A DNA stretch of 64,000 nucleotides, taken from the NCBI GenBank assembly GCA_963702025.1, contig OY969699.1:992001-1056000 (forward strand), in the 5' to 3' direction. Under the pieces are notes generated by a model, which was not told where the DNA came from, ran no database searches, and saw only the letters and a list, made by a program, of their open reading frames with translations. This DNA is from an uncultured bacterium (GTDB lineage Bacteria > Babelota > Babeliae > Babelales > Vermiphilaceae). Of the stretch, positions 1 to 64,000 are shown in pieces. Numbering within the stretch: the first letter of the stretch is position 1; each line of letters opens with the position of its first letter. The translations under genes and the position numbers were made by a program.

Positions 1-240
1 AATATTTAGAACGTATTGGGATTACCGGTATACTGGATAAGTTGTTCATTGCTCAAAAAATGAAGACGGACGCCGTCCTTAGAGCTAATCGAGTTGATCT
101 TACAAAAGAATCAGCTGGGACAAGAAAAAAAATTTGTAAGTTTACGCAGGGATTAACCACTATTCGTTGGCGTCATTATTCTTTTTAAAATCGTCTTTCG
201 TTATGGTATTATAAAATAATACACATAAAGGAGGAACAAA

Positions 241-879
241 ATGACCGTTACTAAAATTGCCAACCCAATATCAGTAGAGCAAGAACGAATAGATAAGTGG
301 GAACAGCAAAAAGCAAAAGAATCTCCCAGCTTTTCTTATGAACAATCTATTGATCCTAACGCTAACGGTGATAAGAAAGTTCAGCTCAGAACTACCCTGG
401 AAAAAAAAGATCTAACCTCTGCTCAGCGTAATAAATTGCATCTGGCAAATTACTGTGCGATTTCCGGATCTGGTAGTTTGGAAGTGGGCCACATGCTGTT
501 CGAGCAAACCATGAAGGGATTCTTCAGTGCTGAGGACTATGCTCAAGTTGCAAATGCAATAAACTCTGCACTTTTATCGATGGCCCCTGCTGATATTATC
601 GAGGGCCAATTATGTGCCAGGCTGTTAGTTCTGAATAACCAAATAGCCGAATACATGAGCAGAGCAGCTTTTTCTACCCAGACATCTGAAGGCAGAGATT
701 TGAATATCAATCGAGCAACTAAGCTTATGCGTGTCTATAATGAAACCTTAGAAACGCTCAATAAATATAGGCGCAAGGGCACGCAAACATTAACGGTTCA
801 ACATGTTAATGTGGAAAATGGTGGGCAAGCAATTGTTGCCGGTCAATTGAACCCGGGTGGGACCAATGAAAAAAAGTGA
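241..879 (+). CDS. Hypothetical protein of the type found next to HGGxSTG genes (phage-associated)
   Basis: 212-aa ORF with GGAGG RBS. C-terminus LETLNKYRRKGTQTLTVQHVNVENGGQAIVAG resembles proteins that usually neighbour HGGxSTG genes. Confidence 0.6.
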   Translation: MTVTKIANPISVEQERIDKWEQQKAKESPSFSYEQSIDPNANGDKKVQLRTTLEKKDLTSAQRNKLHLANYCAISGSGSLEVGHMLFEQTMKGFFSAEDYAQVANAINSALLSMAPADIIEGQLCARLLVLNNQIAEYMSRAAFSTQTSEGRDLNINRATKLMRVYNETLETLNKYRRKGTQTLTVQHVNVENGGQAIVAGQLNPGGTNEKK

Positions 880-890
880 AGGAGTAGCCC

Positions 891-1139
891 ATGTTCGCAA
901 AATTATGCGGTGCAAAAGCGAGAACTAATAATCATCAACCATGTCGCCAGCCAGCTATGTTAACCAATGGCCGCTGCAGATTACATGGTGGTAAATCATC
1001 GGGTGCAAAGACTTCTGAGGGTAAAATAAAGTCGGCCCAAGCAAATTTGAAAAACGGCAATTATACTCATCATGCAATATGGGAACGTAAAAAAATGCGC
1101 ATGATGATGAAGTGGCGCAATGATTTAGAATTGGGGTAA
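891..1139 (+). CDS. HGGxSTG domain protein
   Basis: CGAKARTNNHQPCRQPAM..NGRCRLHGGKSSG matches the HGGxSTG motif; AAGGAG RBS upstream. Confidence 0.8.
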   Translation: MFAKLCGAKARTNNHQPCRQPAMLTNGRCRLHGGKSSGAKTSEGKIKSAQANLKNGNYTHHAIWERKKMRMMMKWRNDLELG

Positions 1140-1318
1140 TACGATGACAGAATTGCACCCTCGGCAAAGAACCTGAAAATGAATATTGCATGCCTGATCC
1201 GCTAAATAATTACTAATAGAAATTATTGGTTGAGCTGGGAATTGACTATCTATGTTATTGATGCTATAATTCATATGAATGTGTAAATAGGTCTCAATTT
1301 ACGTTTTGGCGGTTATCT

Positions 1319-2278
1319 ATGAAACAAATCATATTCCTTCTTTTTTTCATCATCCTACCAAGTCAATATGCTTTGGCAGATTTCTTTGCTTTCAGAAAAT
1401 TAGTACATCCACAAACAAAAAATGCCGTGTATCTATTGTATGCTACGCATGCCAGTATTATCGGGGATTCTTCACGAGAAGAAACGTTGTTAGCAGAGAT
1501 AGATTTACTTGTTGATGAGATGGCCAGTAATGCTCAAAGAAGAGAGAATTTTTTTGATGCGTGTAAGCATCGCCAGGAATCTCTGGAAAAGATTACCAAT
1601 AAACTTAACCTTTTACGCAACAACAAACCAAATCTCGTCAAACAACACAATGATCTTGCAGAGGTTGTTAAAAAACAGCAAATATCTTTAATCAATGAAG
1701 ATTGGAGCGATTTAGAACAGAAGCTTATGTTATTCCCTTTCGGTGGCGATTTTAGAAACTATTATGTATGTCCCATTCTGGGATATCAAGAAAAACATAA
1801 TGATCATGTGTACCAAGTAAATGTTTCTCCTCTATTGGGGATGGGTAAAACAGTTACCGGTAAGTTCACTGAATGTAAGTTTGTTCCTGTTGACAATGCT
1901 TTTTATTATAACCCTGATCGAAGAAATTGCCTTTTTGCCAAATGCCATTATCAGGGAGGCACGCAAGAGGTCGATGAGAATACCTTGTATGCAATTAACG
2001 AGTTATTCACGGAATATCATCAAACCAGGGTTGTTGTTGCAGAAGGATATAACCATTGTATAGCTATTGCGCATGAATTGGTTACCAATCAAGGGTATGT
2101 TGCAGAAAAAATATTCGTTGCCCCTGAGTTGGCAATACAGCACAACGGTGATCTTGCACTGTTTCTTGCGGCACTAGAGAATAATGATTCAATTCAAACA
2201 GAGCGCATAGAAGAGAGTTATCCTGCATTAACGTATACACTTATTGCGAGTCCCTTGGATATTGAAACTCTTTTTTAA
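1319..2278 (+). CDS. Secreted hypothetical protein
   Basis: 319-aa ORF with signal peptide MKQIIFLLFFIILPSQYALA. Confidence 0.7.
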   Translation: MKQIIFLLFFIILPSQYALADFFAFRKLVHPQTKNAVYLLYATHASIIGDSSREETLLAEIDLLVDEMASNAQRRENFFDACKHRQESLEKITNKLNLLRNNKPNLVKQHNDLAEVVKKQQISLINEDWSDLEQKLMLFPFGGDFRNYYVCPILGYQEKHNDHVYQVNVSPLLGMGKTVTGKFTECKFVPVDNAFYYNPDRRNCLFAKCHYQGGTQEVDENTLYAINELFTEYHQTRVVVAEGYNHCIAIAHELVTNQGYVAEKIFVAPELAIQHNGDLALFLAALENNDSIQTERIEESYPALTYTLIASPLDIETLF

Positions 2279-2439
2279 AAAATGGATATAAAAATCAATA
2301 ATCAATTGTTAGTGACTAAAAAGATTTGAGTTTGGTAGTCTATAACTACAGAATCTGAATTTCATAAAAAATGCCTCAATGGATCTGCCAATAAAAAGGT
2401 TAATTTTTGTAGGGTATGTATAGAAAGGGGGAAATTAAG

Positions 2440-2880
2440 ATGTCTAAAAACAAGATCAAGAAACCATTATTTGGTAAAGAACCGGAAACTGAAGAGGAAT
2501 TCCAAGCGTTGGGCAATACCTTGGTGCTCTGGGCAGAAAAAGAAAGCTCGCTCAATATTGATGAATTTCCCTTGAGCCATCGGATATTGCCTGAAAAATT
2601 AAAAGAGTTTGCGAAAAAATCAGATTATTTTGATCGAGCTCTGCAGTTTGCTCTTTCAGTTATTGGTACGCGCCGAGAACGGCTTGCGATGGAGGGTAAG
2701 ATTAATCAACGAATCGTTCTTGCAACGATGCCGCTTTATGATTCTACCTATAAAAATTGGATACTTAATTTGAAAAATCCGGAAGAGAGTGCGCAGCCTA
2801 CCACCTTGAACGTTTATATGGGGGATTTATCATCAGGTGATGCTACTCTAGAAACCTCATATACTATTCCAAAACGTTGA
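2440..2880 (+). CDS. Hypothetical protein, possibly phage terminase small subunit/DNA-packaging-like
   Basis: Helical protein (FDRALQFALSVIGTRRERLAMEGKIN) loosely resembling small terminases; lies near the HGGxSTG gene. Start at 2440 or 2416. Confidence 0.4.
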   Translation: MSKNKIKKPLFGKEPETEEEFQALGNTLVLWAEKESSLNIDEFPLSHRILPEKLKEFAKKSDYFDRALQFALSVIGTRRERLAMEGKINQRIVLATMPLYDSTYKNWILNLKNPEESAQPTTLNVYMGDLSSGDATLETSYTIPKR

Positions 2881-2896
2881 TAAAGGGGATCTGATA

Positions 2897-3910
2897 ATGA
2901 AATTCAGTTCAAGATATTTGATTTTTTCAACCATGTTCTCTTTTTGTATGAGTAGTGCTGGAACTATCATTTTTTTGAATGGTACATCATCTGCCGGTAA
3001 ATCATCAATAAGACGCGCCTTGCCAGCTTTGCTTGAGGACCATACGGAGATTGTAGATATTGATCAGGTAGCATTAGAGATGTTGCAAACAATAATTAAA
3101 GAACGGCATTATATGCCTGATAAGAATCTTGATATATTTTCCTTGGTTGCGAGCGTACCTGAAAGTATTTTAAGCAAACAAGACGTTATTGACCTTTATC
3201 CGGCAGCTCAAAAAAAGGCTTATGAACTAATAAGAAAATTTTTTTTAGAAGGAAAGAACGTCATAACGGAGACCGTTGTTTTTGGTTACTATGATACTCG
3301 CCAATGTTTGGACGCCTTACATGACTTACCAGTGATGTTTGCTTTTGTCTATTGTTCGCCAAAAATTCTTCTAAAACATGTTTTAGAGCGAAACCAATTA
3401 GATGATAAAGGTGAACATCGGGATATTCTTATTCCCTTTACACATTTTTTGGATGTCTGTAAAAAGCAGGAAGAAGGGGATTATCGTATTGATACCATGA
3501 CTAGGGAAGGTATTAATGCATTATTCGATTCTATTTCCCTTAACATGAACTGTGATTGTCAAAACGAAGAATTATCCGGAGCCATACATTCATTGCATGC
3601 TAGATTCATATCTACTTTTAAATTGCATGAAAAATCAGAGGTGGGGATATCTCCTATACTGAACTATGATTGCATTATTAATACAGAGGCAATGAGCTCT
3701 CAAGAATGCGCAGAACAGATTTTACGTGATGCCCATTTTTCAAAGAAAAATGCACTTGAGAGAAATTATAATATTATGAAGGATATCCCTGTTTCTGGCG
3801 ATGAACGATCCAGCTTAGAATATTCGGGTTATACCATATGGCAAAAGGCAAAGACTTATTCAAAAACTAATCATGATATCCTGCATAGCAATTATATAAA
3901 AAACTTTTGA
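2897..3910 (+). CDS. Chloramphenicol-phosphotransferase (CPT)-like P-loop kinase with signal peptide
   Basis: IIFLNGTSSAGKS Walker A; YDCIINTE..S.ECAEQI tail typical of the CPT family. Confidence 0.75.
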   Translation: MKFSSRYLIFSTMFSFCMSSAGTIIFLNGTSSAGKSSIRRALPALLEDHTEIVDIDQVALEMLQTIIKERHYMPDKNLDIFSLVASVPESILSKQDVIDLYPAAQKKAYELIRKFFLEGKNVITETVVFGYYDTRQCLDALHDLPVMFAFVYCSPKILLKHVLERNQLDDKGEHRDILIPFTHFLDVCKKQEEGDYRIDTMTREGINALFDSISLNMNCDCQNEELSGAIHSLHARFISTFKLHEKSEVGISPILNYDCIINTEAMSSQECAEQILRDAHFSKKNALERNYNIMKDIPVSGDERSSLEYSGYTIWQKAKTYSKTNHDILHSNYIKNF

Positions 3911-4004
3911 ATAACAGCAAGAAGAGATCTTATTTAAACTTTTTTAAAGAATTCTTTGCGTTCTGGCGATGAAAGAGCGTCTATTGGTTTAGGCATGCTG
4001 AATC

Positions 4005-4508
4005 TTACTCTGTTTTGAAGTTAAATACTTCATTAATCTCTTTAATAAGGCCATTATCATCACAAATCAGTTTTTTGATTACCACAATAGTACCTTTCTT
4101 TTGAGTGTGTATCTGAAAATGAGCAATCACCATGTTTTCTTCTACATTTGCTATCGGTAAATCTTCATCAAGAACAGACCAGATCCCAAGGTCTTTTTTT
4201 GCTTCGCAAATCTGTTCGTGGAGGCCTTCTATTGTTGTTGCCACCGGGGTTCTTCCCTGAAGATCATGACAGGTATTTACAAATTTCTTAATGTCGGGTG
4301 TAAAAAGTGCCTTCATGGTGGGTAGTAAATCGCATGTTTCTTTTCGACCGAATTGACTTAAAAATTCTCGATAACGTTCTGAAACCGCTTTTAATGATTT
4401 GGCTTTTGCAGCATACGTTTCATAAAATTCAGCCTTTTGAGGCTCCATTGAAACGCAAGAGCTTTGCAATAAAATAATAGATACTAATGATAAAATTGTT
4501 TTATTCAT
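4005..4508 (-). CDS. Secreted hypothetical protein, possible NTF2/SnoaL-like fold
   Basis: Signal peptide ending CVS-ME; ALFTPD...GLIKEINEVF pattern. Confidence 0.55.
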   Translation of the reverse strand: MNKTILSLVSIILLQSSCVSMEPQKAEFYETYAAKAKSLKAVSERYREFLSQFGRKETCDLLPTMKALFTPDIKKFVNTCHDLQGRTPVATTIEGLHEQICEAKKDLGIWSVLDEDLPIANVEENMVIAHFQIHTQKKGTIVVIKKLICDDNGLIKEINEVFNFKTE

Positions 4509-4586
4509 AAAATACTCCCGATACAGAAGGCTGAAAATAGGTACTATTTAATAGTAGTGATAAAATTTCTCTCTATCAAGATACGA

Positions 4587-4949
4587 TTAACGATCGGCTT
4601 TATCCATTAAAAGCATCTTTATTCTGTTGGGTAAATCAGCTTTACCGGCTCCATACATGATGCCACCGATAGCCACTGCTATCCCGCCCCATTGAAATGT
4701 TTGATTACGTGTTCCTAAATATATATTGCGATCATTGGGGTTTAATGCAACTTTTCCTGCACCATGCAGCAGGCCGGAAAGAACTAAAAGAATAGATCCA
4801 CATCCAGCAATTGCTTTACCGCCATCAACCCACTCCGAATTTTTGTGGTAATTACTTTTTAAGATTCGATTATTTGAGTTCATTTGATGCGATAGAGGGT
4901 ACGTGGTAAGGGAAAAAAAGATGCCAAGAAATAAGAATTTATTATTCAT
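4587..4949 (-). CDS. Small membrane/secreted hypothetical protein
   Basis: Signal peptide MNNKFLFLGIFF and two Gly-rich hydrophobic segments. Confidence 0.55.
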   Translation of the reverse strand: MNNKFLFLGIFFSLTTYPLSHQMNSNNRILKSNYHKNSEWVDGGKAIAGCGSILLVLSGLLHGAGKVALNPNDRNIYLGTRNQTFQWGGIAVAIGGIMYGAGKADLPNRIKMLLMDKADR

Positions 4950-5012
4950 TAAAACCCATGAGTGAATCTGGATTATTAAAAGGGTAAAATGCAATAAACT
5001 TATAATAATGAA

Positions 5013-5609
5013 TCATAGATGTGCTTCTTTAGATTGTAATGCAATTTTATAGACAACTGCTGGGTATGAATGAAACGTTTCTTCTTTCCAAAATTGAAAT
5101 CCGGTTTTTTGAGCAACATTAATTGATGCTGAATGAGATGCTGCGGTAATGAGAACAAGCTCCGGCATTTTAAGCACATCGCAGGCATAATCTCTTATTG
5201 CGCATGCGGCTTCAGTTGCATATCCGCTGCCCCAATATTTTTTGGCAATTTTATACCCCAAATCGATGTATTTCTTTCCATCTCCAAGAGATTGCATGCC
5301 TAGTCCACAATAGCCGATCAAAGCCTTATCGTCTTTTTTAATAAGGGCATAGCGGCCCCAGCCATAATCTTTATACGATTTGAGGAGTTTCTTGTGAAGG
5401 TAGTTGTTAATTTCTTCCGGAGTTAAAGGACCGGTTATCGAATAAGTCATTACGTCTTTGTCACTTAAGATTGGTATAAGGGATGGAGCATCCTCGGGTG
5501 TTAAATACCTAATCTGTAAACGTTGGGTTTCTAAAAGAAGATGGCTTTGTTCCATAGCCACAAGAAAAGTTGTCAGAGAAAGAAGAGAGGTAACATATAA
5601 AATTTTCAT
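5013..5609 (-). CDS. GNAT N-acetyltransferase (RimJ/RimL type) with signal peptide
   Basis: LETQRLQIR, LIGYCGL, YWGSGYATEA, ASINVAQKTGF motifs. Confidence 0.9.
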   Translation of the reverse strand: MKILYVTSLLSLTTFLVAMEQSHLLLETQRLQIRYLTPEDAPSLIPILSDKDVMTYSITGPLTPEEINNYLHKKLLKSYKDYGWGRYALIKKDDKALIGYCGLGMQSLGDGKKYIDLGYKIAKKYWGSGYATEAACAIRDYACDVLKMPELVLITAASHSASINVAQKTGFQFWKEETFHSYPAVVYKIALQSKEAHL

Positions 5610-5644
5610 AGTTGTCCTTGAGTGTTTGAATTCTTTTGCTGAAA

Positions 5645-6151
5645 TTATAGCTTTTCTTCTTTTTCCAAAATATCAAATGCTTTATGTGCCGCTTCATAGA
5701 GCCCATTAGTGATATCACCGGGCTTTAGAATCAAATGGACTTCATCACGTCTAATCCATTTATATGCAATTGCTTTGCCTTCTTCCAGTTTAAATTGTCC
5801 TTCAGCTTCAATCAAATAAACCATATCTTTTACCAGCTTTTGATCATAAGACCAATAAAATTCATGCAGTTTGGCTACTATTTGAACCAATTGCATGTTT
5901 CCTTCCTCAAGCAGTTCACGCTTGATGCACTCTTCAATACTTTCGCCCGGTTCTAGGTGGCCGCCCAAAAATTCCCAGCAATAGGGGAACAATTTCCGAG
6001 AGCCAGATCGTTGTTGAATTAATATCGTTTTATCCTGCTTGTTAGCCACAATAAAATCGATCACAGTCTGCTGGTGTTCATTTTCAGAAACGGTATTTTG
6101 CTTTTCTTGAGTATAGGGAAGATGGTGAATGGTAGTTTTATCTATTTTCAT
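5645..6151 (-). CDS. NUDIX hydrolase
   Basis: Nudix box GGHLEPGESIEECIKRELLEEG. Confidence 0.9.
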   Translation of the reverse strand: MKIDKTTIHHLPYTQEKQNTVSENEHQQTVIDFIVANKQDKTILIQQRSGSRKLFPYCWEFLGGHLEPGESIEECIKRELLEEGNMQLVQIVAKLHEFYWSYDQKLVKDMVYLIEAEGQFKLEEGKAIAYKWIRRDEVHLILKPGDITNGLYEAAHKAFDILEKEEKL

Positions 6152-6394
6152 AGGAGTCTGTTGAGTTTTTGATAGTTTGAAAGCTGAAATATGATAACAT
6201 CGAAAAAAAAGACTGCAAAATTTTTAATTAATTTCTTTTTTATGTAAAATATCTAAACAACCTTCAAGCACGTCCAACAGGAAGCAGAAACTGCATTTAA
6301 AAAATAGGTATATTTTGCTGAATGGGCAACAGAAAATAAAGCAAGAATTGAAACTTTAACAGCGAAATTTCGCAAGTAATTAAGGATTATTGTT

Positions 6395-6772
6395 ATGAAA
6401 AAATTATTATTTCTTTTGCTCTCCCTTGCGTCAATAATTGCAGCAGATGAGCTGCAAAGCGTTTCTCCAACACTTGAAGAAATATCAACATCTAAAATTG
6501 TTGAAATTACTATTAAATGCCTCCCTGAAGGCAGTGATTTTAATGCAAAAGCGTGGCAAGAAATTATTGTTAACGTGAATGATCTGATCAATAAATGTTT
6601 CGCATCAGACAAAGATGAAGTAACGAGTGAGGAAGTCTTTGCAGAACTCCATAAAACGATCGATTTTATTCGTGAAAGAACCGATGCGAATCAAGGGATT
6701 CGTGGCATTTTAGAAATTCATTTAGGACAACCGCCAGCTGAAAATGAAAATACTTCCGACTCAAAGCTTTAA
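6395..6772 (+). CDS. Secreted hypothetical protein
   Basis: Signal peptide MKKLLFLLLSLASIIAA; similar to the N-terminal domain of 7209..8030. Confidence 0.7.
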   Translation: MKKLLFLLLSLASIIAADELQSVSPTLEEISTSKIVEITIKCLPEGSDFNAKAWQEIIVNVNDLINKCFASDKDEVTSEEVFAELHKTIDFIRERTDANQGIRGILEIHLGQPPAENENTSDSKL

Positions 6773-6792
6773 TTTAAAAAACGAGGAATCAT

Positions 6793-7212
6793 ATGGTCAG
6801 AAAAATAATACTAATAATGATTTGCACTATGACCGCTCATGCGATGGAAAATCCTACTCAAGAACAAAAAATAGCCATTGAGGCGATTCGCATGCAATTA
6901 TTGAATGTTTGTCAAAAAGCTTTGCCGGTAATAAAAAAATATACACCTGAAAATGGAGCAATGTTGCATGGATGTACAGAGCTAGCGCTTTCTCAAAAAT
7001 TGTCTTTTGATATTCTAAAATCATGTTATGAAACATTAAAAACATTGGTAGAATCAATTAATCCACGAGAACGCAGATGCGGCTGCCGAAAGTATGATAG
7101 TAGTTTACGACATCCTCCTTGCTCATTTAGAGATCAACGTGCCAAAGCACATTTAGAATTAGAAGCACTATTACAAAAAGTTCGTATAAATAAAAATATG
7201 GATACTATATGA
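6793..7212 (+). CDS. Secreted hypothetical protein
   Basis: Signal peptide ending TAHA-ME; GAGGA RBS. Confidence 0.7.
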   Translation: MVRKIILIMICTMTAHAMENPTQEQKIAIEAIRMQLLNVCQKALPVIKKYTPENGAMLHGCTELALSQKLSFDILKSCYETLKTLVESINPRERRCGCRKYDSSLRHPPCSFRDQRAKAHLELEALLQKVRINKNMDTI

Positions 7213-8030
7213 ATAGAATAATATTCGCATCAATCTTAATTTTAAATACCTTTATTTCTGCTCAATATCCTGAGATACCCACCACTGAGCAACTACTTAA
7301 CACTGATAATTGGGAAATCTCATTCAAATGGAAACGTGATTCTAATAAACAAAATGTCGATATGGATAGTTGGCTGACCATAGCAAATGCCATGCATGAC
7401 TTAGTTATCAAAGGCTATACCTATCCTGATGAAAAAAGCGCGCAGTTACTTGAAGAAGCTTTCAAAACGATTACTTCTTTAAGACACATGCAGCTTAATA
7501 ATCCTTTAAAAGGAATCCAAGAAACACTCTTTGTAGGAGGCCAATCAAGTGCGCAATCAGAAAAACTCGCCTATCCTGAACATACTAATAATATGGTCTG
7601 GCTTGGTTGCCTAACAACCGGTCATAATCCAAATGACGACTCTCTGCAAGAAATTGCAATTATTATCACCGATCCACAGCTCAATATTATTGCTCAAAGC
7701 CCGATATTTGAATTGAATCAGGAATCTGATGTTGATAAAATTGAATTGTTCATCCTTGATTTTGTTAAGCATCATACCAAAGAAAAACCTGCCCTCTTGG
7801 GGCAAGATCGCATTCGTGAATATCGTGCATTGTTAAAAAAATGTATGCCTCATCTTGAAGCATATTTTTCCACGGTCACCATGAACTGTTTTTCAATGCG
7901 TGAATTGTGCATGTTTTGGCAGCTTGAGGTATATCAAAGAAATGAAATACATTCATCATTAGAAGCTGCATATGAGGCTTTGGCTGAGGCAAAATTTTAT
8001 AAAGAAAAGTATTTTACGCAGCAAAAATAA
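7209..8030 (+). CDS. Secreted protein with degenerate oligoribonuclease (Orn, DEDDh)-like domain
   Basis: NNMVWLGCLTTGHNPNDDSLQEIAIIITDPQLNIIA aligns to the Orn N-terminus, but the catalytic acidic residues are replaced. Confidence 0.75.
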   Translation: MNRIIFASILILNTFISAQYPEIPTTEQLLNTDNWEISFKWKRDSNKQNVDMDSWLTIANAMHDLVIKGYTYPDEKSAQLLEEAFKTITSLRHMQLNNPLKGIQETLFVGGQSSAQSEKLAYPEHTNNMVWLGCLTTGHNPNDDSLQEIAIIITDPQLNIIAQSPIFELNQESDVDKIELFILDFVKHHTKEKPALLGQDRIREYRALLKKCMPHLEAYFSTVTMNCFSMRELCMFWQLEVYQRNEIHSSLEAAYEALAEAKFYKEKYFTQQK

Positions 8031-8063
8031 ACTTTCGCATTAGAAATCATTAAAAATTGTATT

Positions 8064-9317
8064 TTATGGTTGCTGCAATCTCATTCCCTCTTTCCATCTT
8101 TTAACATATCGTTCTTGTCTTTGTGCTAAAGCTTTTTTGAGAAGATCAAAGATCTCCTTTCTATCAAGTCCCTTTTCTATAAGATCTTGCGCTAGGCCTA
8201 TAGCGGTTTGGTCATTTTTGTTTCTTATAGTAAGATTTGCTCCCGCATCAATCAATAATGTGACCATTTCTGGATAGCCTTCAGCCACTGCATTATGTAA
8301 GGGAGTATTACCCGTTTGAATACTTTGATTATTAACGTGAGCCCCTTTGGCAATTAACAGTTTTGCTAACTCAGGCTCTCTTCGAAAGATGGCCATATTG
8401 AGAGCAAAATCATCCTTATTATTTTTTATGTTTACATCAGCGCTACTATTAATGAGTAACTTTGCAATATCTCGATTCTGACTATTCAAAGCTAAAAGTA
8501 ACGGTGTATTGCCATCTCCTGCTTGAATATTGGGATTTGCTCCTGCTTCAAGCAATCGACGAGCTATGCCCAGAAGATCCTTGCGATTTGATGCACTAAT
8601 GACAACCAAGGCAGTACCTCCTCCGTTATCTTGCGCATTAATATTTGCACCGGCTTTTATTAAAAAATTAACGATCTCTCGCAATTCTTGAGTTGTAAAA
8701 CTTTCTTCCGGAGAAAAACGTCTAAAGATAGTAATTAATGGTGTTCCACCGGGAGAATATTGGCCCTTCTCTTTTCCATTGATGTTCGAACCATGCTCTT
8801 TCAATAGCTGTATAAACTTTGCATTCTTGATTTGGGTAATATCTAAAGTTGATTTTTCCAGATAATCCTTACCATCAAGTATAATTTTTACCACATATGC
8901 ATCACTGTTGGCGGCCGGATCAAAAGTGAATTGCTGCTTATTAGGACCAGCCCGGCGCGGCGCAAGTTGAAAATCGATAGTCCCAGATTTGAATCTTTCT
9001 ATGTAGAAATTAAGCGCATTAGACATAAATCCCCGATTTGGCAAATCCTGAAATTGTATAGTAAATGATCCCGTTTCTTCTCGCAGAACTGCACTTGGTC
9101 TTGATTCAGGGATTATCGGCAAAGCCTTTGGCTCTAATATTTTTGTATGATCCCCAATCTTTGCTTCTTCTTTGCCAGGGAATTCTATTTTCCAATCTTT
9201 ATCTGTCCTGTTATCAATCGTTAAAAATACTAATCCATTATACGATTCAGGCTTATCCATAGCTGTCAGACAACCTAAAAAGCTGAGCATCAGTAACAGT
9301 ATTCTTTTCATAGCCAT
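8064..9317 (-). CDS. Secreted ankyrin-repeat protein
   Basis: Several GxTPL/TAL...LLxxGAD/N repeats; signal peptide ending CLTA-MD. Confidence 0.9.
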   Translation of the reverse strand: MAMKRILLLMLSFLGCLTAMDKPESYNGLVFLTIDNRTDKDWKIEFPGKEEAKIGDHTKILEPKALPIIPESRPSAVLREETGSFTIQFQDLPNRGFMSNALNFYIERFKSGTIDFQLAPRRAGPNKQQFTFDPAANSDAYVVKIILDGKDYLEKSTLDITQIKNAKFIQLLKEHGSNINGKEKGQYSPGGTPLITIFRRFSPEESFTTQELREIVNFLIKAGANINAQDNGGGTALVVISASNRKDLLGIARRLLEAGANPNIQAGDGNTPLLLALNSQNRDIAKLLINSSADVNIKNNKDDFALNMAIFRREPELAKLLIAKGAHVNNQSIQTGNTPLHNAVAEGYPEMVTLLIDAGANLTIRNKNDQTAIGLAQDLIEKGLDRKEIFDLLKKALAQRQERYVKRWKEGMRLQQP

Positions 9318-9424
9318 TTTCTCCTAAAAATAGATTTTTATTTTGAATATATTACAAAAAAGCTTAATTATTCTATAATTATATATATAAAAATAATCAT
9401 GATAGAAAAACATAAGGAAACATT

Positions 9425-9820
9425 ATGCTCAAAAAACTATTTTCTCTTTTAGCTCCGGCATTCTTAATAACCTGCTCAGCTCATGCTAGCCAAGATCCAA
9501 AGTCTTTCAACGCGGAAGAAATTATGCGCATGCAAACTCAGCATGTTTTGGATATCTGCCAGCAAAAACCTGAAAACAAACATTGTGAGCAAATTCGTAG
9601 CATTCTTAATCATTTTCAAAATCCACCCAAATCAAAACTTGCTGTGATCAAGGGCCCATTTTTACCGACTGACCATGCACGCGCAATTCTTCATTTTCAA
9701 ACACAGGATTTAGGCAAAATAATGGGCTGGGATGAAGATCGGATTATGCAAGAAACCACTCTTTTACATACAGCATTGGAAAAAATATTAGCGGAGCCGC
9801 GGCAGCAACAAAAAAAATAG
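9425..9820 (+). CDS. Secreted hypothetical protein
   Basis: Signal peptide ending SAHA; AAGGA RBS. Confidence 0.7.
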   Translation: MLKKLFSLLAPAFLITCSAHASQDPKSFNAEEIMRMQTQHVLDICQQKPENKHCEQIRSILNHFQNPPKSKLAVIKGPFLPTDHARAILHFQTQDLGKIMGWDEDRIMQETTLLHTALEKILAEPRQQQKK

Positions 9821-9828
9821 AGTTAAAA

Positions 9829-10611
9829 ATGGGGAAAATAGCCTTGCTCATAAAGAATAAACAAGTTGGCCTTTTAATAGTATTAATGGTATTAATTCTG
9901 TTTCCATCTTCTGGCCTGTTAGCTATGGAAGAAGAATCTCCACTTTTTAAGGCGATGAGCAAACCCGTTGAGCTTTTTGAACAACTATTACGCGCGGGCG
10001 CTGATCCTAATGTACGTAAGTTTAACGGTCCTCTTACGGGAATTAGTTGCTTACATGCGTTATTATGCTGGACCGATGTCCCGGATCGGGAGAAAAAAAT
10101 TCAGCTGTTGCTCACCCATAAAGCTGATCCTAATATTCAAGCATTTTACAAGGATACGCCATTAATGTACGCAGTAGCAGACTTCCCCTCTGCAATTCCT
10201 CTGCTCTTGCAAGCAGGAGCCGATATTAATCAACCGAATGAAAATGGATTCACCGCACTCTCTAGAGCAGTAAATAAGCGATCAAAAATAGCGGTGCGCT
10301 TATTGCTGACTAATAAAATACAAGCACCCCATTTTCATTATGGCCAGTTAGTGGCGGCAGTTAATCAATATCGCCATGTCTTTTATTTAGCACGATCAGA
10401 GGAGCAAACATTTAGCGGTGTACATCCTATAATTGCTGCCGATTTTCGCGCTATTGGCAGAGCTTTGAAACAATTTGAAGGTCTGTATACCTATCGGGGC
10501 AGAATTGCCAAAAAGGGTCTTGCTCAAATATTACCCGAAGATATTGTAAAAATTATTGCCATGCATTGCGAATATCCGTCTTTACAAGCAAACAACATTA
10601 ACAAACCATAA
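9829..10611 (+). CDS. Secreted ankyrin-repeat protein with C-terminal F-box-like motif
   Basis: Ankyrin repeats (LLRAGADPN, DTPLMYAV, GFTALSRAV); tail LPEDIVKIIAMHC. Confidence 0.85.
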   Translation: MGKIALLIKNKQVGLLIVLMVLILFPSSGLLAMEEESPLFKAMSKPVELFEQLLRAGADPNVRKFNGPLTGISCLHALLCWTDVPDREKKIQLLLTHKADPNIQAFYKDTPLMYAVADFPSAIPLLLQAGADINQPNENGFTALSRAVNKRSKIAVRLLLTNKIQAPHFHYGQLVAAVNQYRHVFYLARSEEQTFSGVHPIIAADFRAIGRALKQFEGLYTYRGRIAKKGLAQILPEDIVKIIAMHCEYPSLQANNINKP

Positions 10612-10621
10612 AAGGAATAGA

Positions 10622-11728
10622 ATGAAGCGAATTCTTATACCAATGATTGCGATTTCTCTTGGCATATTGGGCATCACTGCGTGCATGCAAAAAAACAATG
10701 GTGACGCAAAAATAACAGCGGCAATTGATGATTATCTAAAGACTCAAACATCTGCCGGGAACTTTAGTGGCACCGTGCTGGTGGCAAAAAAAGGCACTAT
10801 TATTCTGCGCAAAGCATATGGGTTTGCAAATTATGAGCTTGATGTTCCCAATACACCGACCATGAAATTTCGCATAGGCTCGGTGACCAAACAGTTTACT
10901 GCCTTAGCAATTTTACAGTTACAAGAGCGTGGACTTCTGAAGGTAACTGATCCACTGGCAAAATACATTCCCGATTTTCCCAATGCACATAACATCACTA
11001 TTCATCAATTGCTCACACACACTTCCGGCATTTTTAATATTTCTCGTACGCCTGATATTTTAGAGCGGGCTAAACAATCGATCACGCTCGAAAAAGAGAT
11101 CGAAATCATCAAAAAAGGGGCTCCTGAATTCACTCCGGGCGATCATTATAGTTATAACAATTCCGGCTATGTAGTGCTCATCTCTATTATTCAAAAAGTA
11201 TCAGGCAAAACATATGAGAAATATTTACAGGAAAATATATTTAATCCTCAGGGTATGAAAGATAGTGGTATTGATGATCCGATAAAAATTATAAAGAATC
11301 GCGTTGCGGGTTATGACAAAGATACTCATGGTCTTAAAAATGCGGTATACACTGATATGGCCTGGGCTAATGGTGCAGGGGCTATTTATTCCACTATTGA
11401 TGATATGTATCTTTGGAATCGCGCTTTATACGGCAATAAATTGCTCTCTCAAAAATCACTTGATGCAATGATGACCGGCTATATTCCCATGGTGCAAGGC
11501 TCAGATGCAATTAAGTATGGCTATGGACTCGAGATTGAAAATAATACACCATTTGGGCGACGTATAGAGCATGGCGGCAAAACCAATGGATTCCGTTCAT
11601 TGCTAGTATGCTATCCTGACGAAGATGTTTGCATTATTATTTTGAGTAATTTTATTTTCGCGCCGGTCAAAGAAATCAAAGATACTATCATGGCCAATCT
11701 CTTTAACCAACCACATCAAATACCATGA
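10622..11728 (+). CDS. Serine hydrolase, beta-lactamase/AmpC-like family, probable lipoprotein
   Basis: FRIGSVTK (SxxK), YSYNNSGY, HGG motifs; lipobox-like ITAC. Confidence 0.9.
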   Translation: MKRILIPMIAISLGILGITACMQKNNGDAKITAAIDDYLKTQTSAGNFSGTVLVAKKGTIILRKAYGFANYELDVPNTPTMKFRIGSVTKQFTALAILQLQERGLLKVTDPLAKYIPDFPNAHNITIHQLLTHTSGIFNISRTPDILERAKQSITLEKEIEIIKKGAPEFTPGDHYSYNNSGYVVLISIIQKVSGKTYEKYLQENIFNPQGMKDSGIDDPIKIIKNRVAGYDKDTHGLKNAVYTDMAWANGAGAIYSTIDDMYLWNRALYGNKLLSQKSLDAMMTGYIPMVQGSDAIKYGYGLEIENNTPFGRRIEHGGKTNGFRSLLVCYPDEDVCIIILSNFIFAPVKEIKDTIMANLFNQPHQIP

Positions 11729-11985
11729 GTAACATTAAAGAGCTTATGCAAATTCCCGGTGTTGGAAAGGCATGTGCATTGGATCTTTGGAATATAGGCA
11801 TTCGTTCCATTGATGATCTTAAAGATGCTAATCCGGATGTTCTTTACGCCAAGCTTTGTGAATACCAAAGTCAAAAAGTAGATCGCTGCATGCTGTATGC
11901 GTTTCGTTGCGCCGTCTATTATGCTTCACATAAAAAGTATGATCCGGAATTATTAAAATGGTGGAACTGGAAAGATGAGAAATGA
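11725..11985 (+). CDS. Helix-hairpin-helix protein (Cdd1/pathogenicity-locus family)
   Basis: LMQIPGVGK...DRCMLYAFRCAVYYA...KWWNWKD is the family signature. Confidence 0.85.
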   Translation: MSNIKELMQIPGVGKACALDLWNIGIRSIDDLKDANPDVLYAKLCEYQSQKVDRCMLYAFRCAVYYASHKKYDPELLKWWNWKDEK

Positions 11986-11986
11986 G

Positions 11987-12679
11987 TTAGTGAACCGCAG
12001 CCTTCTCTTTTTTTAAAACTTTTCTAAATGTCATCGAAATTCTCCCTTTTTTTACCGGTAACAAGCCATGTTTCCACTCATGCCGCAATGTACCTTTAAA
12101 TAAAAAAGCGGTGCCGGGTTTTTCCTCAAGATAAAAACGACTTGATTCGCCAATCTTGGGATTTTCAAAAAAGAGATTTTGCACTGTATCCGGTTCAACA
12201 ATAAGGCCGATAATCGATTCATCAAAATAATAGGTTCGCTCTTCTTTCATCTGTGCCCAGGTAAGATTGCGATCGATATGAGGCGCAATTCCATCCCCGG
12301 GTTGGTACATGGTAACAATGCAATTATCGTAATCTAATGCACAATCCTTAGGATCAAGTTGATCTTTGAATAGCTCGAATACCTGATTCCGAATCCCTGC
12401 AATAAATGCAGGTATCGGTCGTTCAACAAGGCGGCCTTTTTCAAGCGCATGAAATACCTTGCCAAAATCTATCGTTTCTCGGTAATAATGCGCATCGGGC
12501 CAGGTATGTTTAATTTCTTCGCTTAGCGCATGAATATTTTCTACTAAAGACTTGGGTAAATCCATATGGGCAATAAATAAGGCATCCACCGGAGTGCGCT
12601 GTAAAATAGGCAGGTCATTACCAAAGGCAGCTGATCCCAAAAATGAGATTATCAGAAAAGTAATTACATGCTTAATCAT
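11987..12679 (-). CDS. AlkB-like 2OG-Fe(II) oxygenase with signal peptide
   Basis: YQPGDGIAPHID (HxD), WKHG, RISMTFR motifs. Confidence 0.85.
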   Translation of the reverse strand: MIKHVITFLIISFLGSAAFGNDLPILQRTPVDALFIAHMDLPKSLVENIHALSEEIKHTWPDAHYYRETIDFGKVFHALEKGRLVERPIPAFIAGIRNQVFELFKDQLDPKDCALDYDNCIVTMYQPGDGIAPHIDRNLTWAQMKEERTYYFDESIIGLIVEPDTVQNLFFENPKIGESSRFYLEEKPGTAFLFKGTLRHEWKHGLLPVKKGRISMTFRKVLKKEKAAVH

Positions 12680-12760
12680 AATTTCCTTGTACCAATGCAG
12701 ACCCATATCTTTCAATGGGTCTGCCATGTGATGTATTATCGCCTCATTTTATAGTTCTTT

Positions 12761-13588
12761 TTATTTTTGCACATTATATTCCATAAAAATCCAATATGCC
12801 GGATTAAAATCATGCCCCGGCTCTTTTATAGGATTTGCGTCAATCCCAAATCCCCAGGAACGATATGCCGCAATTGCTTGGGCATTGGTTACTCGGGTAC
12901 ACAAGAAAATACGTTCCACTTCAGGAACAATGGTAAAGATAGAATTCATAAGCAACTTGCCCAATCCTCTATTTTGCGCGTGAGGAGTTACACCCATTGC
13001 AGTCACTTTGCAGGTGCCATGCGGGTATGAAGGACGAACAAAAAAGGTGATAAATCCCAGCAAATTATCCGTTTTGCAATCATTGACGGTGACAGAAACA
13101 TAAACATCATCTGTACCAAATTTTGACCAATCTGTTTTGGTATAGAGATTATTGATAATTGAGTAAACATTGTCTTTGGCTACCTGCCAATCAATAGAAG
13201 CCTTATTTTCAAATAATGGCGCAATTGATTGATACAATCGCTCAGTTGATGCAGCTTCCGGATGTGTTTGCAAAAACCCTAATTCAACTGAGGTAAATGC
13301 CTGGGATGCCAGATCAGCTATCTGATTCATGCTCGGAACAAATTGAGCTGATTGAGTGGTAAGAATATGCCAATGCAAACTAACAGCATTACTCATTTTA
13401 TCTTTTGCATTGAATGAGCCCGAGGCATTTTCTTGGGCTCTTTTTTGTAAAGAAGTTATCCAGTTTACAGAATTTTGATTATTCATTGTTTTATTTCTTT
13501 CATTATGAAGTTCTTTTTGGGCATAGGTTATAAAAAATAGTGCCAAACCTATAAAAAGGCACAGGATTATGCGTGGAGCATAAAACAT
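12761..13588 (-). CDS. GNAT N-acetyltransferase with N-terminal hydrophobic segment
   Basis: GVTPHAQNRGLGKLL and NAQAIAAYRSWGF motifs. Confidence 0.85.
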   Translation of the reverse strand: MFYAPRIILCLFIGLALFFITYAQKELHNERNKTMNNQNSVNWITSLQKRAQENASGSFNAKDKMSNAVSLHWHILTTQSAQFVPSMNQIADLASQAFTSVELGFLQTHPEAASTERLYQSIAPLFENKASIDWQVAKDNVYSIINNLYTKTDWSKFGTDDVYVSVTVNDCKTDNLLGFITFFVRPSYPHGTCKVTAMGVTPHAQNRGLGKLLMNSIFTIVPEVERIFLCTRVTNAQAIAAYRSWGFGIDANPIKEPGHDFNPAYWIFMEYNVQK

Positions 13589-13636
13589 GGGAATATCCTG
13601 ATTTAATATAAAAAATGGTAATTAGACTCGATACCC

Positions 13637-13716
13637 CGTCTTCGCTAAAGCTTCGTAGACGTAAACCTGGTTCCGCTCATGGTGAGGAGGAACCGGCAGG
13701 TTCTGTCTCGAACCAT
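13637..13716. repeat. Cluster of REP-like hairpin repeats
   Basis: CTTCGCTAAAGCTTCG (related copy at about 27326, inverted) followed by CCGCTCATGGTGAG-hairpin-TCGAACCAT (same ends as 59338-59379). Confidence 0.7.
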
Positions 13717-13868
13717 CAAAGCATGGGCATTAAAGGATAAAAGTCACAAAATGGACTAATAAGGAGATAAGAACTTTCATAAAAACGCCCCCGGATACTA
13801 TCCATAGTAGAGAGACTAAAAAATAGGTAACATTTTAATAATAGTGAAAAAAAGGCTAGAAAGCAATA

Positions 13869-14072
13869 TTATTTGGTGAATTCCAATAAATCGCCGGGCT
13901 GGCAATCCAGTGCTAAACAGAGTGCTTGGAGTGTTGAAAATCTGATAGCCTTTGCTTTGCTTGTTTTTAAAATTGAAAGATTTGCCTCGGTAATATCAAC
14001 ACGCTCTGCAAGCTCGTTAAGCCGCATTTTACGCTTAGCCATCATTTCATCGAGTTTAACAACAATTTTCAT
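13869..14072 (-). CDS. Cro/C1-type HTH transcriptional regulator (YozG-like)
   Basis: ELAERVDITEANLSILKTSKAKAIRFSTL..LC.AL.CQPGDLL. Confidence 0.9.
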   Translation of the reverse strand: MKIVVKLDEMMAKRKMRLNELAERVDITEANLSILKTSKAKAIRFSTLQALCLALDCQPGDLLEFTK

Positions 14073-14085
14073 TTATGACCTGTTT

Positions 14086-14676
14086 TTATACGGTTAAATC
14101 TTGTTCACTTTTTAAACGGAAGCCTTCTTGCATCATTAATGAAATAACCAGAAAAAAGCCGAAAATCAGTAATTTGATTATAGCATTATCAACTGCATAT
14201 CCTAATGAAAGGGCGGTCGTTTCAGCTGTTTCGTGAAAAACAAAAACACTTAATAATAACCCGCAGATGGGAGTATAAATAGCCCATAAAAGTGCAAGTT
14301 TACTCATTTTGCGCAATAATGAGACTGTTGTTAATGAAAATATCTCCCCCTTATAGAAACAACGCATGAGCTTTATACAGTAAAAAAGCGCAGCCAACAC
14401 GATAACCATTGTTATACTTTCTACAAGGAATCCGATGACTCGGTGTTCAAACGAGATATTACGCAAAAAGTTAAGGGAATCGGGGCACATACTTGATATG
14501 TTGTTTCTATCCATATAGGGAAGCCAAAAATTCATATTTTTGAGTACCGGAATTTTGTCTTGAGTCCACCGCATAATCAAAGTTATTACTGTAATAGGCA
14601 TAAGAAAAATAGAGATTTTCTCCATCCATCCGGCATAAAAGGTAATTTTTTGCATAGAATTTTTAGTCTTAAGCAT
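14086..14676 (-). CDS. DUF2975-type membrane protein
   Basis: Four TM segments, GEIFS, terminal LKSEQDLTV; the usual partner of the downstream HTH gene. Confidence 0.8.
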   Translation of the reverse strand: MLKTKNSMQKITFYAGWMEKISIFLMPITVITLIMRWTQDKIPVLKNMNFWLPYMDRNNISSMCPDSLNFLRNISFEHRVIGFLVESITMVIVLAALFYCIKLMRCFYKGEIFSLTTVSLLRKMSKLALLWAIYTPICGLLLSVFVFHETAETTALSLGYAVDNAIIKLLIFGFFLVISLMMQEGFRLKSEQDLTV

Positions 14677-14873
14677 GACTAATCCTTGGTAATATGGATA
14701 TAAAATTTATTTGGGATATATTACAAAATTTAACAGATGTTTATTGAATGTCAATAAATATATATTGATAATAAATAAACAGGGGGGGCTGGCAGGTAAT
14801 TTCAGCCAAGACACAAAAAAGCGTTTGACCAATGAGTCTAAAAATAGGTAGTAATTTAAAAATTGGCTCTAAA

Positions 14874-15950
14874 TCAAGTAATTTTGAGAGTCTTATCAAA
14901 AAATTCTAAAACTCTATCCATAATTATATTGAGCGTTTTTAACGGGTCTGGGATATTCAGCTTAGGGAAAACAATATCCGAATCACTAAAAGAATTATGA
15001 TTTGCCACAACGGTAATTAAGCGAGCTTGCTCAGCATTCGTCATTACTAGCTTTTCGATTGTTTCTTTTAGATTTGACGGATTTCCACTCGTACTAATAA
15101 AAAGGAATGGCGCTGGAATTCTTAGATTGGAATCAGGAAAAAGCAGACCGCCATCAAGTGCTATCCCAGCCTTGCAGCGATTATCTTTATTGCAAAAATA
15201 AAGTGCTGCTGCTGCACCGTAAGAATGCCCAATAACTGCTAATTTTTGCAAATCTAAATGACCTGAAAATATAGAATTATGATTGGCATTTATTTTTTCT
15301 AATTCATCTATCACAAATCTTATGTCTGCAACCCAGGTAGCCAATTCACATATTTGTGCACTTTTATCCATTTCTAATTTACCCCGCAAATCCGGTTGGG
15401 CAGGAATCATGCGCTTATCATCAAAAATTACCACCGATGCCGCATACGGTGAATTAATCGCTACAACAATATAACCAGAGCTGGCAAGCTCGGATAACAA
15501 AATCTCATAATTATAACCCGTAAATTGCCATCCATGGCAAAAGATGAGTATTGGAAATTTTTGTTTTTCAGTCGAAAGTGGTGCATTAACTATTACATGA
15601 GTCTTTATTTGATCTAAGTAGTCAAAATGAGAAACTGGCTTATTAAATTTCTTACTTATACTTGCTTTTGTAAAATTCAGTGTATCGTGTAAGTAAGTCA
15701 GTTGCTTGCCTTCGCTATTTTTCTTTGCAGGGTACCAAAATTGTACCATGAGCTCTCGATGATCATTGGTATTCTTTGAATGATTTTCTTTTCGGGTTAT
15801 GTCTCTCAGATAGCTCTTGATAAATCCAACGGGATAGTGCCCTCGCGGCATAGGCATAACAATATTTTTAGGTTGATCAATATATACCGGCTTTTGCATC
15901 GCCTCAACGAGCATAAAGCATCCTAAAGCAATAAGAATAGTTTTGCGCAT
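14874..15950 (-). CDS. Secreted alpha/beta hydrolase (PAF-acetylhydrolase-like)
   Basis: RELMVQFWYP, FPILIFCHG, GHSYG nucleophile, ALDG, NHNSFSD. Confidence 0.85.
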   Translation of the reverse strand: MRKTILIALGCFMLVEAMQKPVYIDQPKNIVMPMPRGHYPVGFIKSYLRDITRKENHSKNTNDHRELMVQFWYPAKKNSEGKQLTYLHDTLNFTKASISKKFNKPVSHFDYLDQIKTHVIVNAPLSTEKQKFPILIFCHGWQFTGYNYEILLSELASSGYIVVAINSPYAASVVIFDDKRMIPAQPDLRGKLEMDKSAQICELATWVADIRFVIDELEKINANHNSIFSGHLDLQKLAVIGHSYGAAAALYFCNKDNRCKAGIALDGGLLFPDSNLRIPAPFLFISTSGNPSNLKETIEKLVMTNAEQARLITVVANHNSFSDSDIVFPKLNIPDPLKTLNIIMDRVLEFFDKTLKIT

Positions 15951-16213
15951 GAAGAGTATCCTTCACTAATTTTTAAACTTTAATGATCAGGAATATGCTA
16001 ATGCGATATTTACTTAGAAATCAAGTATGTTGCATACGAATCTGCCTTATATACCCTGTTTGTCAAAGAAAAACAGTCGCAATTCGTCAAAGAAATGCTT
16101 CTTAAAATTGACAAACAGAATATATAAAAGGCTAAAATTGAATAATTTTATTAAACAAGTATAATTATTAATATAAATTTGTATTTATTAGACTGAAAAT
16201 AGAGGATTATCAC

Positions 16214-16612
16214 ATGAAAAAAATAGTAGCTCTTTCACTATCATTATTATTGCTTCCTATAAGCAATACTGAGGCTTTATCTTTCAAAGCCGGTGCCAAA
16301 TTAGTGGGTGGCGGCATTTGTTGTTTGTATAGCGCCAACTCATTCATCAAAACAGCAGCGCTCGTCAATTATTTACGAAACACCAATCTCGATAACTTAC
16401 CACTTGCCTTTGACCAGAATGCGCACGGTTTAGCCAGAGATGCACAAGGTGTAGCAGCTTTCACCGCAGCTTTTACTCTCGCTATCTTATCAGTCACCAG
16501 AGCCATGATGACCGCAGAAGCAATGAGTTATGCTCTTGAAGGAGTCGGTTCAGGATTACTGGGTGCTTGGTTATTAACGAGTGGATACAAAGATCTTCAG
16601 GACCATGCATGA
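16214..16612 (+). CDS. Membrane/secreted hypothetical protein
   Basis: Signal peptide plus hydrophobic segments; GAGGA RBS. Confidence 0.65.
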   Translation: MKKIVALSLSLLLLPISNTEALSFKAGAKLVGGGICCLYSANSFIKTAALVNYLRNTNLDNLPLAFDQNAHGLARDAQGVAAFTAAFTLAILSVTRAMMTAEAMSYALEGVGSGLLGAWLLTSGYKDLQDHA

Positions 16613-16764
16613 AATTATCTCTTTTGCCGCTACTACTATTCTCATCTTTCATAAGCCACTTATCTTATGCCGTCACCTGGCAATGTGGCATTGAGCATCA
16701 GATCAAAAAATGGAACCCTCATCTTCAAAATGGGCGCAATCTCATCCGCTCTTTCCATTCTTGA
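16609..16764 (+). pseudogene. Probable truncated secreted-protein gene (signal peptide only)
   Basis: ATGA overlap with the upstream stop; MKLSLLPLLLFSSFISHLSYA then runs into the 3' end of the convergent ankyrin gene. Confidence 0.4.
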
Positions 16765-17681
16765 GCGTATTTCTTTTGCCGTTTTTCTAATGCTTTTGCA
16801 AGCAGCCCAAAAATCTGTTTTCTATCAATCCCTTGCTCTATAAGACTTTCAGCCAACCCTAGAGGTGTTTGGCCATTATGGTCCCTTACAATAAGATTTG
16901 CGCCATTATCAATCAATAAGATAACCATTTCTGAGGAACCTTCAGCTACTGCATTATGCAAGGGAGTGAAGCCAGATAGAGCATGTTTTAAATTGGGATC
17001 AGCGCCGCCCTTTAAAAGCAGCTTGGCCATTTCCTCTTTACCTTTTTTGACTGCAATCAAAAGCGCCGTATTTTCCTCACTATCTTTTTGATTGATAGTC
17101 CGCTTTGCACCATGAGCAAGCAGCAATGAGACAATTTCAGGGTCTTGGCAATAATAAACAGCATCCATGAGCGTGGTAACTTTATGTGTATCTTGTAAGT
17201 TTGTATCTGCCTTTTTTTCTAAGAGCATCTTCACTATGTTTTTATTACAACTTTCATGATTGCTACCAAGTGTTATTGCTAACATAAGTGGCGAAATACC
17301 ATTGTTATCTTGGATATTCGGGTTAGCTTCCTGATTAAGGAGTATTTGAATAATTTTTTCATTCTGAGTGGCGATTGCAATAAAAAGCGCAGTTCCGCCA
17401 TCGGCATCTTGAATATTAGGATCCGCTTTTCTTGCAAGCAATACGCGAACCATTGCCTCATTTTTTTTGGTTGCCGCCCAAAATAAAGCAGTTTCTTGGT
17501 AAATGCCCCGCGCATTTACATCAGTTTTAGGATCTTGCAGGAGCTTTTTAACCCCTTCAAGATCATTAGCTTTTGCCGCGGTAATTAATGCAGGCTCTTG
17601 TCCTGTCTCGGGTTTTTGCATGCCATAAGTGAAAGCAACCACAAAGCCAATAAAAAATACTAAAATAGCTTTCTTATTCAT
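16725..17681 (-). CDS. Secreted ankyrin-repeat protein
   Basis: About 7 ankyrin repeats; C-terminus closely paralogous to 8064..9317. Confidence 0.9.
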   Translation of the reverse strand: MNKKAILVFFIGFVVAFTYGMQKPETGQEPALITAAKANDLEGVKKLLQDPKTDVNARGIYQETALFWAATKKNEAMVRVLLARKADPNIQDADGGTALFIAIATQNEKIIQILLNQEANPNIQDNNGISPLMLAITLGSNHESCNKNIVKMLLEKKADTNLQDTHKVTTLMDAVYYCQDPEIVSLLLAHGAKRTINQKDSEENTALLIAVKKGKEEMAKLLLKGGADPNLKHALSGFTPLHNAVAEGSSEMVILLIDNGANLIVRDHNGQTPLGLAESLIEQGIDRKQIFGLLAKALEKRQKKYAQEWKERMRLRPF

Positions 17682-17699
17682 AATTCCCCTCTCACTTTC

Positions 17700-18896
17700 T
17701 TATAATCGCGCTTTTTGGATATCTCTAAAAACCAAATGATGATCTTTTATATATTGTGTTATTTGTTTGTAAATTCCTTCTGCACTTCCAAACCATCCAG
17801 TCTTTATTTGATAAAAGGGAGCTTTAGTTTTTAAATTCAGACTACGAGCATTGAAAAAACCACTAATATGTTCAGCATTCACGTTTATCACTTTAGTACG
17901 TGCATGAAAAAATTCTCCAAGTCCACATAGACTGAGTAAGGTTATGAGCGGGGGAATAAAAAACATATTTGCTAATGTCCCTTGAGCATATTCTTTTTTA
18001 TTAATAAATAATGTATAGCCAAACTCCTTTTCATTTTTCTTTGTCATTAAATAATAAGCACACGCTGTATAATCAAATAATATACCGCCCAATAATGTTG
18101 AACCGAATGAAATTGATCGATTATTAATCCTCATTCTGGCACGATAGTCATCGAAAAAAGTTGTTCCACGGTACAAAACAAATTGCTGTGTATTATATGC
18201 CTGATATTCAATTGCTATTGCACGTTCCATATCTTGCGGAAGGAGAATGTTTCTCTCATTTTTAATAATCGCAAATCTATCCTGCGGTAGTGCTCGCAGA
18301 TTGTTTAAAATTTTTCCATGCCAAAAATCTATTTTTTTTATACATCGTATTGCTTGCTCAAAAGAAAGTGGAAACGAAATACCATTATTTTTACACTGTT
18401 CTACAATAAAATTATTAATAGCTAAATGCCACTGCATAAGATGCGTATTAAAATTTGCTTGTCGAAATGCTGTCGTATTAAAAGCAATTACCTTTAATGC
18501 CTCACTTGGCTGCGCTATGGTAATATTTTCAAGCTCATTTTTCTTAACTGCATAACCTACCATTAATCCAAAAGTTGCATCTTTTAATTGCTCAAAATTA
18601 TCGCGCAGATAATTCAAACAAAACATTTCATACAATGTGGTCGGAATAAAGGTTGCCTCTATGCCGGAATTTGGCAGCTTTGCCTTAATCTTCTCATTCA
18701 TCGCCTTTATTTCATCATCGACATATTTGCCATATTCTAAACTCATAGGAAACTGGGTTTCCAGCATTATGTTATAGAGAATCTTATGCTCTTCTGGCGT
18801 AATCAGAGCACCATCTTTTTTGTAAAAGAGCGTTTCGGCTTGAACAATAGACGACGAAAATAGTAAAACAAGAATCACTATCAGCTTCTTATGCAT
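17700..18896 (-). CDS. Secreted hypothetical protein, possible ADP-ribosyltransferase-like fold
   Basis: Signal peptide; VLYRG...SISFG...GEFFH pattern (fold call tentative). Confidence 0.6.
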   Translation of the reverse strand: MHKKLIVILVLLFSSSIVQAETLFYKKDGALITPEEHKILYNIMLETQFPMSLEYGKYVDDEIKAMNEKIKAKLPNSGIEATFIPTTLYEMFCLNYLRDNFEQLKDATFGLMVGYAVKKNELENITIAQPSEALKVIAFNTTAFRQANFNTHLMQWHLAINNFIVEQCKNNGISFPLSFEQAIRCIKKIDFWHGKILNNLRALPQDRFAIIKNERNILLPQDMERAIAIEYQAYNTQQFVLYRGTTFFDDYRARMRINNRSISFGSTLLGGILFDYTACAYYLMTKKNEKEFGYTLFINKKEYAQGTLANMFFIPPLITLLSLCGLGEFFHARTKVINVNAEHISGFFNARSLNLKTKAPFYQIKTGWFGSAEGIYKQITQYIKDHHLVFRDIQKARL

Positions 18897-19070
18897 AATT
18901 CCCTCAGATTTAAAGCAATGTACCTCTTTAATTCTGAGGCTATCATAAAATCATTTCAAATAGAAACAATTCATATCGCTTTGCCAGTAATTTATGGCTA
19001 AAGTAAGCACTTCTTATTTACTTTTTACCATAAATTGCTAATATAAATATTGACTAATGGAGATTTATCT

Positions 19071-19964
19071 ATGAAACCCGCCAAAATCGATATGAATACT
19101 CAAAAAAGAATCGCAGTACTCGTTGCCAAAAATCCAGATGAATGGTGCAATGATAAGTTGTATTTAGAACCATTTTTTAAACAAGAAAAATGGCTCTATG
19201 AAGAAATTGTCTGGCATAATCCCGAAATAAATTGGAAGCAATATGATGGCGTGCTTATCCGATCAACCTATGATTACATTGAACACTATGAACAATTTAT
19301 GCGTACCTTAAAGCATATTGAAAAGCAGGGAATCCCTCTTTTTAATCCTTTGAATGTCATCAGTTGGAATAGCAAAAAATCATATCTGGGTGATCTCAAA
19401 TCTCGTGGCATCAATATTATTGAAACAATACTCACCACGCCTTCTCAAATCCATGAACTTGTTCCGATAATGAAACAGAATAACTGGCAAGAATGTATTG
19501 TGAAACCGGTTATATCAGGTGGCGCTTATAAAACATTTCGTATCGCGCAAAAAGATGCGCACACTTTTGATATTTGTGCCCATTTTGTTCCTCATGAACC
19601 ATTTCTTATTCAACCATTTGCCCAAGAGATTATTGATGAAGGAGAATGGTCTTTTGTCTTCTTCGATAAAAAGTTCTCTCATTGCATGTTAAGTAAGCCT
19701 AAACAAGACGATTTTCGGGTACAGTTTTTCCATGGGGGCCACTTACAAAAAGCTAACCCTGAACCCTGGATGATCGCAGAAGCTGAAAGAATTCTGAATG
19801 CTGCCGGTTTTGAAAAACTTTTATACGCGCGCGTTGATGTAATCCGCCGCAACAATAAACTATATGTAATGGAACTTGAGCTGATTGAGCCCTATTTATA
19901 CTTCAGTTATTACCCTGAAGCTGCAAAAATGTTGGTAAAGACTCTTAAGAAATATATACAGTAA
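19071..19964 (+). CDS. ATP-grasp protein (RimK/glutathione-synthetase-like)
   Basis: IRSTYDY, WNSKKSYL, IVKPVISGGA, GEWSFVFF, LYARVD, MELELIEP. Confidence 0.85.
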   Translation: MKPAKIDMNTQKRIAVLVAKNPDEWCNDKLYLEPFFKQEKWLYEEIVWHNPEINWKQYDGVLIRSTYDYIEHYEQFMRTLKHIEKQGIPLFNPLNVISWNSKKSYLGDLKSRGINIIETILTTPSQIHELVPIMKQNNWQECIVKPVISGGAYKTFRIAQKDAHTFDICAHFVPHEPFLIQPFAQEIIDEGEWSFVFFDKKFSHCMLSKPKQDDFRVQFFHGGHLQKANPEPWMIAEAERILNAAGFEKLLYARVDVIRRNNKLYVMELELIEPYLYFSYYPEAAKMLVKTLKKYIQ

Positions 19965-19977
19965 GCTACGCTTACGC

Positions 19978-20334
19978 TTAATTTTCACACAATTCTTGTA
20001 TCGCATTGATTGCCGATTGCCCACTTAAGACTAAGGCTGCACCCGAAGCGGCGACAAGCGGTAAGTGCGGAATTTGCTGAGAGTCGCCAAATGCCAGGTA
20101 TTTCGTGATATAACCCTTATAGAATCGATAAAAAATATCTGAATAGTCAGAATCTTGGTTGTGTTTAAATGCATTAAAAATACATCTACATGCCAAACCA
20201 AAAACTACTGAACTTACTACCAATTTTCCAATGGTTACATAAGGAAAAGGTTTTTTAATAGCAGCATCGCTGCTTTCGGTGGCCATCATAAACGATGGTA
20301 GAGTTGCCAGTAAAAATAGTAAATTTTTTTTCAT
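19978..20334 (-). CDS. Small membrane/secreted hypothetical protein
   Basis: MKKNLLFLLATLPSFMMA start with two hydrophobic segments; the longer upstream extension overlaps the next gene. Confidence 0.6.
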   Translation of the reverse strand: MKKNLLFLLATLPSFMMATESSDAAIKKPFPYVTIGKLVVSSVVFGLACRCIFNAFKHNQDSDYSDIFYRFYKGYITKYLAFGDSQQIPHLPLVAASGAALVLSGQSAINAIQELCEN

Positions 20335-20428
20335 AAAAACCCCTAAAAAGCTTGTTAATGTGCAATTATTTATAGTTTGAATATAGTTATTAATAAGCAA
20401 AAGGCAATGATCGAATTGAAGAGATAGT

Positions 20429-21058
20429 TTATGGCAGTTTAGTTTTTTGAGTAAGAATCGCAACCATACGAGTCCTATCGGTCGGCTTATTGGTATACCC
20501 GCAATCGTAAAGGCCCCGCGCAAAATCTTCGGCCGTTTGGTCATTTTTATTGCGGATTTCCCGATCTGCTCCAGCATTAATAAGCATCTGTATTGTTCTG
20601 GCGGAAGACCTACAAGCAGCTAAATGTAATGCAGTATTACCATTGTCATCTTTTATATTCACATTCGCTCCCGCTTGCAGCATCATGGCTAATATACCTC
20701 GCGTATTATGGTGAATAAGAAGATACATTATCGCTGTTGCTCCGGCTAGATTCGTTTTATCAACATCAGCTCCAGCTGCTAGAAGTATCCGCACAATATC
20801 CGTTGTTTCGCGGCGACGATAACTAACACAAGTCATTAACATGGTTTTGCCAAGATGATCCTGCGTATCAACAACAGCCCCCGCTTGCAGCAGCTCTCTC
20901 AGTTGTTTGGCAGTAGTATCATAGCTTCTCAGAATCCCTCTCCAAGTATTCTGTGCCATCTTTCTATTGGCCCTACTCATTGCCAAAAAAGTTGAATGGT
21001 GTATTGATAGTGCCCAAAAGCTTACTAAAGTGCATACTAACTTACCGTTTATCTTCAT
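20429..21058 (-). CDS. Secreted ankyrin-repeat protein
   Basis: LLAAGADVD, GANVNIKDDNGNTALHLAA repeats. Confidence 0.9.
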   Translation of the reverse strand: MKINGKLVCTLVSFWALSIHHSTFLAMSRANRKMAQNTWRGILRSYDTTAKQLRELLQAGAVVDTQDHLGKTMLMTCVSYRRRETTDIVRILLAAGADVDKTNLAGATAIMYLLIHHNTRGILAMMLQAGANVNIKDDNGNTALHLAACRSSARTIQMLINAGADREIRNKNDQTAEDFARGLYDCGYTNKPTDRTRMVAILTQKTKLP

Positions 21059-21176
21059 TTTTAACCTTTTTATTTCACTTATTATTTCAATTCACGCCAT
21101 AAAAAAGCCTGTTGAATTACGATTATTTATAGTTTTACTATTAAAGGGCTTCTGTAAGGATAAGAGAACAGTTTTA

Positions 21177-21860
21177 TTATATGACATTTTCTTGAATCAA
21201 TAACTTTTTTAATCGCTGTGCTTGCACATTTGGATCACCAAATTCTTGTTTAAAATGAATTAGCTTGATATTAAACTTTGTGCAATGTTCAATGGTAGCT
21301 TGATCAACATAGCGTTTACTTATTTGAAACGATTCATCAAAGCCAGGGTTATTGTCCCAGTTGCGGCCACGTGCTTTTAAAAATCGTTTCCAGTCTTGCA
21401 AACTAATATCAAAAAGCACCACGCAATCAGCATCGCAAAATTGTGTTTCATCAAGAATATGAATCTGTTTGAGTAAAGATAAATAGGGATCATCTACAGG
21501 AACCAGCCATTCCATGCCGGGTTTATCAATATAATAGCCGGCAATCTTTAAAAAATACGTATCGATAAGTACGGTTTTACCGTCAGCTCTTAATGCACCA
21601 GCATTAACAAATAGGGGTATCCAAAACTGTCGCCTAGCAAGCATTGCCGTTGTTGCATGATAATCGTACCATCGACGGGCTACCACCGGCCACTCCGATT
21701 CTTCCGGCTCGCATAAACATTCAGCATCAATTTTCGGTGCCAATAATCGGGCCATGGTCGATTTGCCACTACAAGAATGACCAGAAAAGATAATTACTTT
21801 CCCCAATTGCGCATTCAAAGAAATAAAAAAAAGTAACCCAAAACTAATTATTATTTTCAT
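21177..21860 (-). CDS. P-loop kinase (deoxynucleoside/nucleotide kinase-like) with signal peptide
   Basis: GHSCSGKST Walker A, VLID, FLKARGR.WD lid-like motif. Confidence 0.7.
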   Translation of the reverse strand: MKIIISFGLLFFISLNAQLGKVIIFSGHSCSGKSTMARLLAPKIDAECLCEPEESEWPVVARRWYDYHATTAMLARRQFWIPLFVNAGALRADGKTVLIDTYFLKIAGYYIDKPGMEWLVPVDDPYLSLLKQIHILDETQFCDADCVVLFDISLQDWKRFLKARGRNWDNNPGFDESFQISKRYVDQATIEHCTKFNIKLIHFKQEFGDPNVQAQRLKKLLIQENVI

Positions 21861-22386
21861 ATAAACGATCTTTCATGATGCATGGAATGGATTGAGGAAT
21901 GCGGTGATCTATTTGCAAAATCTGAAATAAATCCTGAATCTGTTCAACAGCTGGCGCTATAACTTCCACGGTGGGTTCTAAGCTTTGAATATCTTCAACA
22001 AAAATTCGCATGTGGTTCCATGAATATTCCCATCCGATTCGTGAAAATGAAAAAAGAAACCAATATGAAGGATCAAGTATTTGCTGAGCTTCTTCAAAGG
22101 TATCACATTCTTGGTGAAATACCGTTATGCCCATTTGCCCTTGTTGCAGTGTACGTTTATGCACGACCACTACGTTTTTTTGAGCCCATTGCGTTTTTTG
22201 ATAAACCCGAATGCGAACAAATTCTGTATTTAAATCAACATTGGGTATTGCATAGATATGATCGGTAAATGCATATTCACCTTTATATGCTGCACCAGCA
22301 TTTTGCAAAATAGAGCGTGTTTCTGGGATATGAGAAATAAGGCCCCGCACTTCTGCAAGGCCTTTATAAGTTACTAATTTCATCAT
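21844..22386 (-). CDS. CYTH (class IV adenylate cyclase/triphosphatase)-like protein
   Basis: FTDHIY, FVRIR, R..WEY, IFVEDI..L.PTVEV pattern of CYTH barrels. Confidence 0.6.
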   Translation of the reverse strand: MMKLVTYKGLAEVRGLISHIPETRSILQNAGAAYKGEYAFTDHIYAIPNVDLNTEFVRIRVYQKTQWAQKNVVVVHKRTLQQGQMGITVFHQECDTFEEAQQILDPSYWFLFSFSRIGWEYSWNHMRIFVEDIQSLEPTVEVIAPAVEQIQDLFQILQIDHRIPQSIPCIMKDRLYENNN

Positions 22387-22418
22387 GGTTTAATATTTTG
22401 AGCAAATAATTCTACTTT

Positions 22419-23048
22419 TCACCATTGTTTTTCAGGCTTCATTTCATAAGCAAATAATTGTAATTTACACTTACTTTGCGGATTATTTTGGTCTTCTAAA
22501 TATTCCTGCACGCTATTTGCGGAGCAATGATCGTTAATATGCTGCGCTACTTTTTGCAACGTATTGCTCACCGGTACGGATGGTTTGGTATGATCACGTG
22601 GATAGTAAGATTCTTTTTTGACTAACTGAGCAATGTCTCTATTGGTCAGATGAAATTCTGCAGAATCCTCTTCTACCTCTGGCACCAGCCGTTCATTATC
22701 GATAAGATAATATTGATCCAAACATTCATGTTTTTCTGAATCGCATCTTTTTACGTGCGCTATGAGTTTTAGCATCTCTATTGTTACGCCAATACCCGTC
22801 TGCCGTTCCAAATAATCTCGCGCCGCTTCAACTGCAGATTTTCCCTGAGTAACAATTCCGCCTGGTAATTGTATCTGTGATGGCTGGACTCTATTGTTAA
22901 TAAAACATGGTAATGAGTCGTAATCAACTACCGCAACCGAAATGCTCACTCGTAAAGCAGCAGGCAAGGGAGTATCCATTGCAAACATGGATACCGTGCT
23001 ACAAAAAACTACGACCATACATGATCTGTTTAAGCTCATTAGATACAT
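22419..23048 (-). CDS. Secreted NUDIX-fold protein with degenerate Nudix box
   Basis: LPGGIVTQGKSAVEAARDYLERQTGI; signal peptide ending MFA-MD. Confidence 0.7.
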   Translation of the reverse strand: MYLMSLNRSCMVVVFCSTVSMFAMDTPLPAALRVSISVAVVDYDSLPCFINNRVQPSQIQLPGGIVTQGKSAVEAARDYLERQTGIGVTIEMLKLIAHVKRCDSEKHECLDQYYLIDNERLVPEVEEDSAEFHLTNRDIAQLVKKESYYPRDHTKPSVPVSNTLQKVAQHINDHCSANSVQEYLEDQNNPQSKCKLQLFAYEMKPEKQW

Positions 23049-23200
23049 CTTAACTCCTTTATTTATTCAGTAAGTCACCCACGGTATTACCATTATCACG
23101 AAGCTGCATGTCAGCGCCACGACTCAGCAATAATCCTTTGACTTCCTGAAAATCCGGATATTGTTTTTTATCCTTTATGTTCATCGAAACTCAAAAAATT

Positions 23201-24025
23201 TTACCCATTATTCTTTGCAAGATGTTCTTTAATATGCTCAAGATCAACTTCCGGCATCATTTCCAAATCCAAACGAGCCAGCAGTTTATGCCATTGATAA
23301 GAAACCCATGACGCATTTCTTTTGCCCCAACCGACCTGTTTTTCACGTGCCGATATCAAACCTTCAGCTCCGATGTTATCGATAGATTCCAGCTCATGCT
23401 TTAAATAGGTTTGTATCTTATTTCTTTCATGCAAGCCATATGCAATGCCGTTAATCGCAGCACAGCTACCAACAATAGCTCCCGCTTTTGAAAACACAAC
23501 ATCTTTTACGATCGGCAATGCACGTTGAGCAAGTTCCAATAGCTGATTGCGATATGCCGCAACTAACGCTAACCCGGCAAGACCCATGCTTACCTTTTTT
23601 AACGTGCTTAGTTTCTTATTCTTTGGGAATTTCAATTCAGGATTATAGTTATTTGCGATTTCCGCTAAGCGTATAGCAATGTATGCTGCTTGCTCTTTCT
23701 CGGTTAAATATATAAAGAAATTGGGCCGTAAAATTACAATGTTATTGCCAACTTTTTGAACAAAAACATTTATCGGGCGCCATGGTTTGGAAATGGCGGT
23801 ATAAAAATGAATATCTTTTTCATCAAGACCGGATTTTTTTATTGCATCTTTATAGGCCTGTGGTAATTCACCCTCCAATGGCATTACCTCATCATACTCA
23901 TCATGCAGAATCACTTCATGTGCTCTCATAGTACGATATTTTTCTGTTGCATCTACCGGTTTTTGTTCATCAGCGATTATTGATGCAGTTATGAATATTA
24001 TGCTGAATAAAAGTCTTTTTTTCAT
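23201..24025 (-). CDS. Secreted/membrane protein, degenerate M48-peptidase-like
   Basis: LTEKEQAAYIAIRLAEI lies where LxxxExxAxxAHELxH is expected, followed by two TM segments. Confidence 0.5.
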   Translation of the reverse strand: MKKRLLFSIIFITASIIADEQKPVDATEKYRTMRAHEVILHDEYDEVMPLEGELPQAYKDAIKKSGLDEKDIHFYTAISKPWRPINVFVQKVGNNIVILRPNFFIYLTEKEQAAYIAIRLAEIANNYNPELKFPKNKKLSTLKKVSMGLAGLALVAAYRNQLLELAQRALPIVKDVVFSKAGAIVGSCAAINGIAYGLHERNKIQTYLKHELESIDNIGAEGLISAREKQVGWGKRNASWVSYQWHKLLARLDLEMMPEVDLEHIKEHLAKNNG

Positions 24026-24166
24026 ATTTTTCCTCTTCTTAATGTTATTGTTATTTTTATGTCACTAGTATACTGACTATGCTTTTACGATTCAATTTCA
24101 TTGTTGAACTTTAAAACAAATACTTTATACTTTGCACAACTTTAATTGGCTGCACTAAGGAATACC

Positions 24167-24673
24167 ATGAACAAAATAATCACATTTTATCTTATTTCCC
24201 TGATATCTATCAATTGCACCGCAATGGGAAAAAATGAATCTATCGTATTTGAAGAAAGTGCTGAAAGTATTCCTGCATTCGAACCAAATCCTTTTCAATA
24301 CCCGCAATCGCTAGGCCCTGACTATTTTGATTGGCAGGAAATTGCTGCATTTCAAACTGAAAAAGGGGAGAAAAAGCGCATGGGCTCGATTCATATAAGT
24401 CAGGATGATCCTTGCCAGATCTTATATGTCGGCGTCCAAAAAGAATATCGAAAAAAAGGAGTGGCAAAGCTTCTATTACAACAAGCAGTAGAACGTGCAA
24501 AAAAAGCCGGATGTACAAAAGTTTCAGGTATCGTATCGTCAGGTGATTTTTTGCTCGATCCAAAAATAAAATCTTATTACGAAACGTTAGGCGCAACTAT
24601 TTCTTGGGGTTGTGACGCACGTAGGCACTTTCATGTTGCTACTTACTTATTACCGCAAGAACCAAAAGTATAA
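24167..24673 (+). CDS. GNAT N-acetyltransferase with signal peptide
   Basis: VGVQKEYRKKGVAKLLL acetyl-CoA motif. Confidence 0.85.
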   Translation: MNKIITFYLISLISINCTAMGKNESIVFEESAESIPAFEPNPFQYPQSLGPDYFDWQEIAAFQTEKGEKKRMGSIHISQDDPCQILYVGVQKEYRKKGVAKLLLQQAVERAKKAGCTKVSGIVSSGDFLLDPKIKSYYETLGATISWGCDARRHFHVATYLLPQEPKV

Positions 24674-24795
24674 ATCGAAAAAGGAAAGTTGTTTTTTCGG
24701 CTATTAAATAAACTTATTGAGCTGTTTCGCTCTGTTCCAGTCGCATACTATGGGTTACATATAATCGCAGGGTTAATGTTGCTAAATAGAAAGTT

Positions 24796-25539
24796 TTATT
24801 TCTTTTCTAGTTTGCGGAGATGCGCATTAACTCGATCGCGAAGATGCGCAGGAACTTGCTCAATAGTATGTTTCTTTTGAAAAATCAAGTCTGCTATTTG
24901 TGAACTTGATAATTGAGCTAAAGAAGGAAATCCTTTAAGCAGTTTCATTGTTGAAAATTCAAGATTGTCGCCAGCAAGAGTTATTTCTGATCTGATATCC
25001 AAGGGACCATTTACTAAATTTGCAGACCCTTGCTCAGAATATGGAGCAACTGCAAGTCTTGGCAGCTTTGGTTCTTTTGGCATTCTCAAAACATCGGCTG
25101 CAAGACTCATGGTATATTTTGCCTCATTTTTATCAGTAATAGTTATGGTATAGTATAGATCGAGTAAATCGCTTTTACCCCATGCATGATACTTTTCTAC
25201 CTGTTTTGGAATCTCTGCATACAAGTGCTGGCCATACAGCAATGGACTATCTTCCTCCATTGCTTGCCTAAAAGTGTTAATTTTTTCTTCTATGGTTACT
25301 ATTGTTTTGGGATTCAGCGTATATGTTCTGCGATTTTTTGTGCTGTAGATGAGATATTGTGTATCAGTAGCATTATTTATTGTGGTAGTAAGAGTTCCCA
25401 AATCTTTAATAATAGGGCGTTGTTTTTGCATTACAGGCGCAGGGGCAGGCCATTGCAACATTGCATCAGTAGGGAAGTATAATCCAAACATTAAAAGAAT
25501 ATTCAGAAATGCAATATAATTCTGCATTTTTATCACCAT
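24796..25539 (-). CDS. Secreted hypothetical protein with C-terminal SOCS/BC-box-like motif
   Basis: Signal peptide ending TDA-M; tail FPSLAQLSSSQIA...IEQVPAHLRDRV. Confidence 0.65.
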   Translation of the reverse strand: MVIKMQNYIAFLNILLMFGLYFPTDAMLQWPAPAPVMQKQRPIIKDLGTLTTTINNATDTQYLIYSTKNRRTYTLNPKTIVTIEEKINTFRQAMEEDSPLLYGQHLYAEIPKQVEKYHAWGKSDLLDLYYTITITDKNEAKYTMSLAADVLRMPKEPKLPRLAVAPYSEQGSANLVNGPLDIRSEITLAGDNLEFSTMKLLKGFPSLAQLSSSQIADLIFQKKHTIEQVPAHLRDRVNAHLRKLEKK

Positions 25540-25719
25540 TAATCATGAAAAATGTATTTATCAATTAGAACTATAGAGAAGAGAACGATTTATTTTCAAG
25601 AGATTGTTTTTTGCTAAGGAATATTTAATTTCTTAATAAAGTAAGTATTTTTGTTGTGCAAAAACAGATTTTATTAAATTGATAGAGCGTAAAATAGCAT
25701 GATTTTGAGTCTCTTTCTT

Positions 25720-26100
25720 TTATGCATCTGCCATGACGCGTCGCTGATGCTGCATTACCGGTGAAAAATTTGGTATTCCAAACGTAACGACTGCAGTGCC
25801 CGTTCCTACAATTACGCTTGCTACGGCAACTGATTTTAAGGGATTATTTGAAATTAAACGTGCTGCAGAGTCAAATAAACTTTTTGCTTCTTGTTTTACT
25901 TCATTATCTTTTTTAGCATCAGGTTTTTTAGAGAGTTTTTTATAGGCGTATATACCTACTGTTACTCCAACTGATGCAGCAGCAAACGCAGCAAGATACG
26001 GATGGCGCGCTACTATGCGCTCAAATCCATTACTGTGCGCATTCATATTTATGCTTGAAAGAGTAATCAAAACTAAAAATATTTTGGAAAAGTAATCCAT
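25720..26100 (-). CDS. Small membrane hypothetical protein
   Basis: Signal peptide and two repeated [H/N]P-x-x-A..A..VG TM units. Confidence 0.65.
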   Translation of the reverse strand: MDYFSKIFLVLITLSSINMNAHSNGFERIVARHPYLAAFAAASVGVTVGIYAYKKLSKKPDAKKDNEVKQEAKSLFDSAARLISNNPLKSVAVASVIVGTGTAVVTFGIPNFSPVMQHQRRVMADA

Positions 26101-26257
26101 AAATGCCCCTTCTAGATGAATATATTTAAAGAATTATCTCTGATTTGTTATCATCTGTCAATTTTGTTAAAAAATAAATGCTGGAAATGTCGAATGTTGG
26201 CCTTTATTTTCATAAAAATGATAATAGGCCTCTTCTGAAACTGATGTATTTATGCTC

Positions 26258-26920
26258 TTATGCACCGATTAGTTCTTTTATTTGCTGAGCAATCTCTTGC
26301 GCACTATTTTTTTCCGAGTTTACGCGTAAATCGTAGTTGATAGTACCATAGATCGTAAAATAGTGGCTGCGGGCATGACCTTTTGGCGATGTACCGCGGG
26401 CTGCTTCGCGCTGTTCTAAAGTTGCCAATGAGATATCAACCGCAACATAATAGGTGCGTATGCCGGCAAGTTTCTTTTGCAGATCAGTGAGCCATGCTGG
26501 ATCATAGGCAATATAATCAACAATGACATTGCAACCATTTTTAGCGTAATCCGCAATGGCGCTATTCATTCCATAGGCAACCTTGGTCCCTTGCTCGCCG
26601 ATAAAAAGAGTGATTATTTTATTGCCATTTTCATCGGTGGATTCTTGCACCCACCGAATTGGATTTGGCGATTGCCAGAAGCTCATATTTTCTGCAGTGA
26701 TATTCGGCATAGGTGCATCAAAAAGCATATCGATACCGGTTTTGCACCATAAATTTGGCATCATCAGATGCTGGAACTCTTTTTGAATTGATGATTTACC
26801 AGACCCGGATGGACCATTTAAAATTATGACTATGCCGGTGGCAGTCGTGGTAATATTTTGATAAAACATCCATGCTGCGCCAGTGGCAATGAGTAATATA
26901 AGAATAAGTATCATTTTCAT
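26258..26920 (-). CDS. CPT-like P-loop kinase with N-terminal anchor
   Basis: ILNGPSGSGKS, GID, NVIVD, LEQREAARG, YDLRVNS. Confidence 0.85.
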   Translation of the reverse strand: MKMILILILLIATGAAWMFYQNITTTATGIVIILNGPSGSGKSSIQKEFQHLMMPNLWCKTGIDMLFDAPMPNITAENMSFWQSPNPIRWVQESTDENGNKIITLFIGEQGTKVAYGMNSAIADYAKNGCNVIVDYIAYDPAWLTDLQKKLAGIRTYYVAVDISLATLEQREAARGTSPKGHARSHYFTIYGTINYDLRVNSEKNSAQEIAQQIKELIGA

Positions 26921-27230
26921 ATGATAATCCTGTTTGGGTAAATAGGTTTACCTAGCATTGTTCATAGGGCCGTTCTTGCATTCGTTTTTTGAGCAATCCA
27001 GGCAAGCCATGTTTTGAATAATTGTAGGCTCATAATTAAATATAGCCTACTGAGTCTAAGCTGGCTATACTGCCTCTTTTTTTGGCGTAAATCTCGGGAA
27101 GTAAATGCTATCGGATGTTCATGAATTATGGGATACGCTGATCCCGATTGCTGAATTAGCTGTTATTTCTTTGAGATTTTTCAATAAGGTTTTCCAGTTA
27201 AAAGTTCGAAGAGTGACCAGTGACTGCAGT

Positions 27231-27346
27231 TCTACTTCGCTCGCAAGCGAGCTACGAAGAACAGGCCTTCCTCTTTAAAGGTAAGATTAAAAGAAAAAAT
27301 AATGCGAAGTAGGACTGGAGCCCTTCGAAGCTTTAGCGTAGTAGGG
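27231..27346. repeat. Hairpin repeats upstream of the GIY-YIG gene
   Basis: CTTCGCTCGCAAGCGAGCTACGAAG and CCCTTCGAAGCTTTAGCGTAGTAGGG imperfect palindromes; related to the 13637-13661 unit. Confidence 0.6.
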
Positions 27347-27369
27347 CCCAGCCATTTAATAATAAATTT

Positions 27370-27612
27370 ATGTATTACGTTTATCTGCTCAGATCCCTAA
27401 AAGATCCAACTAAAACTTATATCGGTTATACCACTAATCTTGAAGAACGAATTCAAAAGCATAATGCCGGAGGATCCATTTTTACTGTTGATTTTAAACC
27501 TTGGAAAATTGTTACTTCTATTTGTTTTGACGATGAATCTAAAGCAGTAGAATTTGAAAAGTATTTAAAGGGTGGTTCTGGCTATGCATTTGCGCAAAAA
27601 AGATTGTGGTAG
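27370..27612 (+). CDS. Small standalone GIY-YIG nuclease
   Basis: YYVYLLRS...TYIGYTTNLEERIQKHN...AVEFEKYLK. Confidence 0.9.
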   Translation: MYYVYLLRSLKDPTKTYIGYTTNLEERIQKHNAGGSIFTVDFKPWKIVTSICFDDESKAVEFEKYLKGGSGYAFAQKRLW

Positions 27613-27867
27613 GTCTTTTGCAAAACGCCATTTATAAATTTCTATTTTGATTGCGAAGAGAAAGCTAATGAATTTGTTTGTCCGCCATAGCATTTAGCAA
27701 TAATGGACCGTCCTATTTTTTTATTCAATATCGAAAGATAAGATATATCTTAAAACAGGTTCTTTCCAATTATTGGTATACCGCGTATCGGCAAGTGATC
27801 GCATTAAAGGATTTGGTGATAAAAGGAGATCGCCCCATAATTGGCCATCGCGAAGATCTTAACTTCT

Positions 27868-28479
27868 TCACTTTCCGCTCTTTTGCTGAGCAAGCAATGC
27901 TAATAAACTTCCGATCGAATTAAGCCCAGGAATGATTTCGATACTTTTAGTATATTCACCAGAACTATTAAAGTAATTACTATTTACGTTTATAATATGA
28001 TCAATTAAGCCTAACCTAAAGTTATCGCCCATTTTGCTTATTTCCATAGTCTTTAAATTTAGTATAGCATTCCTATTTAGAAGTAATTCATCATCATTAA
28101 GCACATAGGCATTTGATACTTCTGAGAGAGTATAGTGCTTATCATTTTTCACGTCATAAAGATCTGCATTTTTAGTGTTTGTATTCCAATGAAAAATAAA
28201 TTCTTCATTAATTACCAGCACTTTGGAGTGCCATCTAGCGGAGGAATCAATTTTGATAGGGAGGATTTGTGTAGGTTTTGCTTGCGCGATATCCCAGAGT
28301 TGTAAAAGGCCTTCCGCGGTGCAACCTATCAAGGTATTGCTATTCAATTTAATGCATTGGCCGTGTAAACAATTATCTTTGTTGAATGGTACATAACGAT
28401 AGCTATCGGTTTTCAGGTTCCATATTTTGATAGCCTGTGGGGAATAAGAAAGATATCTGTTTTCATCAACTATTTTTTT
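27868..28479 (-). CDS. WD40/beta-propeller-like reading frame with no ATG at its 5' end (remnant or frameshift extension of the upstream ankyrin gene)
   Basis: Frame is open from the A8 run at 28473-28480; IKIWNL, LQLWDI and ADLYDV motifs. Confidence 0.5.
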   Translation of the reverse strand, partial: KKIVDENRYLSYSPQAIKIWNLKTDSYRYVPFNKDNCLHGQCIKLNSNTLIGCTAEGLLQLWDIAQAKPTQILPIKIDSSARWHSKVLVINEEFIFHWNTNTKNADLYDVKNDKHYTLSEVSNAYVLNDDELLLNRNAILNLKTMEISKMGDNFRLGLIDHIINVNSNYFNSSGEYTKSIEIIPGLNSIGSLLALLAQQKSGK

Positions 28480-29459
28480 TCAGGATTTTCAACTTTTCTA
28501 ATGCGTAATAAACGAACTATTTCGTTATATCGTTCTTCTTTTGCATAATCGAAAATAGATTTGCCATCGCACAGCACATTAGTGTTTGCATTATGCGATA
28601 AGAGTAATCGAAAGACATCGGTTGCTTTATTTTTCACCGCTTTAACCACTGCGGTCTCTCCCGCATCGTTTTGTGCTTCAAGAGCAGCATGTTGGTTGAG
28701 CAATGCCTCAGTGCAGTTAACGCAATTGGTTGCTGCGGCAAGCATGAGGGCTGTATTGCCGGTTAAATCTTCTTGTGCATTCGGATCACACCCGGCATGC
28801 AATAGAGCGGCGGTAATTTTTTTATGATTTGGATACATCCTATTATCTACCGCAGAGCACAAGAGTGGCCAACTATAAAATTTATTGTTGAGGGGTATCA
28901 GTTTAGTATTAAGGATTGCTTGGACAGTGTTTACCGCCTCATTATTGGTATCCGAGTCTTTAAGGGCATTTTCGAAAATCGAAATAAAATCATCGGTATT
29001 CATGCAGGTTTTTAAGATGCCTATAATGTCCCAGCGCTTTTTTGCCAGAGCGGTCTTAAAAATTCGCTCTTTATCTTTTGGCCATGCTATAACGGTGGCG
29101 TCGCCCGCAGGCATAGGAATGTAATACACGCTTAGAGGATTAGAATAGAGCTCGTCTTTGCGTTTTTCTTGCGCGTACGCGATCTGCATGTCTCTCATGA
29201 AGGCATTAAGAAATGAAAAGTTTTCGTTTCCGGTATTGAGAATAAGTTTTTTGCAACCTGCGTCTATCTTTAGATTTTTTGCCACGTACTCGGCAAGCTC
29301 TTCAGTGGTATATTTGTTCCATATCTCCCGAGCAGCAAGATGCTTGAGCGGTTGAATTGAGGAAAGTTTTTCTGTGGCAGCTGCCTGAGTTAATTCCATT
29401 GCATGGAAATTTGAAGCTCCTGCAAGAAGCAGGATGCCGGTAATAACTTGATTTTTCAT
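28470..29459 (-). CDS. Secreted ankyrin-repeat protein with N-terminal BC-box-like motif
   Basis: FHA-ME signal end, IQPLKHLAAREI, ankyrin repeats GNTALMLAA and GETAVVKAV. Confidence 0.9.
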   Translation of the reverse strand: MKNQVITGILLLAGASNFHAMELTQAAATEKLSSIQPLKHLAAREIWNKYTTEELAEYVAKNLKIDAGCKKLILNTGNENFSFLNAFMRDMQIAYAQEKRKDELYSNPLSVYYIPMPAGDATVIAWPKDKERIFKTALAKKRWDIIGILKTCMNTDDFISIFENALKDSDTNNEAVNTVQAILNTKLIPLNNKFYSWPLLCSAVDNRMYPNHKKITAALLHAGCDPNAQEDLTGNTALMLAAATNCVNCTEALLNQHAALEAQNDAGETAVVKAVKNKATDVFRLLLSHNANTNVLCDGKSIFDYAKEERYNEIVRLLRIRKVENPEKK

Positions 29460-29745
29460 AATTTTTCTCCATTAAAAATAATATTATATTAATAAATTTA
29501 CACCATTTTAAATATTTGTCAATTTCAATTGAGCAATAATTATAAGCCCTAAAAGGATTACAAATAGAAAACTCCCCCAGGGTTCAGGTGAACCTATATT
29601 TCGGTTTCTTTTAAAAGAAACCGAATAAAAGAGTGTTACACATAGAAAAGAGAGTATTGTATTGCCACTATTTATCGGGTATCCTTTTTAGCAAAATGGA
29701 CATACATCATGCGTTGAGCTTTTAAAGAGTAGAGAAAATGCGTGA
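29394..29745. repeat. Duplication copy 1 (signal-peptide start, divergent intergenic region, 3' stub of an ankyrin gene)
   Basis: 29394-29693 matches 31343-31634; 29692-29745 matches 32171-32225. Confidence 0.85.
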
Positions 29746-29776
29746 AGGCGGGTAGTGCCACTGCGGTATAATTTAT

Positions 29777-31267
29777 TCATTTTTTTAAAAGATACCATGC
29801 TAAGCCGGTTACGGCCGCGCCGCCAATACCTAGACCAACAAGATCGCCATTATTATCAAGCGTTTGCAGCGCATCAACCAACATTCGTTGATGCCATGAT
29901 AGTTGATAATATTCGGGGCTGCGATAGTTTTTTAAAAGTTCTCGCATTGCAGGGGTTGCTTGTTTGAGTAATTGAATATTTAAAGAAGTGCACTTTTGCA
30001 GCGAGGTGTATGCGCCTTTGGCAAGCATCTGTTTGAGCATTTCAGTGCGATCTGTTTTAACCAATTTCTCGAATGCAAGGTAAAGATTACCGTGATCTCC
30101 CGGCTCTTGCCGAAAGTGAGCAATCTGATCTAAAAGAATTTGCGCCAGATCAAAATTGCCATCTTCCAAAGCGATCATAATAGGAGTTTTTCCAAAGATA
30201 TCGCGGGTATGAATATTGGCATTGTATTCAAGTAATAAACGAACAAATTCTTTATTCTTATTTCTTGTTGCGTGCATGAGAGCAGTTTCTTGACTATTAT
30301 CCATTGTATCAACATTGGTTCCCCATTCCAGAAGATTAAAAGCAACTTGGGTGTCGCCGTGCATTGCTGCATAAATCAATGGCGGGTAAAAAAATTGATT
30401 TCCAGCCGGAACAATATTTATACGAGCGCCGGCATTTTTAAGAAGCTGCATTGCCGTTATATTTTTTTCTTGTGCAGCAATAATAAAGGCGGTTCTTCCT
30501 AAATTATCTGTTAGTTCTAAATTCGGATTATGTTTTAAGAGTGTTTTAAGCAACGTGGTATCTTTATGATAGCAGGCAAATTTTACCCCATTTCCCAGAT
30601 ATCTGGGCTCTTGATAATCGATGCGCGCGCCGTGCTGTAATAACAAGTCAGCCGCTTGCGCGCTCTCAGGGTTGGAACTGCTCGCTAACGCAAGTAAGGC
30701 AGTTTTGCCATCATTATCAATAAGATCAACTTTTGCCCCTCGGTGACAGAGTAATGCAAGTATTTTGTTTGTCCCCTTGTTAGGTTGATAACAACAAAAT
30801 CGGACCGCGGTGTGGCCCTGATCTATTTCATGATCAATATCGGCGCCATGCATCAGTAAAAAATCTGCCAATGACAAGTATCCACCATAGGCTGCGGCCA
30901 TTAACGTTTTTATTTTTGTACCATTGATATCAATCTGAGAATTTAGTGCCCTCAAATCGGTAAGCAAACTTTCATCGAGCATGCCATTAAGACAGGCGGT
31001 TTCAAGCAGAGTTTGCGCATCTTTGGCGTCAAATTCTTTTTTAAACAGTTCATCATTATTTTTCATAAAAAGGGCGTATTTCTTAAGTTCTGCCGGCAGC
31101 GATAAGCCCATGATATCTGATTTATTTTTGGACCGTACCAAGCTCTGCGCAGCCAAAAACTTCAATGATGGCGCATTATAAATCGGTGGTTGAACCGGGT
31201 TTGGCTTTTCCATCGCGCACAACGGCATATTTGTTATGCACAATAATGATACTAATAAACGTTTCAT
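29777..31267 (-). CDS. Secreted SOCS-box-like plus ankyrin-repeat protein with C-terminal TM anchor
   Basis: APSLKFLAAQSLV...IMGLSLPAELKKY, about 8 ankyrin repeats, tail LVGLGIGGAAVTGLAWYLLKK. Confidence 0.9.
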   Translation of the reverse strand: MKRLLVSLLCITNMPLCAMEKPNPVQPPIYNAPSLKFLAAQSLVRSKNKSDIMGLSLPAELKKYALFMKNNDELFKKEFDAKDAQTLLETACLNGMLDESLLTDLRALNSQIDINGTKIKTLMAAAYGGYLSLADFLLMHGADIDHEIDQGHTAVRFCCYQPNKGTNKILALLCHRGAKVDLIDNDGKTALLALASSSNPESAQAADLLLQHGARIDYQEPRYLGNGVKFACYHKDTTLLKTLLKHNPNLELTDNLGRTAFIIAAQEKNITAMQLLKNAGARINIVPAGNQFFYPPLIYAAMHGDTQVAFNLLEWGTNVDTMDNSQETALMHATRNKNKEFVRLLLEYNANIHTRDIFGKTPIMIALEDGNFDLAQILLDQIAHFRQEPGDHGNLYLAFEKLVKTDRTEMLKQMLAKGAYTSLQKCTSLNIQLLKQATPAMRELLKNYRSPEYYQLSWHQRMLVDALQTLDNNGDLVGLGIGGAAVTGLAWYLLKK

Positions 31268-31282
31268 AATAATAACTCCATA

Positions 31283-31408
31283 TTATGGCACAAGTTCTTT
31301 GAGGCTCGCCACTGCAGCGATACGATTTGAATGCCTCGAATCTTCCATTGCATGGAAATTTGAAGCGCCTGCAAGAAGCAGAATAGCAGTGATAACTGGA
31401 CTTTTCAT
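31283..31408 (-). pseudogene. Truncated paralog of 28470..29459
   Basis: MKSPVITAILLLAGASNFHAME nearly matches MKNQVITGILLLAGASNFHAME; stops after 41 codons. Confidence 0.75.
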
Positions 31409-31634
31409 AATTTTCCCATTAAAAAATAGAATTCTATTAATAAATTTACACCATTTTAACCATTTGTCAATTTCAATTGCGCAATAACCAGAAGCTAAAA
31501 AATACAAATAGAAAACATTTCAGATGAATTTAAACCTATATTTCGGTTTCTTTTAAAGAAACCGAATGAAAGAGTGTTGCACATAGAAAATAAAGCATTG
31601 TATTACCACTATTTATCGAGTATCCTTTTTAGCA
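31343..31634. repeat. Duplication copy 2
   Basis: Collinear with 29394-29693, including the TTCGGTTTC..GAAACCGAA palindrome. Confidence 0.85.
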
Positions 31635-31670
31635 GCAAAAAATAGAGCATTAAAACAAAGGAATTTTTTT

Positions 31671-32225
31671 ATGATAAAATTTATCTTTTTTATAGTATTT
31701 GCAAGCAGCGGCTTTTTAAACGCTATGGTGGAATCGAATGAAACTATCCTTCGCGAAGCTGCCAAAGTGGGTAATACTGATGCTATTAAGCAGTTAGCAG
31801 CGTTGGGAGTTGATGCAAATGAAACGGGTGACCCCGAGAATTACGGAATGGATGCCGTCATGTATGCAACTGCGCAGGGGCACACAAAATTTCTTCAAAC
31901 ATTTCTTGCAACATTTGATATTAATTTTAGGGAAGATAAGCATGAACGGACCGCATTCTCTTTAGCGGTTGCAAACTATAGACCTGAAATTCTCAAGATT
32001 CTTCTAAATTATACTGTTCAAAAAAAGCAAAAGTATTCTGAATCTTTATCAAAGGCCGCGATTATGGCTGCAGAATATGGGCACTCTGACTGTCTGGAAT
32101 TGCTGTTAAATCATGGCGCGGTAGTAAAAAATAAATATTATTGCGGCTTAACAGCAATGCAATTTGCGGTCAAAAATGGACATACATCATGCATTGAACT
32201 TTTAAAGAGTAGAGAAAACGCATAA
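31671..32225 (+). CDS. Secreted ankyrin-repeat protein
   Basis: AAEYGHSDCLELLLNHGA and AVKNGHTSCIELL repeats; signal peptide ending LNA-M. Confidence 0.9.
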   Translation: MIKFIFFIVFASSGFLNAMVESNETILREAAKVGNTDAIKQLAALGVDANETGDPENYGMDAVMYATAQGHTKFLQTFLATFDINFREDKHERTAFSLAVANYRPEILKILLNYTVQKKQKYSESLSKAAIMAAEYGHSDCLELLLNHGAVVKNKYYCGLTAMQFAVKNGHTSCIELLKSRENA

Positions 32226-32245
32226 ATTGTAAGGATATCAGATTT

Positions 32246-32334
32246 ATGAAAGTACTATCAATCAGTTCGAAGCTTGCCCTAATAGTAGTAATTTTATGCG
32301 GAGCAATCCCTCTCGCGGCAATGAGAACTATTCC
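32246..32334 (+). pseudogene. 5' stub of a secreted-protein gene cut by the IS
   Basis: ATG at 32246 gives MKVLSISSKLALIVVILCGAIPLAA-MRTI(P) running into the IS terminal repeat. Confidence 0.55.
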
Positions 32335-33564
32335 CTTAAGTTCGGACAATTTCATTTTAACAATTCCTAAAGGCTCTTAACCAAACAACATCATCTGAAT
32401 TATTTTCAAGCAGATGGAATTCAACTTGACGTAGTGCTTTCCGAAGTTTGGATCGAGAATATGAATAAATCATATTAAGCAATAAATGCAAACCGCTGAA
32501 CTTAAGCCTTTCGCGCTTCGTGAGCACTTGTAATCGCAGCATTTCGCCTATCAAAATCAATAGATTGTAGGCAATTAATCCAATGAGGAGCATTTTAAGG
32601 AGATTGCCTAAAGTTTTATTCATGATTTTTGTAAAGCCCAATTTATCTTTTATATCTTTGAAACTTTCCTCTATTTTCATGCGTTTTTTATAGTATTTTA
32701 AACCTTCACTTGGCTGACAATCTGTAATTATATACATTGGCTCAGGCATATTGCTTTGCCATTCAGCAGCAATATTTACTTTGATTTTCCCTTTATAATA
32801 AACCCCTTTCCAATTTTTCTTTGAGCCGCGAGTAATAGAAATGTTAATCCTGCTGCCTTTTTTGTCAGTAATAATAATTTGGTTTTTTCCAGCACTTATT
32901 TTTAAGCGTATTGAATAATGAATTTGATGTTTATGAAAGAACTTGATCATCTCCTCATTGCAAAGTTCACGATCAATGACAATTATCTTACTCTGAAGCA
33001 AAGGAATTAATGGGCGTAAAGCTTCTTGAATAAGCTTCCACTTTCCAGTTGCGCTCTCAGCAATGATTGAAGAAGATATTACATCAGCAAATATTATTTT
33101 AGATCTTCCTTTGAATGGTACACTCAGTGCCAATATGCTGTAGCCAAGTGTTTCTCCATCTTTTAAATATCCAATATAAGCAGTGCGTTTAGCATTTTTT
33201 CGAGTCATCTCAGTAAAATCGAGCAATAGGATATCACTCGCTTGGTCCTGAAATGACAAAAGAGCTTCTGAAAGCTGAGAAACTTCTAATTTATTTAGAG
33301 ATCTTGTGATGTTTTTATAGTTAGATTCATACTTGCCGGGTGATGCAGCAGAAATGCTGGAAATTCTAAGCTTTTTTGCTTGTTGGAACCCCCAAATCAT
33401 CGATCCGATGAAGTCGGCAACATGAATGTTAAATACTTTTAGCGAATTAATCATTTTTATGATATCTTTTTTGGCAATCATGATTCTCCTGTTTTTGGTG
33501 TTTCTTTGTTTTTTTTAAAAATACACCAGAACAGGAGTCTCTTCTATTTATGTCCGAACTTCAG
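32335..33564 (-). mobile_element. Insertion sequence, DDE (IS4-superfamily-like)
   Basis: 14-bp imperfect TIRs CTTAAGTTCGGACA (32335-32348) and TGTCCGAACTTCAG (33551-33564) around a transposase; no TSD visible. Confidence 0.8.
32357..33481 (-). CDS. DDE transposase (IS4-like)
   Basis: LLLDFT, VIDRE, YKKRMKIEESFKDIK (Y-x2-R-x3-E motif). Confidence 0.9.
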   Translation of the reverse strand: MIAKKDIIKMINSLKVFNIHVADFIGSMIWGFQQAKKLRISSISAASPGKYESNYKNITRSLNKLEVSQLSEALLSFQDQASDILLLDFTEMTRKNAKRTAYIGYLKDGETLGYSILALSVPFKGRSKIIFADVISSSIIAESATGKWKLIQEALRPLIPLLQSKIIVIDRELCNEEMIKFFHKHQIHYSIRLKISAGKNQIIITDKKGSRINISITRGSKKNWKGVYYKGKIKVNIAAEWQSNMPEPMYIITDCQPSEGLKYYKKRMKIEESFKDIKDKLGFTKIMNKTLGNLLKMLLIGLIAYNLLILIGEMLRLQVLTKRERLKFSGLHLLLNMIYSYSRSKLRKALRQVEFHLLENNSDDVVWLRAFRNC

Positions 33565-33585
33565 TTTTATTAAATTGAGGTTTTT

Positions 33586-33978
33586 ATGAAATTGTTTAAC
33601 CTATTTCTTCTTACCCTTCTTGCACCTACCAGTTTTGCTTTTGCGCGATACGAAGTTCACAACCGTGCAGAAAAAGTAAATACCCCCTTCACCATCACGC
33701 TGCCCTACCCGGCATCATGGAAAATAGATGTGGGCTATGAAGACCGGGCACCATTCAAAAATGCAATATTCCTTCAGTATCCTCAACCGGCCATTTCTTT
33801 TGATCAAGAAATATGCGCGCTGCCTTCAAAGCCCGGAGAATGGGGAATAAAATCCTGCACGTTTACTGCGTGCATTCGCGGCGCAGCAACGATTACGTTT
33901 AGCTTGCCATACAAGACAGAAAATGCAGAAATCCCTGATAATGTGGTAATTACCTATCATATCGATGGACTAGAGTAA
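33586..33978 (+). CDS. Secreted protein, possible chagasin/I42 protease-inhibitor-like fold
   Basis: Signal peptide; VNTPFTITLP...PGEWG...FTA...GAATITF pattern. Confidence 0.5.
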   Translation: MKLFNLFLLTLLAPTSFAFARYEVHNRAEKVNTPFTITLPYPASWKIDVGYEDRAPFKNAIFLQYPQPAISFDQEICALPSKPGEWGIKSCTFTACIRGAATITFSLPYKTENAEIPDNVVITYHIDGLE

Positions 33979-34028
33979 AATCTGAATTTTAATTTGGCTT
34001 AACGTCATAAATAGCTTCTTTAGAAGGA

Positions 34029-34997
34029 TTGATTACCTTGAAAAGGTTAAATATTTTATTCTTTGCTTCGTCTTTATTCTGCATGCCAATAACTGCTATG
34101 CAGAAAGAAAACCTAGCTTTGAAGGAGATAATTTATTCTCGGAAGCTTGAACGGGAAGATCAATCTGCCTGCCAATATTATTTGGATGCTTCAAATACCC
34201 AAGGTGAATTCTCAATAATTGGAATATTGCAAGGATCAGAACTAAGGAGTGCTAGTCAATTGCTTACTTTTTTTGATCCCGGAATGCTTAAAAAATTAAA
34301 TGCAGCTCTTTTAATTGTCGAAAAACCTGGTATAACACATACGAATTTTGATAAAGATTGTTATTTACGAATGAATAGTCTTGACCGACGTGCGCAAGAT
34401 TTTGAAATGGTATTAAATCATATACGTGTAACAAATCCTGAATGGAATAATAAATTATTTTTATGTGGAATTTCAGAAGGGGCTACTCTTGGTGCATTTC
34501 TAAGTGAACGGTTGGTAGAAACTAAAGGATTGATAATGTTTTCTGGCGGTTGTGGCATGACCTTGTGTGATGAAATTCTATTGTTAGAATTAAAAAAACC
34601 TTCGATGGGAATAGTTGATATCAGTAAAAAATATGGAATGATGTGTTATATAAAAATAATGATTTTTCTGGCAAAAATATTTCCTAATAGTACCTATACC
34701 TGTATTGGTGGAACTAATACCCTTAAATATTGGAATTCCATTGCTCATTATAATCCGGCATCAAGTTTACAAAAGCTTTCGATTCCCCTTTATCTTGCAC
34801 ATGGGAGTTCTGATGTTGATTGCCCAATAGAAAGTGCTGAGGCATTAGTTAACTCTTTTGCTCAATTAAAAAAGACAAATTTATATTTTCAACGGTACGA
34901 GAATTTGGATCATAATTATTTTGATTCTGATGGTAAGACTTATTGGAATTCTGTAATAGATGATGCATTTGCATGGGCTTTGAGCAATATACATTAA
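34029..34997 (+). CDS. Secreted alpha/beta hydrolase (S9-like)
   Basis: GISEG nucleophile, HGSSD, NLDH. Confidence 0.8.
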   Translation: MITLKRLNILFFASSLFCMPITAMQKENLALKEIIYSRKLEREDQSACQYYLDASNTQGEFSIIGILQGSELRSASQLLTFFDPGMLKKLNAALLIVEKPGITHTNFDKDCYLRMNSLDRRAQDFEMVLNHIRVTNPEWNNKLFLCGISEGATLGAFLSERLVETKGLIMFSGGCGMTLCDEILLLELKKPSMGIVDISKKYGMMCYIKIMIFLAKIFPNSTYTCIGGTNTLKYWNSIAHYNPASSLQKLSIPLYLAHGSSDVDCPIESAEALVNSFAQLKKTNLYFQRYENLDHNYFDSDGKTYWNSVIDDAFAWALSNIH

Positions 34998-35068
34998 AAT
35001 TTGAATTTTAATTTTTTTACACAATGGTTCACAAATAACTAAAGTTATTCGTGAACCATTGCGCGGAG

Positions 35069-35524
35069 CTAATTTTTGACTATGGCAATACCACATAAAA
35101 TAATCTTAAGAGCTTCATCTTCACCAAGCATCAAAGGCATATCTTTAATTTCTTCCGGCCTTGCCCAGATATAATTAACATGTTCATGGGTAATGCGTAC
35201 CACCGGCATTGATGCTAAGTTAATTTTAAATAAATGGTACGTAAAATCTGCCGTTGATACGCGCACATAAAATGTACCAAAGAATTCTAACACAATTGAG
35301 GGATCAATATGGATGCCCGTCTCTTCAAATAATTCCCGCCGCGCTGCTTGCTCGGGGGTTTCATGCATTTCTACTTTTCCGCCCGGGCTCCCCCATGCGC
35401 CAGCATGCCGTTCACGCGAACCTCTCTGCAGAAACAAAAATTTTCCATTGCATTCAACGTAGCAACCAGTTGTCTGTCCGCGCGAATTAAAATCTGTAGG
35501 CTTACTGGTATGTATTTGTATCAT
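35069..35524 (-). CDS. NUDIX hydrolase
   Basis: Intact Nudix box GGKVEMHETPEQAARRELFEETGI. Confidence 0.9.
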   Translation of the reverse strand: MIQIHTSKPTDFNSRGQTTGCYVECNGKFLFLQRGSRERHAGAWGSPGGKVEMHETPEQAARRELFEETGIHIDPSIVLEFFGTFYVRVSTADFTYHLFKINLASMPVVRITHEHVNYIWARPEEIKDMPLMLGEDEALKIILCGIAIVKN

Positions 35525-35570
35525 ATCAGTCCTCTTTCATAGCGGTAATATTTTAGCAAATCACCATTCA

Positions 35571-36383
35571 TCATGCGTCATGTTTTACTGCTAATTTTTG
35601 TAGATCAACATCCTCAATAGAAACAATGCAACGCAAAATAGGAAATTCGGCATTTATTCTGCTTTGTATCTTCTGAGCAAGATCTTGAGAGAATTTATTT
35701 AGTCCAATTGGTAGTATTTCTAGATGGTCATAATTGGGAGCCGTGTAAGCAATGCAATCAGAACCAAACTCCCGTATAATATTCCCAACATTGTCACGTG
35801 CATCAATAAAATCATTGATTCTTTGCTTTTCTGCTATTGCTTTTGTAATCGTGTGCGGAGATTCGTTTTTGTAATTCATTATTTCATGGTCGGCACCCAA
35901 AGATAGAAGAGTCATAATATTCTCTACATTGCGCTCAATTGATTCTTTAACTGCATCAAGGAGAGGAGTATTGCCTTCTGCATCTTGCTTATTAATAAGA
36001 TTACTAGGGTTATTGAATGGTGGGTTTGCGTGCGCCAGAAGCGTAATGATGGCAGGATTTCCAAATCGTGCAGCAATATGCAGTGGTGTTTTATAATCAT
36101 CATATCTGGAACTTGCTTGAACAAAGCATAATGCTCGGCATACTCCATTAAAATTTTTGTCTTTAATTGCATCTAAAAGGCGCTCTTTCCACATAAGTTC
36201 TTCTTTTTTTTCTTGAACATAAAAAGGCCACCCGTGAACTTCATTGCTTGGAGTAATGCCGTACGCAAGCTTCTGGAAACGTTCCTTGATAGTTAAACTG
36301 TCTTCAGAAGGAATCATGCCATTCATTTTTGCGCATGAGATTAGCACTATTATCAATGCATAGATATTTTTTGTTATTAGCAT
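35571..36383 (-). CDS. Secreted ankyrin-repeat protein
   Basis: KTPLHIAARFGN and GNTPLLDAV...LLSLGAD. Confidence 0.85.
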   Translation of the reverse strand: MLITKNIYALIIVLISCAKMNGMIPSEDSLTIKERFQKLAYGITPSNEVHGWPFYVQEKKEELMWKERLLDAIKDKNFNGVCRALCFVQASSRYDDYKTPLHIAARFGNPAIITLLAHANPPFNNPSNLINKQDAEGNTPLLDAVKESIERNVENIMTLLSLGADHEIMNYKNESPHTITKAIAEKQRINDFIDARDNVGNIIREFGSDCIAYTAPNYDHLEILPIGLNKFSQDLAQKIQSRINAEFPILRCIVSIEDVDLQKLAVKHDA

Positions 36384-36735
36384 TTTTGTCCTAATATCTT
36401 TAAAAATTTATCGATTTTGACAGTCAAAGTATATATTTTTTTGGCTATACTGAACAATAATAATCGCGTTTAAAATAATGCGGGTAAAATTTTTTAATTA
36501 CCGGTATTGCAATAGTGCCATTCGACAATGTAATTGCAAATATCTTTTGGTATATGAGGAAGGCAGGCTTTCTTACTTGACAAATATAGGACAAGTAATA
36601 ATAATTATATAATTAAAAAATCATCTATTTTAAAAAGAATATTTTGTTAATAAATAAATAATAGCACTATTATAATTGGCCATGCGATCATTGCATAGGT
36701 GGGATAAGCCAAAGCCATTAAAGAAAATCAATATC

Positions 36736-37257
36736 ATGAAAAGTAAGTATTTTTTTGTATTCATTTTTAGTGTGTGCCAATCTTTTGCAGTGCCTATTCA
36801 GTTGTATAAATATGGCACTATTAGTGCGCGGGCTATTGTCGGTACTTTTCTGGTAGCATCTTCAGTATTAGATATAGCTAAAGAGCATAAAACAATAAAA
36901 GTAATTAACAAGCTTTATAAAGAAGGCCATTATGGGTCATTAATGAACGGTTTATATGGGATAATAAAATATCATAAAATTGATTGTGCGATGGTGCAAG
37001 ATGTTGATCGCAGATGTCGCCTGGCTATCCTAGAAGAAGAGGACAGGGAATCATATACTGCAAAATGTACTGAGTGGCGAGCAAAAGAATTAAAAAAAAT
37101 GAGAGAAAAATTGTGCATTGAAGAAGTACTGCCTGCTCTTAAAAAGCGACATCAAGAAATAGATATTGCCGGTAAAAGATTACCAAATACACCGGTAAAA
37201 CTTGCCTTTTTAGCAGTAGGCCTTTTTCAGTTGCAAAAAGCTATCACTCAAAGATAA
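36736..37257 (+). CDS. Secreted hypothetical protein (paralog of the IS-disrupted neighbour)
   Basis: Signal peptide; tail LPNTPVKLAFLAVGL versus LPNTLLRLSFAITGL in the neighbour. Confidence 0.7.
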   Translation: MKSKYFFVFIFSVCQSFAVPIQLYKYGTISARAIVGTFLVASSVLDIAKEHKTIKVINKLYKEGHYGSLMNGLYGIIKYHKIDCAMVQDVDRRCRLAILEEEDRESYTAKCTEWRAKELKKMREKLCIEEVLPALKKRHQEIDIAGKRLPNTPVKLAFLAVGLFQLQKAITQR

Positions 37258-37306
37258 AAGACTAAATATGTTGGAATGATTGTTATGAATAGTAAAGTTT
37301 ATATTA

Positions 37307-38401
37307 GACCTTATGCGTAATAAGAAGTAATTTTTTGTAATTCTTTGAAATTTTTGGTAAAAAAAGGTCGGATCAAACTCAGAAAAGGAGACCCGACCAG
37401 TGAAATTTCTTGATAAACTTAGCAGAAAAGAAAACATATTTCAACGTATTGTTGGCTTAAATTTTAAACAATTAGACCAGCTGACCAAAGCAATAAAACC
37501 ACTCTGGGAAAAGTCCGAAAAAGAAAGACTAGATCGGGCAGAACGAAAGCGAAGCATTGGCGGTGGCCACCCGTATAAACTTGAGACTTTACGCGAAAAA
37601 ATTATTGCCACTCTAATCTACTACAAGCAATATCCAACTCAGGAATTTTTGGGGATAATGCTTGGAATCGATCAAAGTGCTATATCAAGGCTTCTTCAGA
37701 AGATGCTACCGCTCATCGAATATGCGGCCGATCCAGAATTAAGAACTTATTTAGCTCAAGCAAAAGAAGATTGGGAAAAGAAAAAAGTAAGCAATTGGAA
37801 TGAATTTTTTCAAAAGCATCCTGATTTGAGAGATGTGTCGGAAGATGCCACAGAACAACAATGTTTTAGAGCCACCAATTATGAGGAACAAAAAAAATAT
37901 TATTCCGGCAAATCAAAACAGCATGCGATAAAAACTCAAATAGCTGTTTCTTCACGTGGACGCATTCTTGATGTATCAAAATCATATCCTGGAAGTGTGC
38001 ATGATAAAACAATCATCGATGAAGAAGAAACTATTAAAAAATTTCCCGAAAAAATTTCTCAAAGATTTGATTTAGCATATCTAGGAGCCAATAAAGATAG
38101 TCCAGAACATTATATTATTTTACCGGTCAAAAAACCGAGAAAAGGAGAACTAACAGAGCTTGATAAAGAATATAACAGGGCCAATAGTAAACGAAGAGAC
38201 GTAGCTGAACATGCATTATCCAAAATTAAAAAATTTAGGATGCTTGCAGGAGTGTTTAGGCAGTCTCTGAAGGGGTATAATCAAGCGTTTAGAAATGTTG
38301 TAGCTTTAGTTAATTTTAAACGACAAAATTCTGTGACGGCAGCATAAAAAATGGGGATGGGGGAAGTGTTATCTTAAAAAATTTTTATTACGCATAAGGT
38401 C
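37307..38401 (+). mobile_element. IS5-family (ISL2-like) insertion sequence
   Basis: 17-bp perfect TIRs GACCTTATGCGTAATAA / TTATTACGCATAAGGTC flanked by a TA duplication. Confidence 0.9.
37400..38347 (+). CDS. IS5-family transposase (HTH plus DDE_Tnp_4-like)
   Basis: DATEQ, YYSGKSKQHAIK, GSVHD, FDLAY, RRDVAEHALSKIKKF. Confidence 0.9.
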   Translation: MKFLDKLSRKENIFQRIVGLNFKQLDQLTKAIKPLWEKSEKERLDRAERKRSIGGGHPYKLETLREKIIATLIYYKQYPTQEFLGIMLGIDQSAISRLLQKMLPLIEYAADPELRTYLAQAKEDWEKKKVSNWNEFFQKHPDLRDVSEDATEQQCFRATNYEEQKKYYSGKSKQHAIKTQIAVSSRGRILDVSKSYPGSVHDKTIIDEEETIKKFPEKISQRFDLAYLGANKDSPEHYIILPVKKPRKGELTELDKEYNRANSKRRDVAEHALSKIKKFRMLAGVFRQSLKGYNQAFRNVVALVNFKRQNSVTAA

Positions 38402-39017
38402 TATTTTTATTGTTTTGCTTGGCCAAATAAGTGCGATCAATGCCGCGCCGGCATATAAATTTATGTTTAATAGTGGTAAAGTGGTGGCCGGTAGTTTATT
38501 GGCAGTAAAAATGGGCTACGATATTGGAAAAAATCTCTACTTTCTTAATAAAAAAAATAAGACATTCAAATATTGTGACGAATTACTGAAAAACAAACAA
38601 TATGATCACATGATTACGATTTGTTATCGTGACCAGGAACATAGAAAGCAAATAGATCGACAGATTGAAGCTACTGTAAAGCATGAGTTTTTAATGCTGG
38701 AATATTCACCGCACAAAGAAGATATAGAATTTGCTGACTCCTTAAAAAATAATAAGGAAAAGTATTATGAATGGAAAAGGCAAATTATAGAAAGAGAGCA
38801 AGAGAAATTTTGCAACGAAGTTATTATGCCTGGCTATAGAAATAAATATAATGTTGACGAAGCACATAAGTATAACATTTCTCTTCCTAATACACTTTTA
38901 CGCTTGTCATTTGCGATTACTGGCTTAGATATAGTGAAAGACGGCATTCAACATATCGTTCGATAGAATAATTTGGAAGTTTTTATAGATGCTAAAACCA
39001 AAAGAAAATGAGCAATA

Positions 39018-39878
39018 ATGAACATAGAAACAGGGATTGTACAAGTAGGGAAATTTCAACTTCGCTATCACGCGGAAGGGAAAGGACCAATAGCGCTTGT
39101 AATCGGCGGCTCCATTTATTATCCGCGTATTTTTTCTCAAAATTTGCGTAATTCATTACGTCTTGTTTTTGTTGATCATAAGGGGTTTGTTTTGCCAGAT
39201 AGTACCGTTGATATATCTGAATATGATTTTGAAATTATTTTGGATGATATTGAGCGTGTGCGTGATCAACTTAATTTAGGGCGCATCATTATAATTGGCC
39301 ATTCTGGCAATGCTTTTATGGCACTTGAATATGCCAAAAAATACCCAGAACATGTATCGCATGTTGTTATGCTTGGCACAGGGCCAAGTTTTAGTGATAT
39401 AAATACGCAAGCTGTTGAGCAGTATTGGCAAGAATCAGTATGGCCCGAACGAAAGGCAGCACTTGAGCAAAATTTAAAACGTTATCCCGATGCACTGCTG
39501 AATGAATTGACTCCCGGGCAGCGATTTATCGCAAACTATATAAGACTTGGGCCAAAGATTTGGTTCGATTTTAATTTTGATTCATCTCCCTTGTGGGCCA
39601 ATATTAGTCTTAATATGCCGATGATTGATCACGTATGGGGAGTTGTATTTCGTGATATTGATATAACTCAAGGATTAGAGAATTTCAACAAACCGGTGTT
39701 TCTTGGGCTTGGCCGCTATGATTTTATTGTCGCGCCGCCCAATTCTTGGGATACAATTCGGCCAAAATTTAAGAATATTACGGTTCGTGTTTTTGAGCAT
39801 AGCGGGCATACACCACCCTATGAAGAGCCAAATTTATTTGACCAAGAACTTTTGGCTTGGCTGTCTCAAAATTCATAG
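39018..39878 (+). CDS. Alpha/beta hydrolase (proline-iminopeptidase-like)
   Basis: GHSGN nucleophile, GRYD, SGHTP.YEEP. Confidence 0.85.
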   Translation: MNIETGIVQVGKFQLRYHAEGKGPIALVIGGSIYYPRIFSQNLRNSLRLVFVDHKGFVLPDSTVDISEYDFEIILDDIERVRDQLNLGRIIIIGHSGNAFMALEYAKKYPEHVSHVVMLGTGPSFSDINTQAVEQYWQESVWPERKAALEQNLKRYPDALLNELTPGQRFIANYIRLGPKIWFDFNFDSSPLWANISLNMPMIDHVWGVVFRDIDITQGLENFNKPVFLGLGRYDFIVAPPNSWDTIRPKFKNITVRVFEHSGHTPPYEEPNLFDQELLAWLSQNS

Positions 39879-39886
39879 CAATGAGA

Positions 39887-40594
39887 TCAATTATTTGCTG
39901 GCGGTGTAACGATCAGTAATCCAATATCTCTTTGTGTGCCATCGTAATGCCCTGAAAAGAATTTTTCGAATACCGGCCAACGTCTATGATACAGCAATGT
40001 GATATTGTTAGATTGTAAAATTGATTCGCACGCACAAAAAAATGCTATCTCTTTGAGTAAATATTGAGATCCTTCATCAAGCACGGCTTCTGTTACAACT
40101 TGCTTTTTCTGGCTATATCCCTCAATAACTTTTGCTGTTTCTGCGCGCACATCTTCATAGAACTCTCTATTATTCTTATAGAGCGCATTAATATATGCAA
40201 GCTGCTCCCGGTATTGTGCAACATGTTCAATATCGTGATTCCAGTCCATAATTTGAAAATCAGTTGAAAGATATTCCTCATTGACGGCTTGAACAACTCG
40301 CGCGCTATGATTTTTGAGCCCATTTCCTTTTTGGCGTGCTTTTCGTGCTGCCAGGATTGGGGGGTAGCCAAGCGCCATATAGGTATGCGTTGCAGGGATG
40401 TCGGGAGTCCAAATAATCACTTTGGTGAATTCTTTTGCGGCAAAAGCGATAAGATCATGAATGATTTGCTCTTTAAAATAGCTATTGCCGGGGCTCATGC
40501 CAATAATAGCAGTTCCTTTGTTTTGAGTGGCTTTGTAGCCATTTTCAAAGCATTTTCCGGGTAAATTCTTGTGTATCTCCATAAAAACCTCCAT
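39887..40594 (-). CDS. tRNA-dependent cyclodipeptide synthase (CDPS, NYH type)
   Basis: IGMSPGNSYF (catalytic Ser, Asn), HTYMALGY, YLLKE (Tyr/Glu), LYHR. Confidence 0.9.
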   Translation of the reverse strand: MEVFMEIHKNLPGKCFENGYKATQNKGTAIIGMSPGNSYFKEQIIHDLIAFAAKEFTKVIIWTPDIPATHTYMALGYPPILAARKARQKGNGLKNHSARVVQAVNEEYLSTDFQIMDWNHDIEHVAQYREQLAYINALYKNNREFYEDVRAETAKVIEGYSQKKQVVTEAVLDEGSQYLLKEIAFFCACESILQSNNITLLYHRRWPVFEKFFSGHYDGTQRDIGLLIVTPPANN

Positions 40595-40597
40595 CTA

Positions 40598-41344
40598 TTA
40601 ATTATTTTCAGATAGAAATATTATAGCAAGGAAAAGAAGGCTTGGCAAGGGGGCTATTGCTTTAAAAGCCGAAGGATTTGGGTTTGTGGCAATATAATCT
40701 AAGATAGTTTGGGCGGCTTCTTGAGGTGTCATTTTCGAGGTATCAATTTCAAGATCATATTTTTTACCGTGCGAATGAACCAGTTCAATGAGTGATCGGC
40801 CCAGACCAATTACTCGGTCATTTCTTTCATGTTCACGCTTTTCTATCACTTCCACGGGAGCCTTAATCCCAATAAAATAAACGATATGATCTTTTAATAC
40901 TTCAAGGTAATCAGTTAAACGATTGTTTTCAAACAGAACTTCATCGACAATAATTTTATTACCCGTATCGGCAAGTGCTTTGATGCATAATGGCATCGCT
41001 TTAAAAAGACGTTTGCCATATTCACCAATGTGCAATTTGATTGGTTGTTCCGGGTCTTTTGTAGTTTCAAAGAGAAGGCCGTCATGCGCTCTAGCGCCAT
41101 GGATCATAAACTGCGGTGGCAACATCTCTAAAAAAAATGAATCAATTCCGGTATATATGAGCGGATCTTGAGAAAGCGTTTGTAACGCTCGTGAAATTGA
41201 GGTTTTTCCGCTGCTGCTTGTCCCATTCAGAAATATGATGAATGGTTTATTTTCGATATGATTTTGTTCCATTGTTTGGCAAGCGAATGTTAAAAACAGT
41301 ATGCCCAGCAAGGCAGTGATCTTTAATTTATGCTGATGGTCAAT
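40598..41344 (-). CDS. CPT-like P-loop kinase with signal peptide (start uncertain)
   Basis: FLNGTSSSGKTS, GIDSF, IIVDE, REHERNDRVIG, YDLEIDTS; the ORF-track start overlaps the next gene. Confidence 0.85.
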   Translation of the reverse strand: MDHQHKLKITALLGILFLTFACQTMEQNHIENKPFIIFLNGTSSSGKTSISRALQTLSQDPLIYTGIDSFFLEMLPPQFMIHGARAHDGLLFETTKDPEQPIKLHIGEYGKRLFKAMPLCIKALADTGNKIIVDEVLFENNRLTDYLEVLKDHIVYFIGIKAPVEVIEKREHERNDRVIGLGRSLIELVHSHGKKYDLEIDTSKMTPQEAAQTILDYIATNPNPSAFKAIAPLPSLLFLAIIFLSENN

Positions 41345-41360
41345 TGGCTTGCTTAAAAAC

Positions 41361-41996
41361 TTATGGCTTTGGATCAAAGTATCGCCGTTTGTAGTGCTGC
41401 AATTCTTTGAGTGCTTCAAGTGCATTGCCATGCGCGCTAGGCTGCTCGGAGCTAACATATAGACCTCGGGGATCCCAAAGCTGGACCAACTCGGTGATTG
41501 GAAATCCAAATGCTTTTATGCTGATACGCTTTGCAAGATCGCCCATTTCGTCTTGCATGATGTCACCGCGACCCCAGAAATCATTCATATAGGCTTCTGG
41601 TTTTAAGTTCGGAAAATGCGTATCAATAAATGAAATAAGCGCAGCTTCGGCCTTATGACTTTCTACTGTTGCTGCTTTTAATTTTTCCAACAATCCTGAC
41701 TTGGCATATTCTTCTTTTAATGGGCCTTCTATCCGTTCCAAAAGCCATGCCGGTCGTTTAATTATATATGACTCGCTTTCAATAATATTCAACTGCTTAT
41801 CAGTAATAATTGCCGCAATCTCTAATACGCGATTATCTTTTTTTTGATCAAATTGCCGATTTGAGGTTTTGCAACCGAGCCACAGCAGTTTTTTGTCCTG
41901 CTGCGCAGGATTTTGTTCTTGTTGCTCCATTGCATAAACGAGTGGACTTATAACTAACATTATTACGATGTATGCATTGAGACCTGTATTCTTCAT
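41361..41996 (-). CDS. Secreted degenerate oligoribonuclease (Orn)-like protein
   Basis: LLWLGCKTS...RVLEIAAIITDKQLNII, KSGLL, ELVQLWDP, EALKELQHYK; catalytic acids missing. Confidence 0.8.
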   Translation of the reverse strand: MKNTGLNAYIVIMLVISPLVYAMEQQEQNPAQQDKKLLWLGCKTSNRQFDQKKDNRVLEIAAIITDKQLNIIESESYIIKRPAWLLERIEGPLKEEYAKSGLLEKLKAATVESHKAEAALISFIDTHFPNLKPEAYMNDFWGRGDIMQDEMGDLAKRISIKAFGFPITELVQLWDPRGLYVSSEQPSAHGNALEALKELQHYKRRYFDPKP

Positions 41997-42067
41997 CCTA
42001 ATTCCTTGTTAAAAATTATTTCGTTATACTTATCATCATTCAAATATTACGATAGAGGAAAACAAAA

Positions 42068-43078
42068 ATGAATCATTTGAAAATGTATAGTATTTTCTTG
42101 TGCGGTGCAATGTTCTTAGGCAATGCGCGAGCGCGCACCATCGATCCACAAACACGCACATTTCTTGATGCGTATTGCGCGCAAGATATACATCTTGCAG
42201 AAATTCCTCTTGTAGAATTTCGTGCTGATGAAACATTGTTTGCTCCGGAACAACCAATGCCGGTATTTAATGCCCAAGATATTTCTATCGAAGGCGATTA
42301 TGGGCCATTTGCCTTACGCATATATCAGCCAAAACAATCAGATAATCCACTGCCGATGCTTCTTTTCTTTCACGGTGGCGGATGGGTGTGGGGCAGTCTC
42401 AATAGCCACGATGGATTTTGCCGAGAATTGTGCATGCGTGCCAGCGTGATCGTAATTTCAGTTGATTATCATCGCGCGCCAGAATATAAATTTCCTGCAG
42501 CAATAAGTGACTGTTATACCGCGGTCTGCTGGGTTGCTCAAAATGGCAAGCAATTTGGTGGCGATACTTCGAGGATCGGTGTTATTGGCGATAGCGCCGG
42601 CGGCAATCTTGCCGTGGCAGTCTGCCTTATGGCGCGGGATCAACAGTTTCCGCCATTGCAGTATCAGATTCTTATGTATCCGGTGCTTGATTATAATTTT
42701 GAACGCCCATCATACCAAGAAAACGGGGCCGGTTATTTTCTTACCACACCAAATATGCGATGGTTTTGGCATCAGTATCTTGCTGATATTGAGAGCGATC
42801 AGAGCAATCAATATGCGGTGCCTTTACGTGCTGAAAATACTCATAATCTGCCACCGGCATTTTTGTTACTCGCCGAATTTGATCCGCTCCGCGATGAAGG
42901 ATTGGCTTATTATAAACGGTTGCAAGAGGTGGGTAATGATGCGCAATGCAAGATCTATAATACTATTCACTGCTTTATCGGTTTTGGGCGTTATTTGGCT
43001 ATTGGAAGAGTAGCAATCGATGACATAATTGCATATATCGCATTAAAGAATAAGAACTTACAAAAAGCAGATGGTTAA
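42068..43078 (+). CDS. Esterase/lipase, hormone-sensitive-lipase family
   Basis: FHGGGW, GDSAGGNL, DPLRDEG, IHCF. Confidence 0.92.
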   Translation: MNHLKMYSIFLCGAMFLGNARARTIDPQTRTFLDAYCAQDIHLAEIPLVEFRADETLFAPEQPMPVFNAQDISIEGDYGPFALRIYQPKQSDNPLPMLLFFHGGGWVWGSLNSHDGFCRELCMRASVIVISVDYHRAPEYKFPAAISDCYTAVCWVAQNGKQFGGDTSRIGVIGDSAGGNLAVAVCLMARDQQFPPLQYQILMYPVLDYNFERPSYQENGAGYFLTTPNMRWFWHQYLADIESDQSNQYAVPLRAENTHNLPPAFLLLAEFDPLRDEGLAYYKRLQEVGNDAQCKIYNTIHCFIGFGRYLAIGRVAIDDIIAYIALKNKNLQKADG

Positions 43079-43716
43079 TCATGAGTATTTACCATAAGCC
43101 TATGAGTCTCAGGATTGTTTTGTGCTGGTAGATTGCCAAGCTCATTTTCCATTAAGAAAGTCATCTGTTGCACTGATAGCTCAAAATCATCATTGATGAT
43201 GCAATAATGATGCATTTTTTGCATTTCTTCATCAACAATTTCTTTTTTTGCTTGTTTGAGGCGCTTTAGAAGCTGTTCGGAATCTTCGCTATTGCGTTGA
43301 AGAAGACGTTTTTCAAGTTCATTGAGTGGAACAGTGAGCCAGATTAAAATCGCATTTTTAATCATTTGGGACATATTTTTTGTCCCGTTACGATCCAAAA
43401 TAACGATAAGATTCTTGCCGTCCCTGAGATCATCTATCAAAGAGCATGGACAGCCATATTGCTTATTTAAATAATCGTTGGTATCAATAAAAAAACCGGT
43501 TTCCTGCTTTGCCGCAAATTCTTCCTGCGTTATGAAGTGATAATCCTTTCCATGGACCTCAAAAGGACGAGGTGCTCGACAGGTATAGGTAATCACTTGA
43601 GATACCGATGCATGTCTTGCTATTTTTTGTATTGCTGCAGTAACCAAACTTGTTTTCCCGGAGCCACTTGGCCCATAGACTAAAAATAATTTACCTTTAT
43701 AATCTGCTTGGTTCAT
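43075..43716 (-). CDS. gmk: Guanylate kinase
   Basis: GPSGSGKT, TYTCRAPRPFEVHGKDYHF, YG, LEKRLLQRNSED. Confidence 0.85.
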   Translation of the reverse strand: MNQADYKGKLFLVYGPSGSGKTSLVTAAIQKIARHASVSQVITYTCRAPRPFEVHGKDYHFITQEEFAAKQETGFFIDTNDYLNKQYGCPCSLIDDLRDGKNLIVILDRNGTKNMSQMIKNAILIWLTVPLNELEKRLLQRNSEDSEQLLKRLKQAKKEIVDEEMQKMHHYCIINDDFELSVQQMTFLMENELGNLPAQNNPETHRLMVNTHD

Positions 43717-43729
43717 AAGTTCTCATGAT

Positions 43730-44383
43730 TTAAGAATTATTTTTTTTCTCATTCATAATTTTCAAAGCAGCTTCTCTGGCGTTTAGATGAATGAATGCGA
43801 TATGGCTAGAAAGAGGTGTAAAACCATTTAGGTGTAATACTTGCTTGCAAGCAGTTTCAAGTGCAGCTTTATTAGCTTTTTCGAATGCATCTTTATATTG
43901 CTTTCGATTATCTATTATTTTTTGGATTGATGCTTTTAGTGAATCTTTTTTTGTTTGATATGAAACAAAGTCAAGATCGAGATTCTGATCAAAAAGAATA
44001 AATCGGGTTTCTTGAATAGTCTTTATATGGTCGGATGTAAAATCATTGAACGGGTTCTCTAGCCATTGTGCACCTTTATGTCTATCTTCATCGAGAATCT
44101 GTTCTTTGTGCTCAACTAACATGTTTATCACGCGCATTGCCTGGCTGTGGGGCAATGAATAATAAATGCCTTCTTTTTCTAAATCAGCAAAAACAACAGA
44201 ATTATTTACATCGATTGCAATGGTGCCGGAGATATATGCCTCAACAAATGATTTTGCTTGATGCATGTTCTGGGCAAGATCGAGCGTGGCCATTTCGCGT
44301 ATTCGTATTTTTGGTGAGGCGTTTTCCATGGGATAAAGAATGCTTATGAAGAGCAGTGATAGGGAGAAAAAATGTCTTTTCAT
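43730..44383 (-). CDS. Secreted hypothetical protein
   Basis: Signal peptide ending LYP-ME. Confidence 0.7.
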   Translation of the reverse strand: MKRHFFSLSLLFISILYPMENASPKIRIREMATLDLAQNMHQAKSFVEAYISGTIAIDVNNSVVFADLEKEGIYYSLPHSQAMRVINMLVEHKEQILDEDRHKGAQWLENPFNDFTSDHIKTIQETRFILFDQNLDLDFVSYQTKKDSLKASIQKIIDNRKQYKDAFEKANKAALETACKQVLHLNGFTPLSSHIAFIHLNAREAALKIMNEKKNNS

Positions 44384-44482
44384 TGCAATATTCCTTTATA
44401 GGGTTGAAAAGTAAATTGTAGTTAATTGTAGCTATTGTTAATCAGAAGTAAAGAGTGTGTGATAACCTATAAAAGAAGATCG

Positions 44483-44545
44483 TTATTAAAGAGTTCTTTA
44501 ATAAGATAACAAAATCATCATAGTTATTAAAGAATCCTTTAATAA
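44483..44545. promoter_or_regulatory. Pair of 22-bp palindromes, candidate operator
   Basis: TTATTAAAGA-GT-TCTTTAATAA (44483-44504) and TTATTAAAG-AATC-CTTTAATAA (44524-44545) in the divergent intergenic region. Confidence 0.55.
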
Positions 44546-44640
44546 GAGGCGGGCAGTTTCTCAACTCATCATGGAATTCATTTTTCATTGATTTCATGAG
44601 AAATCATCATTAAGCTCTAAATATAATCGAAAACACAAAA

Positions 44641-46074
44641 ATGGAAAACATGGCAAATACCCCCTTTTATGGAAGAATTGACGAACTTAATCGGCTCAAT
44701 ATTTTATTGAACAAAAAATCCTCTAGTTTGATAGTGATTAAAGGAAGAAGGCGGATTGGCAAAAGCCGTCTTATTGCGGAATTTAGCAAAGAATTAAACT
44801 CATTAATGTTTATCGGTTTGCCGCCGGAAAAAAACATTACCGCGCAAACACAGCGCGACTATTTTGTACAACAAATGCAGCGATTATTAAAGATTGGGGA
44901 AATTAAAACGGACGATTGGGGAGATATCTTTTGGCGCCTTGCACAAGAGACTGCCCATGGTCGGGTGATACTGGTTCTTGACGAAATTAACTGGATCGGT
45001 TCTTTTGATCATACTTTTTTGGGAAAATTAAAATCCGCATGGGATCTGTATTTCAAAACTAATCCCCAACTGATATTAATTCTGAGCGGATCGATGTCCA
45101 GCTGGATCGATGAGAATATATTAAGCAGTACCGGTTTTATGGGAAGAATCTCACTTGAATTAACTCTCGATGAGCTGCCATTGCCGGTATGCAATCTTTT
45201 TTGGAGAAAGAAGGCAAAACTAATTTCCCCCTATGAAAAGTTTAAAGTGCTTTCGGTTACCGGAGGAGTGCCCCGTTACCTAGAGGAAATAGATCCCGAT
45301 CTTTCAGCTGAAGAGAATATTTACAACCTAGCCTTTACCAAAGGGGGCCTGCTTGTTCAAGAATTCGACCGGATTTTTTCAGATCTTTTTTCAAAACGGT
45401 CGCAGCGGTATAAGCAGATTGTTGAAAGACTCATCGAAGGAAGCGCAACACTTGATCAGATCTGTAATGCAATAGATTTGGAAAAGGGTGGTACTATAAG
45501 CGAATACCTTGAAGATTTAGTGGAAACCGGTTACGTCATTAAAGATCACACATGGAACATTAAGGATGGCCGGGAATCAAATTTATGTAAATTTCGCTTA
45601 AAGGATAACTATCTCCGTTTTTATCTGAAATATATTGAGCCTAATCACGCGCACATTGAAAAGAACAGAATAAAAAATCCGCCGGCTTGGACAACCATTA
45701 TGGGGATCCAATTTGAAAATTTGGTTCTGAATAATTTTCATCGTGCGTACGCACTTCTTGGCATTGATGCGAGTGAGGTTATTTATGATAATCCCTATTT
45801 TCAACGGGCAACCAAAGAGCGGTCCGGATGTCAGATTGATTATTTGATTCAAACCAAATTTAATACATTGTATGTTTGTGAAATTAAATTTTTAAAAGAA
45901 CCGATTGGTCCGGGAATTATCAAAGAAGTACAAGAAAAAATCGATCGGCTTTCTTATGCAAGAAATTTTTCCGTCAGGCCCATTTTAATTCATGTTAACG
46001 GGGTTAAAGATTCAGTGATTGAAAGAGATTTTTTTGCAAAAATAATCGATTTTGGGAAATTTTTGGCAAATTAA
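44641..46074 (+). CDS. AAA+ (archaeal-type) ATPase with winged helix and C-terminal PD-(D/E)XK/DUF234-like domain
   Basis: FYGRIDEL, GRRRIGKS, LVLDE, TGGVPRYL, QIDYLI...YVCEIK. Confidence 0.88.
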   Translation: MENMANTPFYGRIDELNRLNILLNKKSSSLIVIKGRRRIGKSRLIAEFSKELNSLMFIGLPPEKNITAQTQRDYFVQQMQRLLKIGEIKTDDWGDIFWRLAQETAHGRVILVLDEINWIGSFDHTFLGKLKSAWDLYFKTNPQLILILSGSMSSWIDENILSSTGFMGRISLELTLDELPLPVCNLFWRKKAKLISPYEKFKVLSVTGGVPRYLEEIDPDLSAEENIYNLAFTKGGLLVQEFDRIFSDLFSKRSQRYKQIVERLIEGSATLDQICNAIDLEKGGTISEYLEDLVETGYVIKDHTWNIKDGRESNLCKFRLKDNYLRFYLKYIEPNHAHIEKNRIKNPPAWTTIMGIQFENLVLNNFHRAYALLGIDASEVIYDNPYFQRATKERSGCQIDYLIQTKFNTLYVCEIKFLKEPIGPGIIKEVQEKIDRLSYARNFSVRPILIHVNGVKDSVIERDFFAKIIDFGKFLAN

Positions 46075-46097
46075 AAATCGCTTATGAGGAGTTTGCT

Positions 46098-47138
46098 ATG
46101 ATGCGTGTAATGTTTTTGAGCATTCTGCTTACGTGTACTAACAGTGTATGGCCTATGGAAAAAGTTGCAGAGCCGGCCAGCCCTAATCAACAGCTTTTTA
46201 ATGAATATGTTGCAGCCTGCCAAACCGGTAATGAGCGGGCGGTGTTAGATAAACTTGCTCAAGCAGATGAATATAGAAAAAAGATCTGTTGGTTTAGCCT
46301 TTTTTTTGACCAGGTGGCAGGGGATAGTGTTGCTAATGATAGTGTGCTTTGTGAGAATGGTTTACGAAAAACTGCGGTGAATGATACCATTCCCGATCTT
46401 ACTAAAATCAAACAAGCATTGAGCGATCTTTGTACCGAGTCTACCCTGCGGACTGTTTTACGAAATGTCTTATTATTTAAAACATTTGAGTTGGTTAAGC
46501 ACAAAAATGCAATAAAAAAATTGCTCGATGGTGAACGGCTCGATAAAGAAGTGTTGCGTGAAATTGCAACGGATGCAACGCGTCTGGCAGCCCCGGAGGT
46601 GATAGAATACATGATTGATAGATACCCTGCGTTGATGCTGGAAAAACGGGTTTGGCAATTTGCTTTTCATAATTATGGCGACAGTGCTCGATTTAAGAAT
46701 CCGAATCCTCAGGATATCTGGCATGAACCAAAATCATTGAGTTGTATAAAAAAGCTCCATGCTCATGCGCATGCATCGAATAAAATACCGCATACCCTCT
46801 TGCATGATCATGTGCGAGCCATTGAGCCAAGCGAAGCTGTTATTGCCTGGTTTTTAGAGAATGGATATAACCCCAATGAAAAAAATGAGCAGGGATACAC
46901 TGCATTGGATGTTCTTTATCTTGAGATTAATCAAATTGATAATGACGGCAGTGCCATACCTTCCCGGAGCGCTTTAGCAGCAGCGCAGAAATTAATAGAG
47001 GCCGGCGCGCGGTTTGGGTCTCGACAAAAAGTAACCCGTGTAATTGCGCAAGCGCTCAATAATCCTGATAAAAGAGATGTCGAAAAAATGAATATAAGGG
47101 AAATGAAGAAATTGTTGCAGGGAATGCAGCAACTTTAA
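46098..47138 (+). CDS. Secreted protein with C-terminal ankyrin-like repeats
   Basis: Signal peptide ending VWP-ME; FLENGYNPNEKNEQGYTALD. Confidence 0.75.
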   Translation: MMRVMFLSILLTCTNSVWPMEKVAEPASPNQQLFNEYVAACQTGNERAVLDKLAQADEYRKKICWFSLFFDQVAGDSVANDSVLCENGLRKTAVNDTIPDLTKIKQALSDLCTESTLRTVLRNVLLFKTFELVKHKNAIKKLLDGERLDKEVLREIATDATRLAAPEVIEYMIDRYPALMLEKRVWQFAFHNYGDSARFKNPNPQDIWHEPKSLSCIKKLHAHAHASNKIPHTLLHDHVRAIEPSEAVIAWFLENGYNPNEKNEQGYTALDVLYLEINQIDNDGSAIPSRSALAAAQKLIEAGARFGSRQKVTRVIAQALNNPDKRDVEKMNIREMKKLLQGMQQL

Positions 47139-47235
47139 TTGCTGGTAGTGTAACTAAAAAAGATAGTTCAAACTAGTCTCATCTCTTGGTATACTGAAGA
47201 AAATAGCGACTAATCCTCCCAAAAATGAGAAATCT

Positions 47236-47466
47236 ATGGTAAAAAAAGGGCTTTATAAGCATTACAAAAATAAGCTATATGAAGTTATTGGCACTGCGCG
47301 CCACTCAGAAACATTAGAAGAATTGGTAGTGTACCGCGGACTGTATGATGACCCGAAGTTTGGACATCAGTCTCTCTGGGTTCGGCCGGCACAAATGTTT
47401 CTGGAAGAGATAGAGATTGATGGAGTTATGAAGCCACGATTTGAATATCAACAGCAGAATACATAA
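47236..47466 (+). CDS. DUF1653 family protein
   Basis: GLYKHYK..YEVIGTARHSETLEELVVYR.LY...LWVRP..MF...PRF. Confidence 0.9.
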   Translation: MVKKGLYKHYKNKLYEVIGTARHSETLEELVVYRGLYDDPKFGHQSLWVRPAQMFLEEIEIDGVMKPRFEYQQQNT

Positions 47467-47481
47467 AAGGAAGATAATCAT

Positions 47482-47892
47482 ATGATTTTTATAAAACACG
47501 TTTTTTTTGTGATTGGTTTTTTGTTCATGATTCGGCTATGCGGTATGCACGAGGCTGAAAAGCTAGACGTATATCTTCATGATAAATTCACCATTAAAAT
47601 AGGAGAAGGTGGGCATGAGGAATCCCTACAACCTATATCCACCACTTATGGTTATTATCTTGATGAAGAAAGTGAAAAGATTATCAAATTTGTTGATGAC
47701 GAGTACAAAGCTGATCGAATAACACGTGAGATGTATCATCCTACTGAATATTTGCCGGGCCCTGGACCCAAAGGGGGGCGGATCCATGAGTTTATCTTTA
47801 AAGCGAAAAAAGCAGGAACTGCCCGGATCATTCTGAGAAATACACAAAAGCCGCAAGAAATAACAAAAATCTACCAGGTAACTGTTAATTAA
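47482..47892 (+). CDS. Secreted protein, possible chagasin/I42 inhibitor-like fold
   Basis: Signal peptide; FTIKI...STTYGY...GG...FIFKAKKAGTARIIL...YQVTV. Confidence 0.55.
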   Translation: MIFIKHVFFVIGFLFMIRLCGMHEAEKLDVYLHDKFTIKIGEGGHEESLQPISTTYGYYLDEESEKIIKFVDDEYKADRITREMYHPTEYLPGPGPKGGRIHEFIFKAKKAGTARIILRNTQKPQEITKIYQVTVN

Positions 47893-47902
47893 GAATAATC
47901 AC

Positions 47903-48508
47903 ATGTCAAAAATCCTCTATCTTGCATCAAAATCGGCATCACGTAAAATATTGCTACAAAAAGTTGGCATTCAGTTTCAAATCTTAGAACAAGATGCTGA
48001 TGAATCGCAATGCGATTGGGGCATGCCGCTTCACAAAGTGGTAGAAAGTATTGCGTTACAAAAAATGAATCATGTTATCATGCCGGCGGGCAAAGAAGGG
48101 CAGATTGCCTTTGTGGTTACTGCCGACACGTTGAGTGTTGATACCACCGGTGCTATTCGCGGCAAACCGGTTGACCGAGCCGATGCCTTGAACATGTTAC
48201 ACAATGCGCGCGGGGCCAATAATCTGTGCGGCACTGCATTTTGTTTGGATAAAAAAGTTTATCAAGAGGGCAAGTGGCACACGCAAAAAAGAATCCTTGG
48301 TTATGCGCAAGCATTCTATACTTTTGACATTCCCGATTCGTGTATCGATGATTATATTCGGGATGCGGAGGCTCTTAATGCTGCCGGCGCTATTAAAATT
48401 GAAGATGGTGCTCAGTTTGTTCAATCAATCAACGGATCATATACTGCCATTGTGGGCTTGCCGATTTTTGAATTGTGGCAGGCGCTGCGGGAGATCGGAT
48501 TTTTTTAA
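47903..48508 (+). CDS. maf: Maf-family nucleotide pyrophosphatase
   Basis: LYLASKSASRKILL, ADT, GKP, AGA, INGSYTAIVGLP. Confidence 0.9.
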   Translation: MSKILYLASKSASRKILLQKVGIQFQILEQDADESQCDWGMPLHKVVESIALQKMNHVIMPAGKEGQIAFVVTADTLSVDTTGAIRGKPVDRADALNMLHNARGANNLCGTAFCLDKKVYQEGKWHTQKRILGYAQAFYTFDIPDSCIDDYIRDAEALNAAGAIKIEDGAQFVQSINGSYTAIVGLPIFELWQALREIGFF

Positions 48509-48523
48509 TGAACTTCCCTATTT

Positions 48524-48672
48524 TTAAATAAAATACCTCGCTTTGGGTAATGTGAGTAATGGAGAAGTTTCATTTTTTTGCTCTTGCAGTAGTTCCATTG
48601 CATGAACAGTCCCAACGTTGTTATAAAAAGTGGTATAAATAATAGTTTTTTGAATGTCACGATTTCTCTCAT
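48524..48672 (-). pseudogene. Frameshifted remnant of a secreted F-box-type gene
   Basis: MREIVTFKKLLFIPLFITTL continues in another frame as GTVHA-MELLQEQKNETSPLLTLP, then stops. Confidence 0.45.
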
Positions 48673-48751
48673 TAAATTAATTTTTTCTTAGCAAGAAATA
48701 ATTCTACGAATTTATTTTTGCGGATTGCGTAGTCAACCGCGGTTACGCCAT

Positions 48752-49207
48752 TTAAATCGGGCATATCACTGTCTGCGCCGTGATTAAGCAAGAGGGTATT
48801 AAATAAGCCGGACCCAGATCAATTACTCTTTTTAATAAAGCGTTCGAATATTTATTAAAATCGACAAAATCTAAGAAGATGATATCTAATTCTTTGGTTA
48901 AACGGCTAATATGTACTGCCATTGTATGCGGGACTCTTTGGAATTTAGATTCCGTATCTTGAAAGATATTTACGAATGAATATGTTTCATTATATATTTG
49001 TTCATCAACGTTCTGATAGTCGCGTTTATACCGTTCCTTCAGAATGATAATTGCTTCGAGATATGTTTTGCCTTGTGCCTGAAGAGCATTCAAGTCAGAG
49101 TTTATTTTTGTTCTGGATATTCTTTCTTGTGGCAAATCCATGCTGTGTGTTAAGGAAGTGGCAAGCAATGGTGTAAGTATTAACAGTTTGATTTTCCTGT
49201 GTTCCAT
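48752..49207 (-). CDS. Secreted hypothetical protein
   Basis: Signal peptide ending THS-MD. Confidence 0.65.
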   Translation of the reverse strand: MEHRKIKLLILTPLLATSLTHSMDLPQERISRTKINSDLNALQAQGKTYLEAIIILKERYKRDYQNVDEQIYNETYSFVNIFQDTESKFQRVPHTMAVHISRLTKELDIIFLDFVDFNKYSNALLKRVIDLGPAYLIPSCLITAQTVICPI

Positions 49208-49771
49208 CTATATTAATTTTTCTTTTTTAAAGACAAGCAAATCTAATTGGTTTTTTTCTAAGGCAATATCGTAGGCGGATTTGCCATCTTGATTTGGTAC
49301 AAAGATGTCAGCGCCATTGTCTAAGAGAATTTTTAATTTACAGGGGTATTGGATAAGTACTTCTTGAAGCAATGTTTTCTTTTGATTTGGTATATTTATG
49401 TCTATGCCAGTTTTAATGTGTGTTTTTAAAACTGCTTCAAATGAAGGGTAAAAATAATAACTTCCTTCTATGAACTTGTTGATTGCAGCATGTTGCAATT
49501 TTTGATTATCACATTCTTTAAATAGACTGACAATCATTCTTGCATGCTCAAGCTTGCCGATTAATAAATAAAGTTCATAATAATTAATTAAATCATCTAT
49601 ACTCGATTGCTCCCCTGATTTTATGAGCTGTTTCAAATAATCTAAATTATTTTCTATAAGTGCTGAGGTTATTTTATTTTTAATCTCATCCTCAGGTTTA
49701 ATCATCGCCTGCGATGAAGCAGCTATAAGAAGTGATCCAAGCGCACTAAAAATAAGATTTTTATAATTCAT
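49208..49771 (-). CDS. Secreted ankyrin-repeat protein
   Basis: ILLDNGADIFVPNQDGKSAYDIA; signal peptide ending SQA-M. Confidence 0.8.
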   Translation of the reverse strand: MNYKNLIFSALGSLLIAASSQAMIKPEDEIKNKITSALIENNLDYLKQLIKSGEQSSIDDLINYYELYLLIGKLEHARMIVSLFKECDNQKLQHAAINKFIEGSYYFYPSFEAVLKTHIKTGIDINIPNQKKTLLQEVLIQYPCKLKILLDNGADIFVPNQDGKSAYDIALEKNQLDLLVFKKEKLI

Positions 49772-49801
49772 AATGGTCCTCCAAATAATGGTTAATATTT
49801 T

Positions 49802-50770
49802 TTACTCAATTTTTTTAACTGTTTCATTATTTCTTAATAATTTTATGAAAATATCATCGCTTGGATATGGCAGGTCATGTGCAATACTCATCGCTGTTTG
49901 GCCATCGTTGGTGATAATCTGGGCATCCGCACCATGTACAAGAAGTAATTGCGCAGCCGGCACATTTTCATTATAAATAGCGTTCATTAACAAGGTATAG
50001 GAAGTTTGAGGGTCCTTAAGATTTGGATTACCCCCAGCGGCCAGAAGCAAATCTAAATACCGTGTGTCGTTGACATCTGTTGCCAGAATAAGCAATGGTT
50101 TTTGATAATGATCATTGCCCATCATATTTGGATCGGCGCCCGCTGCTAGCAGATTTTTGCATTGTGCGTACCAGTCATACTGTTTTGTGCTATTTTTGAA
50201 GGTATTAAATAATTCAAAAAGGTGCTCAGATAATTTGTTTTTGCAAAATTGTGGTGAATATACTTGAGCAACAACTTTCCATCCATTTAAAAATACTGCA
50301 TCATTAACTGTCAAAAGACCATATTTCAATTGCCAAAGAATTGCTTTTTTATGGTGCGGCTCTTGAATGAATTTCTTAAGCCATTCCATTGCGTGAGCAT
50401 TATTCAGTGAGAGAGCCATTAATATTTTTGATTCCGGTTTTGGCCTGTTATTAATAATACGTGAGATGAAATAATTAGTGTTAACCAAGCCGCGTATTTT
50501 CTTATTGGTTAGCTCTATAGATTTTAAGTTGTTTAATGCTTCGTTCGTGGTTTTTCCGATTGCGCCATATTCAAATATCAGCAGTAATAATTCATTCGGA
50601 AGTTGGAATAAGTAGCTTTCTGGAGCTTTATTTTCTTCGTAACAAGTTGTTTCAACCTTCTCAAGTATAGGTTTTTCCATGCTTACAAGGACATAGTTGC
50701 TGCAAAGGGCAAAGAGTGATATCAGCATCTTACAAGATTTGAATAGTCTATTCATAATAAATTTCTCCAT
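49802..50770 (-). CDS. Secreted F-box plus ankyrin-repeat protein
   Basis: YLFQLPNELLLLIFEY...L.SIELTNKK F-box-like motif; three to four ankyrin repeats. Confidence 0.85.
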   Translation of the reverse strand: MEKFIMNRLFKSCKMLISLFALCSNYVLVSMEKPILEKVETTCYEENKAPESYLFQLPNELLLLIFEYGAIGKTTNEALNNLKSIELTNKKIRGLVNTNYFISRIINNRPKPESKILMALSLNNAHAMEWLKKFIQEPHHKKAILWQLKYGLLTVNDAVFLNGWKVVAQVYSPQFCKNKLSEHLFELFNTFKNSTKQYDWYAQCKNLLAAGADPNMMGNDHYQKPLLILATDVNDTRYLDLLLAAGGNPNLKDPQTSYTLLMNAIYNENVPAAQLLLVHGADAQIITNDGQTAMSIAHDLPYPSDDIFIKLLRNNETVKKIE

Positions 50771-50904
50771 TTAGTAGTTTTATCTGTATTTAATATCTAT
50801 TCTAAAGAAAAAAATACAAATTGCAATATTATGCATTGAAGTCGCTTAGGATTGGATAGGGTATTTGAGTGTGTATTTTGAGAGGTTTTAGGAGAAGGGG
50901 CATT

Positions 50905-50934
50905 AAAAAAGGCCCTCAAAAGAGAGCCTTTTTT
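50905..50934 (-). terminator. Intrinsic terminator-like hairpin
   Basis: AAAAAAGGC(C)CTC-AAAA-GAG(A)GCCTTTTTT with A/T tails, downstream of 50997..51479. Confidence 0.6.
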
Positions 50935-50951
50935 GAACATTTCTAATTATC

Positions 50952-50987
50952 TCTCGACTCGCATGAATGCTCGCTCGAGACGAACGG
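50952..50987 (-). repeat. REP-like hairpin repeat
   Basis: Reverse complement CCGTTCGTCTCGAG-hairpin-TCGAGA fits the family at 13673, 54654, 54686, 59338 and 59406. Confidence 0.65.
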
Positions 50988-50996
50988 AAGGAGGCC

Positions 50997-51479
50997 TTAG
51001 TTCATCATATTTTTGGTTGGTTTCCACCGTTTCAAGAGTTCTTTAAAGAGTAACTCTTGAGCATTCGCTTGTGGATACATTTCTGATTTGGCGGTCGCTT
51101 TTTCCAAGCTTGAGCGCACTGTGGCGTCATCACATACCTTTGAATCGATATGATCAACAGTTGGCATCAAATTCTTTTCTACTGCTCGTTGCGCCGCTTG
51201 TTCTTTAATAGATTCGATAAGCAGTGTTTCAAGCATGCTAAAAAATTCAATAATGCTGTGTTGTATCTCTTCAATCATCTCAGGATCAGCATTCACATCA
51301 CCCAGTTGTTCAAACTGTTTGATGTCCTCTTTTAATCCTGAGGCAAGAGCCTTGGATACCATTTTTTTTATTTTTTCGACATCATTTTCTAAAAGCCAAC
51401 GGAGCAAGCATAATAATTCATATGAAATTACAAATTGCTGCGCTTGGTTATTATTGCTATTAAATGAATCATTGTTCAT
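50997..51479 (-). CDS. Hypothetical cytoplasmic protein
   Basis: 160-aa ORF without signal peptide, downstream of hspR-like gene. Confidence 0.7.
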   Translation of the reverse strand: MNNDSFNSNNNQAQQFVISYELLCLLRWLLENDVEKIKKMVSKALASGLKEDIKQFEQLGDVNADPEMIEEIQHSIIEFFSMLETLLIESIKEQAAQRAVEKNLMPTVDHIDSKVCDDATVRSSLEKATAKSEMYPQANAQELLFKELLKRWKPTKNMMN

Positions 51480-51608
51480 ACCGCGGGTCCCTTTCCTTGG
51501 TTTTTTTGGTAACCTGATATCCCTGTATATCCTAGCTCTAACAATTTTAACAGGTCTTTAAAATAATTTTAACGAAGTTATTTAATAGTGCCTATAAGGG
51601 AGCGATTT

Positions 51609-52106
51609 TTATTCGTCATATTCGATTTCCCAGTCATCTGCTTCAAAGATTTTGCTTTGTGCTTCAGGATTCTGCTTGGTAGATGCTGGTTTAATCTGTT
51701 CCTGAGTGCTTACTGCTACATCTATGGCACTGTTGTTTTTAATTTTCATCAACTGTTTTGCCGCCGTGGAAACCACCTCTTTTGACTGTTCAATTTCCTG
51801 ATCAAGTTCTTTTTGTGATGTTTCAAAAATCTTGTTCATCTCTTTTTGCATCTTGCTCATCTGTTTTTTGAGCTTAAAAATCATCTGGACACCAGCTAAA
51901 TTAACCCCTAGTTGATGGGTTAAATAGATGATTTCTTCCAATTTATCTACATCTTCTTCAGAAAAAAGTCTGGTATTGCCCATCGATCGCTTGGGGTTAA
52001 TAAGACCTTCTTTCTCATACAAGCGGATCGTTTGCTGATGTACGGAAAACATCTTAGCAACTGCCGAAATGGAAAAATAACCTTTTTTTCTTTTTAACAT
52101 ATTCAT
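51609..52106 (-). CDS. hspR: MerR-family regulator, HspR-like
   Basis: FSISAVAKMFSVHQQTIRLYEKEGLINPKRS.GNTRLFSEED...LT..LGVNLAGV. Confidence 0.8.
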   Translation of the reverse strand: MNMLKRKKGYFSISAVAKMFSVHQQTIRLYEKEGLINPKRSMGNTRLFSEEDVDKLEEIIYLTHQLGVNLAGVQMIFKLKKQMSKMQKEMNKIFETSQKELDQEIEQSKEVVSTAAKQLMKIKNNSAIDVAVSTQEQIKPASTKQNPEAQSKIFEADDWEIEYDE

Positions 52107-52238
52107 GGCAAAACCCTTTTAAAGGTTCCTGAATGGCCGGTTTAGTACTCATTTTCTGAATTTACCTAAGTATAGCATAACAAGCAACTTTTTGAATGAC
52201 CCCATAAAAGGGGGGGTTCCATGTGTCATATAAAAAAA

Positions 52239-52266
52239 TTGACAAACTGAATATTTTTGGCATAAT
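52239..52266 (+). promoter_or_regulatory. Candidate sigma70 promoter
   Basis: TTGACA-16-CATAAT with TG extension, upstream of the GGAGG RBS of 52287. Confidence 0.5.
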
Positions 52267-52286
52267 CAGAGTAATGGAGGTTTTTT

Positions 52287-53135
52287 ATGAAGAAGATAAT
52301 AATAGCCCTTTTAATAGGGGCATTTCTGACGATTTCAGGTAGTTTGGTCCTCAACAGCCAATTTGGCCCAAAAAAGGCTGTTTTTAGCCCTTTTAAGGGG
52401 TCAAAAATGGCTCAAGAGCTCTTTTTGGAAAGAAAGGCGATACATGACCATTGTTTGCTCAAAATCAAGGAAGAATTTAATATTCCCGAAGGATCATGGC
52501 ATGATCTGATAGAATCGCATTTTAAGGGCTTGGTTGAAACAGATGATTTGATGGGTGCTAGCACCCATCCTGCTAATTCTCAAGATCCTTCAATTGTTGC
52601 TTTTGCCAAGCAGGCATTGGTTGACTATGGGGTGAATCCCCATAAAGTTGCCATACGCTTGGTGGCCAAATCAGGGAGCCCATGCAGGGCAGTGCAAGAA
52701 ATTGTCTATGGGTCCAACAACAAAAATACGATTGCGCATCGTCTCGATATCAATGAGCGATGGGTAACTCAATACCCGCAAGCAATGCAACAGGCATTTA
52801 TTCGCCACGAAATTATCCACTTAATTCATTACGATTCTTTGGAGGGTGGTCATATTATTGCTCTGTTAAATCAACTTGGGTTGCAAGAAGCCGATTATGC
52901 GCATAAACAATCAATTGTTGAATATCGCCATCAGCGGGAAATGCGCGCCGATATTTTATCATTGTGCGATTATTGCGCGGCAGCAAAAGCAGCACAAGAC
53001 TATTTTGATGCAGCAATGAAAAAAGACCCCAAACAAGATGATCCACAATTATGGTTAACCCATCCGTCGGATAAAAAACGGCATGAACAAATAACGCAAT
53101 TATTGGCAAAGAATAATACAATTACTCTTGCCTAA
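52287..53135 (+). CDS. M48-like zinc metallopeptidase
   Basis: AFIRHEIIH (HExxH), REMRAD, THPS; N-terminal anchor. Confidence 0.75.
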   Translation: MKKIIIALLIGAFLTISGSLVLNSQFGPKKAVFSPFKGSKMAQELFLERKAIHDHCLLKIKEEFNIPEGSWHDLIESHFKGLVETDDLMGASTHPANSQDPSIVAFAKQALVDYGVNPHKVAIRLVAKSGSPCRAVQEIVYGSNNKNTIAHRLDINERWVTQYPQAMQQAFIRHEIIHLIHYDSLEGGHIIALLNQLGLQEADYAHKQSIVEYRHQREMRADILSLCDYCAAAKAAQDYFDAAMKKDPKQDDPQLWLTHPSDKKRHEQITQLLAKNNTITLA

Positions 53136-54634
53136 ATTGGCATAGTTCCACGGGCTGCCATTCTTCCCTCAAGAATGGCAGTAACCACTTCATGGGCGTC
53201 CGGCTCATCATCATAAGCAACAATTACACAATCCGCGTATTCTTTGATAAGTTCAACCGCGTATGGTGAACCATAAAGAACAACCGTTATTTTTTTGCCT
53301 TCGTTGTGCAACTTTTTAATAAGCTTCAATGTTTCGGGTAAAATACCAAAATGAAGATGCTTTAATTTATTCATACCGATCAGAGAAATAACCTGATCCG
53401 CATCACTTGGGTTGCCAAGGCGATTATAGGCAATGGTTACCGCGTTTCTATAAATCTCTTTTTTAAGGTTTTTTGTTTGTTCAATAAGTTCCGGCCATGA
53501 TGGCAACTCATTTTTTGGTGTGCCATACTTTTCTTTCATTCTCAACACGCGAAGCACTTTTTCATCAATAGCCTCTTGAGCTAATCTGCCGCTTTCTACT
53601 GCGCGAACAATATACGCGATAATATGCGGAATTGGCATTCTTTTATTAGCGGGGCAAAGAAGCACATCAACACCTGCTTCCAGCGCTTTAACTTCCAATT
53701 CTCCCGCCTGATGATGATCAGAAATTCCTTTCATGCCGATGCCATCGGTCATTATTATACCCTTAAAGCCAAGTTCTTCTCGTAATAAATGAGTAATAAT
53801 ATTTGCTGATAACGTGGCAGGAATTTTTGGATTGGGTTCCAATTTTGGCATTTGGATGTGTGCCGTCATAATTGCCGGCACATTTGCGCTAATTGCGGCA
53901 CGGAACGGCACCAGTTCAATGGCGTCTAAGCGTTCGCGCTCGTGAAACATAACGGGCAATGCATAATGAGAATCGGTATTGGTATCACCATGGCCGGGAA
54001 AATGTTTTGCGCAGGATGCAACCCGTGCCCGCTCCAAACCACGTATGTAGGCCACCACCATTTGTGCAACTCTATCAGGATATGCGCCAAAGGAGCGGAT
54101 ATTAATTACCGGATTATCCGGATTATTATTAACATCGGCCACGGGTGCCAAATTCATATGAACGCCTAATTTTTGTAACAAGAGCCCAACCAGATAACCG
54201 TATTCTTCTACCAAAGCTGGATCGGGCAATGCGCCGAGCGTCATGTGATGCGGCAGTTTTAACTCGAGCGGTAAATTTTGCAGACGCATGGCTGGCCATT
54301 CCGCGTCAAGGGCAATAAGCAGCGGATCTTTACTCAGGCTTTGAAAACGTGCTGCGGTTGCCGATACATCGTAGGCTATGCAGGCGCCCAAAAATAGTAT
54401 GCCGCCAATATCATGCAGGGTAATTAGTTCTTCAATATGTGGCATATCCATGCGATATGATGAGGTGGCCATAAATTCTTGGTTGTATGCTTCATTGCAT
54501 ACCGCTGCGGCGATAATTAATTGGGCAACTTTTTGCGGGAGCGTTAAGTGTGCCAGTTTTTCTTCCGGCGTTTGCGCAGGTAACAATGGGACGAGGGTTA
54601 CTAGCATTATAATGATATTTTTTTTTCGTAGCAT
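53132..54634 (-). CDS. nagZ: GH3 beta-N-acetylglucosaminidase (NagZ-like), secreted
   Basis: LAPVADVN, RSFG, KHFPGHGDTNTDSH, IMTAH, IMTD. Confidence 0.85.
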   Translation of the reverse strand: MLRKKNIIIMLVTLVPLLPAQTPEEKLAHLTLPQKVAQLIIAAAVCNEAYNQEFMATSSYRMDMPHIEELITLHDIGGILFLGACIAYDVSATAARFQSLSKDPLLIALDAEWPAMRLQNLPLELKLPHHMTLGALPDPALVEEYGYLVGLLLQKLGVHMNLAPVADVNNNPDNPVINIRSFGAYPDRVAQMVVAYIRGLERARVASCAKHFPGHGDTNTDSHYALPVMFHERERLDAIELVPFRAAISANVPAIMTAHIQMPKLEPNPKIPATLSANIITHLLREELGFKGIIMTDGIGMKGISDHHQAGELEVKALEAGVDVLLCPANKRMPIPHIIAYIVRAVESGRLAQEAIDEKVLRVLRMKEKYGTPKNELPSWPELIEQTKNLKKEIYRNAVTIAYNRLGNPSDADQVISLIGMNKLKHLHFGILPETLKLIKKLHNEGKKITVVLYGSPYAVELIKEYADCVIVAYDDEPDAHEVVTAILEGRMAARGTMPI

Positions 54635-54653
54635 GACGGGTATCCTTTTTTAA

Positions 54654-54728
54654 TGCTTCGACGGGCTCAGCACGAACGGACTCACCCGTTCGCCCTGAGT
54701 AGAAATCGAAAGATTTCGTATCGAAGGG
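54654..54728. repeat. Inverted pair of REP-like hairpin repeats
   Basis: TGCTTCGACGGGCTCAGCACGAACGG followed by CCGTTCGCCCTGAG-hairpin-TCGAAGGG. Confidence 0.75.
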
Positions 54729-54819
54729 TCAACTTTTTTCCTTTGCCAATCATAATTCATTTGCTATCATGTAACCATTTTGAAATAGTTTGTTCAAGAT
54801 GTTTTTGCACAAGGAAATA

Positions 54820-55152
54820 ATGTACAGAGTAATGTTGTGTGTCGGAGCTTTATTTTTTAATAGTATTTGTACAATGGAACGTAGCCATTCAATGATAACA
54901 AGATCTCGCGCACGGGTTTTGGAAGAAATGCGTGTTCGGCACGAGAGAAATGAGTTTAAAGAAGAAGTTATCTCTCGTTTCTATAGAACCGCGGGTCTTG
55001 GAATAGTAAGCGTGTGCTGTTTTGGAGGCGCAGAATCAATGGATAGCATAGCGTTAAAGGTATGCTTGGGGTGCGTGGCTTGTGCGTGTGGGCAATTGAG
55101 CTTGATAAGTGGTATGCTCACGGTGAGAGATTATCAGAAATGCAAAGAATAG
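54820..55152 (+). CDS. Array member 1: small exported Cys-rich hydrophobic-hairpin protein
   Basis: Signal ending ICT-ME; VSVCCFGG and VCLGCVACACG segments; basic tail. Confidence 0.7.
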   Translation: MYRVMLCVGALFFNSICTMERSHSMITRSRARVLEEMRVRHERNEFKEEVISRFYRTAGLGIVSVCCFGGAESMDSIALKVCLGCVACACGQLSLISGMLTVRDYQKCKE

Positions 55153-55234
55153 GGCGGTACCCTTGTTGCAAAAAGAAAGTCCAAAGCGTTTTGAGTTACC
55201 TTTGTTGTTATGCCGACCAAAAGGAGAACGTTGA

Positions 55235-55765
55235 ATGATATTTGTAATGCTACTCTGTGTTTTTAGCGCTATCACTGCGATGGAGCAACCATCTCAACAT
55301 GAGAAGGGCAAAGCTCTTTTGCATTATAAAAAGGCGCGTGATGCATGGTTTGATTGTGCTTGGGACTCTTTTTATTATCGTGAAAAAGATGACGATGGTC
55401 GCGAAACAATGTTTTGCGCAAGAAAGAATCAATATGAAACCTGGCTTGCGGGAAATCGGAGTCGCATTAAGACCGAATGTATTTGTATAGCGTTAACCTC
55501 GGTCGCAACCATTTGTTGTATAAGTTACTTATTGTCAGAAAATATTACCGATAATTCTCAAGAAGTTTGTAGAAATTTTTCTTTAACAGATTGCTTATGT
55601 TGCTGGGGAGCTACTCTTTGTCCGGTAGAGTGTTATCTGAGCGTTCGCAATCTCTGTGATACATGTAAAGAAAAAAAATCAACTAAAACTTTATTGTGTG
55701 ACTATGAAAAAATTGAACAATTAAGGCCGGTCGAGGTTATAATTCAAAAGATGCACAATGAATAG
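55235..55765 (+). CDS. Array member 2: exported Cys-rich hydrophobic-hairpin protein
   Basis: Signal ending ITA-ME; ECICIAL..ICCI and DCLCCWGATLCPVEC. Confidence 0.7.
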   Translation: MIFVMLLCVFSAITAMEQPSQHEKGKALLHYKKARDAWFDCAWDSFYYREKDDDGRETMFCARKNQYETWLAGNRSRIKTECICIALTSVATICCISYLLSENITDNSQEVCRNFSLTDCLCCWGATLCPVECYLSVRNLCDTCKEKKSTKTLLCDYEKIEQLRPVEVIIQKMHNE

Positions 55766-55796
55766 AGCAGAGTCATCTTTTGTTAAGGTATGGATA

Positions 55797-56171
55797 ATGA
55801 AAAAATTTACTGTCTTTGGTCTTTTATTGTGTGGCATGGTGCACGCAATGAATGAGAAGATTACACATCGATTAGCAGAACGAGAAAAATGGGCAATTAC
55901 AGCGGGATTACGCGAACCGAGTGAAAGTGAACAAGAAAGAATGGAAATAGTGAAAGATCATGCAAAAACAATGAGCTGGCTCAGTGCAGGTAGTTTGTTG
56001 CTTGCCGCGACCTGCTTTGGTATTGGTGCGCAATCATATTCTGCAGAAACAAAACTGCTCACTTCTTTGTGTGGTGAAGTGTGCTGTTATTGTGGACTCG
56101 TCACGTGCGTGTGCGGATGTTGCAGTTGGCGTAAGTATCGGAATGAAAGACGAAGTTGGGGATATAAATAA
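55797..56171 (+). CDS. Array member 3
   Basis: Signal ending VHA-MN; LCGEVCCYCGLVTCVCGCCSWRKYR. Confidence 0.75.
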   Translation: MKKFTVFGLLLCGMVHAMNEKITHRLAEREKWAITAGLREPSESEQERMEIVKDHAKTMSWLSAGSLLLAATCFGIGAQSYSAETKLLTSLCGEVCCYCGLVTCVCGCCSWRKYRNERRSWGYK

Positions 56172-56554
56172 TGAAGAAACTATTTATGGTTTTTTTGTTG
56201 TTGCATTGCGCATTGAGCTGTGCCATGGCCGATAAAGACAGGAGAGAGCTCAGGGCAATATCTGAGCGGAGCAAGAATGAAGAAAAACAAGAAATCAAAA
56301 TATATGCGCTTCTCTCGGCAGTGTCTTTTTCTAGTACATTATTCGGCTTATACGAGTCACGCAACTTTTTAAGAACAATGTATGATAATGAAATGCAACA
56401 GCGGTGTTCGGTGCGCACTCAAAGTTCACTAAAAGATTCGCAGAGAGTGGTTGGCTGCATTGTTTGTGGTATAGTAACTTGTGTAGTCTGCTTGGGGCTC
56501 TGTGATCACTGTCAACGACATTGCAAATATAAGAAGGCACTCCGTGATTTATAA
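56171..56554 (+). CDS. Array member 4
   Basis: Signal ending SCA-MA; GCIVCGIVTCVVCLGLCDHCQRHCKYKK. Confidence 0.75.
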   Translation: MKKLFMVFLLLHCALSCAMADKDRRELRAISERSKNEEKQEIKIYALLSAVSFSSTLFGLYESRNFLRTMYDNEMQQRCSVRTQSSLKDSQRVVGCIVCGIVTCVVCLGLCDHCQRHCKYKKALRDL

Positions 56555-56987
56555 AACAATCTCATTTCTTTTTTTCTCAGTACTCATGATGAGTACACAA
56601 GGTATGGAAGAGGAAAAGCGAAAACAATTACAATGCAAAATAAACGAAGAGTGTTCGAATGCGGCTCGCGATAGAAAGAGACTCGAATTTAAAAAATATG
56701 CGGATTTCTATAAAGAAAATCGCAATACTATGCTTCTGTGGGGTTCGGGCACTGGTACAATAACGGCGGCATGTTCTTATGCGCTACGCGATATCTTTGG
56801 CAAAAGTTTGGAATTTTTAACTGCAGAACATCCCGAAATAGTGCCCCCAATCATGCTGGGGCCCAAAGAACAATGGGCTTGCATTTGCTGCGTATTTTGT
56901 GGACTTGGCACCGCTAGCTTTTGTTTTTTTGCATGGGAGGAGTGCCAGAAATATCGTGAACATGATAAAAAATATCATGAACAATAA
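56544..56987 (+). CDS. Array member 5 (probable GTG start)
   Basis: Signal ending TQG-ME; ACICCVFCGLGTASFCFFAWEECQKYREHDKKYHE. Confidence 0.7.
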   Translation: MIYKTISFLFFSVLMMSTQGMEEEKRKQLQCKINEECSNAARDRKRLEFKKYADFYKENRNTMLLWGSGTGTITAACSYALRDIFGKSLEFLTAEHPEIVPPIMLGPKEQWACICCVFCGLGTASFCFFAWEECQKYREHDKKYHEQ

Positions 56988-57020
56988 GCACCCTGCCCTC
57001 CTGCTGATTATGCACAAGTA

Positions 57021-57449
57021 ATGAGTAAGAGATTGTTATTACTTTTTTTGATATTGAAGTGCGCTTTGAGCAGTGCCATGACCAATGAAGAAGTGCAGCG
57101 GAAAAAAAGAGAAGCGCTTCAAAGAATTGACGAGAGAAATATAAGAAGAGCGCTGGTTGCCCGAGATATGGCGGATGACATAAAAGGTCTCAAACAAAAT
57201 ATAATCTTTGGTGGCTCCTCTTTGCTGGCAACAGTAGGATGTTTTTTTGTTGGACGTCAATCAGTACGATATTTTTATACTGGTATAATAGGGGACCAAT
57301 GTGCTGATGTAACGTTTATTCCTAGTACAGATGCCAATGCATTTTGTTGTGGTCTTTTATGTGGGCTAACAACATGTATTGGTTGCCTTCTGGTATGTGA
57401 TAATTGTCGACGATATAATAAACATAAAAAACGGTATCATGAAATCTAA
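57021..57449 (+). CDS. Array member 6
   Basis: Signal ending SSA-MT; FCCGLLCGLTTCIGCLLVCDNCRRYNKHKKRYHE. Confidence 0.75.
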   Translation: MSKRLLLLFLILKCALSSAMTNEEVQRKKREALQRIDERNIRRALVARDMADDIKGLKQNIIFGGSSLLATVGCFFVGRQSVRYFYTGIIGDQCADVTFIPSTDANAFCCGLLCGLTTCIGCLLVCDNCRRYNKHKKRYHEI

Positions 57450-57783
57450 TATTGGATTACTAATTCTCATTATCGGTATGCCACTACCGGCCATGAATAA
57501 TGAAAGACACTATGAAACACAACCGAATGTTGAATTTGCAAAATCATTTGTTCAAGGGTTAGTTCTCCTGGGGGCCGGCTCAAAATATTTCATAGTGGCA
57601 GATCGTAATCGCACAAAATATCGTTTACAAGAAAATGGTTCCCAGGCTTTTTCAGAAATATATTATGATGTTGGGCAGAAAGTGGCTTGTTGTTGCGGGA
57701 CTCTTCATTTTTGTTGCGCCTGTGGTATTTTTGGTTACGGATTGTATAAAAAACATGGTCGAAGGAATTTTCGTGAAGAATAA
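57439..57783 (+). CDS. Array member 7
   Basis: Signal ending LPA-MN; VACCCGTLHFCCACGIFGYGLYKKH. Confidence 0.7.
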   Translation: MKSNIGLLILIIGMPLPAMNNERHYETQPNVEFAKSFVQGLVLLGAGSKYFIVADRNRTKYRLQENGSQAFSEIYYDVGQKVACCCGTLHFCCACGIFGYGLYKKHGRRNFREE

Positions 57784-58189
57784 GATATTTGTATTACTTG
57801 CAATAACAACGATTAACGTGGGTGCAATGACAAGAAAAGAATTGCGCCTGCGGCATCAAGAACGTCAAGCACGAGAAAAAGTTCAACAAGCAGAAACAAT
57901 AAACTATGAGGAACATAAGGCACGCCAAAAAAATGAACAGTTTGAGATGCTAAAAACAGTTCTTTGTTTTGACGCAGCAACTGTAGCTGCCGGACTTGCT
58001 CTTATTAAATTTGGACCGAATTGCTATGAATTTCCGGCTCCTTGTGGCATAGGTTGCAGTTTGGTTTGCGCCGGATGCGTTACCGCGGGTGCATCAGTTG
58101 ATCATTATTTGTATGAATATAATCCAGAATATAAAGAATGTTGTGACAATGTACTTTGTGGTGGGCCACGCGCAAGTAAGCTGCAATAA
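57773..58189 (+). CDS. Array member 8 (probable GTG start)
   Basis: GAAGGA RBS; signal ending VGA-MT; PCGIGCSLVCAGCV. Confidence 0.7.
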   Translation: MKNKIFVLLAITTINVGAMTRKELRLRHQERQAREKVQQAETINYEEHKARQKNEQFEMLKTVLCFDAATVAAGLALIKFGPNCYEFPAPCGIGCSLVCAGCVTAGASVDHYLYEYNPEYKECCDNVLCGGPRASKLQ

Positions 58190-58242
58190 GATCTTTTTTT
58201 GATGATTATTTTGAAAACGTATAAATCTAAGGTAAAAACAGT

Positions 58243-58569
58243 ATGAAAAAACTACTATTTCTTTTATTGCTTTCTCTCTCATCATTTAATTGTCATGGCA
58301 TGGTAACGCGCAATCAAGTGCGTCAACGTATATTACAAAGTCAAAAAGTTCAACCGGCCACCTTTACCGATGAAAAAATAAAGGTGCATCTTTCTCGTAA
58401 TAGATTGGATGAGTGTCCCGATTGCGTAGACTTCACATCTTTAGCTGGCCTTGCTGGCTTGACTGCGGCATTTCTTTGCTGTGCTAGTGGTAATTCTACC
58501 GCCGGATACTACTTTGGATTGCCATCAGCCATCGCATTATGTACACAATTAGATGAATGTGGAGAATGA
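58243..58569 (+). CDS. Array member 9
   Basis: Signal ending CHG-MV; LAGLAGLTAAFLCCASG...YYFGLPSAIALC hairpin. Confidence 0.7.
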   Translation: MKKLLFLLLLSLSSFNCHGMVTRNQVRQRILQSQKVQPATFTDEKIKVHLSRNRLDECPDCVDFTSLAGLAGLTAAFLCCASGNSTAGYYFGLPSAIALCTQLDECGE

Positions 58570-58573
58570 GGCG

Positions 58574-58861
58574 ATGATTGGCTTACGGATGCTCTTTTGT
58601 GTTCTGTGCTTAGTAAGTTTGTCTTCATTTGGTATGGCGCCAGGCAATGGGCCCGGCAACCGTGCTCGAATAAGTCAGCTTAGGGCTAATTGCTATGCAG
58701 TGACGCTTATTACTCTCTGTAACGTGCTGATTTATTTTTCCGATAGATATGAATTTACCTATACAAGTCCACTATTGCTTGACGTTGGTTCTAAGATAGT
58801 TGGGTATAGTGCTATGGGCATTGCTTTGTGGGCAAGTATGGTTGCTCATAATGAGTTGTGA
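58574..58861 (+). CDS. Array member 10
   Basis: Signal ending SFG-MA; two hydrophobic segments, fewer Cys than other members. Confidence 0.6.
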   Translation: MIGLRMLFCVLCLVSLSSFGMAPGNGPGNRARISQLRANCYAVTLITLCNVLIYFSDRYEFTYTSPLLLDVGSKIVGYSAMGIALWASMVAHNEL

Positions 58862-58935
58862 TGATTTTGTTGATTTTTATTTGTGGTTTCGACTACAACT
58901 AGAATAACTAATAATTCACAAAAAGGAGTACCGGT

Positions 58936-59289
58936 ATGGCAACCATTCATTTGAATAAAAAAGGGCTTGAACAAGCGGAACGGCTTATTAAAGCGGGTGA
59001 AATTGAGACTTTTGATACCAATTGGGCAGCAGAAAAACCAACAACCGATGAAGTGCTTAACTACATTAACGCGCACTATATGGATGAATACGGCAGCTGG
59101 TTTTTGGGAGTGAATGTTGATATGCCCAAAGATGTTAAAGAACACTATGATTATCCCTATGGCGATTTAAAAACAGTGCAACGTAGTGCGCTTGTTGATA
59201 CTATTGCGCGTGCAGATAAAGCAGGGCATAAAGATATTGCGCAAGTGGCCAAACGGTTGCTCGAAATGGTTGATAAACGAGCAAAGTAA
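58936..59289 (+). CDS. Hypothetical protein
   Basis: AAGGAG RBS; YGSWFLG...YDYPYGDLKTVQRSAL motif. Confidence 0.75.
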   Translation: MATIHLNKKGLEQAERLIKAGEIETFDTNWAAEKPTTDEVLNYINAHYMDEYGSWFLGVNVDMPKDVKEHYDYPYGDLKTVQRSALVDTIARADKAGHKDIAQVAKRLLEMVDKRAK

Positions 59290-59292
59290 TTG

Positions 59293-59489
59293 TACCTTAT
59301 GCGTAATAAGATGCATAAAAAATGAATTCGCCAGAAACCGCTCATGGTGAGTGATTGCGAAGCAATCGTATCGAACCATAATTTGAAAAATTTAAATCAT
59401 AAGAACCCTTCGATACACCGCTCTGCGAGCGGCACTCAGGGCGAGCGGAACAAGCGTACCTTTTTGTTAAAATAATTACGCATAAGGTC
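59293..59489. mobile_element. MITE with the terminal repeats of the IS at 37307-38401, carrying REP-like hairpins
   Basis: ACCTTATGCGTAATAAGA at 59294 and ATTACGCATAAGGTC(TA) ending at 59489 match the IS ends; no transposase inside. Confidence 0.8.
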
Positions 59490-59491
59490 TA

Positions 59492-60829
59492 TTATATTCC
59501 TGTCGGATAGGTTTCGGGGAATTCGGCGCTGATCCATGCGGGAGTTTTTTCCAGCGGTTCAACTGCTTTTGTCTGGTCAAGGTGAATAACGGCATCGAAT
59601 TGGCTTGAAAGTGCTGCATTAAAATAATGGCTGGTCCGTTCGGTTTCCGGGCGATAGATAACGCCGATGGCCCGTTCTAATTTTACCTGTTGGAACGCTT
59701 TTTTAAGTTCTTGATTTTCCTGTAAAAAGAGCATGAAATTAGGTATTTCTGCTTGGTGGAGCACCGCTTCGTAGCTATTGGCAAGCGCCGGGCGCACCTG
59801 TTTACGTTCAACCGTGCCATCCCATTCGGTTGCGGCCGAAACGGTTCCTGAATAGGTAGTAAATCCAATGAGCTTCGCCTGATCTTTATAGGTTTCTTTC
59901 ATTAATTGCCCGATATTAATTTCTCCTAATTGGCCTAATTGGGTTGCTTTCGCGTTGCCGATATGAGAGTTGTGGGCCCAAATAACCATTTTTGGTGTTT
60001 CACCTTTTTTGCTGATGTGATCAATAATTGCTTGCGCTGTTTGCATCATATGAGTATCTCGGATGTTCCATGAATCGGCCGGCGACCCAAAAAAAAGTGA
60101 GCGGTAATAATGCTCGGCATCTTTTATCAGCTGGGCATTTTGCTGCGCAAAAAAATATTCTTCAACCGCTTTTTGCCCGTCTTTGCGCAATAGTTCCAGT
60201 GAATTTTGGTGTATATCTTTTAGCTGCTCTAAAACTTGTTGCTGGCACGAGGCGCTGATATCAAACATCGTTGCATAGCCATATTGTTGCGCATTGCGTT
60301 CATACAGTTGCAAACAATTATAGCGCGATCGTGCCCGTTGGGCGGCTGCCGCGTCTGTTTTATCAAGGTAAGATAGAACTTCATCAATAGATTGGTAAAG
60401 GCTGTATAGATCCAGGCCATAGAGGCCCACCTGTTTGATGTCTTTGACGGTGCGGTTGTGATGATAAAGAGCACTGACGAATTCCACCATGGCGGTGTTG
60501 CGCCACATCCATTGCGGGAACCGCTTAAAGCCATCAAGGGCGTGAATGGTATCCGTATCCATTTTTTGACCCTGAATATACCGGTTGATCCGGTAGGCGT
60601 CGGGCCAATCCGCTTCAAGGCCGATAGCATTAAACCCTTTTTTGGTGATTAATTCCAGGGTGATCCGAGCGCGTAACGCATAGAATTCATGGGTGCCGTG
60701 CGTTGCTTCTCCCAGTAATACGCAGCGCGCATCGCCAATATAATCGAGCAAAGAATTGAGTTCATCCTTTTTTCCCGTTAAGGGGCGTGCATATTTTTTG
60801 CAGAATGCAATCAGTTCTTTTTCAACCAT
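59492..60829 (-). CDS. Erythromycin-esterase family protein
   Basis: LLGEATHGTHEFY, EADWPD, WMWRN, YGLDLYS, WNIRD.HM, WAHNSH, ERAIGVIY. Confidence 0.92.
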   Translation of the reverse strand: MVEKELIAFCKKYARPLTGKKDELNSLLDYIGDARCVLLGEATHGTHEFYALRARITLELITKKGFNAIGLEADWPDAYRINRYIQGQKMDTDTIHALDGFKRFPQWMWRNTAMVEFVSALYHHNRTVKDIKQVGLYGLDLYSLYQSIDEVLSYLDKTDAAAAQRARSRYNCLQLYERNAQQYGYATMFDISASCQQQVLEQLKDIHQNSLELLRKDGQKAVEEYFFAQQNAQLIKDAEHYYRSLFFGSPADSWNIRDTHMMQTAQAIIDHISKKGETPKMVIWAHNSHIGNAKATQLGQLGEINIGQLMKETYKDQAKLIGFTTYSGTVSAATEWDGTVERKQVRPALANSYEAVLHQAEIPNFMLFLQENQELKKAFQQVKLERAIGVIYRPETERTSHYFNAALSSQFDAVIHLDQTKAVEPLEKTPAWISAEFPETYPTGI

Positions 60830-60927
60830 TTCTTTTCCTTTTTTTAAGCCGTTGGCGCTTCATTTGTAATTTATCATAGTAAGTAGGAGTAATTTTGCGC
60901 AATACTGTATAAAAAAGGGGGACAGTA

Positions 60928-61560
60928 ATGTTTAAAAATCGTTTTGACGCGGGCAAACAACTTGCGCAAAAGCTTATGGAGTATAAAGATAATCCCAATG
61001 TAGTAATTTTAGCCATCCCGCGGGGGGCTCTTGAGATTGGCAGCGTGTTAACGCAAGAGTTACATGCGCCGCTGGATGTGGTACTCACCAAAAAAATCGG
61101 TTATCCAGGAAATCCTGAATACGCGATTGGCGCGGTGAGTCTTGATAGTGTTATTATCGATAAACGGGCTCTGGAATTTTCTGGTGACTTGGAAGCGCAT
61201 CTAAAGCAAGAAATTGCGCAAATTAAAGCGCTACTCCAACAGCGCTCCGCCCAATATCATGGTGTGCGCGAACCGATTCCGCTCAACAATAAAATTATTA
61301 TTCTGACCGATGATGGTATTGCAACGGGTAAAACACTAGAGGCAACTATTGATCTGATTAAAAAGCAAAGTCCACAAAAAATTATTGTTGCCGTGCCGGT
61401 GGCGTCACGCGAAGCATTGCATCTCATTAAAAAGAAGGTTGATGAGGTGGTTTGTTTACTGGTGCCGGATATTTTTATGAGTGTTGGGCAATGGTATGAA
61501 AATTTTGATCAAGTGAGTGATGAAGAAGCAATTGAGTTGCTGCAAGGATCATTTGTATGA
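60928..61560 (+). CDS. Phosphoribosyltransferase family protein
   Basis: FKNRFDAGKQLA, AIPRG, ILTDDGIATG, VGQWYENF.QVSD.E. Confidence 0.9.
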   Translation: MFKNRFDAGKQLAQKLMEYKDNPNVVILAIPRGALEIGSVLTQELHAPLDVVLTKKIGYPGNPEYAIGAVSLDSVIIDKRALEFSGDLEAHLKQEIAQIKALLQQRSAQYHGVREPIPLNNKIIILTDDGIATGKTLEATIDLIKKQSPQKIIVAVPVASREALHLIKKKVDEVVCLLVPDIFMSVGQWYENFDQVSDEEAIELLQGSFV

Positions 61561-62408
61561 TGGTTTTTTTTACCCGGTCAACGGCACATTTGGTCCCCTC
61601 GATGGCAGTGAATCGCGGTGCTTATAGCAGTAAACAATTTACTGATGGTGAATGGTACGTTTCGCTTGAATCTGATGTGAGAAACGAGCACATTTGGGTT
61701 GTCACTGCAACCAATCCGCCCGCCGATCATCTTGTTGAATTACTCTTATTGCTCAATGTTCTTGAACGCAATGAACCGGCATCAATTAACCTGTTGTTTA
61801 CCTATTTTGGCTATGCGCGCCAAGATCGCCCGTTGCCAAATGAGGCATCGAGCGCGCAAGTGATAAGCCATATTTTTAAAGATTTTAAGCTTGCCAAAAT
61901 TATCATTATTCACGCACATAGTCCTCTGCTTGCCAATTATTTAAGCTTTGAAAACATTATTCCTGTTGATCTCATGTGCCGTACCGCGCAAACTTATAAA
62001 ACAATTGCCGCACCGGATGAAGGAGCGTATAAACTGATAGAATATCTTGCGGGTCACTGCGATCTTGAGCCAATCTATTTGAGCAAAATTCGCCCGGAAC
62101 AAGAAGCGGTAAAAATTCTTGAATATGATGGCATTGTGCGCCAGAAAAGAATTTTAATTATCGATGATATTATCGCAACGGGCAATACGATTATAGAGGT
62201 TGCCAAAATGCTCAAAAAATTAGGGGCCGATGAAATCAGCGTCTGGGCCACACATGGTATCTTTTCCAACGGCGCCCGCGCGCGCATTGCCAACAGTGAT
62301 ATTCATAAAGTCTATGTCACCAACACCTTGCTGCAAGAGAAAAGCTCAAGTAAAATCGAGGTGGTGAATATAGCGCCATTCTTAGAGCAGATTATAAAAG
62401 CGCAATAA
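61557..62408 (+). CDS. prs: Ribose-phosphate pyrophosphokinase
   Basis: FTDGE, YFGYARQDR, APDEGA, IIDDIIATGNT, ATHGIFS, VTNT. Confidence 0.88.
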   Translation: MMVFFTRSTAHLVPSMAVNRGAYSSKQFTDGEWYVSLESDVRNEHIWVVTATNPPADHLVELLLLLNVLERNEPASINLLFTYFGYARQDRPLPNEASSAQVISHIFKDFKLAKIIIIHAHSPLLANYLSFENIIPVDLMCRTAQTYKTIAAPDEGAYKLIEYLAGHCDLEPIYLSKIRPEQEAVKILEYDGIVRQKRILIIDDIIATGNTIIEVAKMLKKLGADEISVWATHGIFSNGARARIANSDIHKVYVTNTLLQEKSSSKIEVVNIAPFLEQIIKAQ

Positions 62409-62465
62409 GCAAGAGGGGGCACGCCATCGTAACGCGCCCTCTTTATTACCTAATTAAAAATAATA

Positions 62466-63998
62466 TTACAGTTTTGCCCGTAACTGCGCTGCATCAGCTA
62501 CCCGTTTAAAATATTTCGATCCGTCTTTTGGTGATCGTTTTAGTTCCGGCGTAGTGCGATCAACGTTATAAATGCCATAATGGCTCTTATATTGGCCCCA
62601 TTCATAGTTGTCAATCAATGACCAGTGGATATAACCACGTACATCAAAACCGTCATGGATTGCTTTTGCCATTGCATACAGATACCGTTGATTGTGCAGT
62701 GTGCGGTGCGCATAATTATCGGTGCCGATACCATTTTCAGTAATATAAATCGGTATATCTAATGGTTGAGCAATAGAATCTGAAATCTCTTTAATGGCGC
62801 GATACAGGCCCTCGCCATAAATGGTATAACGGGGATTGGCTTGTGGAATTTCAACATCAGGATTTTGCTCGCGAACTACCTGACGATCTTTGGTCATATA
62901 ATTATGGCAGTAATAGTTTAGGCCAATAAAATCGAGGCACTTACCACCATTTTTAATATATTCATTTGTTCTTGGCGCGGTGGCAAATCTAATTGAGGTT
63001 GGTACATTCACACCAAAGATTTTTGTCTTATTAACACCGCGCGGAATTTTGACATAAAATTCACCGGTTGTTAAATAGCGATATGTTACTTCGTTTTGAA
63101 TCTCTTGGCCAAAATAAGCATTAATAAGGCATCGGGGATCGAGAGGGTTCCATGGATCAAGTTGTAAAATGTTCTTTAAAATACCAATGCGTGATTCTTG
63201 TCCGCCCGGTAATTTTTTGAGCTCACGGTATACGGCAGTGTGTGCCTCAAGAACATTGTATAAGACCTCAAGAGCAAGTTCCATATCTGTTTTTGCCGGT
63301 GGTTTTGCGCCGGTGAGCCATCCGGTTAATGCAATACTTTCTGGTGCATTAAAGGTGAGCCAGAGATACACATCTTGTTGAAGTTCGTTAAATACGGTGG
63401 TGCAGAATTCAACAAAGTATTTGATATTTTCTGCTTTCTCAAAACCACCCATGTTATAAAACCATTGCGGCTCTGCATAGTGGTAAAGGGTTACAACCGG
63501 TTCAATTCCCGCCGCGCGAAGCTTTTTGCAGAAATTTTTATACCGAGTAAGTTCAGCATGATCAATGCGATTTGGTACAGGATAGATTTTTTCCCATGCC
63601 ACCGAAAAGCGATAGGCATTAAAGCCCATGTTGACCAAATTTTGAATATCTTCATCTTCATGGTTTTGCGCGTCGCAACCAATGCCGACCGGTTCAACAA
63701 TCTTGCCTTCTAAAAGTGCAGGTTTTCCATTGATTATTGGAGCTATCCAATTGCCATCTTTGTCTTTTTCTTTTGCTTCAAAGAGGTTCCATTGCGTGTT
63801 GGTATTACCACTTTCAACTTGGTGTGCGGAAGTGCCGGCACCAAGCAGAAATTTATTTTGCGCGGGAGTGCGATTTTCTTGCAAGTTTGCCAAATGCTCT
63901 GCGTGCAAATGTAGAAATTGGCCAATAGGGAAATTGCCAATTTTAGTTGCATCTATGTTTTTCCAATTCCAGTGAATTGGATTGATGTAGAGGGTATC
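62466..63998 (-). CDS. Glycoside hydrolase family 1 (5' end beyond the window)
   Basis: FLLGAGTSAHQVE, YRFSVAWEKI, TLYHY, GLNYY, YITENG, WSLIDNYEW; the frame stays open to the window edge. Confidence 0.9.
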   Translation of the reverse strand, partial: DTLYINPIHWNWKNIDATKIGNFPIGQFLHLHAEHLANLQENRTPAQNKFLLGAGTSAHQVESGNTNTQWNLFEAKEKDKDGNWIAPIINGKPALLEGKIVEPVGIGCDAQNHEDEDIQNLVNMGFNAYRFSVAWEKIYPVPNRIDHAELTRYKNFCKKLRAAGIEPVVTLYHYAEPQWFYNMGGFEKAENIKYFVEFCTTVFNELQQDVYLWLTFNAPESIALTGWLTGAKPPAKTDMELALEVLYNVLEAHTAVYRELKKLPGGQESRIGILKNILQLDPWNPLDPRCLINAYFGQEIQNEVTYRYLTTGEFYVKIPRGVNKTKIFGVNVPTSIRFATAPRTNEYIKNGGKCLDFIGLNYYCHNYMTKDRQVVREQNPDVEIPQANPRYTIYGEGLYRAIKEISDSIAQPLDIPIYITENGIGTDNYAHRTLHNQRYLYAMAKAIHDGFDVRGYIHWSLIDNYEWGQYKSHYGIYNVDRTTPELKRSPKDGSKYFKRVADAAQLRAKL

Positions 63999-64000
63999 AA

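What the first reader, a model, noticed from the sequence alone, without database searches (positions are those of the whole stretch)
4005..58861. Window-wide 'signal peptide then Met' signature: exported proteins whose mature form starts like a eukaryotic protein
Seen: by my count about 37 unrelated ORFs or stubs have Met immediately after the apparent signal-peptide end (e.g. FLVA-MEQ, TAHA-MEN, CLTA-MDK, LVEA-MQK, FHA-MEL, LCA-MEK, VYA-MEQ, THS-MDL, ITA-MEQ, VHA-MNE). About 24 continue with E, D, Q or N. The set spans ankyrin proteins, GNATs, hydrolases, kinases and the Cys-rich array. Established: Met is not a favoured +1 residue for signal peptidase I; in eukaryotes N-terminal Met is stabilising in the Arg/N-degron pathway, and Met-Glu/Asp/Asn/Gln are NatB acetylation substrates. 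Inference: the +1 Met is selected so that effectors look like native host proteins, or it is the recognition tag of an uncharacterised secretion route. Alternatively it is an internal start giving a cytoplasmic isoform, or the trace of signal cassettes fused onto captured genes.
Basis: partly seen in the sequence, partly recalled or inferred. Interest (0 to 1): 0.75.

Follow-up and report, generated by a model that had tools for sequence, protein, structure and literature searches.

The report
Methionine-first rule after effector signal peptides
In this small parasite-type bacterium several hundred export signals, mostly on ankyrin-type and unknown proteins and rarely on ordinary envelope proteins, end exactly before a methionine that is usually followed by glutamate, a pattern far above chance that is likely a selected mark of proteins sent out to the host.

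Summary
In the flagged range I find 35 junctions of signal-like leader, small residue, then Met. In 23 of them D, E, N or Q follows.

In the 1.6-Mb genome, 213 of 804 signal-like N-termini have Met directly before the first charged residue; background Met is 1.9%. The consensus is L/A/S-x-A/G/S | M-E-K-P, and the leader before the Met has a median of 20 residues.

- **Start codon:** the upstream ATG has a Shine-Dalgarno core in 176 of 317 cases, the junction Met in 2 of 317.
- **Lineage:** the rule is strong in the window's own family (14-24% in three relatives). It is weaker in one other family and at background (0-5%) in six others.
- **Protein class:** Met-class proteins are mostly ankyrin, LRR, WD40 or RING proteins, or have no known family. 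Conserved envelope proteins lack the Met.

Best reading: signal peptidase I is predicted to cut before the Met, and the Met-Glu start is likely a tag of the host-directed secretome. An internal start or a relic start codon fits poorly.

The scan noted the same rule earlier in two other Dependentiae genomes (e1-2372423, e1-2087300). My searches found no published description.

The parts
4005..4508 (-). ORF with signal-like leader; junction CVS|MEP, Met codon 4446-4448; no Pfam family
4587..4949 (-). ORF; junction SHQ|MNS, Met codon 4881-4883 (-1 residue is not small)
5013..5609 (-). GNAT (Acetyltransf_3); junction LVA|MEQ, Met codon 5553-5555
6793..7212 (+). ORF, no family; junction AHA|MEN, Met codon 6844-6846
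8064..9317 (-). Ankyrin protein; junction LTA|MDK, Met codon 9258-9260
9829..10611 (+). Ankyrin protein; junction LLA|MEE, Met codon 9925-9927
14874..15950 (-). PAF-acetylhydrolase-type hydrolase; junction VEA|MQK, Met codon 15897-15899
16725..17681 (-). Ankyrin protein; junction TYG|MQK, Met codon 17619-17621
20429..21058 (-). Ankyrin protein; junction FLA|MSR, Met codon 20978-20980
22419..23048 (-). ORF, no family; junction MFA|MDT, Met codon 22977-22979
24146..24673 (+). GNAT; junction CTA|MGK, Met codon 24224-24226
24796..25539 (-). ORF, no family; junction TDA|MLQ, Met codon 25459-25461
28470..29459 (-). Ankyrin protein; junction FHA|MEL, Met codon 29397-29399; A|MELTQ is kept in ~90%-identical database relatives whose leader end differs
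29777..31267 (-). Ankyrin protein; junction LCA|MEK, Met codon 31211-31213
31671..32225 (+). Ankyrin protein; junction LNA|MVE, Met codon 31725-31727
34029..34997 (+). ORF (hydrolase-like by eye, no Pfam hit at 1e-6); junction ITA|MQK, Met codon 34098-34100
35571..36383 (-). Ankyrin protein; junction MNG|MIP, Met codon 36315-36317
40598..41509 (-). CPT-type P-loop kinase; junction CQT|MEQ, Met codon 41270-41272; true start upstream is uncertain
41361..41996 (-). Oligoribonuclease-like exonuclease with leader; junction VYA|MEQ, Met codon 41928-41930
43730..44383 (-). ORF, no family; junction LYP|MEN (Pro at -1, atypical for signal peptidase I), Met codon 44327-44329
46098..47138 (+). ORF, no family; junction VWP|MEK (Pro at -1), Met codon 46155-46157
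47482..47892 (+). ORF, no family; junction LCG|MHE, Met codon 47545-47547
48752..49207 (-). ORF, no family; junction THS|MDL, Met codon 49139-49141
49208..49771 (-). ORF, no family; junction SQA|MIK, Met codon 49703-49705
49802..50770 (-). Ankyrin protein; junction LVS|MEK, Met codon 50678-50680
54790..55152 (+). Cys-rich array member; junction ICT|MER, Met codon 54874-54876
55235..55765 (+). Cys-rich array member; junction ITA|MEQ, Met codon 55280-55282
55758..56171 (+). Cys-rich array member; junction VHA|MNE, Met codon 55848-55850
56171..56554 (+). Cys-rich array member; junction SCA|MAD, Met codon 56225-56227
56502..56987 (+). Cys-rich array member; junction TQG|MEE, Met codon 56604-56606
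57021..57449 (+). Cys-rich array member; junction SSA|MTN, Met codon 57078-57080
57379..57783 (+). Cys-rich array member; junction LPA|MNN, Met codon 57493-57495
57635..58189 (+). Cys-rich array member; junction VGA|MTR, Met codon 57827-57829
58243..58569 (+). Cys-rich array member; junction CHG|MVT, Met codon 58300-58302
58553..58861 (+). Cys-rich array member; junction SFG|MAP, Met codon 58634-58636

Best explanation
These are Sec-type signal peptides that signal peptidase I is predicted to cut immediately before a conserved Met, so the exported proteins would begin Met-Glu (often Met-Glu-Lys-Pro); this start is likely a selected N-terminal tag of the host-directed, accessory secretome.

Shown by the sequence:
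- The motif exists, lies at the expected cleavage position, and is far above chance.
- The upstream ATG is the ribosome-binding start.
- The rule is restricted to the window's own family of the Dependentiae-type phylum, with weaker traces in one or two others.
- It marks ankyrin, LRR, WD40, RING and orphan proteins and skips conserved envelope proteins.

Inferred:
- Cleavage occurs at that bond.
- The Met-Glu start is read after cleavage, most likely by a bacterial component. This would be loosely like a sorting signal placed right after a cleavage site.
For: Position and form:
- Logo over 369 sites: -3 L/A/S/T/I/V, -1 A .38, G .21, S .14, +1 Met, +2 E .50, +3 K .23, +4 P .26.
- The leader before the Met has a median of 20 residues, interquartile range 19-23. 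K/R is present in the n-region of 294 of 317. No twin-arginine motif in any of 317.
- A (-3,-1) scoring rule of my own, blind to +1, makes Met the commonest +1 residue (158 of 706). Its site falls exactly on the Met in 149 of the 328 N-termini that have a Met nearby; the next most common offset has 30.

Real start upstream: a Shine-Dalgarno core of at least 4 nt precedes 176 of 317 first starts and 2 of 317 junction Mets; internal Mets in general have it in 5.3%. Public gene calls keep the upstream start for 4 of 5 genes tested, and the Met-start form for 0 of 5.

Selection: among 108 paralogue pairs aligned in register, 27 are Met/Met, 62 are none/none and 19 are mixed (about 53 mixed expected if independent). 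In the 21 Met/Met pairs below 50% identity, residue identity is .67 at -1.57 at +2.38 at -3 and +3, and about .2 elsewhere.

Protein class (Pfam):
- Of 140 Met-class proteins, 27 are ankyrin proteins, 3 LRR and 3 WD40, with RING/IBR, phosphatase and GNAT members besides; 93 have no family.
- The single envelope hit (OmpH) is probably a false site.
- Of 148 signal-like proteins without the Met, 7 are ankyrin proteins and about 17 are envelope or transport housekeeping proteins: SecDF, SecG, GspD, GspC, OmpA, binding proteins, M23 and others.
- Fisher tests give p = 2e-4 and 1e-4. The envelope labels are my own.

Further properties of the Met class: 279 of 317 have no further membrane-type segment. 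Only 49 of 317 have a homologue in 1.4 Mb sampled from relatives, against 133 of 443 for the other signal-like class.

Lineage-specific flavour: Glu:Asp at +2 is 95:7 here. A sister genus, G016, prefers Asp: 5 D to 1 E at rule sites, and 8 MD to 2 ME in the listing. This suggests a reader that co-evolves inside the bacterium.

Export routes: one S26 signal peptidase. GspD, GspC-like and GspE-type genes are present. No VirB4, FHIPEP or VipB match.
Against: - Cleavage is not measured, and my signal-peptide and cleavage rules are crude. No SignalP was available.
- I found no candidate reader. The GspC-like type II secretion component is in 60 of 61 genomes of the phylum, including families without the rule. 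If the type II system reads the tag, something else must differ between lineages.
- 38 of 317 Met-class proteins have a further membrane-type segment, among them the Cys-rich array of this window. A type II system would not be expected to release such proteins.
- The tag is not obligatory: 7 of 34 signal-bearing ankyrin proteins sampled lack it. Proteins without any family split 93 with the Met to 86 without.
- Gene age is confounded with class. Met-class genes are the fast-evolving ones, so a processing optimum that only young genes have reached could look the same.
- Pro at -1 in 21 of 317 is atypical for signal peptidase I.
- The loose 'Met class' has a background of 0-15% in families without the rule. 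Some tens of the 317 are therefore chance hits, and 12 look like lipoproteins.
Confidence: 0.4

Rival explanations
1. Host-side mimicry. The cut is before the Met as above, but the tag works only in the host cytosol. A Met that is retained (not a MetAP substrate), is NatB-type and is not followed by a hydrophobic residue would look like a native eukaryotic N-terminus and would avoid N-degron recognition.
For: At rule-predicted sites with Met at +1, the +2 residue is D/E/N/Q in 124 of 158. It is a small MetAP-removable residue in 16 of 158 (composition predicts about 37%) and hydrophobic in 6 of 158. The carriers are rich in eukaryote-type domains: ankyrin, WD40, LRR, RING/IBR and C2H2. Published Dependentiae genomes are read as secreting signal-tagged ankyrin proteins into the host (passages of PMC4378268 and PMC6561590).
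Against: - NatB and N-degron rules, as I recall them, treat Asp and Glu alike. Yet Glu:Asp is 95:7 here and reversed in genus G016.
- Lys+3 and Pro+4 are part of the motif.
- Small +1 residues such as Ala or Ser would also be stabilising, so Met is not required.
- Other families of the phylum, with 34-47% signal-like ORFs, lack the Met.
- Acetylation of an already made, imported protein by NatB is not established (recalled).
Confidence: 0.25
2. Processing optimum. The signal peptidase I of this family has acquired a P1'-P2' preference for Met-Glu. Fast-evolving young genes have drifted to that optimum while old envelope proteins keep ancestral sites. The N-terminus itself would have no later role, or would only block aminopeptidases as pyroglutamate does under the Bacteroidetes Q-rule.
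For: Signal peptidase I is the one protein known to contact this bond. The rule is lineage-specific, and the +2 flavour differs between genera. Met-class genes are the least conserved. The Q-rule shows that a lineage-wide +1 preference can exist (abstracts and passages of PMC5837995 and PMC10653852).
Against: - Conserved, presumably well-expressed envelope proteins should feel selection for efficient processing most strongly, yet they lack the Met.
- Signal-bearing ankyrin proteins carry the Met more often (27 of 34) than proteins with no family (93 of 179), which is not a simple age gradient.
- The genome holds one S26 gene, and I identified no distinguishing feature in it (the sequence was not analysed further).
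Confidence: 0.15
3. Relic start codon. These genes were once cytoplasmic or were captured from elsewhere. They gained a signal peptide by 5' extension or fusion, and the Met is their old start codon.
For: Many carriers are enzyme types that are normally cytoplasmic: GNAT, oligoribonuclease, kinases. In two cases the Met lies within about 10 residues of where solved cytoplasmic homologues begin. For the GNAT, query residue 30 aligns with chain residue 19 and the Met is at 19. For the oligoribonuclease, query residue 34 aligns with chain residue 4 and the Met is at 23.
Against: - True N-termini in this genome have K .19, N .13 and E .06 at position 2, against E .50 after the junction Met.
- The small residue is fixed exactly at -1, and -3 fits the cleavage rule. 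A relic would not dictate this.
- The Met is conserved above its flanks among diverged paralogues.
- In a conserved protein the Met replaces His of orthologues in two other genomes: LLS|MYGRD here, against RA|HDVLLE and VA|HDVLLE.
- Families with equally many signal-tagged genes lack it.
Confidence: 0.07
4. Alternative internal initiation. The junction ATG would be a second start that gives a cytoplasmic isoform without the signal.
For: It is always ATG, and it would yield a complete domain protein. Only 38-55% of genuine starts have a clear Shine-Dalgarno core, so initiation without one exists in this genome.
Against: A Shine-Dalgarno core precedes 2 of 317 junction Mets, below even ordinary internal Mets at 5.3%. 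The upstream bases are T/C-rich, unlike the A-rich context of true starts. This reading does not explain the small -1 residue or the -3 pattern. Public gene calls hold none of the five Met-start forms tested.
Confidence: 0.04

Closest known systems
Classical Sec / signal peptidase I signal peptides (n-h-c regions, -3/-1 rule)
   Same: Positive n-region, hydrophobic core, small residues at -1 and -3, a leader of about 20 residues. One S26 peptidase gene and Sec components are present.
   Different: Met is the commonest predicted +1 residue (158 of 706). It is coupled to Glu at +2 and applies to only part of the secretome. That Met is rare at +1 elsewhere is recalled knowledge. Here the only support is the Met-poor families of the same phylum.
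Bacteroidetes Q-rule (Gln at +1 of signal peptidase I substrates, cyclised to pyroglutamate; PMC5837995, PMC10653852: abstracts, and passages of the first)
   Same: A lineage-specific, near-invariant residue directly after the signal peptidase I cut, seen in hundreds of proteins.
   Different: The residue is Met, not Gln, and no modifying enzyme is known. The Q-rule covers most substrates, periplasmic ones included, and its authors argue against a sorting role. Here conserved envelope proteins are exempt, and the rule holds within one family of the phylum and not across the phylum.
Plasmodium PEXEL / host-targeting motif (RxLxE/Q/D cut by plasmepsin V; the new N-terminus xE/Q/D is needed for export to the host; abstracts of PMC10900883 and PMC3567231 seen in a search listing)
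   Same: Function-level analogy only. A cut downstream of a signal sequence exposes a short N-terminus with E/Q/D at its second position on effectors of an intracellular parasite.
   Different: Eukaryotic ER pathway with a different protease and no RxL. Here the signal peptidase cut itself would create the N-terminus. No homology is implied.
Signal-tagged secretome of Dependentiae (Babela massiliensis PMC4378268; Chromulinavorax destructans PMC6561590; passages read)
   Same: A very high share of genes with signal peptides (44% of CDS in one; 79 of 126 ankyrin proteins in the other). Type II secretion is named as the only system in Babela. Here 49% of crude ORFs are signal-like, and I found no T3SS, T4SS or T6SS marker.
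   Different: The word 'methionine' does not occur in the main text of the Babela paper or of PMC4776705. The signal-peptide passages of the Chromulinavorax paper do not mention a Met.
Sorting signals placed right after a cleavage site: the Lol +2 rule of lipoproteins and the lipoprotein export signal of Bacteroidetes (both recalled, not looked up)
   Same: Residues at +2 to +5 of the mature protein decide the final compartment.
   Different: Those act on lipid-modified Cys+1 proteins. Here +1 is Met, and only 12 of 317 have a lipobox-like string.

Membership tests
Sec / signal peptidase I (type I) signal peptide | Positively charged n-region followed by a hydrophobic h-region | tested here: met
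   This was the selection rule itself. K/R is present in the n-region of 294 of 317 Met-class proteins.
Sec / signal peptidase I (type I) signal peptide | Small uncharged residues at -1 and -3 of the cleavage site, no Pro at +1 | tested here: met
   In the 369-site logo, -1 is A/G/S in 73% and -3 is L/A/S/T/I/V in 80%. Exception: Pro at -1 in 21 of 317.
Sec / signal peptidase I (type I) signal peptide | Signal peptidase I and Sec translocon genes in the genome | tested here: met
   One S26 match at C1:839975-840799. SecD/F and SecG were found. SecA and SecY were not searched.
Sec / signal peptidase I (type I) signal peptide | Cleavage actually occurs at the predicted bond | not testable with these tools
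   Needs N-terminal proteomics or Edman sequencing.
Bacteroidetes Q-rule | Gln at +1, converted to pyroglutamate by a glutaminyl cyclase | tested here: not met
   The +1 residue is Met. A cyclase was not searched for.
Bacteroidetes Q-rule | Applies to most signal peptidase I substrates, including periplasmic ones | tested here: not met
   About 17 envelope or transport proteins among 148 non-Met proteins, against 1 doubtful case among 140 Met-class proteins.
Lipoprotein (signal peptidase II) signal | Lipobox L-[AS]-[GA]-C with Cys at +1 | tested here: not met
   A lipobox-like string occurs in 12 of 317 Met-class proteins. These are probably lipoproteins misfiled by my rule, for example window 10622-11728.
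Type IV prepilin (class III) signal | Short charged leader, G|F/M-T-L-x-E, with the hydrophobic stretch after the cut | tested here: not met
   The hydrophobic stretch lies before the Met, and polar residues follow it.
Tat signal | Twin-arginine motif in the n-region | tested here: not met
   0 of 317.
PEXEL / host-targeting motif | RxLxE/Q/D downstream of an ER signal sequence, cut by plasmepsin V | tested here: not met
   No RxL in the logo, and this is a bacterial system. The comparison is an analogy only.
Internal translation start | Ribosome-binding context like that of genuine starts | tested here: not met
   A Shine-Dalgarno core precedes 2 of 317 junction Mets, against 176 of 317 upstream starts. 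The context is T/C-rich.

The most novel reading that the evidence does not exclude
The Met-Glu(-Lys-Pro) N-terminus made by signal peptidase I is a bacterial counterpart of a host-targeting signal. It would be the address label by which about 300 effectors are picked out of the periplasm and sent to the host cell, read by a still unknown, lineage-specific component.
Probability: 0.3. Interest if true: 0.85.

Novelty: new variant of a known kind. Interest (0 to 1): 0.68.

Why it matters
Dependentiae put signal peptides on a third to a half of their genes. How the host-directed proteins are told apart from resident envelope proteins is unknown.

A short, countable motif at the cleavage site would help in three ways:
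- It gives a sequence rule for listing the effector set of this family: about 300 proteins here, mostly without known domains.
- It provides a direct handle for experiments, such as N-terminal proteomics and point mutants.
- It would be a second example, after the Bacteroidetes Q-rule, of a lineage rewriting the +1 position of signal peptidase I substrates. This time the rule applies to a functional subset only.

Tried and rejected
- **RNA evidence.** No RNA holder was listed for window 4005-12000. Three soil DNA runs held small shares of the words, and I did not lay them.
- **Correlation with type II secretion.** A GspC-like protein is present in 60 of 61 genomes of the phylum, so it is not specific to lineages with the rule.
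- **Orthologue series for one Met-class hydrolase (window 14874-15950).** Matches in 11 of 46 genomes of the family (10 of 45 besides the window's own) turned out to be a paralogous family with mixed anchors and leaders. My print-out cut several N-termini, so it gave no usable series.
- **Reciprocal best hits.** Comparison with 1.4 Mb from seven relatives gave only a handful of Met-class pairs, too few for statistics. They serve as examples only.
- **Alignment to solved cytoplasmic homologues, to test the relic idea.** Inconclusive: the Met lies within about 10 residues of their starts but not at them.
- **Taxon naming.** A housekeeping protein (PRPP synthase) matched nothing above 34% identity, which only shows a deep lineage. 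The Dependentiae placement rests on an earlier scan note, and fits the single-order phylum sample of roughly 1-Mb genomes.
- **ORF-calling artefact.** Rejected because of the Shine-Dalgarno signal at the upstream start.
- **Shared signal cassette.** Considered by eye only: the leaders look unrelated in sequence. I did no formal clustering.
- **Literature.** Searches, plus passages of three Dependentiae papers, found no description of the rule. Supplements were not opened, and subscription journals are not covered.

Full report
**What the window and genome are.** The window lies at 992001-1056000 of a single 1,596,033-bp contig with 39% G+C. A housekeeping protein, PRPP synthase, matches nothing above 34% identity in one genome per species. 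An earlier scan note places the genome in the Dependentiae (TM6). A sample of 61 genomes of its phylum falls into one order of genomes of roughly 0.8-1.9 Mb, which fits that placement. I did not test the taxonomy further.

**Checking the observation in the window.** Translations of the ORFs show the pattern directly: a Lys/Arg-bearing start, a hydrophobic stretch, a small residue, then Met. With a rule of my own for signal-like N-termini, 47 of 71 crude ORFs in 4000-58900 qualify. Of these, 27 have [AGSCTP]-Met at the end of the stretch, 4 have Met after another residue, and 16 have none. My overlap filter had dropped some ORFs. One candidate (10622-11728) looks like a lipoprotein and was left out.

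The carriers are diverse:
- 9 ankyrin proteins
- 2 GNATs
- 1 PAF-acetylhydrolase-type hydrolase
- 1 CPT-type kinase
- 1 oligoribonuclease-like protein
- 10 members of a Cys-rich tandem array without any Pfam family
- several further orphans

**Is it more than chance?** I called 1653 ORFs across the genome, and about 803 are signal-like by my rule.
- Met frequency along these N-termini peaks at 8.2% at residues 20-21 and is 1.5-2% beyond residue 30. Background is 1.9%.
- I then aligned on the first charged residue after the hydrophobic stretch, which does not look at Met. Met is the residue before it in 26% of cases. When that charged residue is Glu, Met precedes it in 175 of 320, against 18 of 155 for Asp and 8 of 115 for Arg.
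- In 503 hydrophobic runs inside proteins, Met is not among the eight commonest last residues.
- The logo over 369 sites reads -3 L/A/S/T/I/V, -1 A .38 / G .21 / S .14, Met, +2 E .50, +3 K .23, +4 P .26.
- Among proteins of 100 residues or more, 317 of 760 signal-like proteins fall in my 'Met class'. This loose class has a background of 0-15% in lineages without the rule, so some tens of the 317 are chance. Twelve more look like lipoproteins.

**Where would the cut be?** No standard predictor was on hand. I used a rough (-3,-1) score of my own that ignores the +1 residue.
- It makes Met the commonest +1 residue (158 of 706).
- It puts the site exactly on the Met in 149 of the 328 N-termini that have a Met nearby. 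The next offset has 30.
- The leader before the Met has a median of 20 residues (interquartile range 19-23), and no twin-arginine motif occurs in 317.
- The rule often picks sites inside the hydrophobic core, giving Leu, Ile or Phe at +1, so these figures are indicative only.

**Which ATG is the start?** The upstream start of Met-class genes has a Shine-Dalgarno core of at least 4 nt in 176 of 317. The junction Met has one in 2 of 317, while ordinary internal Mets have one in 5.3%. The bases before the junction Met are T/C-rich, unlike the A-rich context of real starts. For 4 of 5 window genes the public protein collection holds the long form. The Met-start form was found for 0 of 5, and the fifth gene was found in neither form. 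The leaders are therefore translated, and the junction ATG does not look like a start.

**Is the Met a relic of an older start?**
- Real N-termini here have K .19, N .13 and E .06 at position 2, not E .50.
- Among 108 paralogue pairs aligned in register, the Met state is shared far more often than chance: 27 both, 62 neither, 19 mixed. I estimate about 53 mixed if the states were independent.
- In the 21 shared-Met pairs below 50% identity, identity is .67 at -1.57 at +2.38 at -3 and +3, and about .2 elsewhere. Pairs are not independent.
- In one conserved protein this genome has LLS|MYGRD where orthologues in two other genomes have RA|HDVLLE and VA|HDVLLE.
- In database relatives about 90% identical to one ankyrin protein, the leader end differs while A|MELTQ is kept.
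- Alignment to solved cytoplasmic homologues was inconclusive: the Met lies within about 10 residues of their starts but not at them.

**Phylogenetic range.** I ran the same script on 100-200 kb from eleven other genomes of the phylum. 'Met before first charged' is the alignment described above; 'Met at +1' uses the +1-blind rule.

| Genome (relation or family) | Met before first charged | Met at +1 by the blind rule |
|---|---|---|
| G000 (this genome) | 213/804 | 158/706 |
| G006 (same genus) | 15/79 | 17/67 |
| G017 (same family) | 19/80 | 19/72 |
| G016 (same family) | 11/80 | 13/64 |
| G028 (f11) | 11/82 | 7/71 |
| G060 (f6) | 0/72 | 1/61 |
| G061 (f12) | 1/69 | 3/62 |
| G066 (f13) | 2/93 | 2/83 |
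| G019 (f2) | 2/38 | 1/34 |
| G022 (f5) | 1/45 | 3/40 |
| G041 (f4) | 0/34 | 0/26 |
| G067 (f3) | 1/27 | 3/24 |

G067 is a special case: 12 of its 27 have small-residue-Met, mostly G|MV in what look like paralogues, so a variant may exist there. Samples are small and kin are not independent. Further families could not be sampled. The Met-poor families have just as many signal-like ORFs (34-47%), so they serve as a control for the method.

**Which proteins carry it?** I ran Pfam on 140 of the 200 Met-class proteins that lie in the first 800 kb or in the window (E ≤ 1e-5).
- 27 ankyrin, 3 LRR and 3 WD40 proteins
- RING/IBR, C2H2, tyrosine phosphatase, GNAT, AAA and a few enzymes
- 93 with no family
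- One envelope family, OmpH, whose Met probably lies inside the leader

I also ran Pfam on 148 of the 227 signal-like proteins without the Met (E ≤ 1e-7).
- 7 ankyrin and 2 LRR proteins
- About 17 envelope or transport proteins by my own labelling: SecD/F, SecG, GspD, GspC-like, OmpA, two binding proteins, M23, M15, NamZ, thioredoxins, MscS, Nramp and others
- 86 with no family

All 27 ankyrin hits also pass 1e-7. Fisher tests give p = 2e-4 for ankyrin and p = 1e-4 for envelope proteins. The N-termini of the envelope proteins show lipoboxes, anchors or ordinary sites, and none has the junction Met.

Met-class proteins are mostly soluble: 279 of 317 have no further membrane-type segment and 1 of 317 has two or more, against 60 of 443 in the other class. 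They are also poorly conserved. Homologues in the 1.4 Mb sampled from relatives were found for 49 of 317, against 133 of 443 for the other signal-like class and 293 of 696 for proteins without a signal.

**Export machinery.** The genome has one S26 signal peptidase, GspD and a GspC-like protein, and two GspE/PilT-type ATPases. I found no match to VirB4, FHIPEP or VipB. Published work on two cultured Dependentiae reports the same picture. In one, 79 of 126 ankyrin proteins have signal peptides and type II secretion is the only system found (passages of PMC4378268). In the other, 44% of CDS have signal peptides (passages of PMC6561590). The GspC-like protein is in 60 of 61 genomes of the phylum, so the type II system does not track the Met rule.

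**What it most likely does.**

*Shown:* a conserved, lineage-specific [A/G/S]-Met-Glu junction at the expected cleavage position of translated leaders, on the accessory, effector-like part of the secretome.

*Inferred:* signal peptidase I cuts before the Met, and the new Met-Glu(-Lys-Pro) end has a function of its own.

I favour a tag read inside the bacterium that marks proteins for release (confidence about 0.4), for these reasons:
- The class split.
- The motif extends to +4.
- Glu outnumbers Asp 95:7 here, whereas genus G016 prefers Asp. That is what a co-evolving reader would produce and what a generic host rule would not.

Against it:
- No reader was found.
- The rule is not obligatory.
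- 38 of 317 carriers, including the Cys-rich array, have a further membrane-type segment.
- Gene age is confounded with class.

At rule sites with Met at +1, the next residue is D/E/N/Q in 124 of 158, a small MetAP-removable residue in 16 and hydrophobic in 6. That is the spectrum of retained-Met, NatB-type N-termini, as I recall those rules. A changed subsite preference of the peptidase (0.15), a relic start codon (0.07) and an internal start (0.04) follow.

**Comparison with what is known.** By every feature I could test, these are ordinary type I signal peptides. The exception is the +1/+2 rule.

The nearest precedent is the Bacteroidetes Q-rule, Gln at +1 turned into pyroglutamate (PMC5837995, PMC10653852). 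It differs in residue, in having a known modifying enzyme, and in covering most substrates, periplasmic ones included.

At the level of function, the Plasmodium PEXEL motif is the closest analogy. There a cut exposes xE/Q/D at the new N-terminus of exported effectors (abstracts seen).

I found no description of a Met rule in four literature searches or in the passages of three Dependentiae papers. Supplements and subscription journals were not covered.

The scan itself noted the same rule earlier in two other Dependentiae genomes (e1-2372423, e1-2087300). One of those notes says gene finders start such genes at the wrong ATG. For the five genes I checked here, that was not so.

**Verdict.** This is a new variant of a known kind, a lineage-specific +1 rule of signal peptidase I substrates restricted to an effector-like subset. 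Interest is moderately high, because it gives a sequence rule and a direct experimental handle on how these parasites sort hundreds of secreted proteins.

Noticed in passing
window 54790-58861: Tandem array of ten small paralogous ORFs. Each has a leader, the junction Met, a charged coiled stretch, a hydrophobic segment and a Cys-rich tail. None has a Pfam family. Several neighbours overlap in different frames.
   Followed up: partly
window 41361-41996 and 7209-8030: Two oligoribonuclease-like (DEDD exonuclease) ORFs carry signal-like leaders. The first matches solved Orn/REXO2 chains (E about 2e-13) starting about 12 residues after the junction Met. An exported oligoribonuclease would be unusual.
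   Followed up: partly
window 2897-3910, 26258-26920, 40598-41509: Three P-loop kinases of the chloramphenicol-phosphotransferase-like type, each with a hydrophobic leader. Pfam CPT was confirmed only for the third. The other two were judged by eye from the shared GTSSxGKS motif.
   Followed up: partly
window 10622-11728: Beta-lactamase-family protein whose leader ends ITAC|MQK. This is a lipobox with Cys, so it is probably a lipoprotein with Met at +2 and not a Met-rule site.
   Followed up: partly
window 32357-33481 and 37400-38347: Two ORFs that look like insertion-sequence transposases by eye, lying among the effector-like genes. Not tested.
   Followed up: no
G000 outside the window (e.g. 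C1:127203-127724, 490855-491304, 565065-565730, 129862-130542): Signal-like leaders on enzymes that are normally cytoplasmic: nucleoside diphosphate kinase, a HIT protein, peroxiredoxin and a DOT1-like methyltransferase. Several earlier scan notes report similar export-tagged enzymes in other Dependentiae.
   Followed up: no
junction codons genome-wide: At DNA level the junction reads GCN ATG GAA: G at -3 in 61% and G at +4 in 60%. By coincidence or not, these are the two key positions of a eukaryotic Kozak context. Ala at -1 and Glu at +2 explain it.
   Followed up: no
L220-L224 (G067, family f3): 12 of 27 signal-like N-termini have small-residue-Met, but it is followed by Val or other uncharged residues (LLG|MVKEE, LLG|MVDQQ). 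Some are clearly paralogues. This may be a different flavour of the rule.
   Followed up: partly
G000 C1:~107855-109478 and ~565900-569300: LigD primase-polymerase/phosphoesterase, Ku and an ATP-dependent ligase (an end-joining set) are present in this small genome. My rule flagged them as signal-like, probably wrongly.
   Followed up: no
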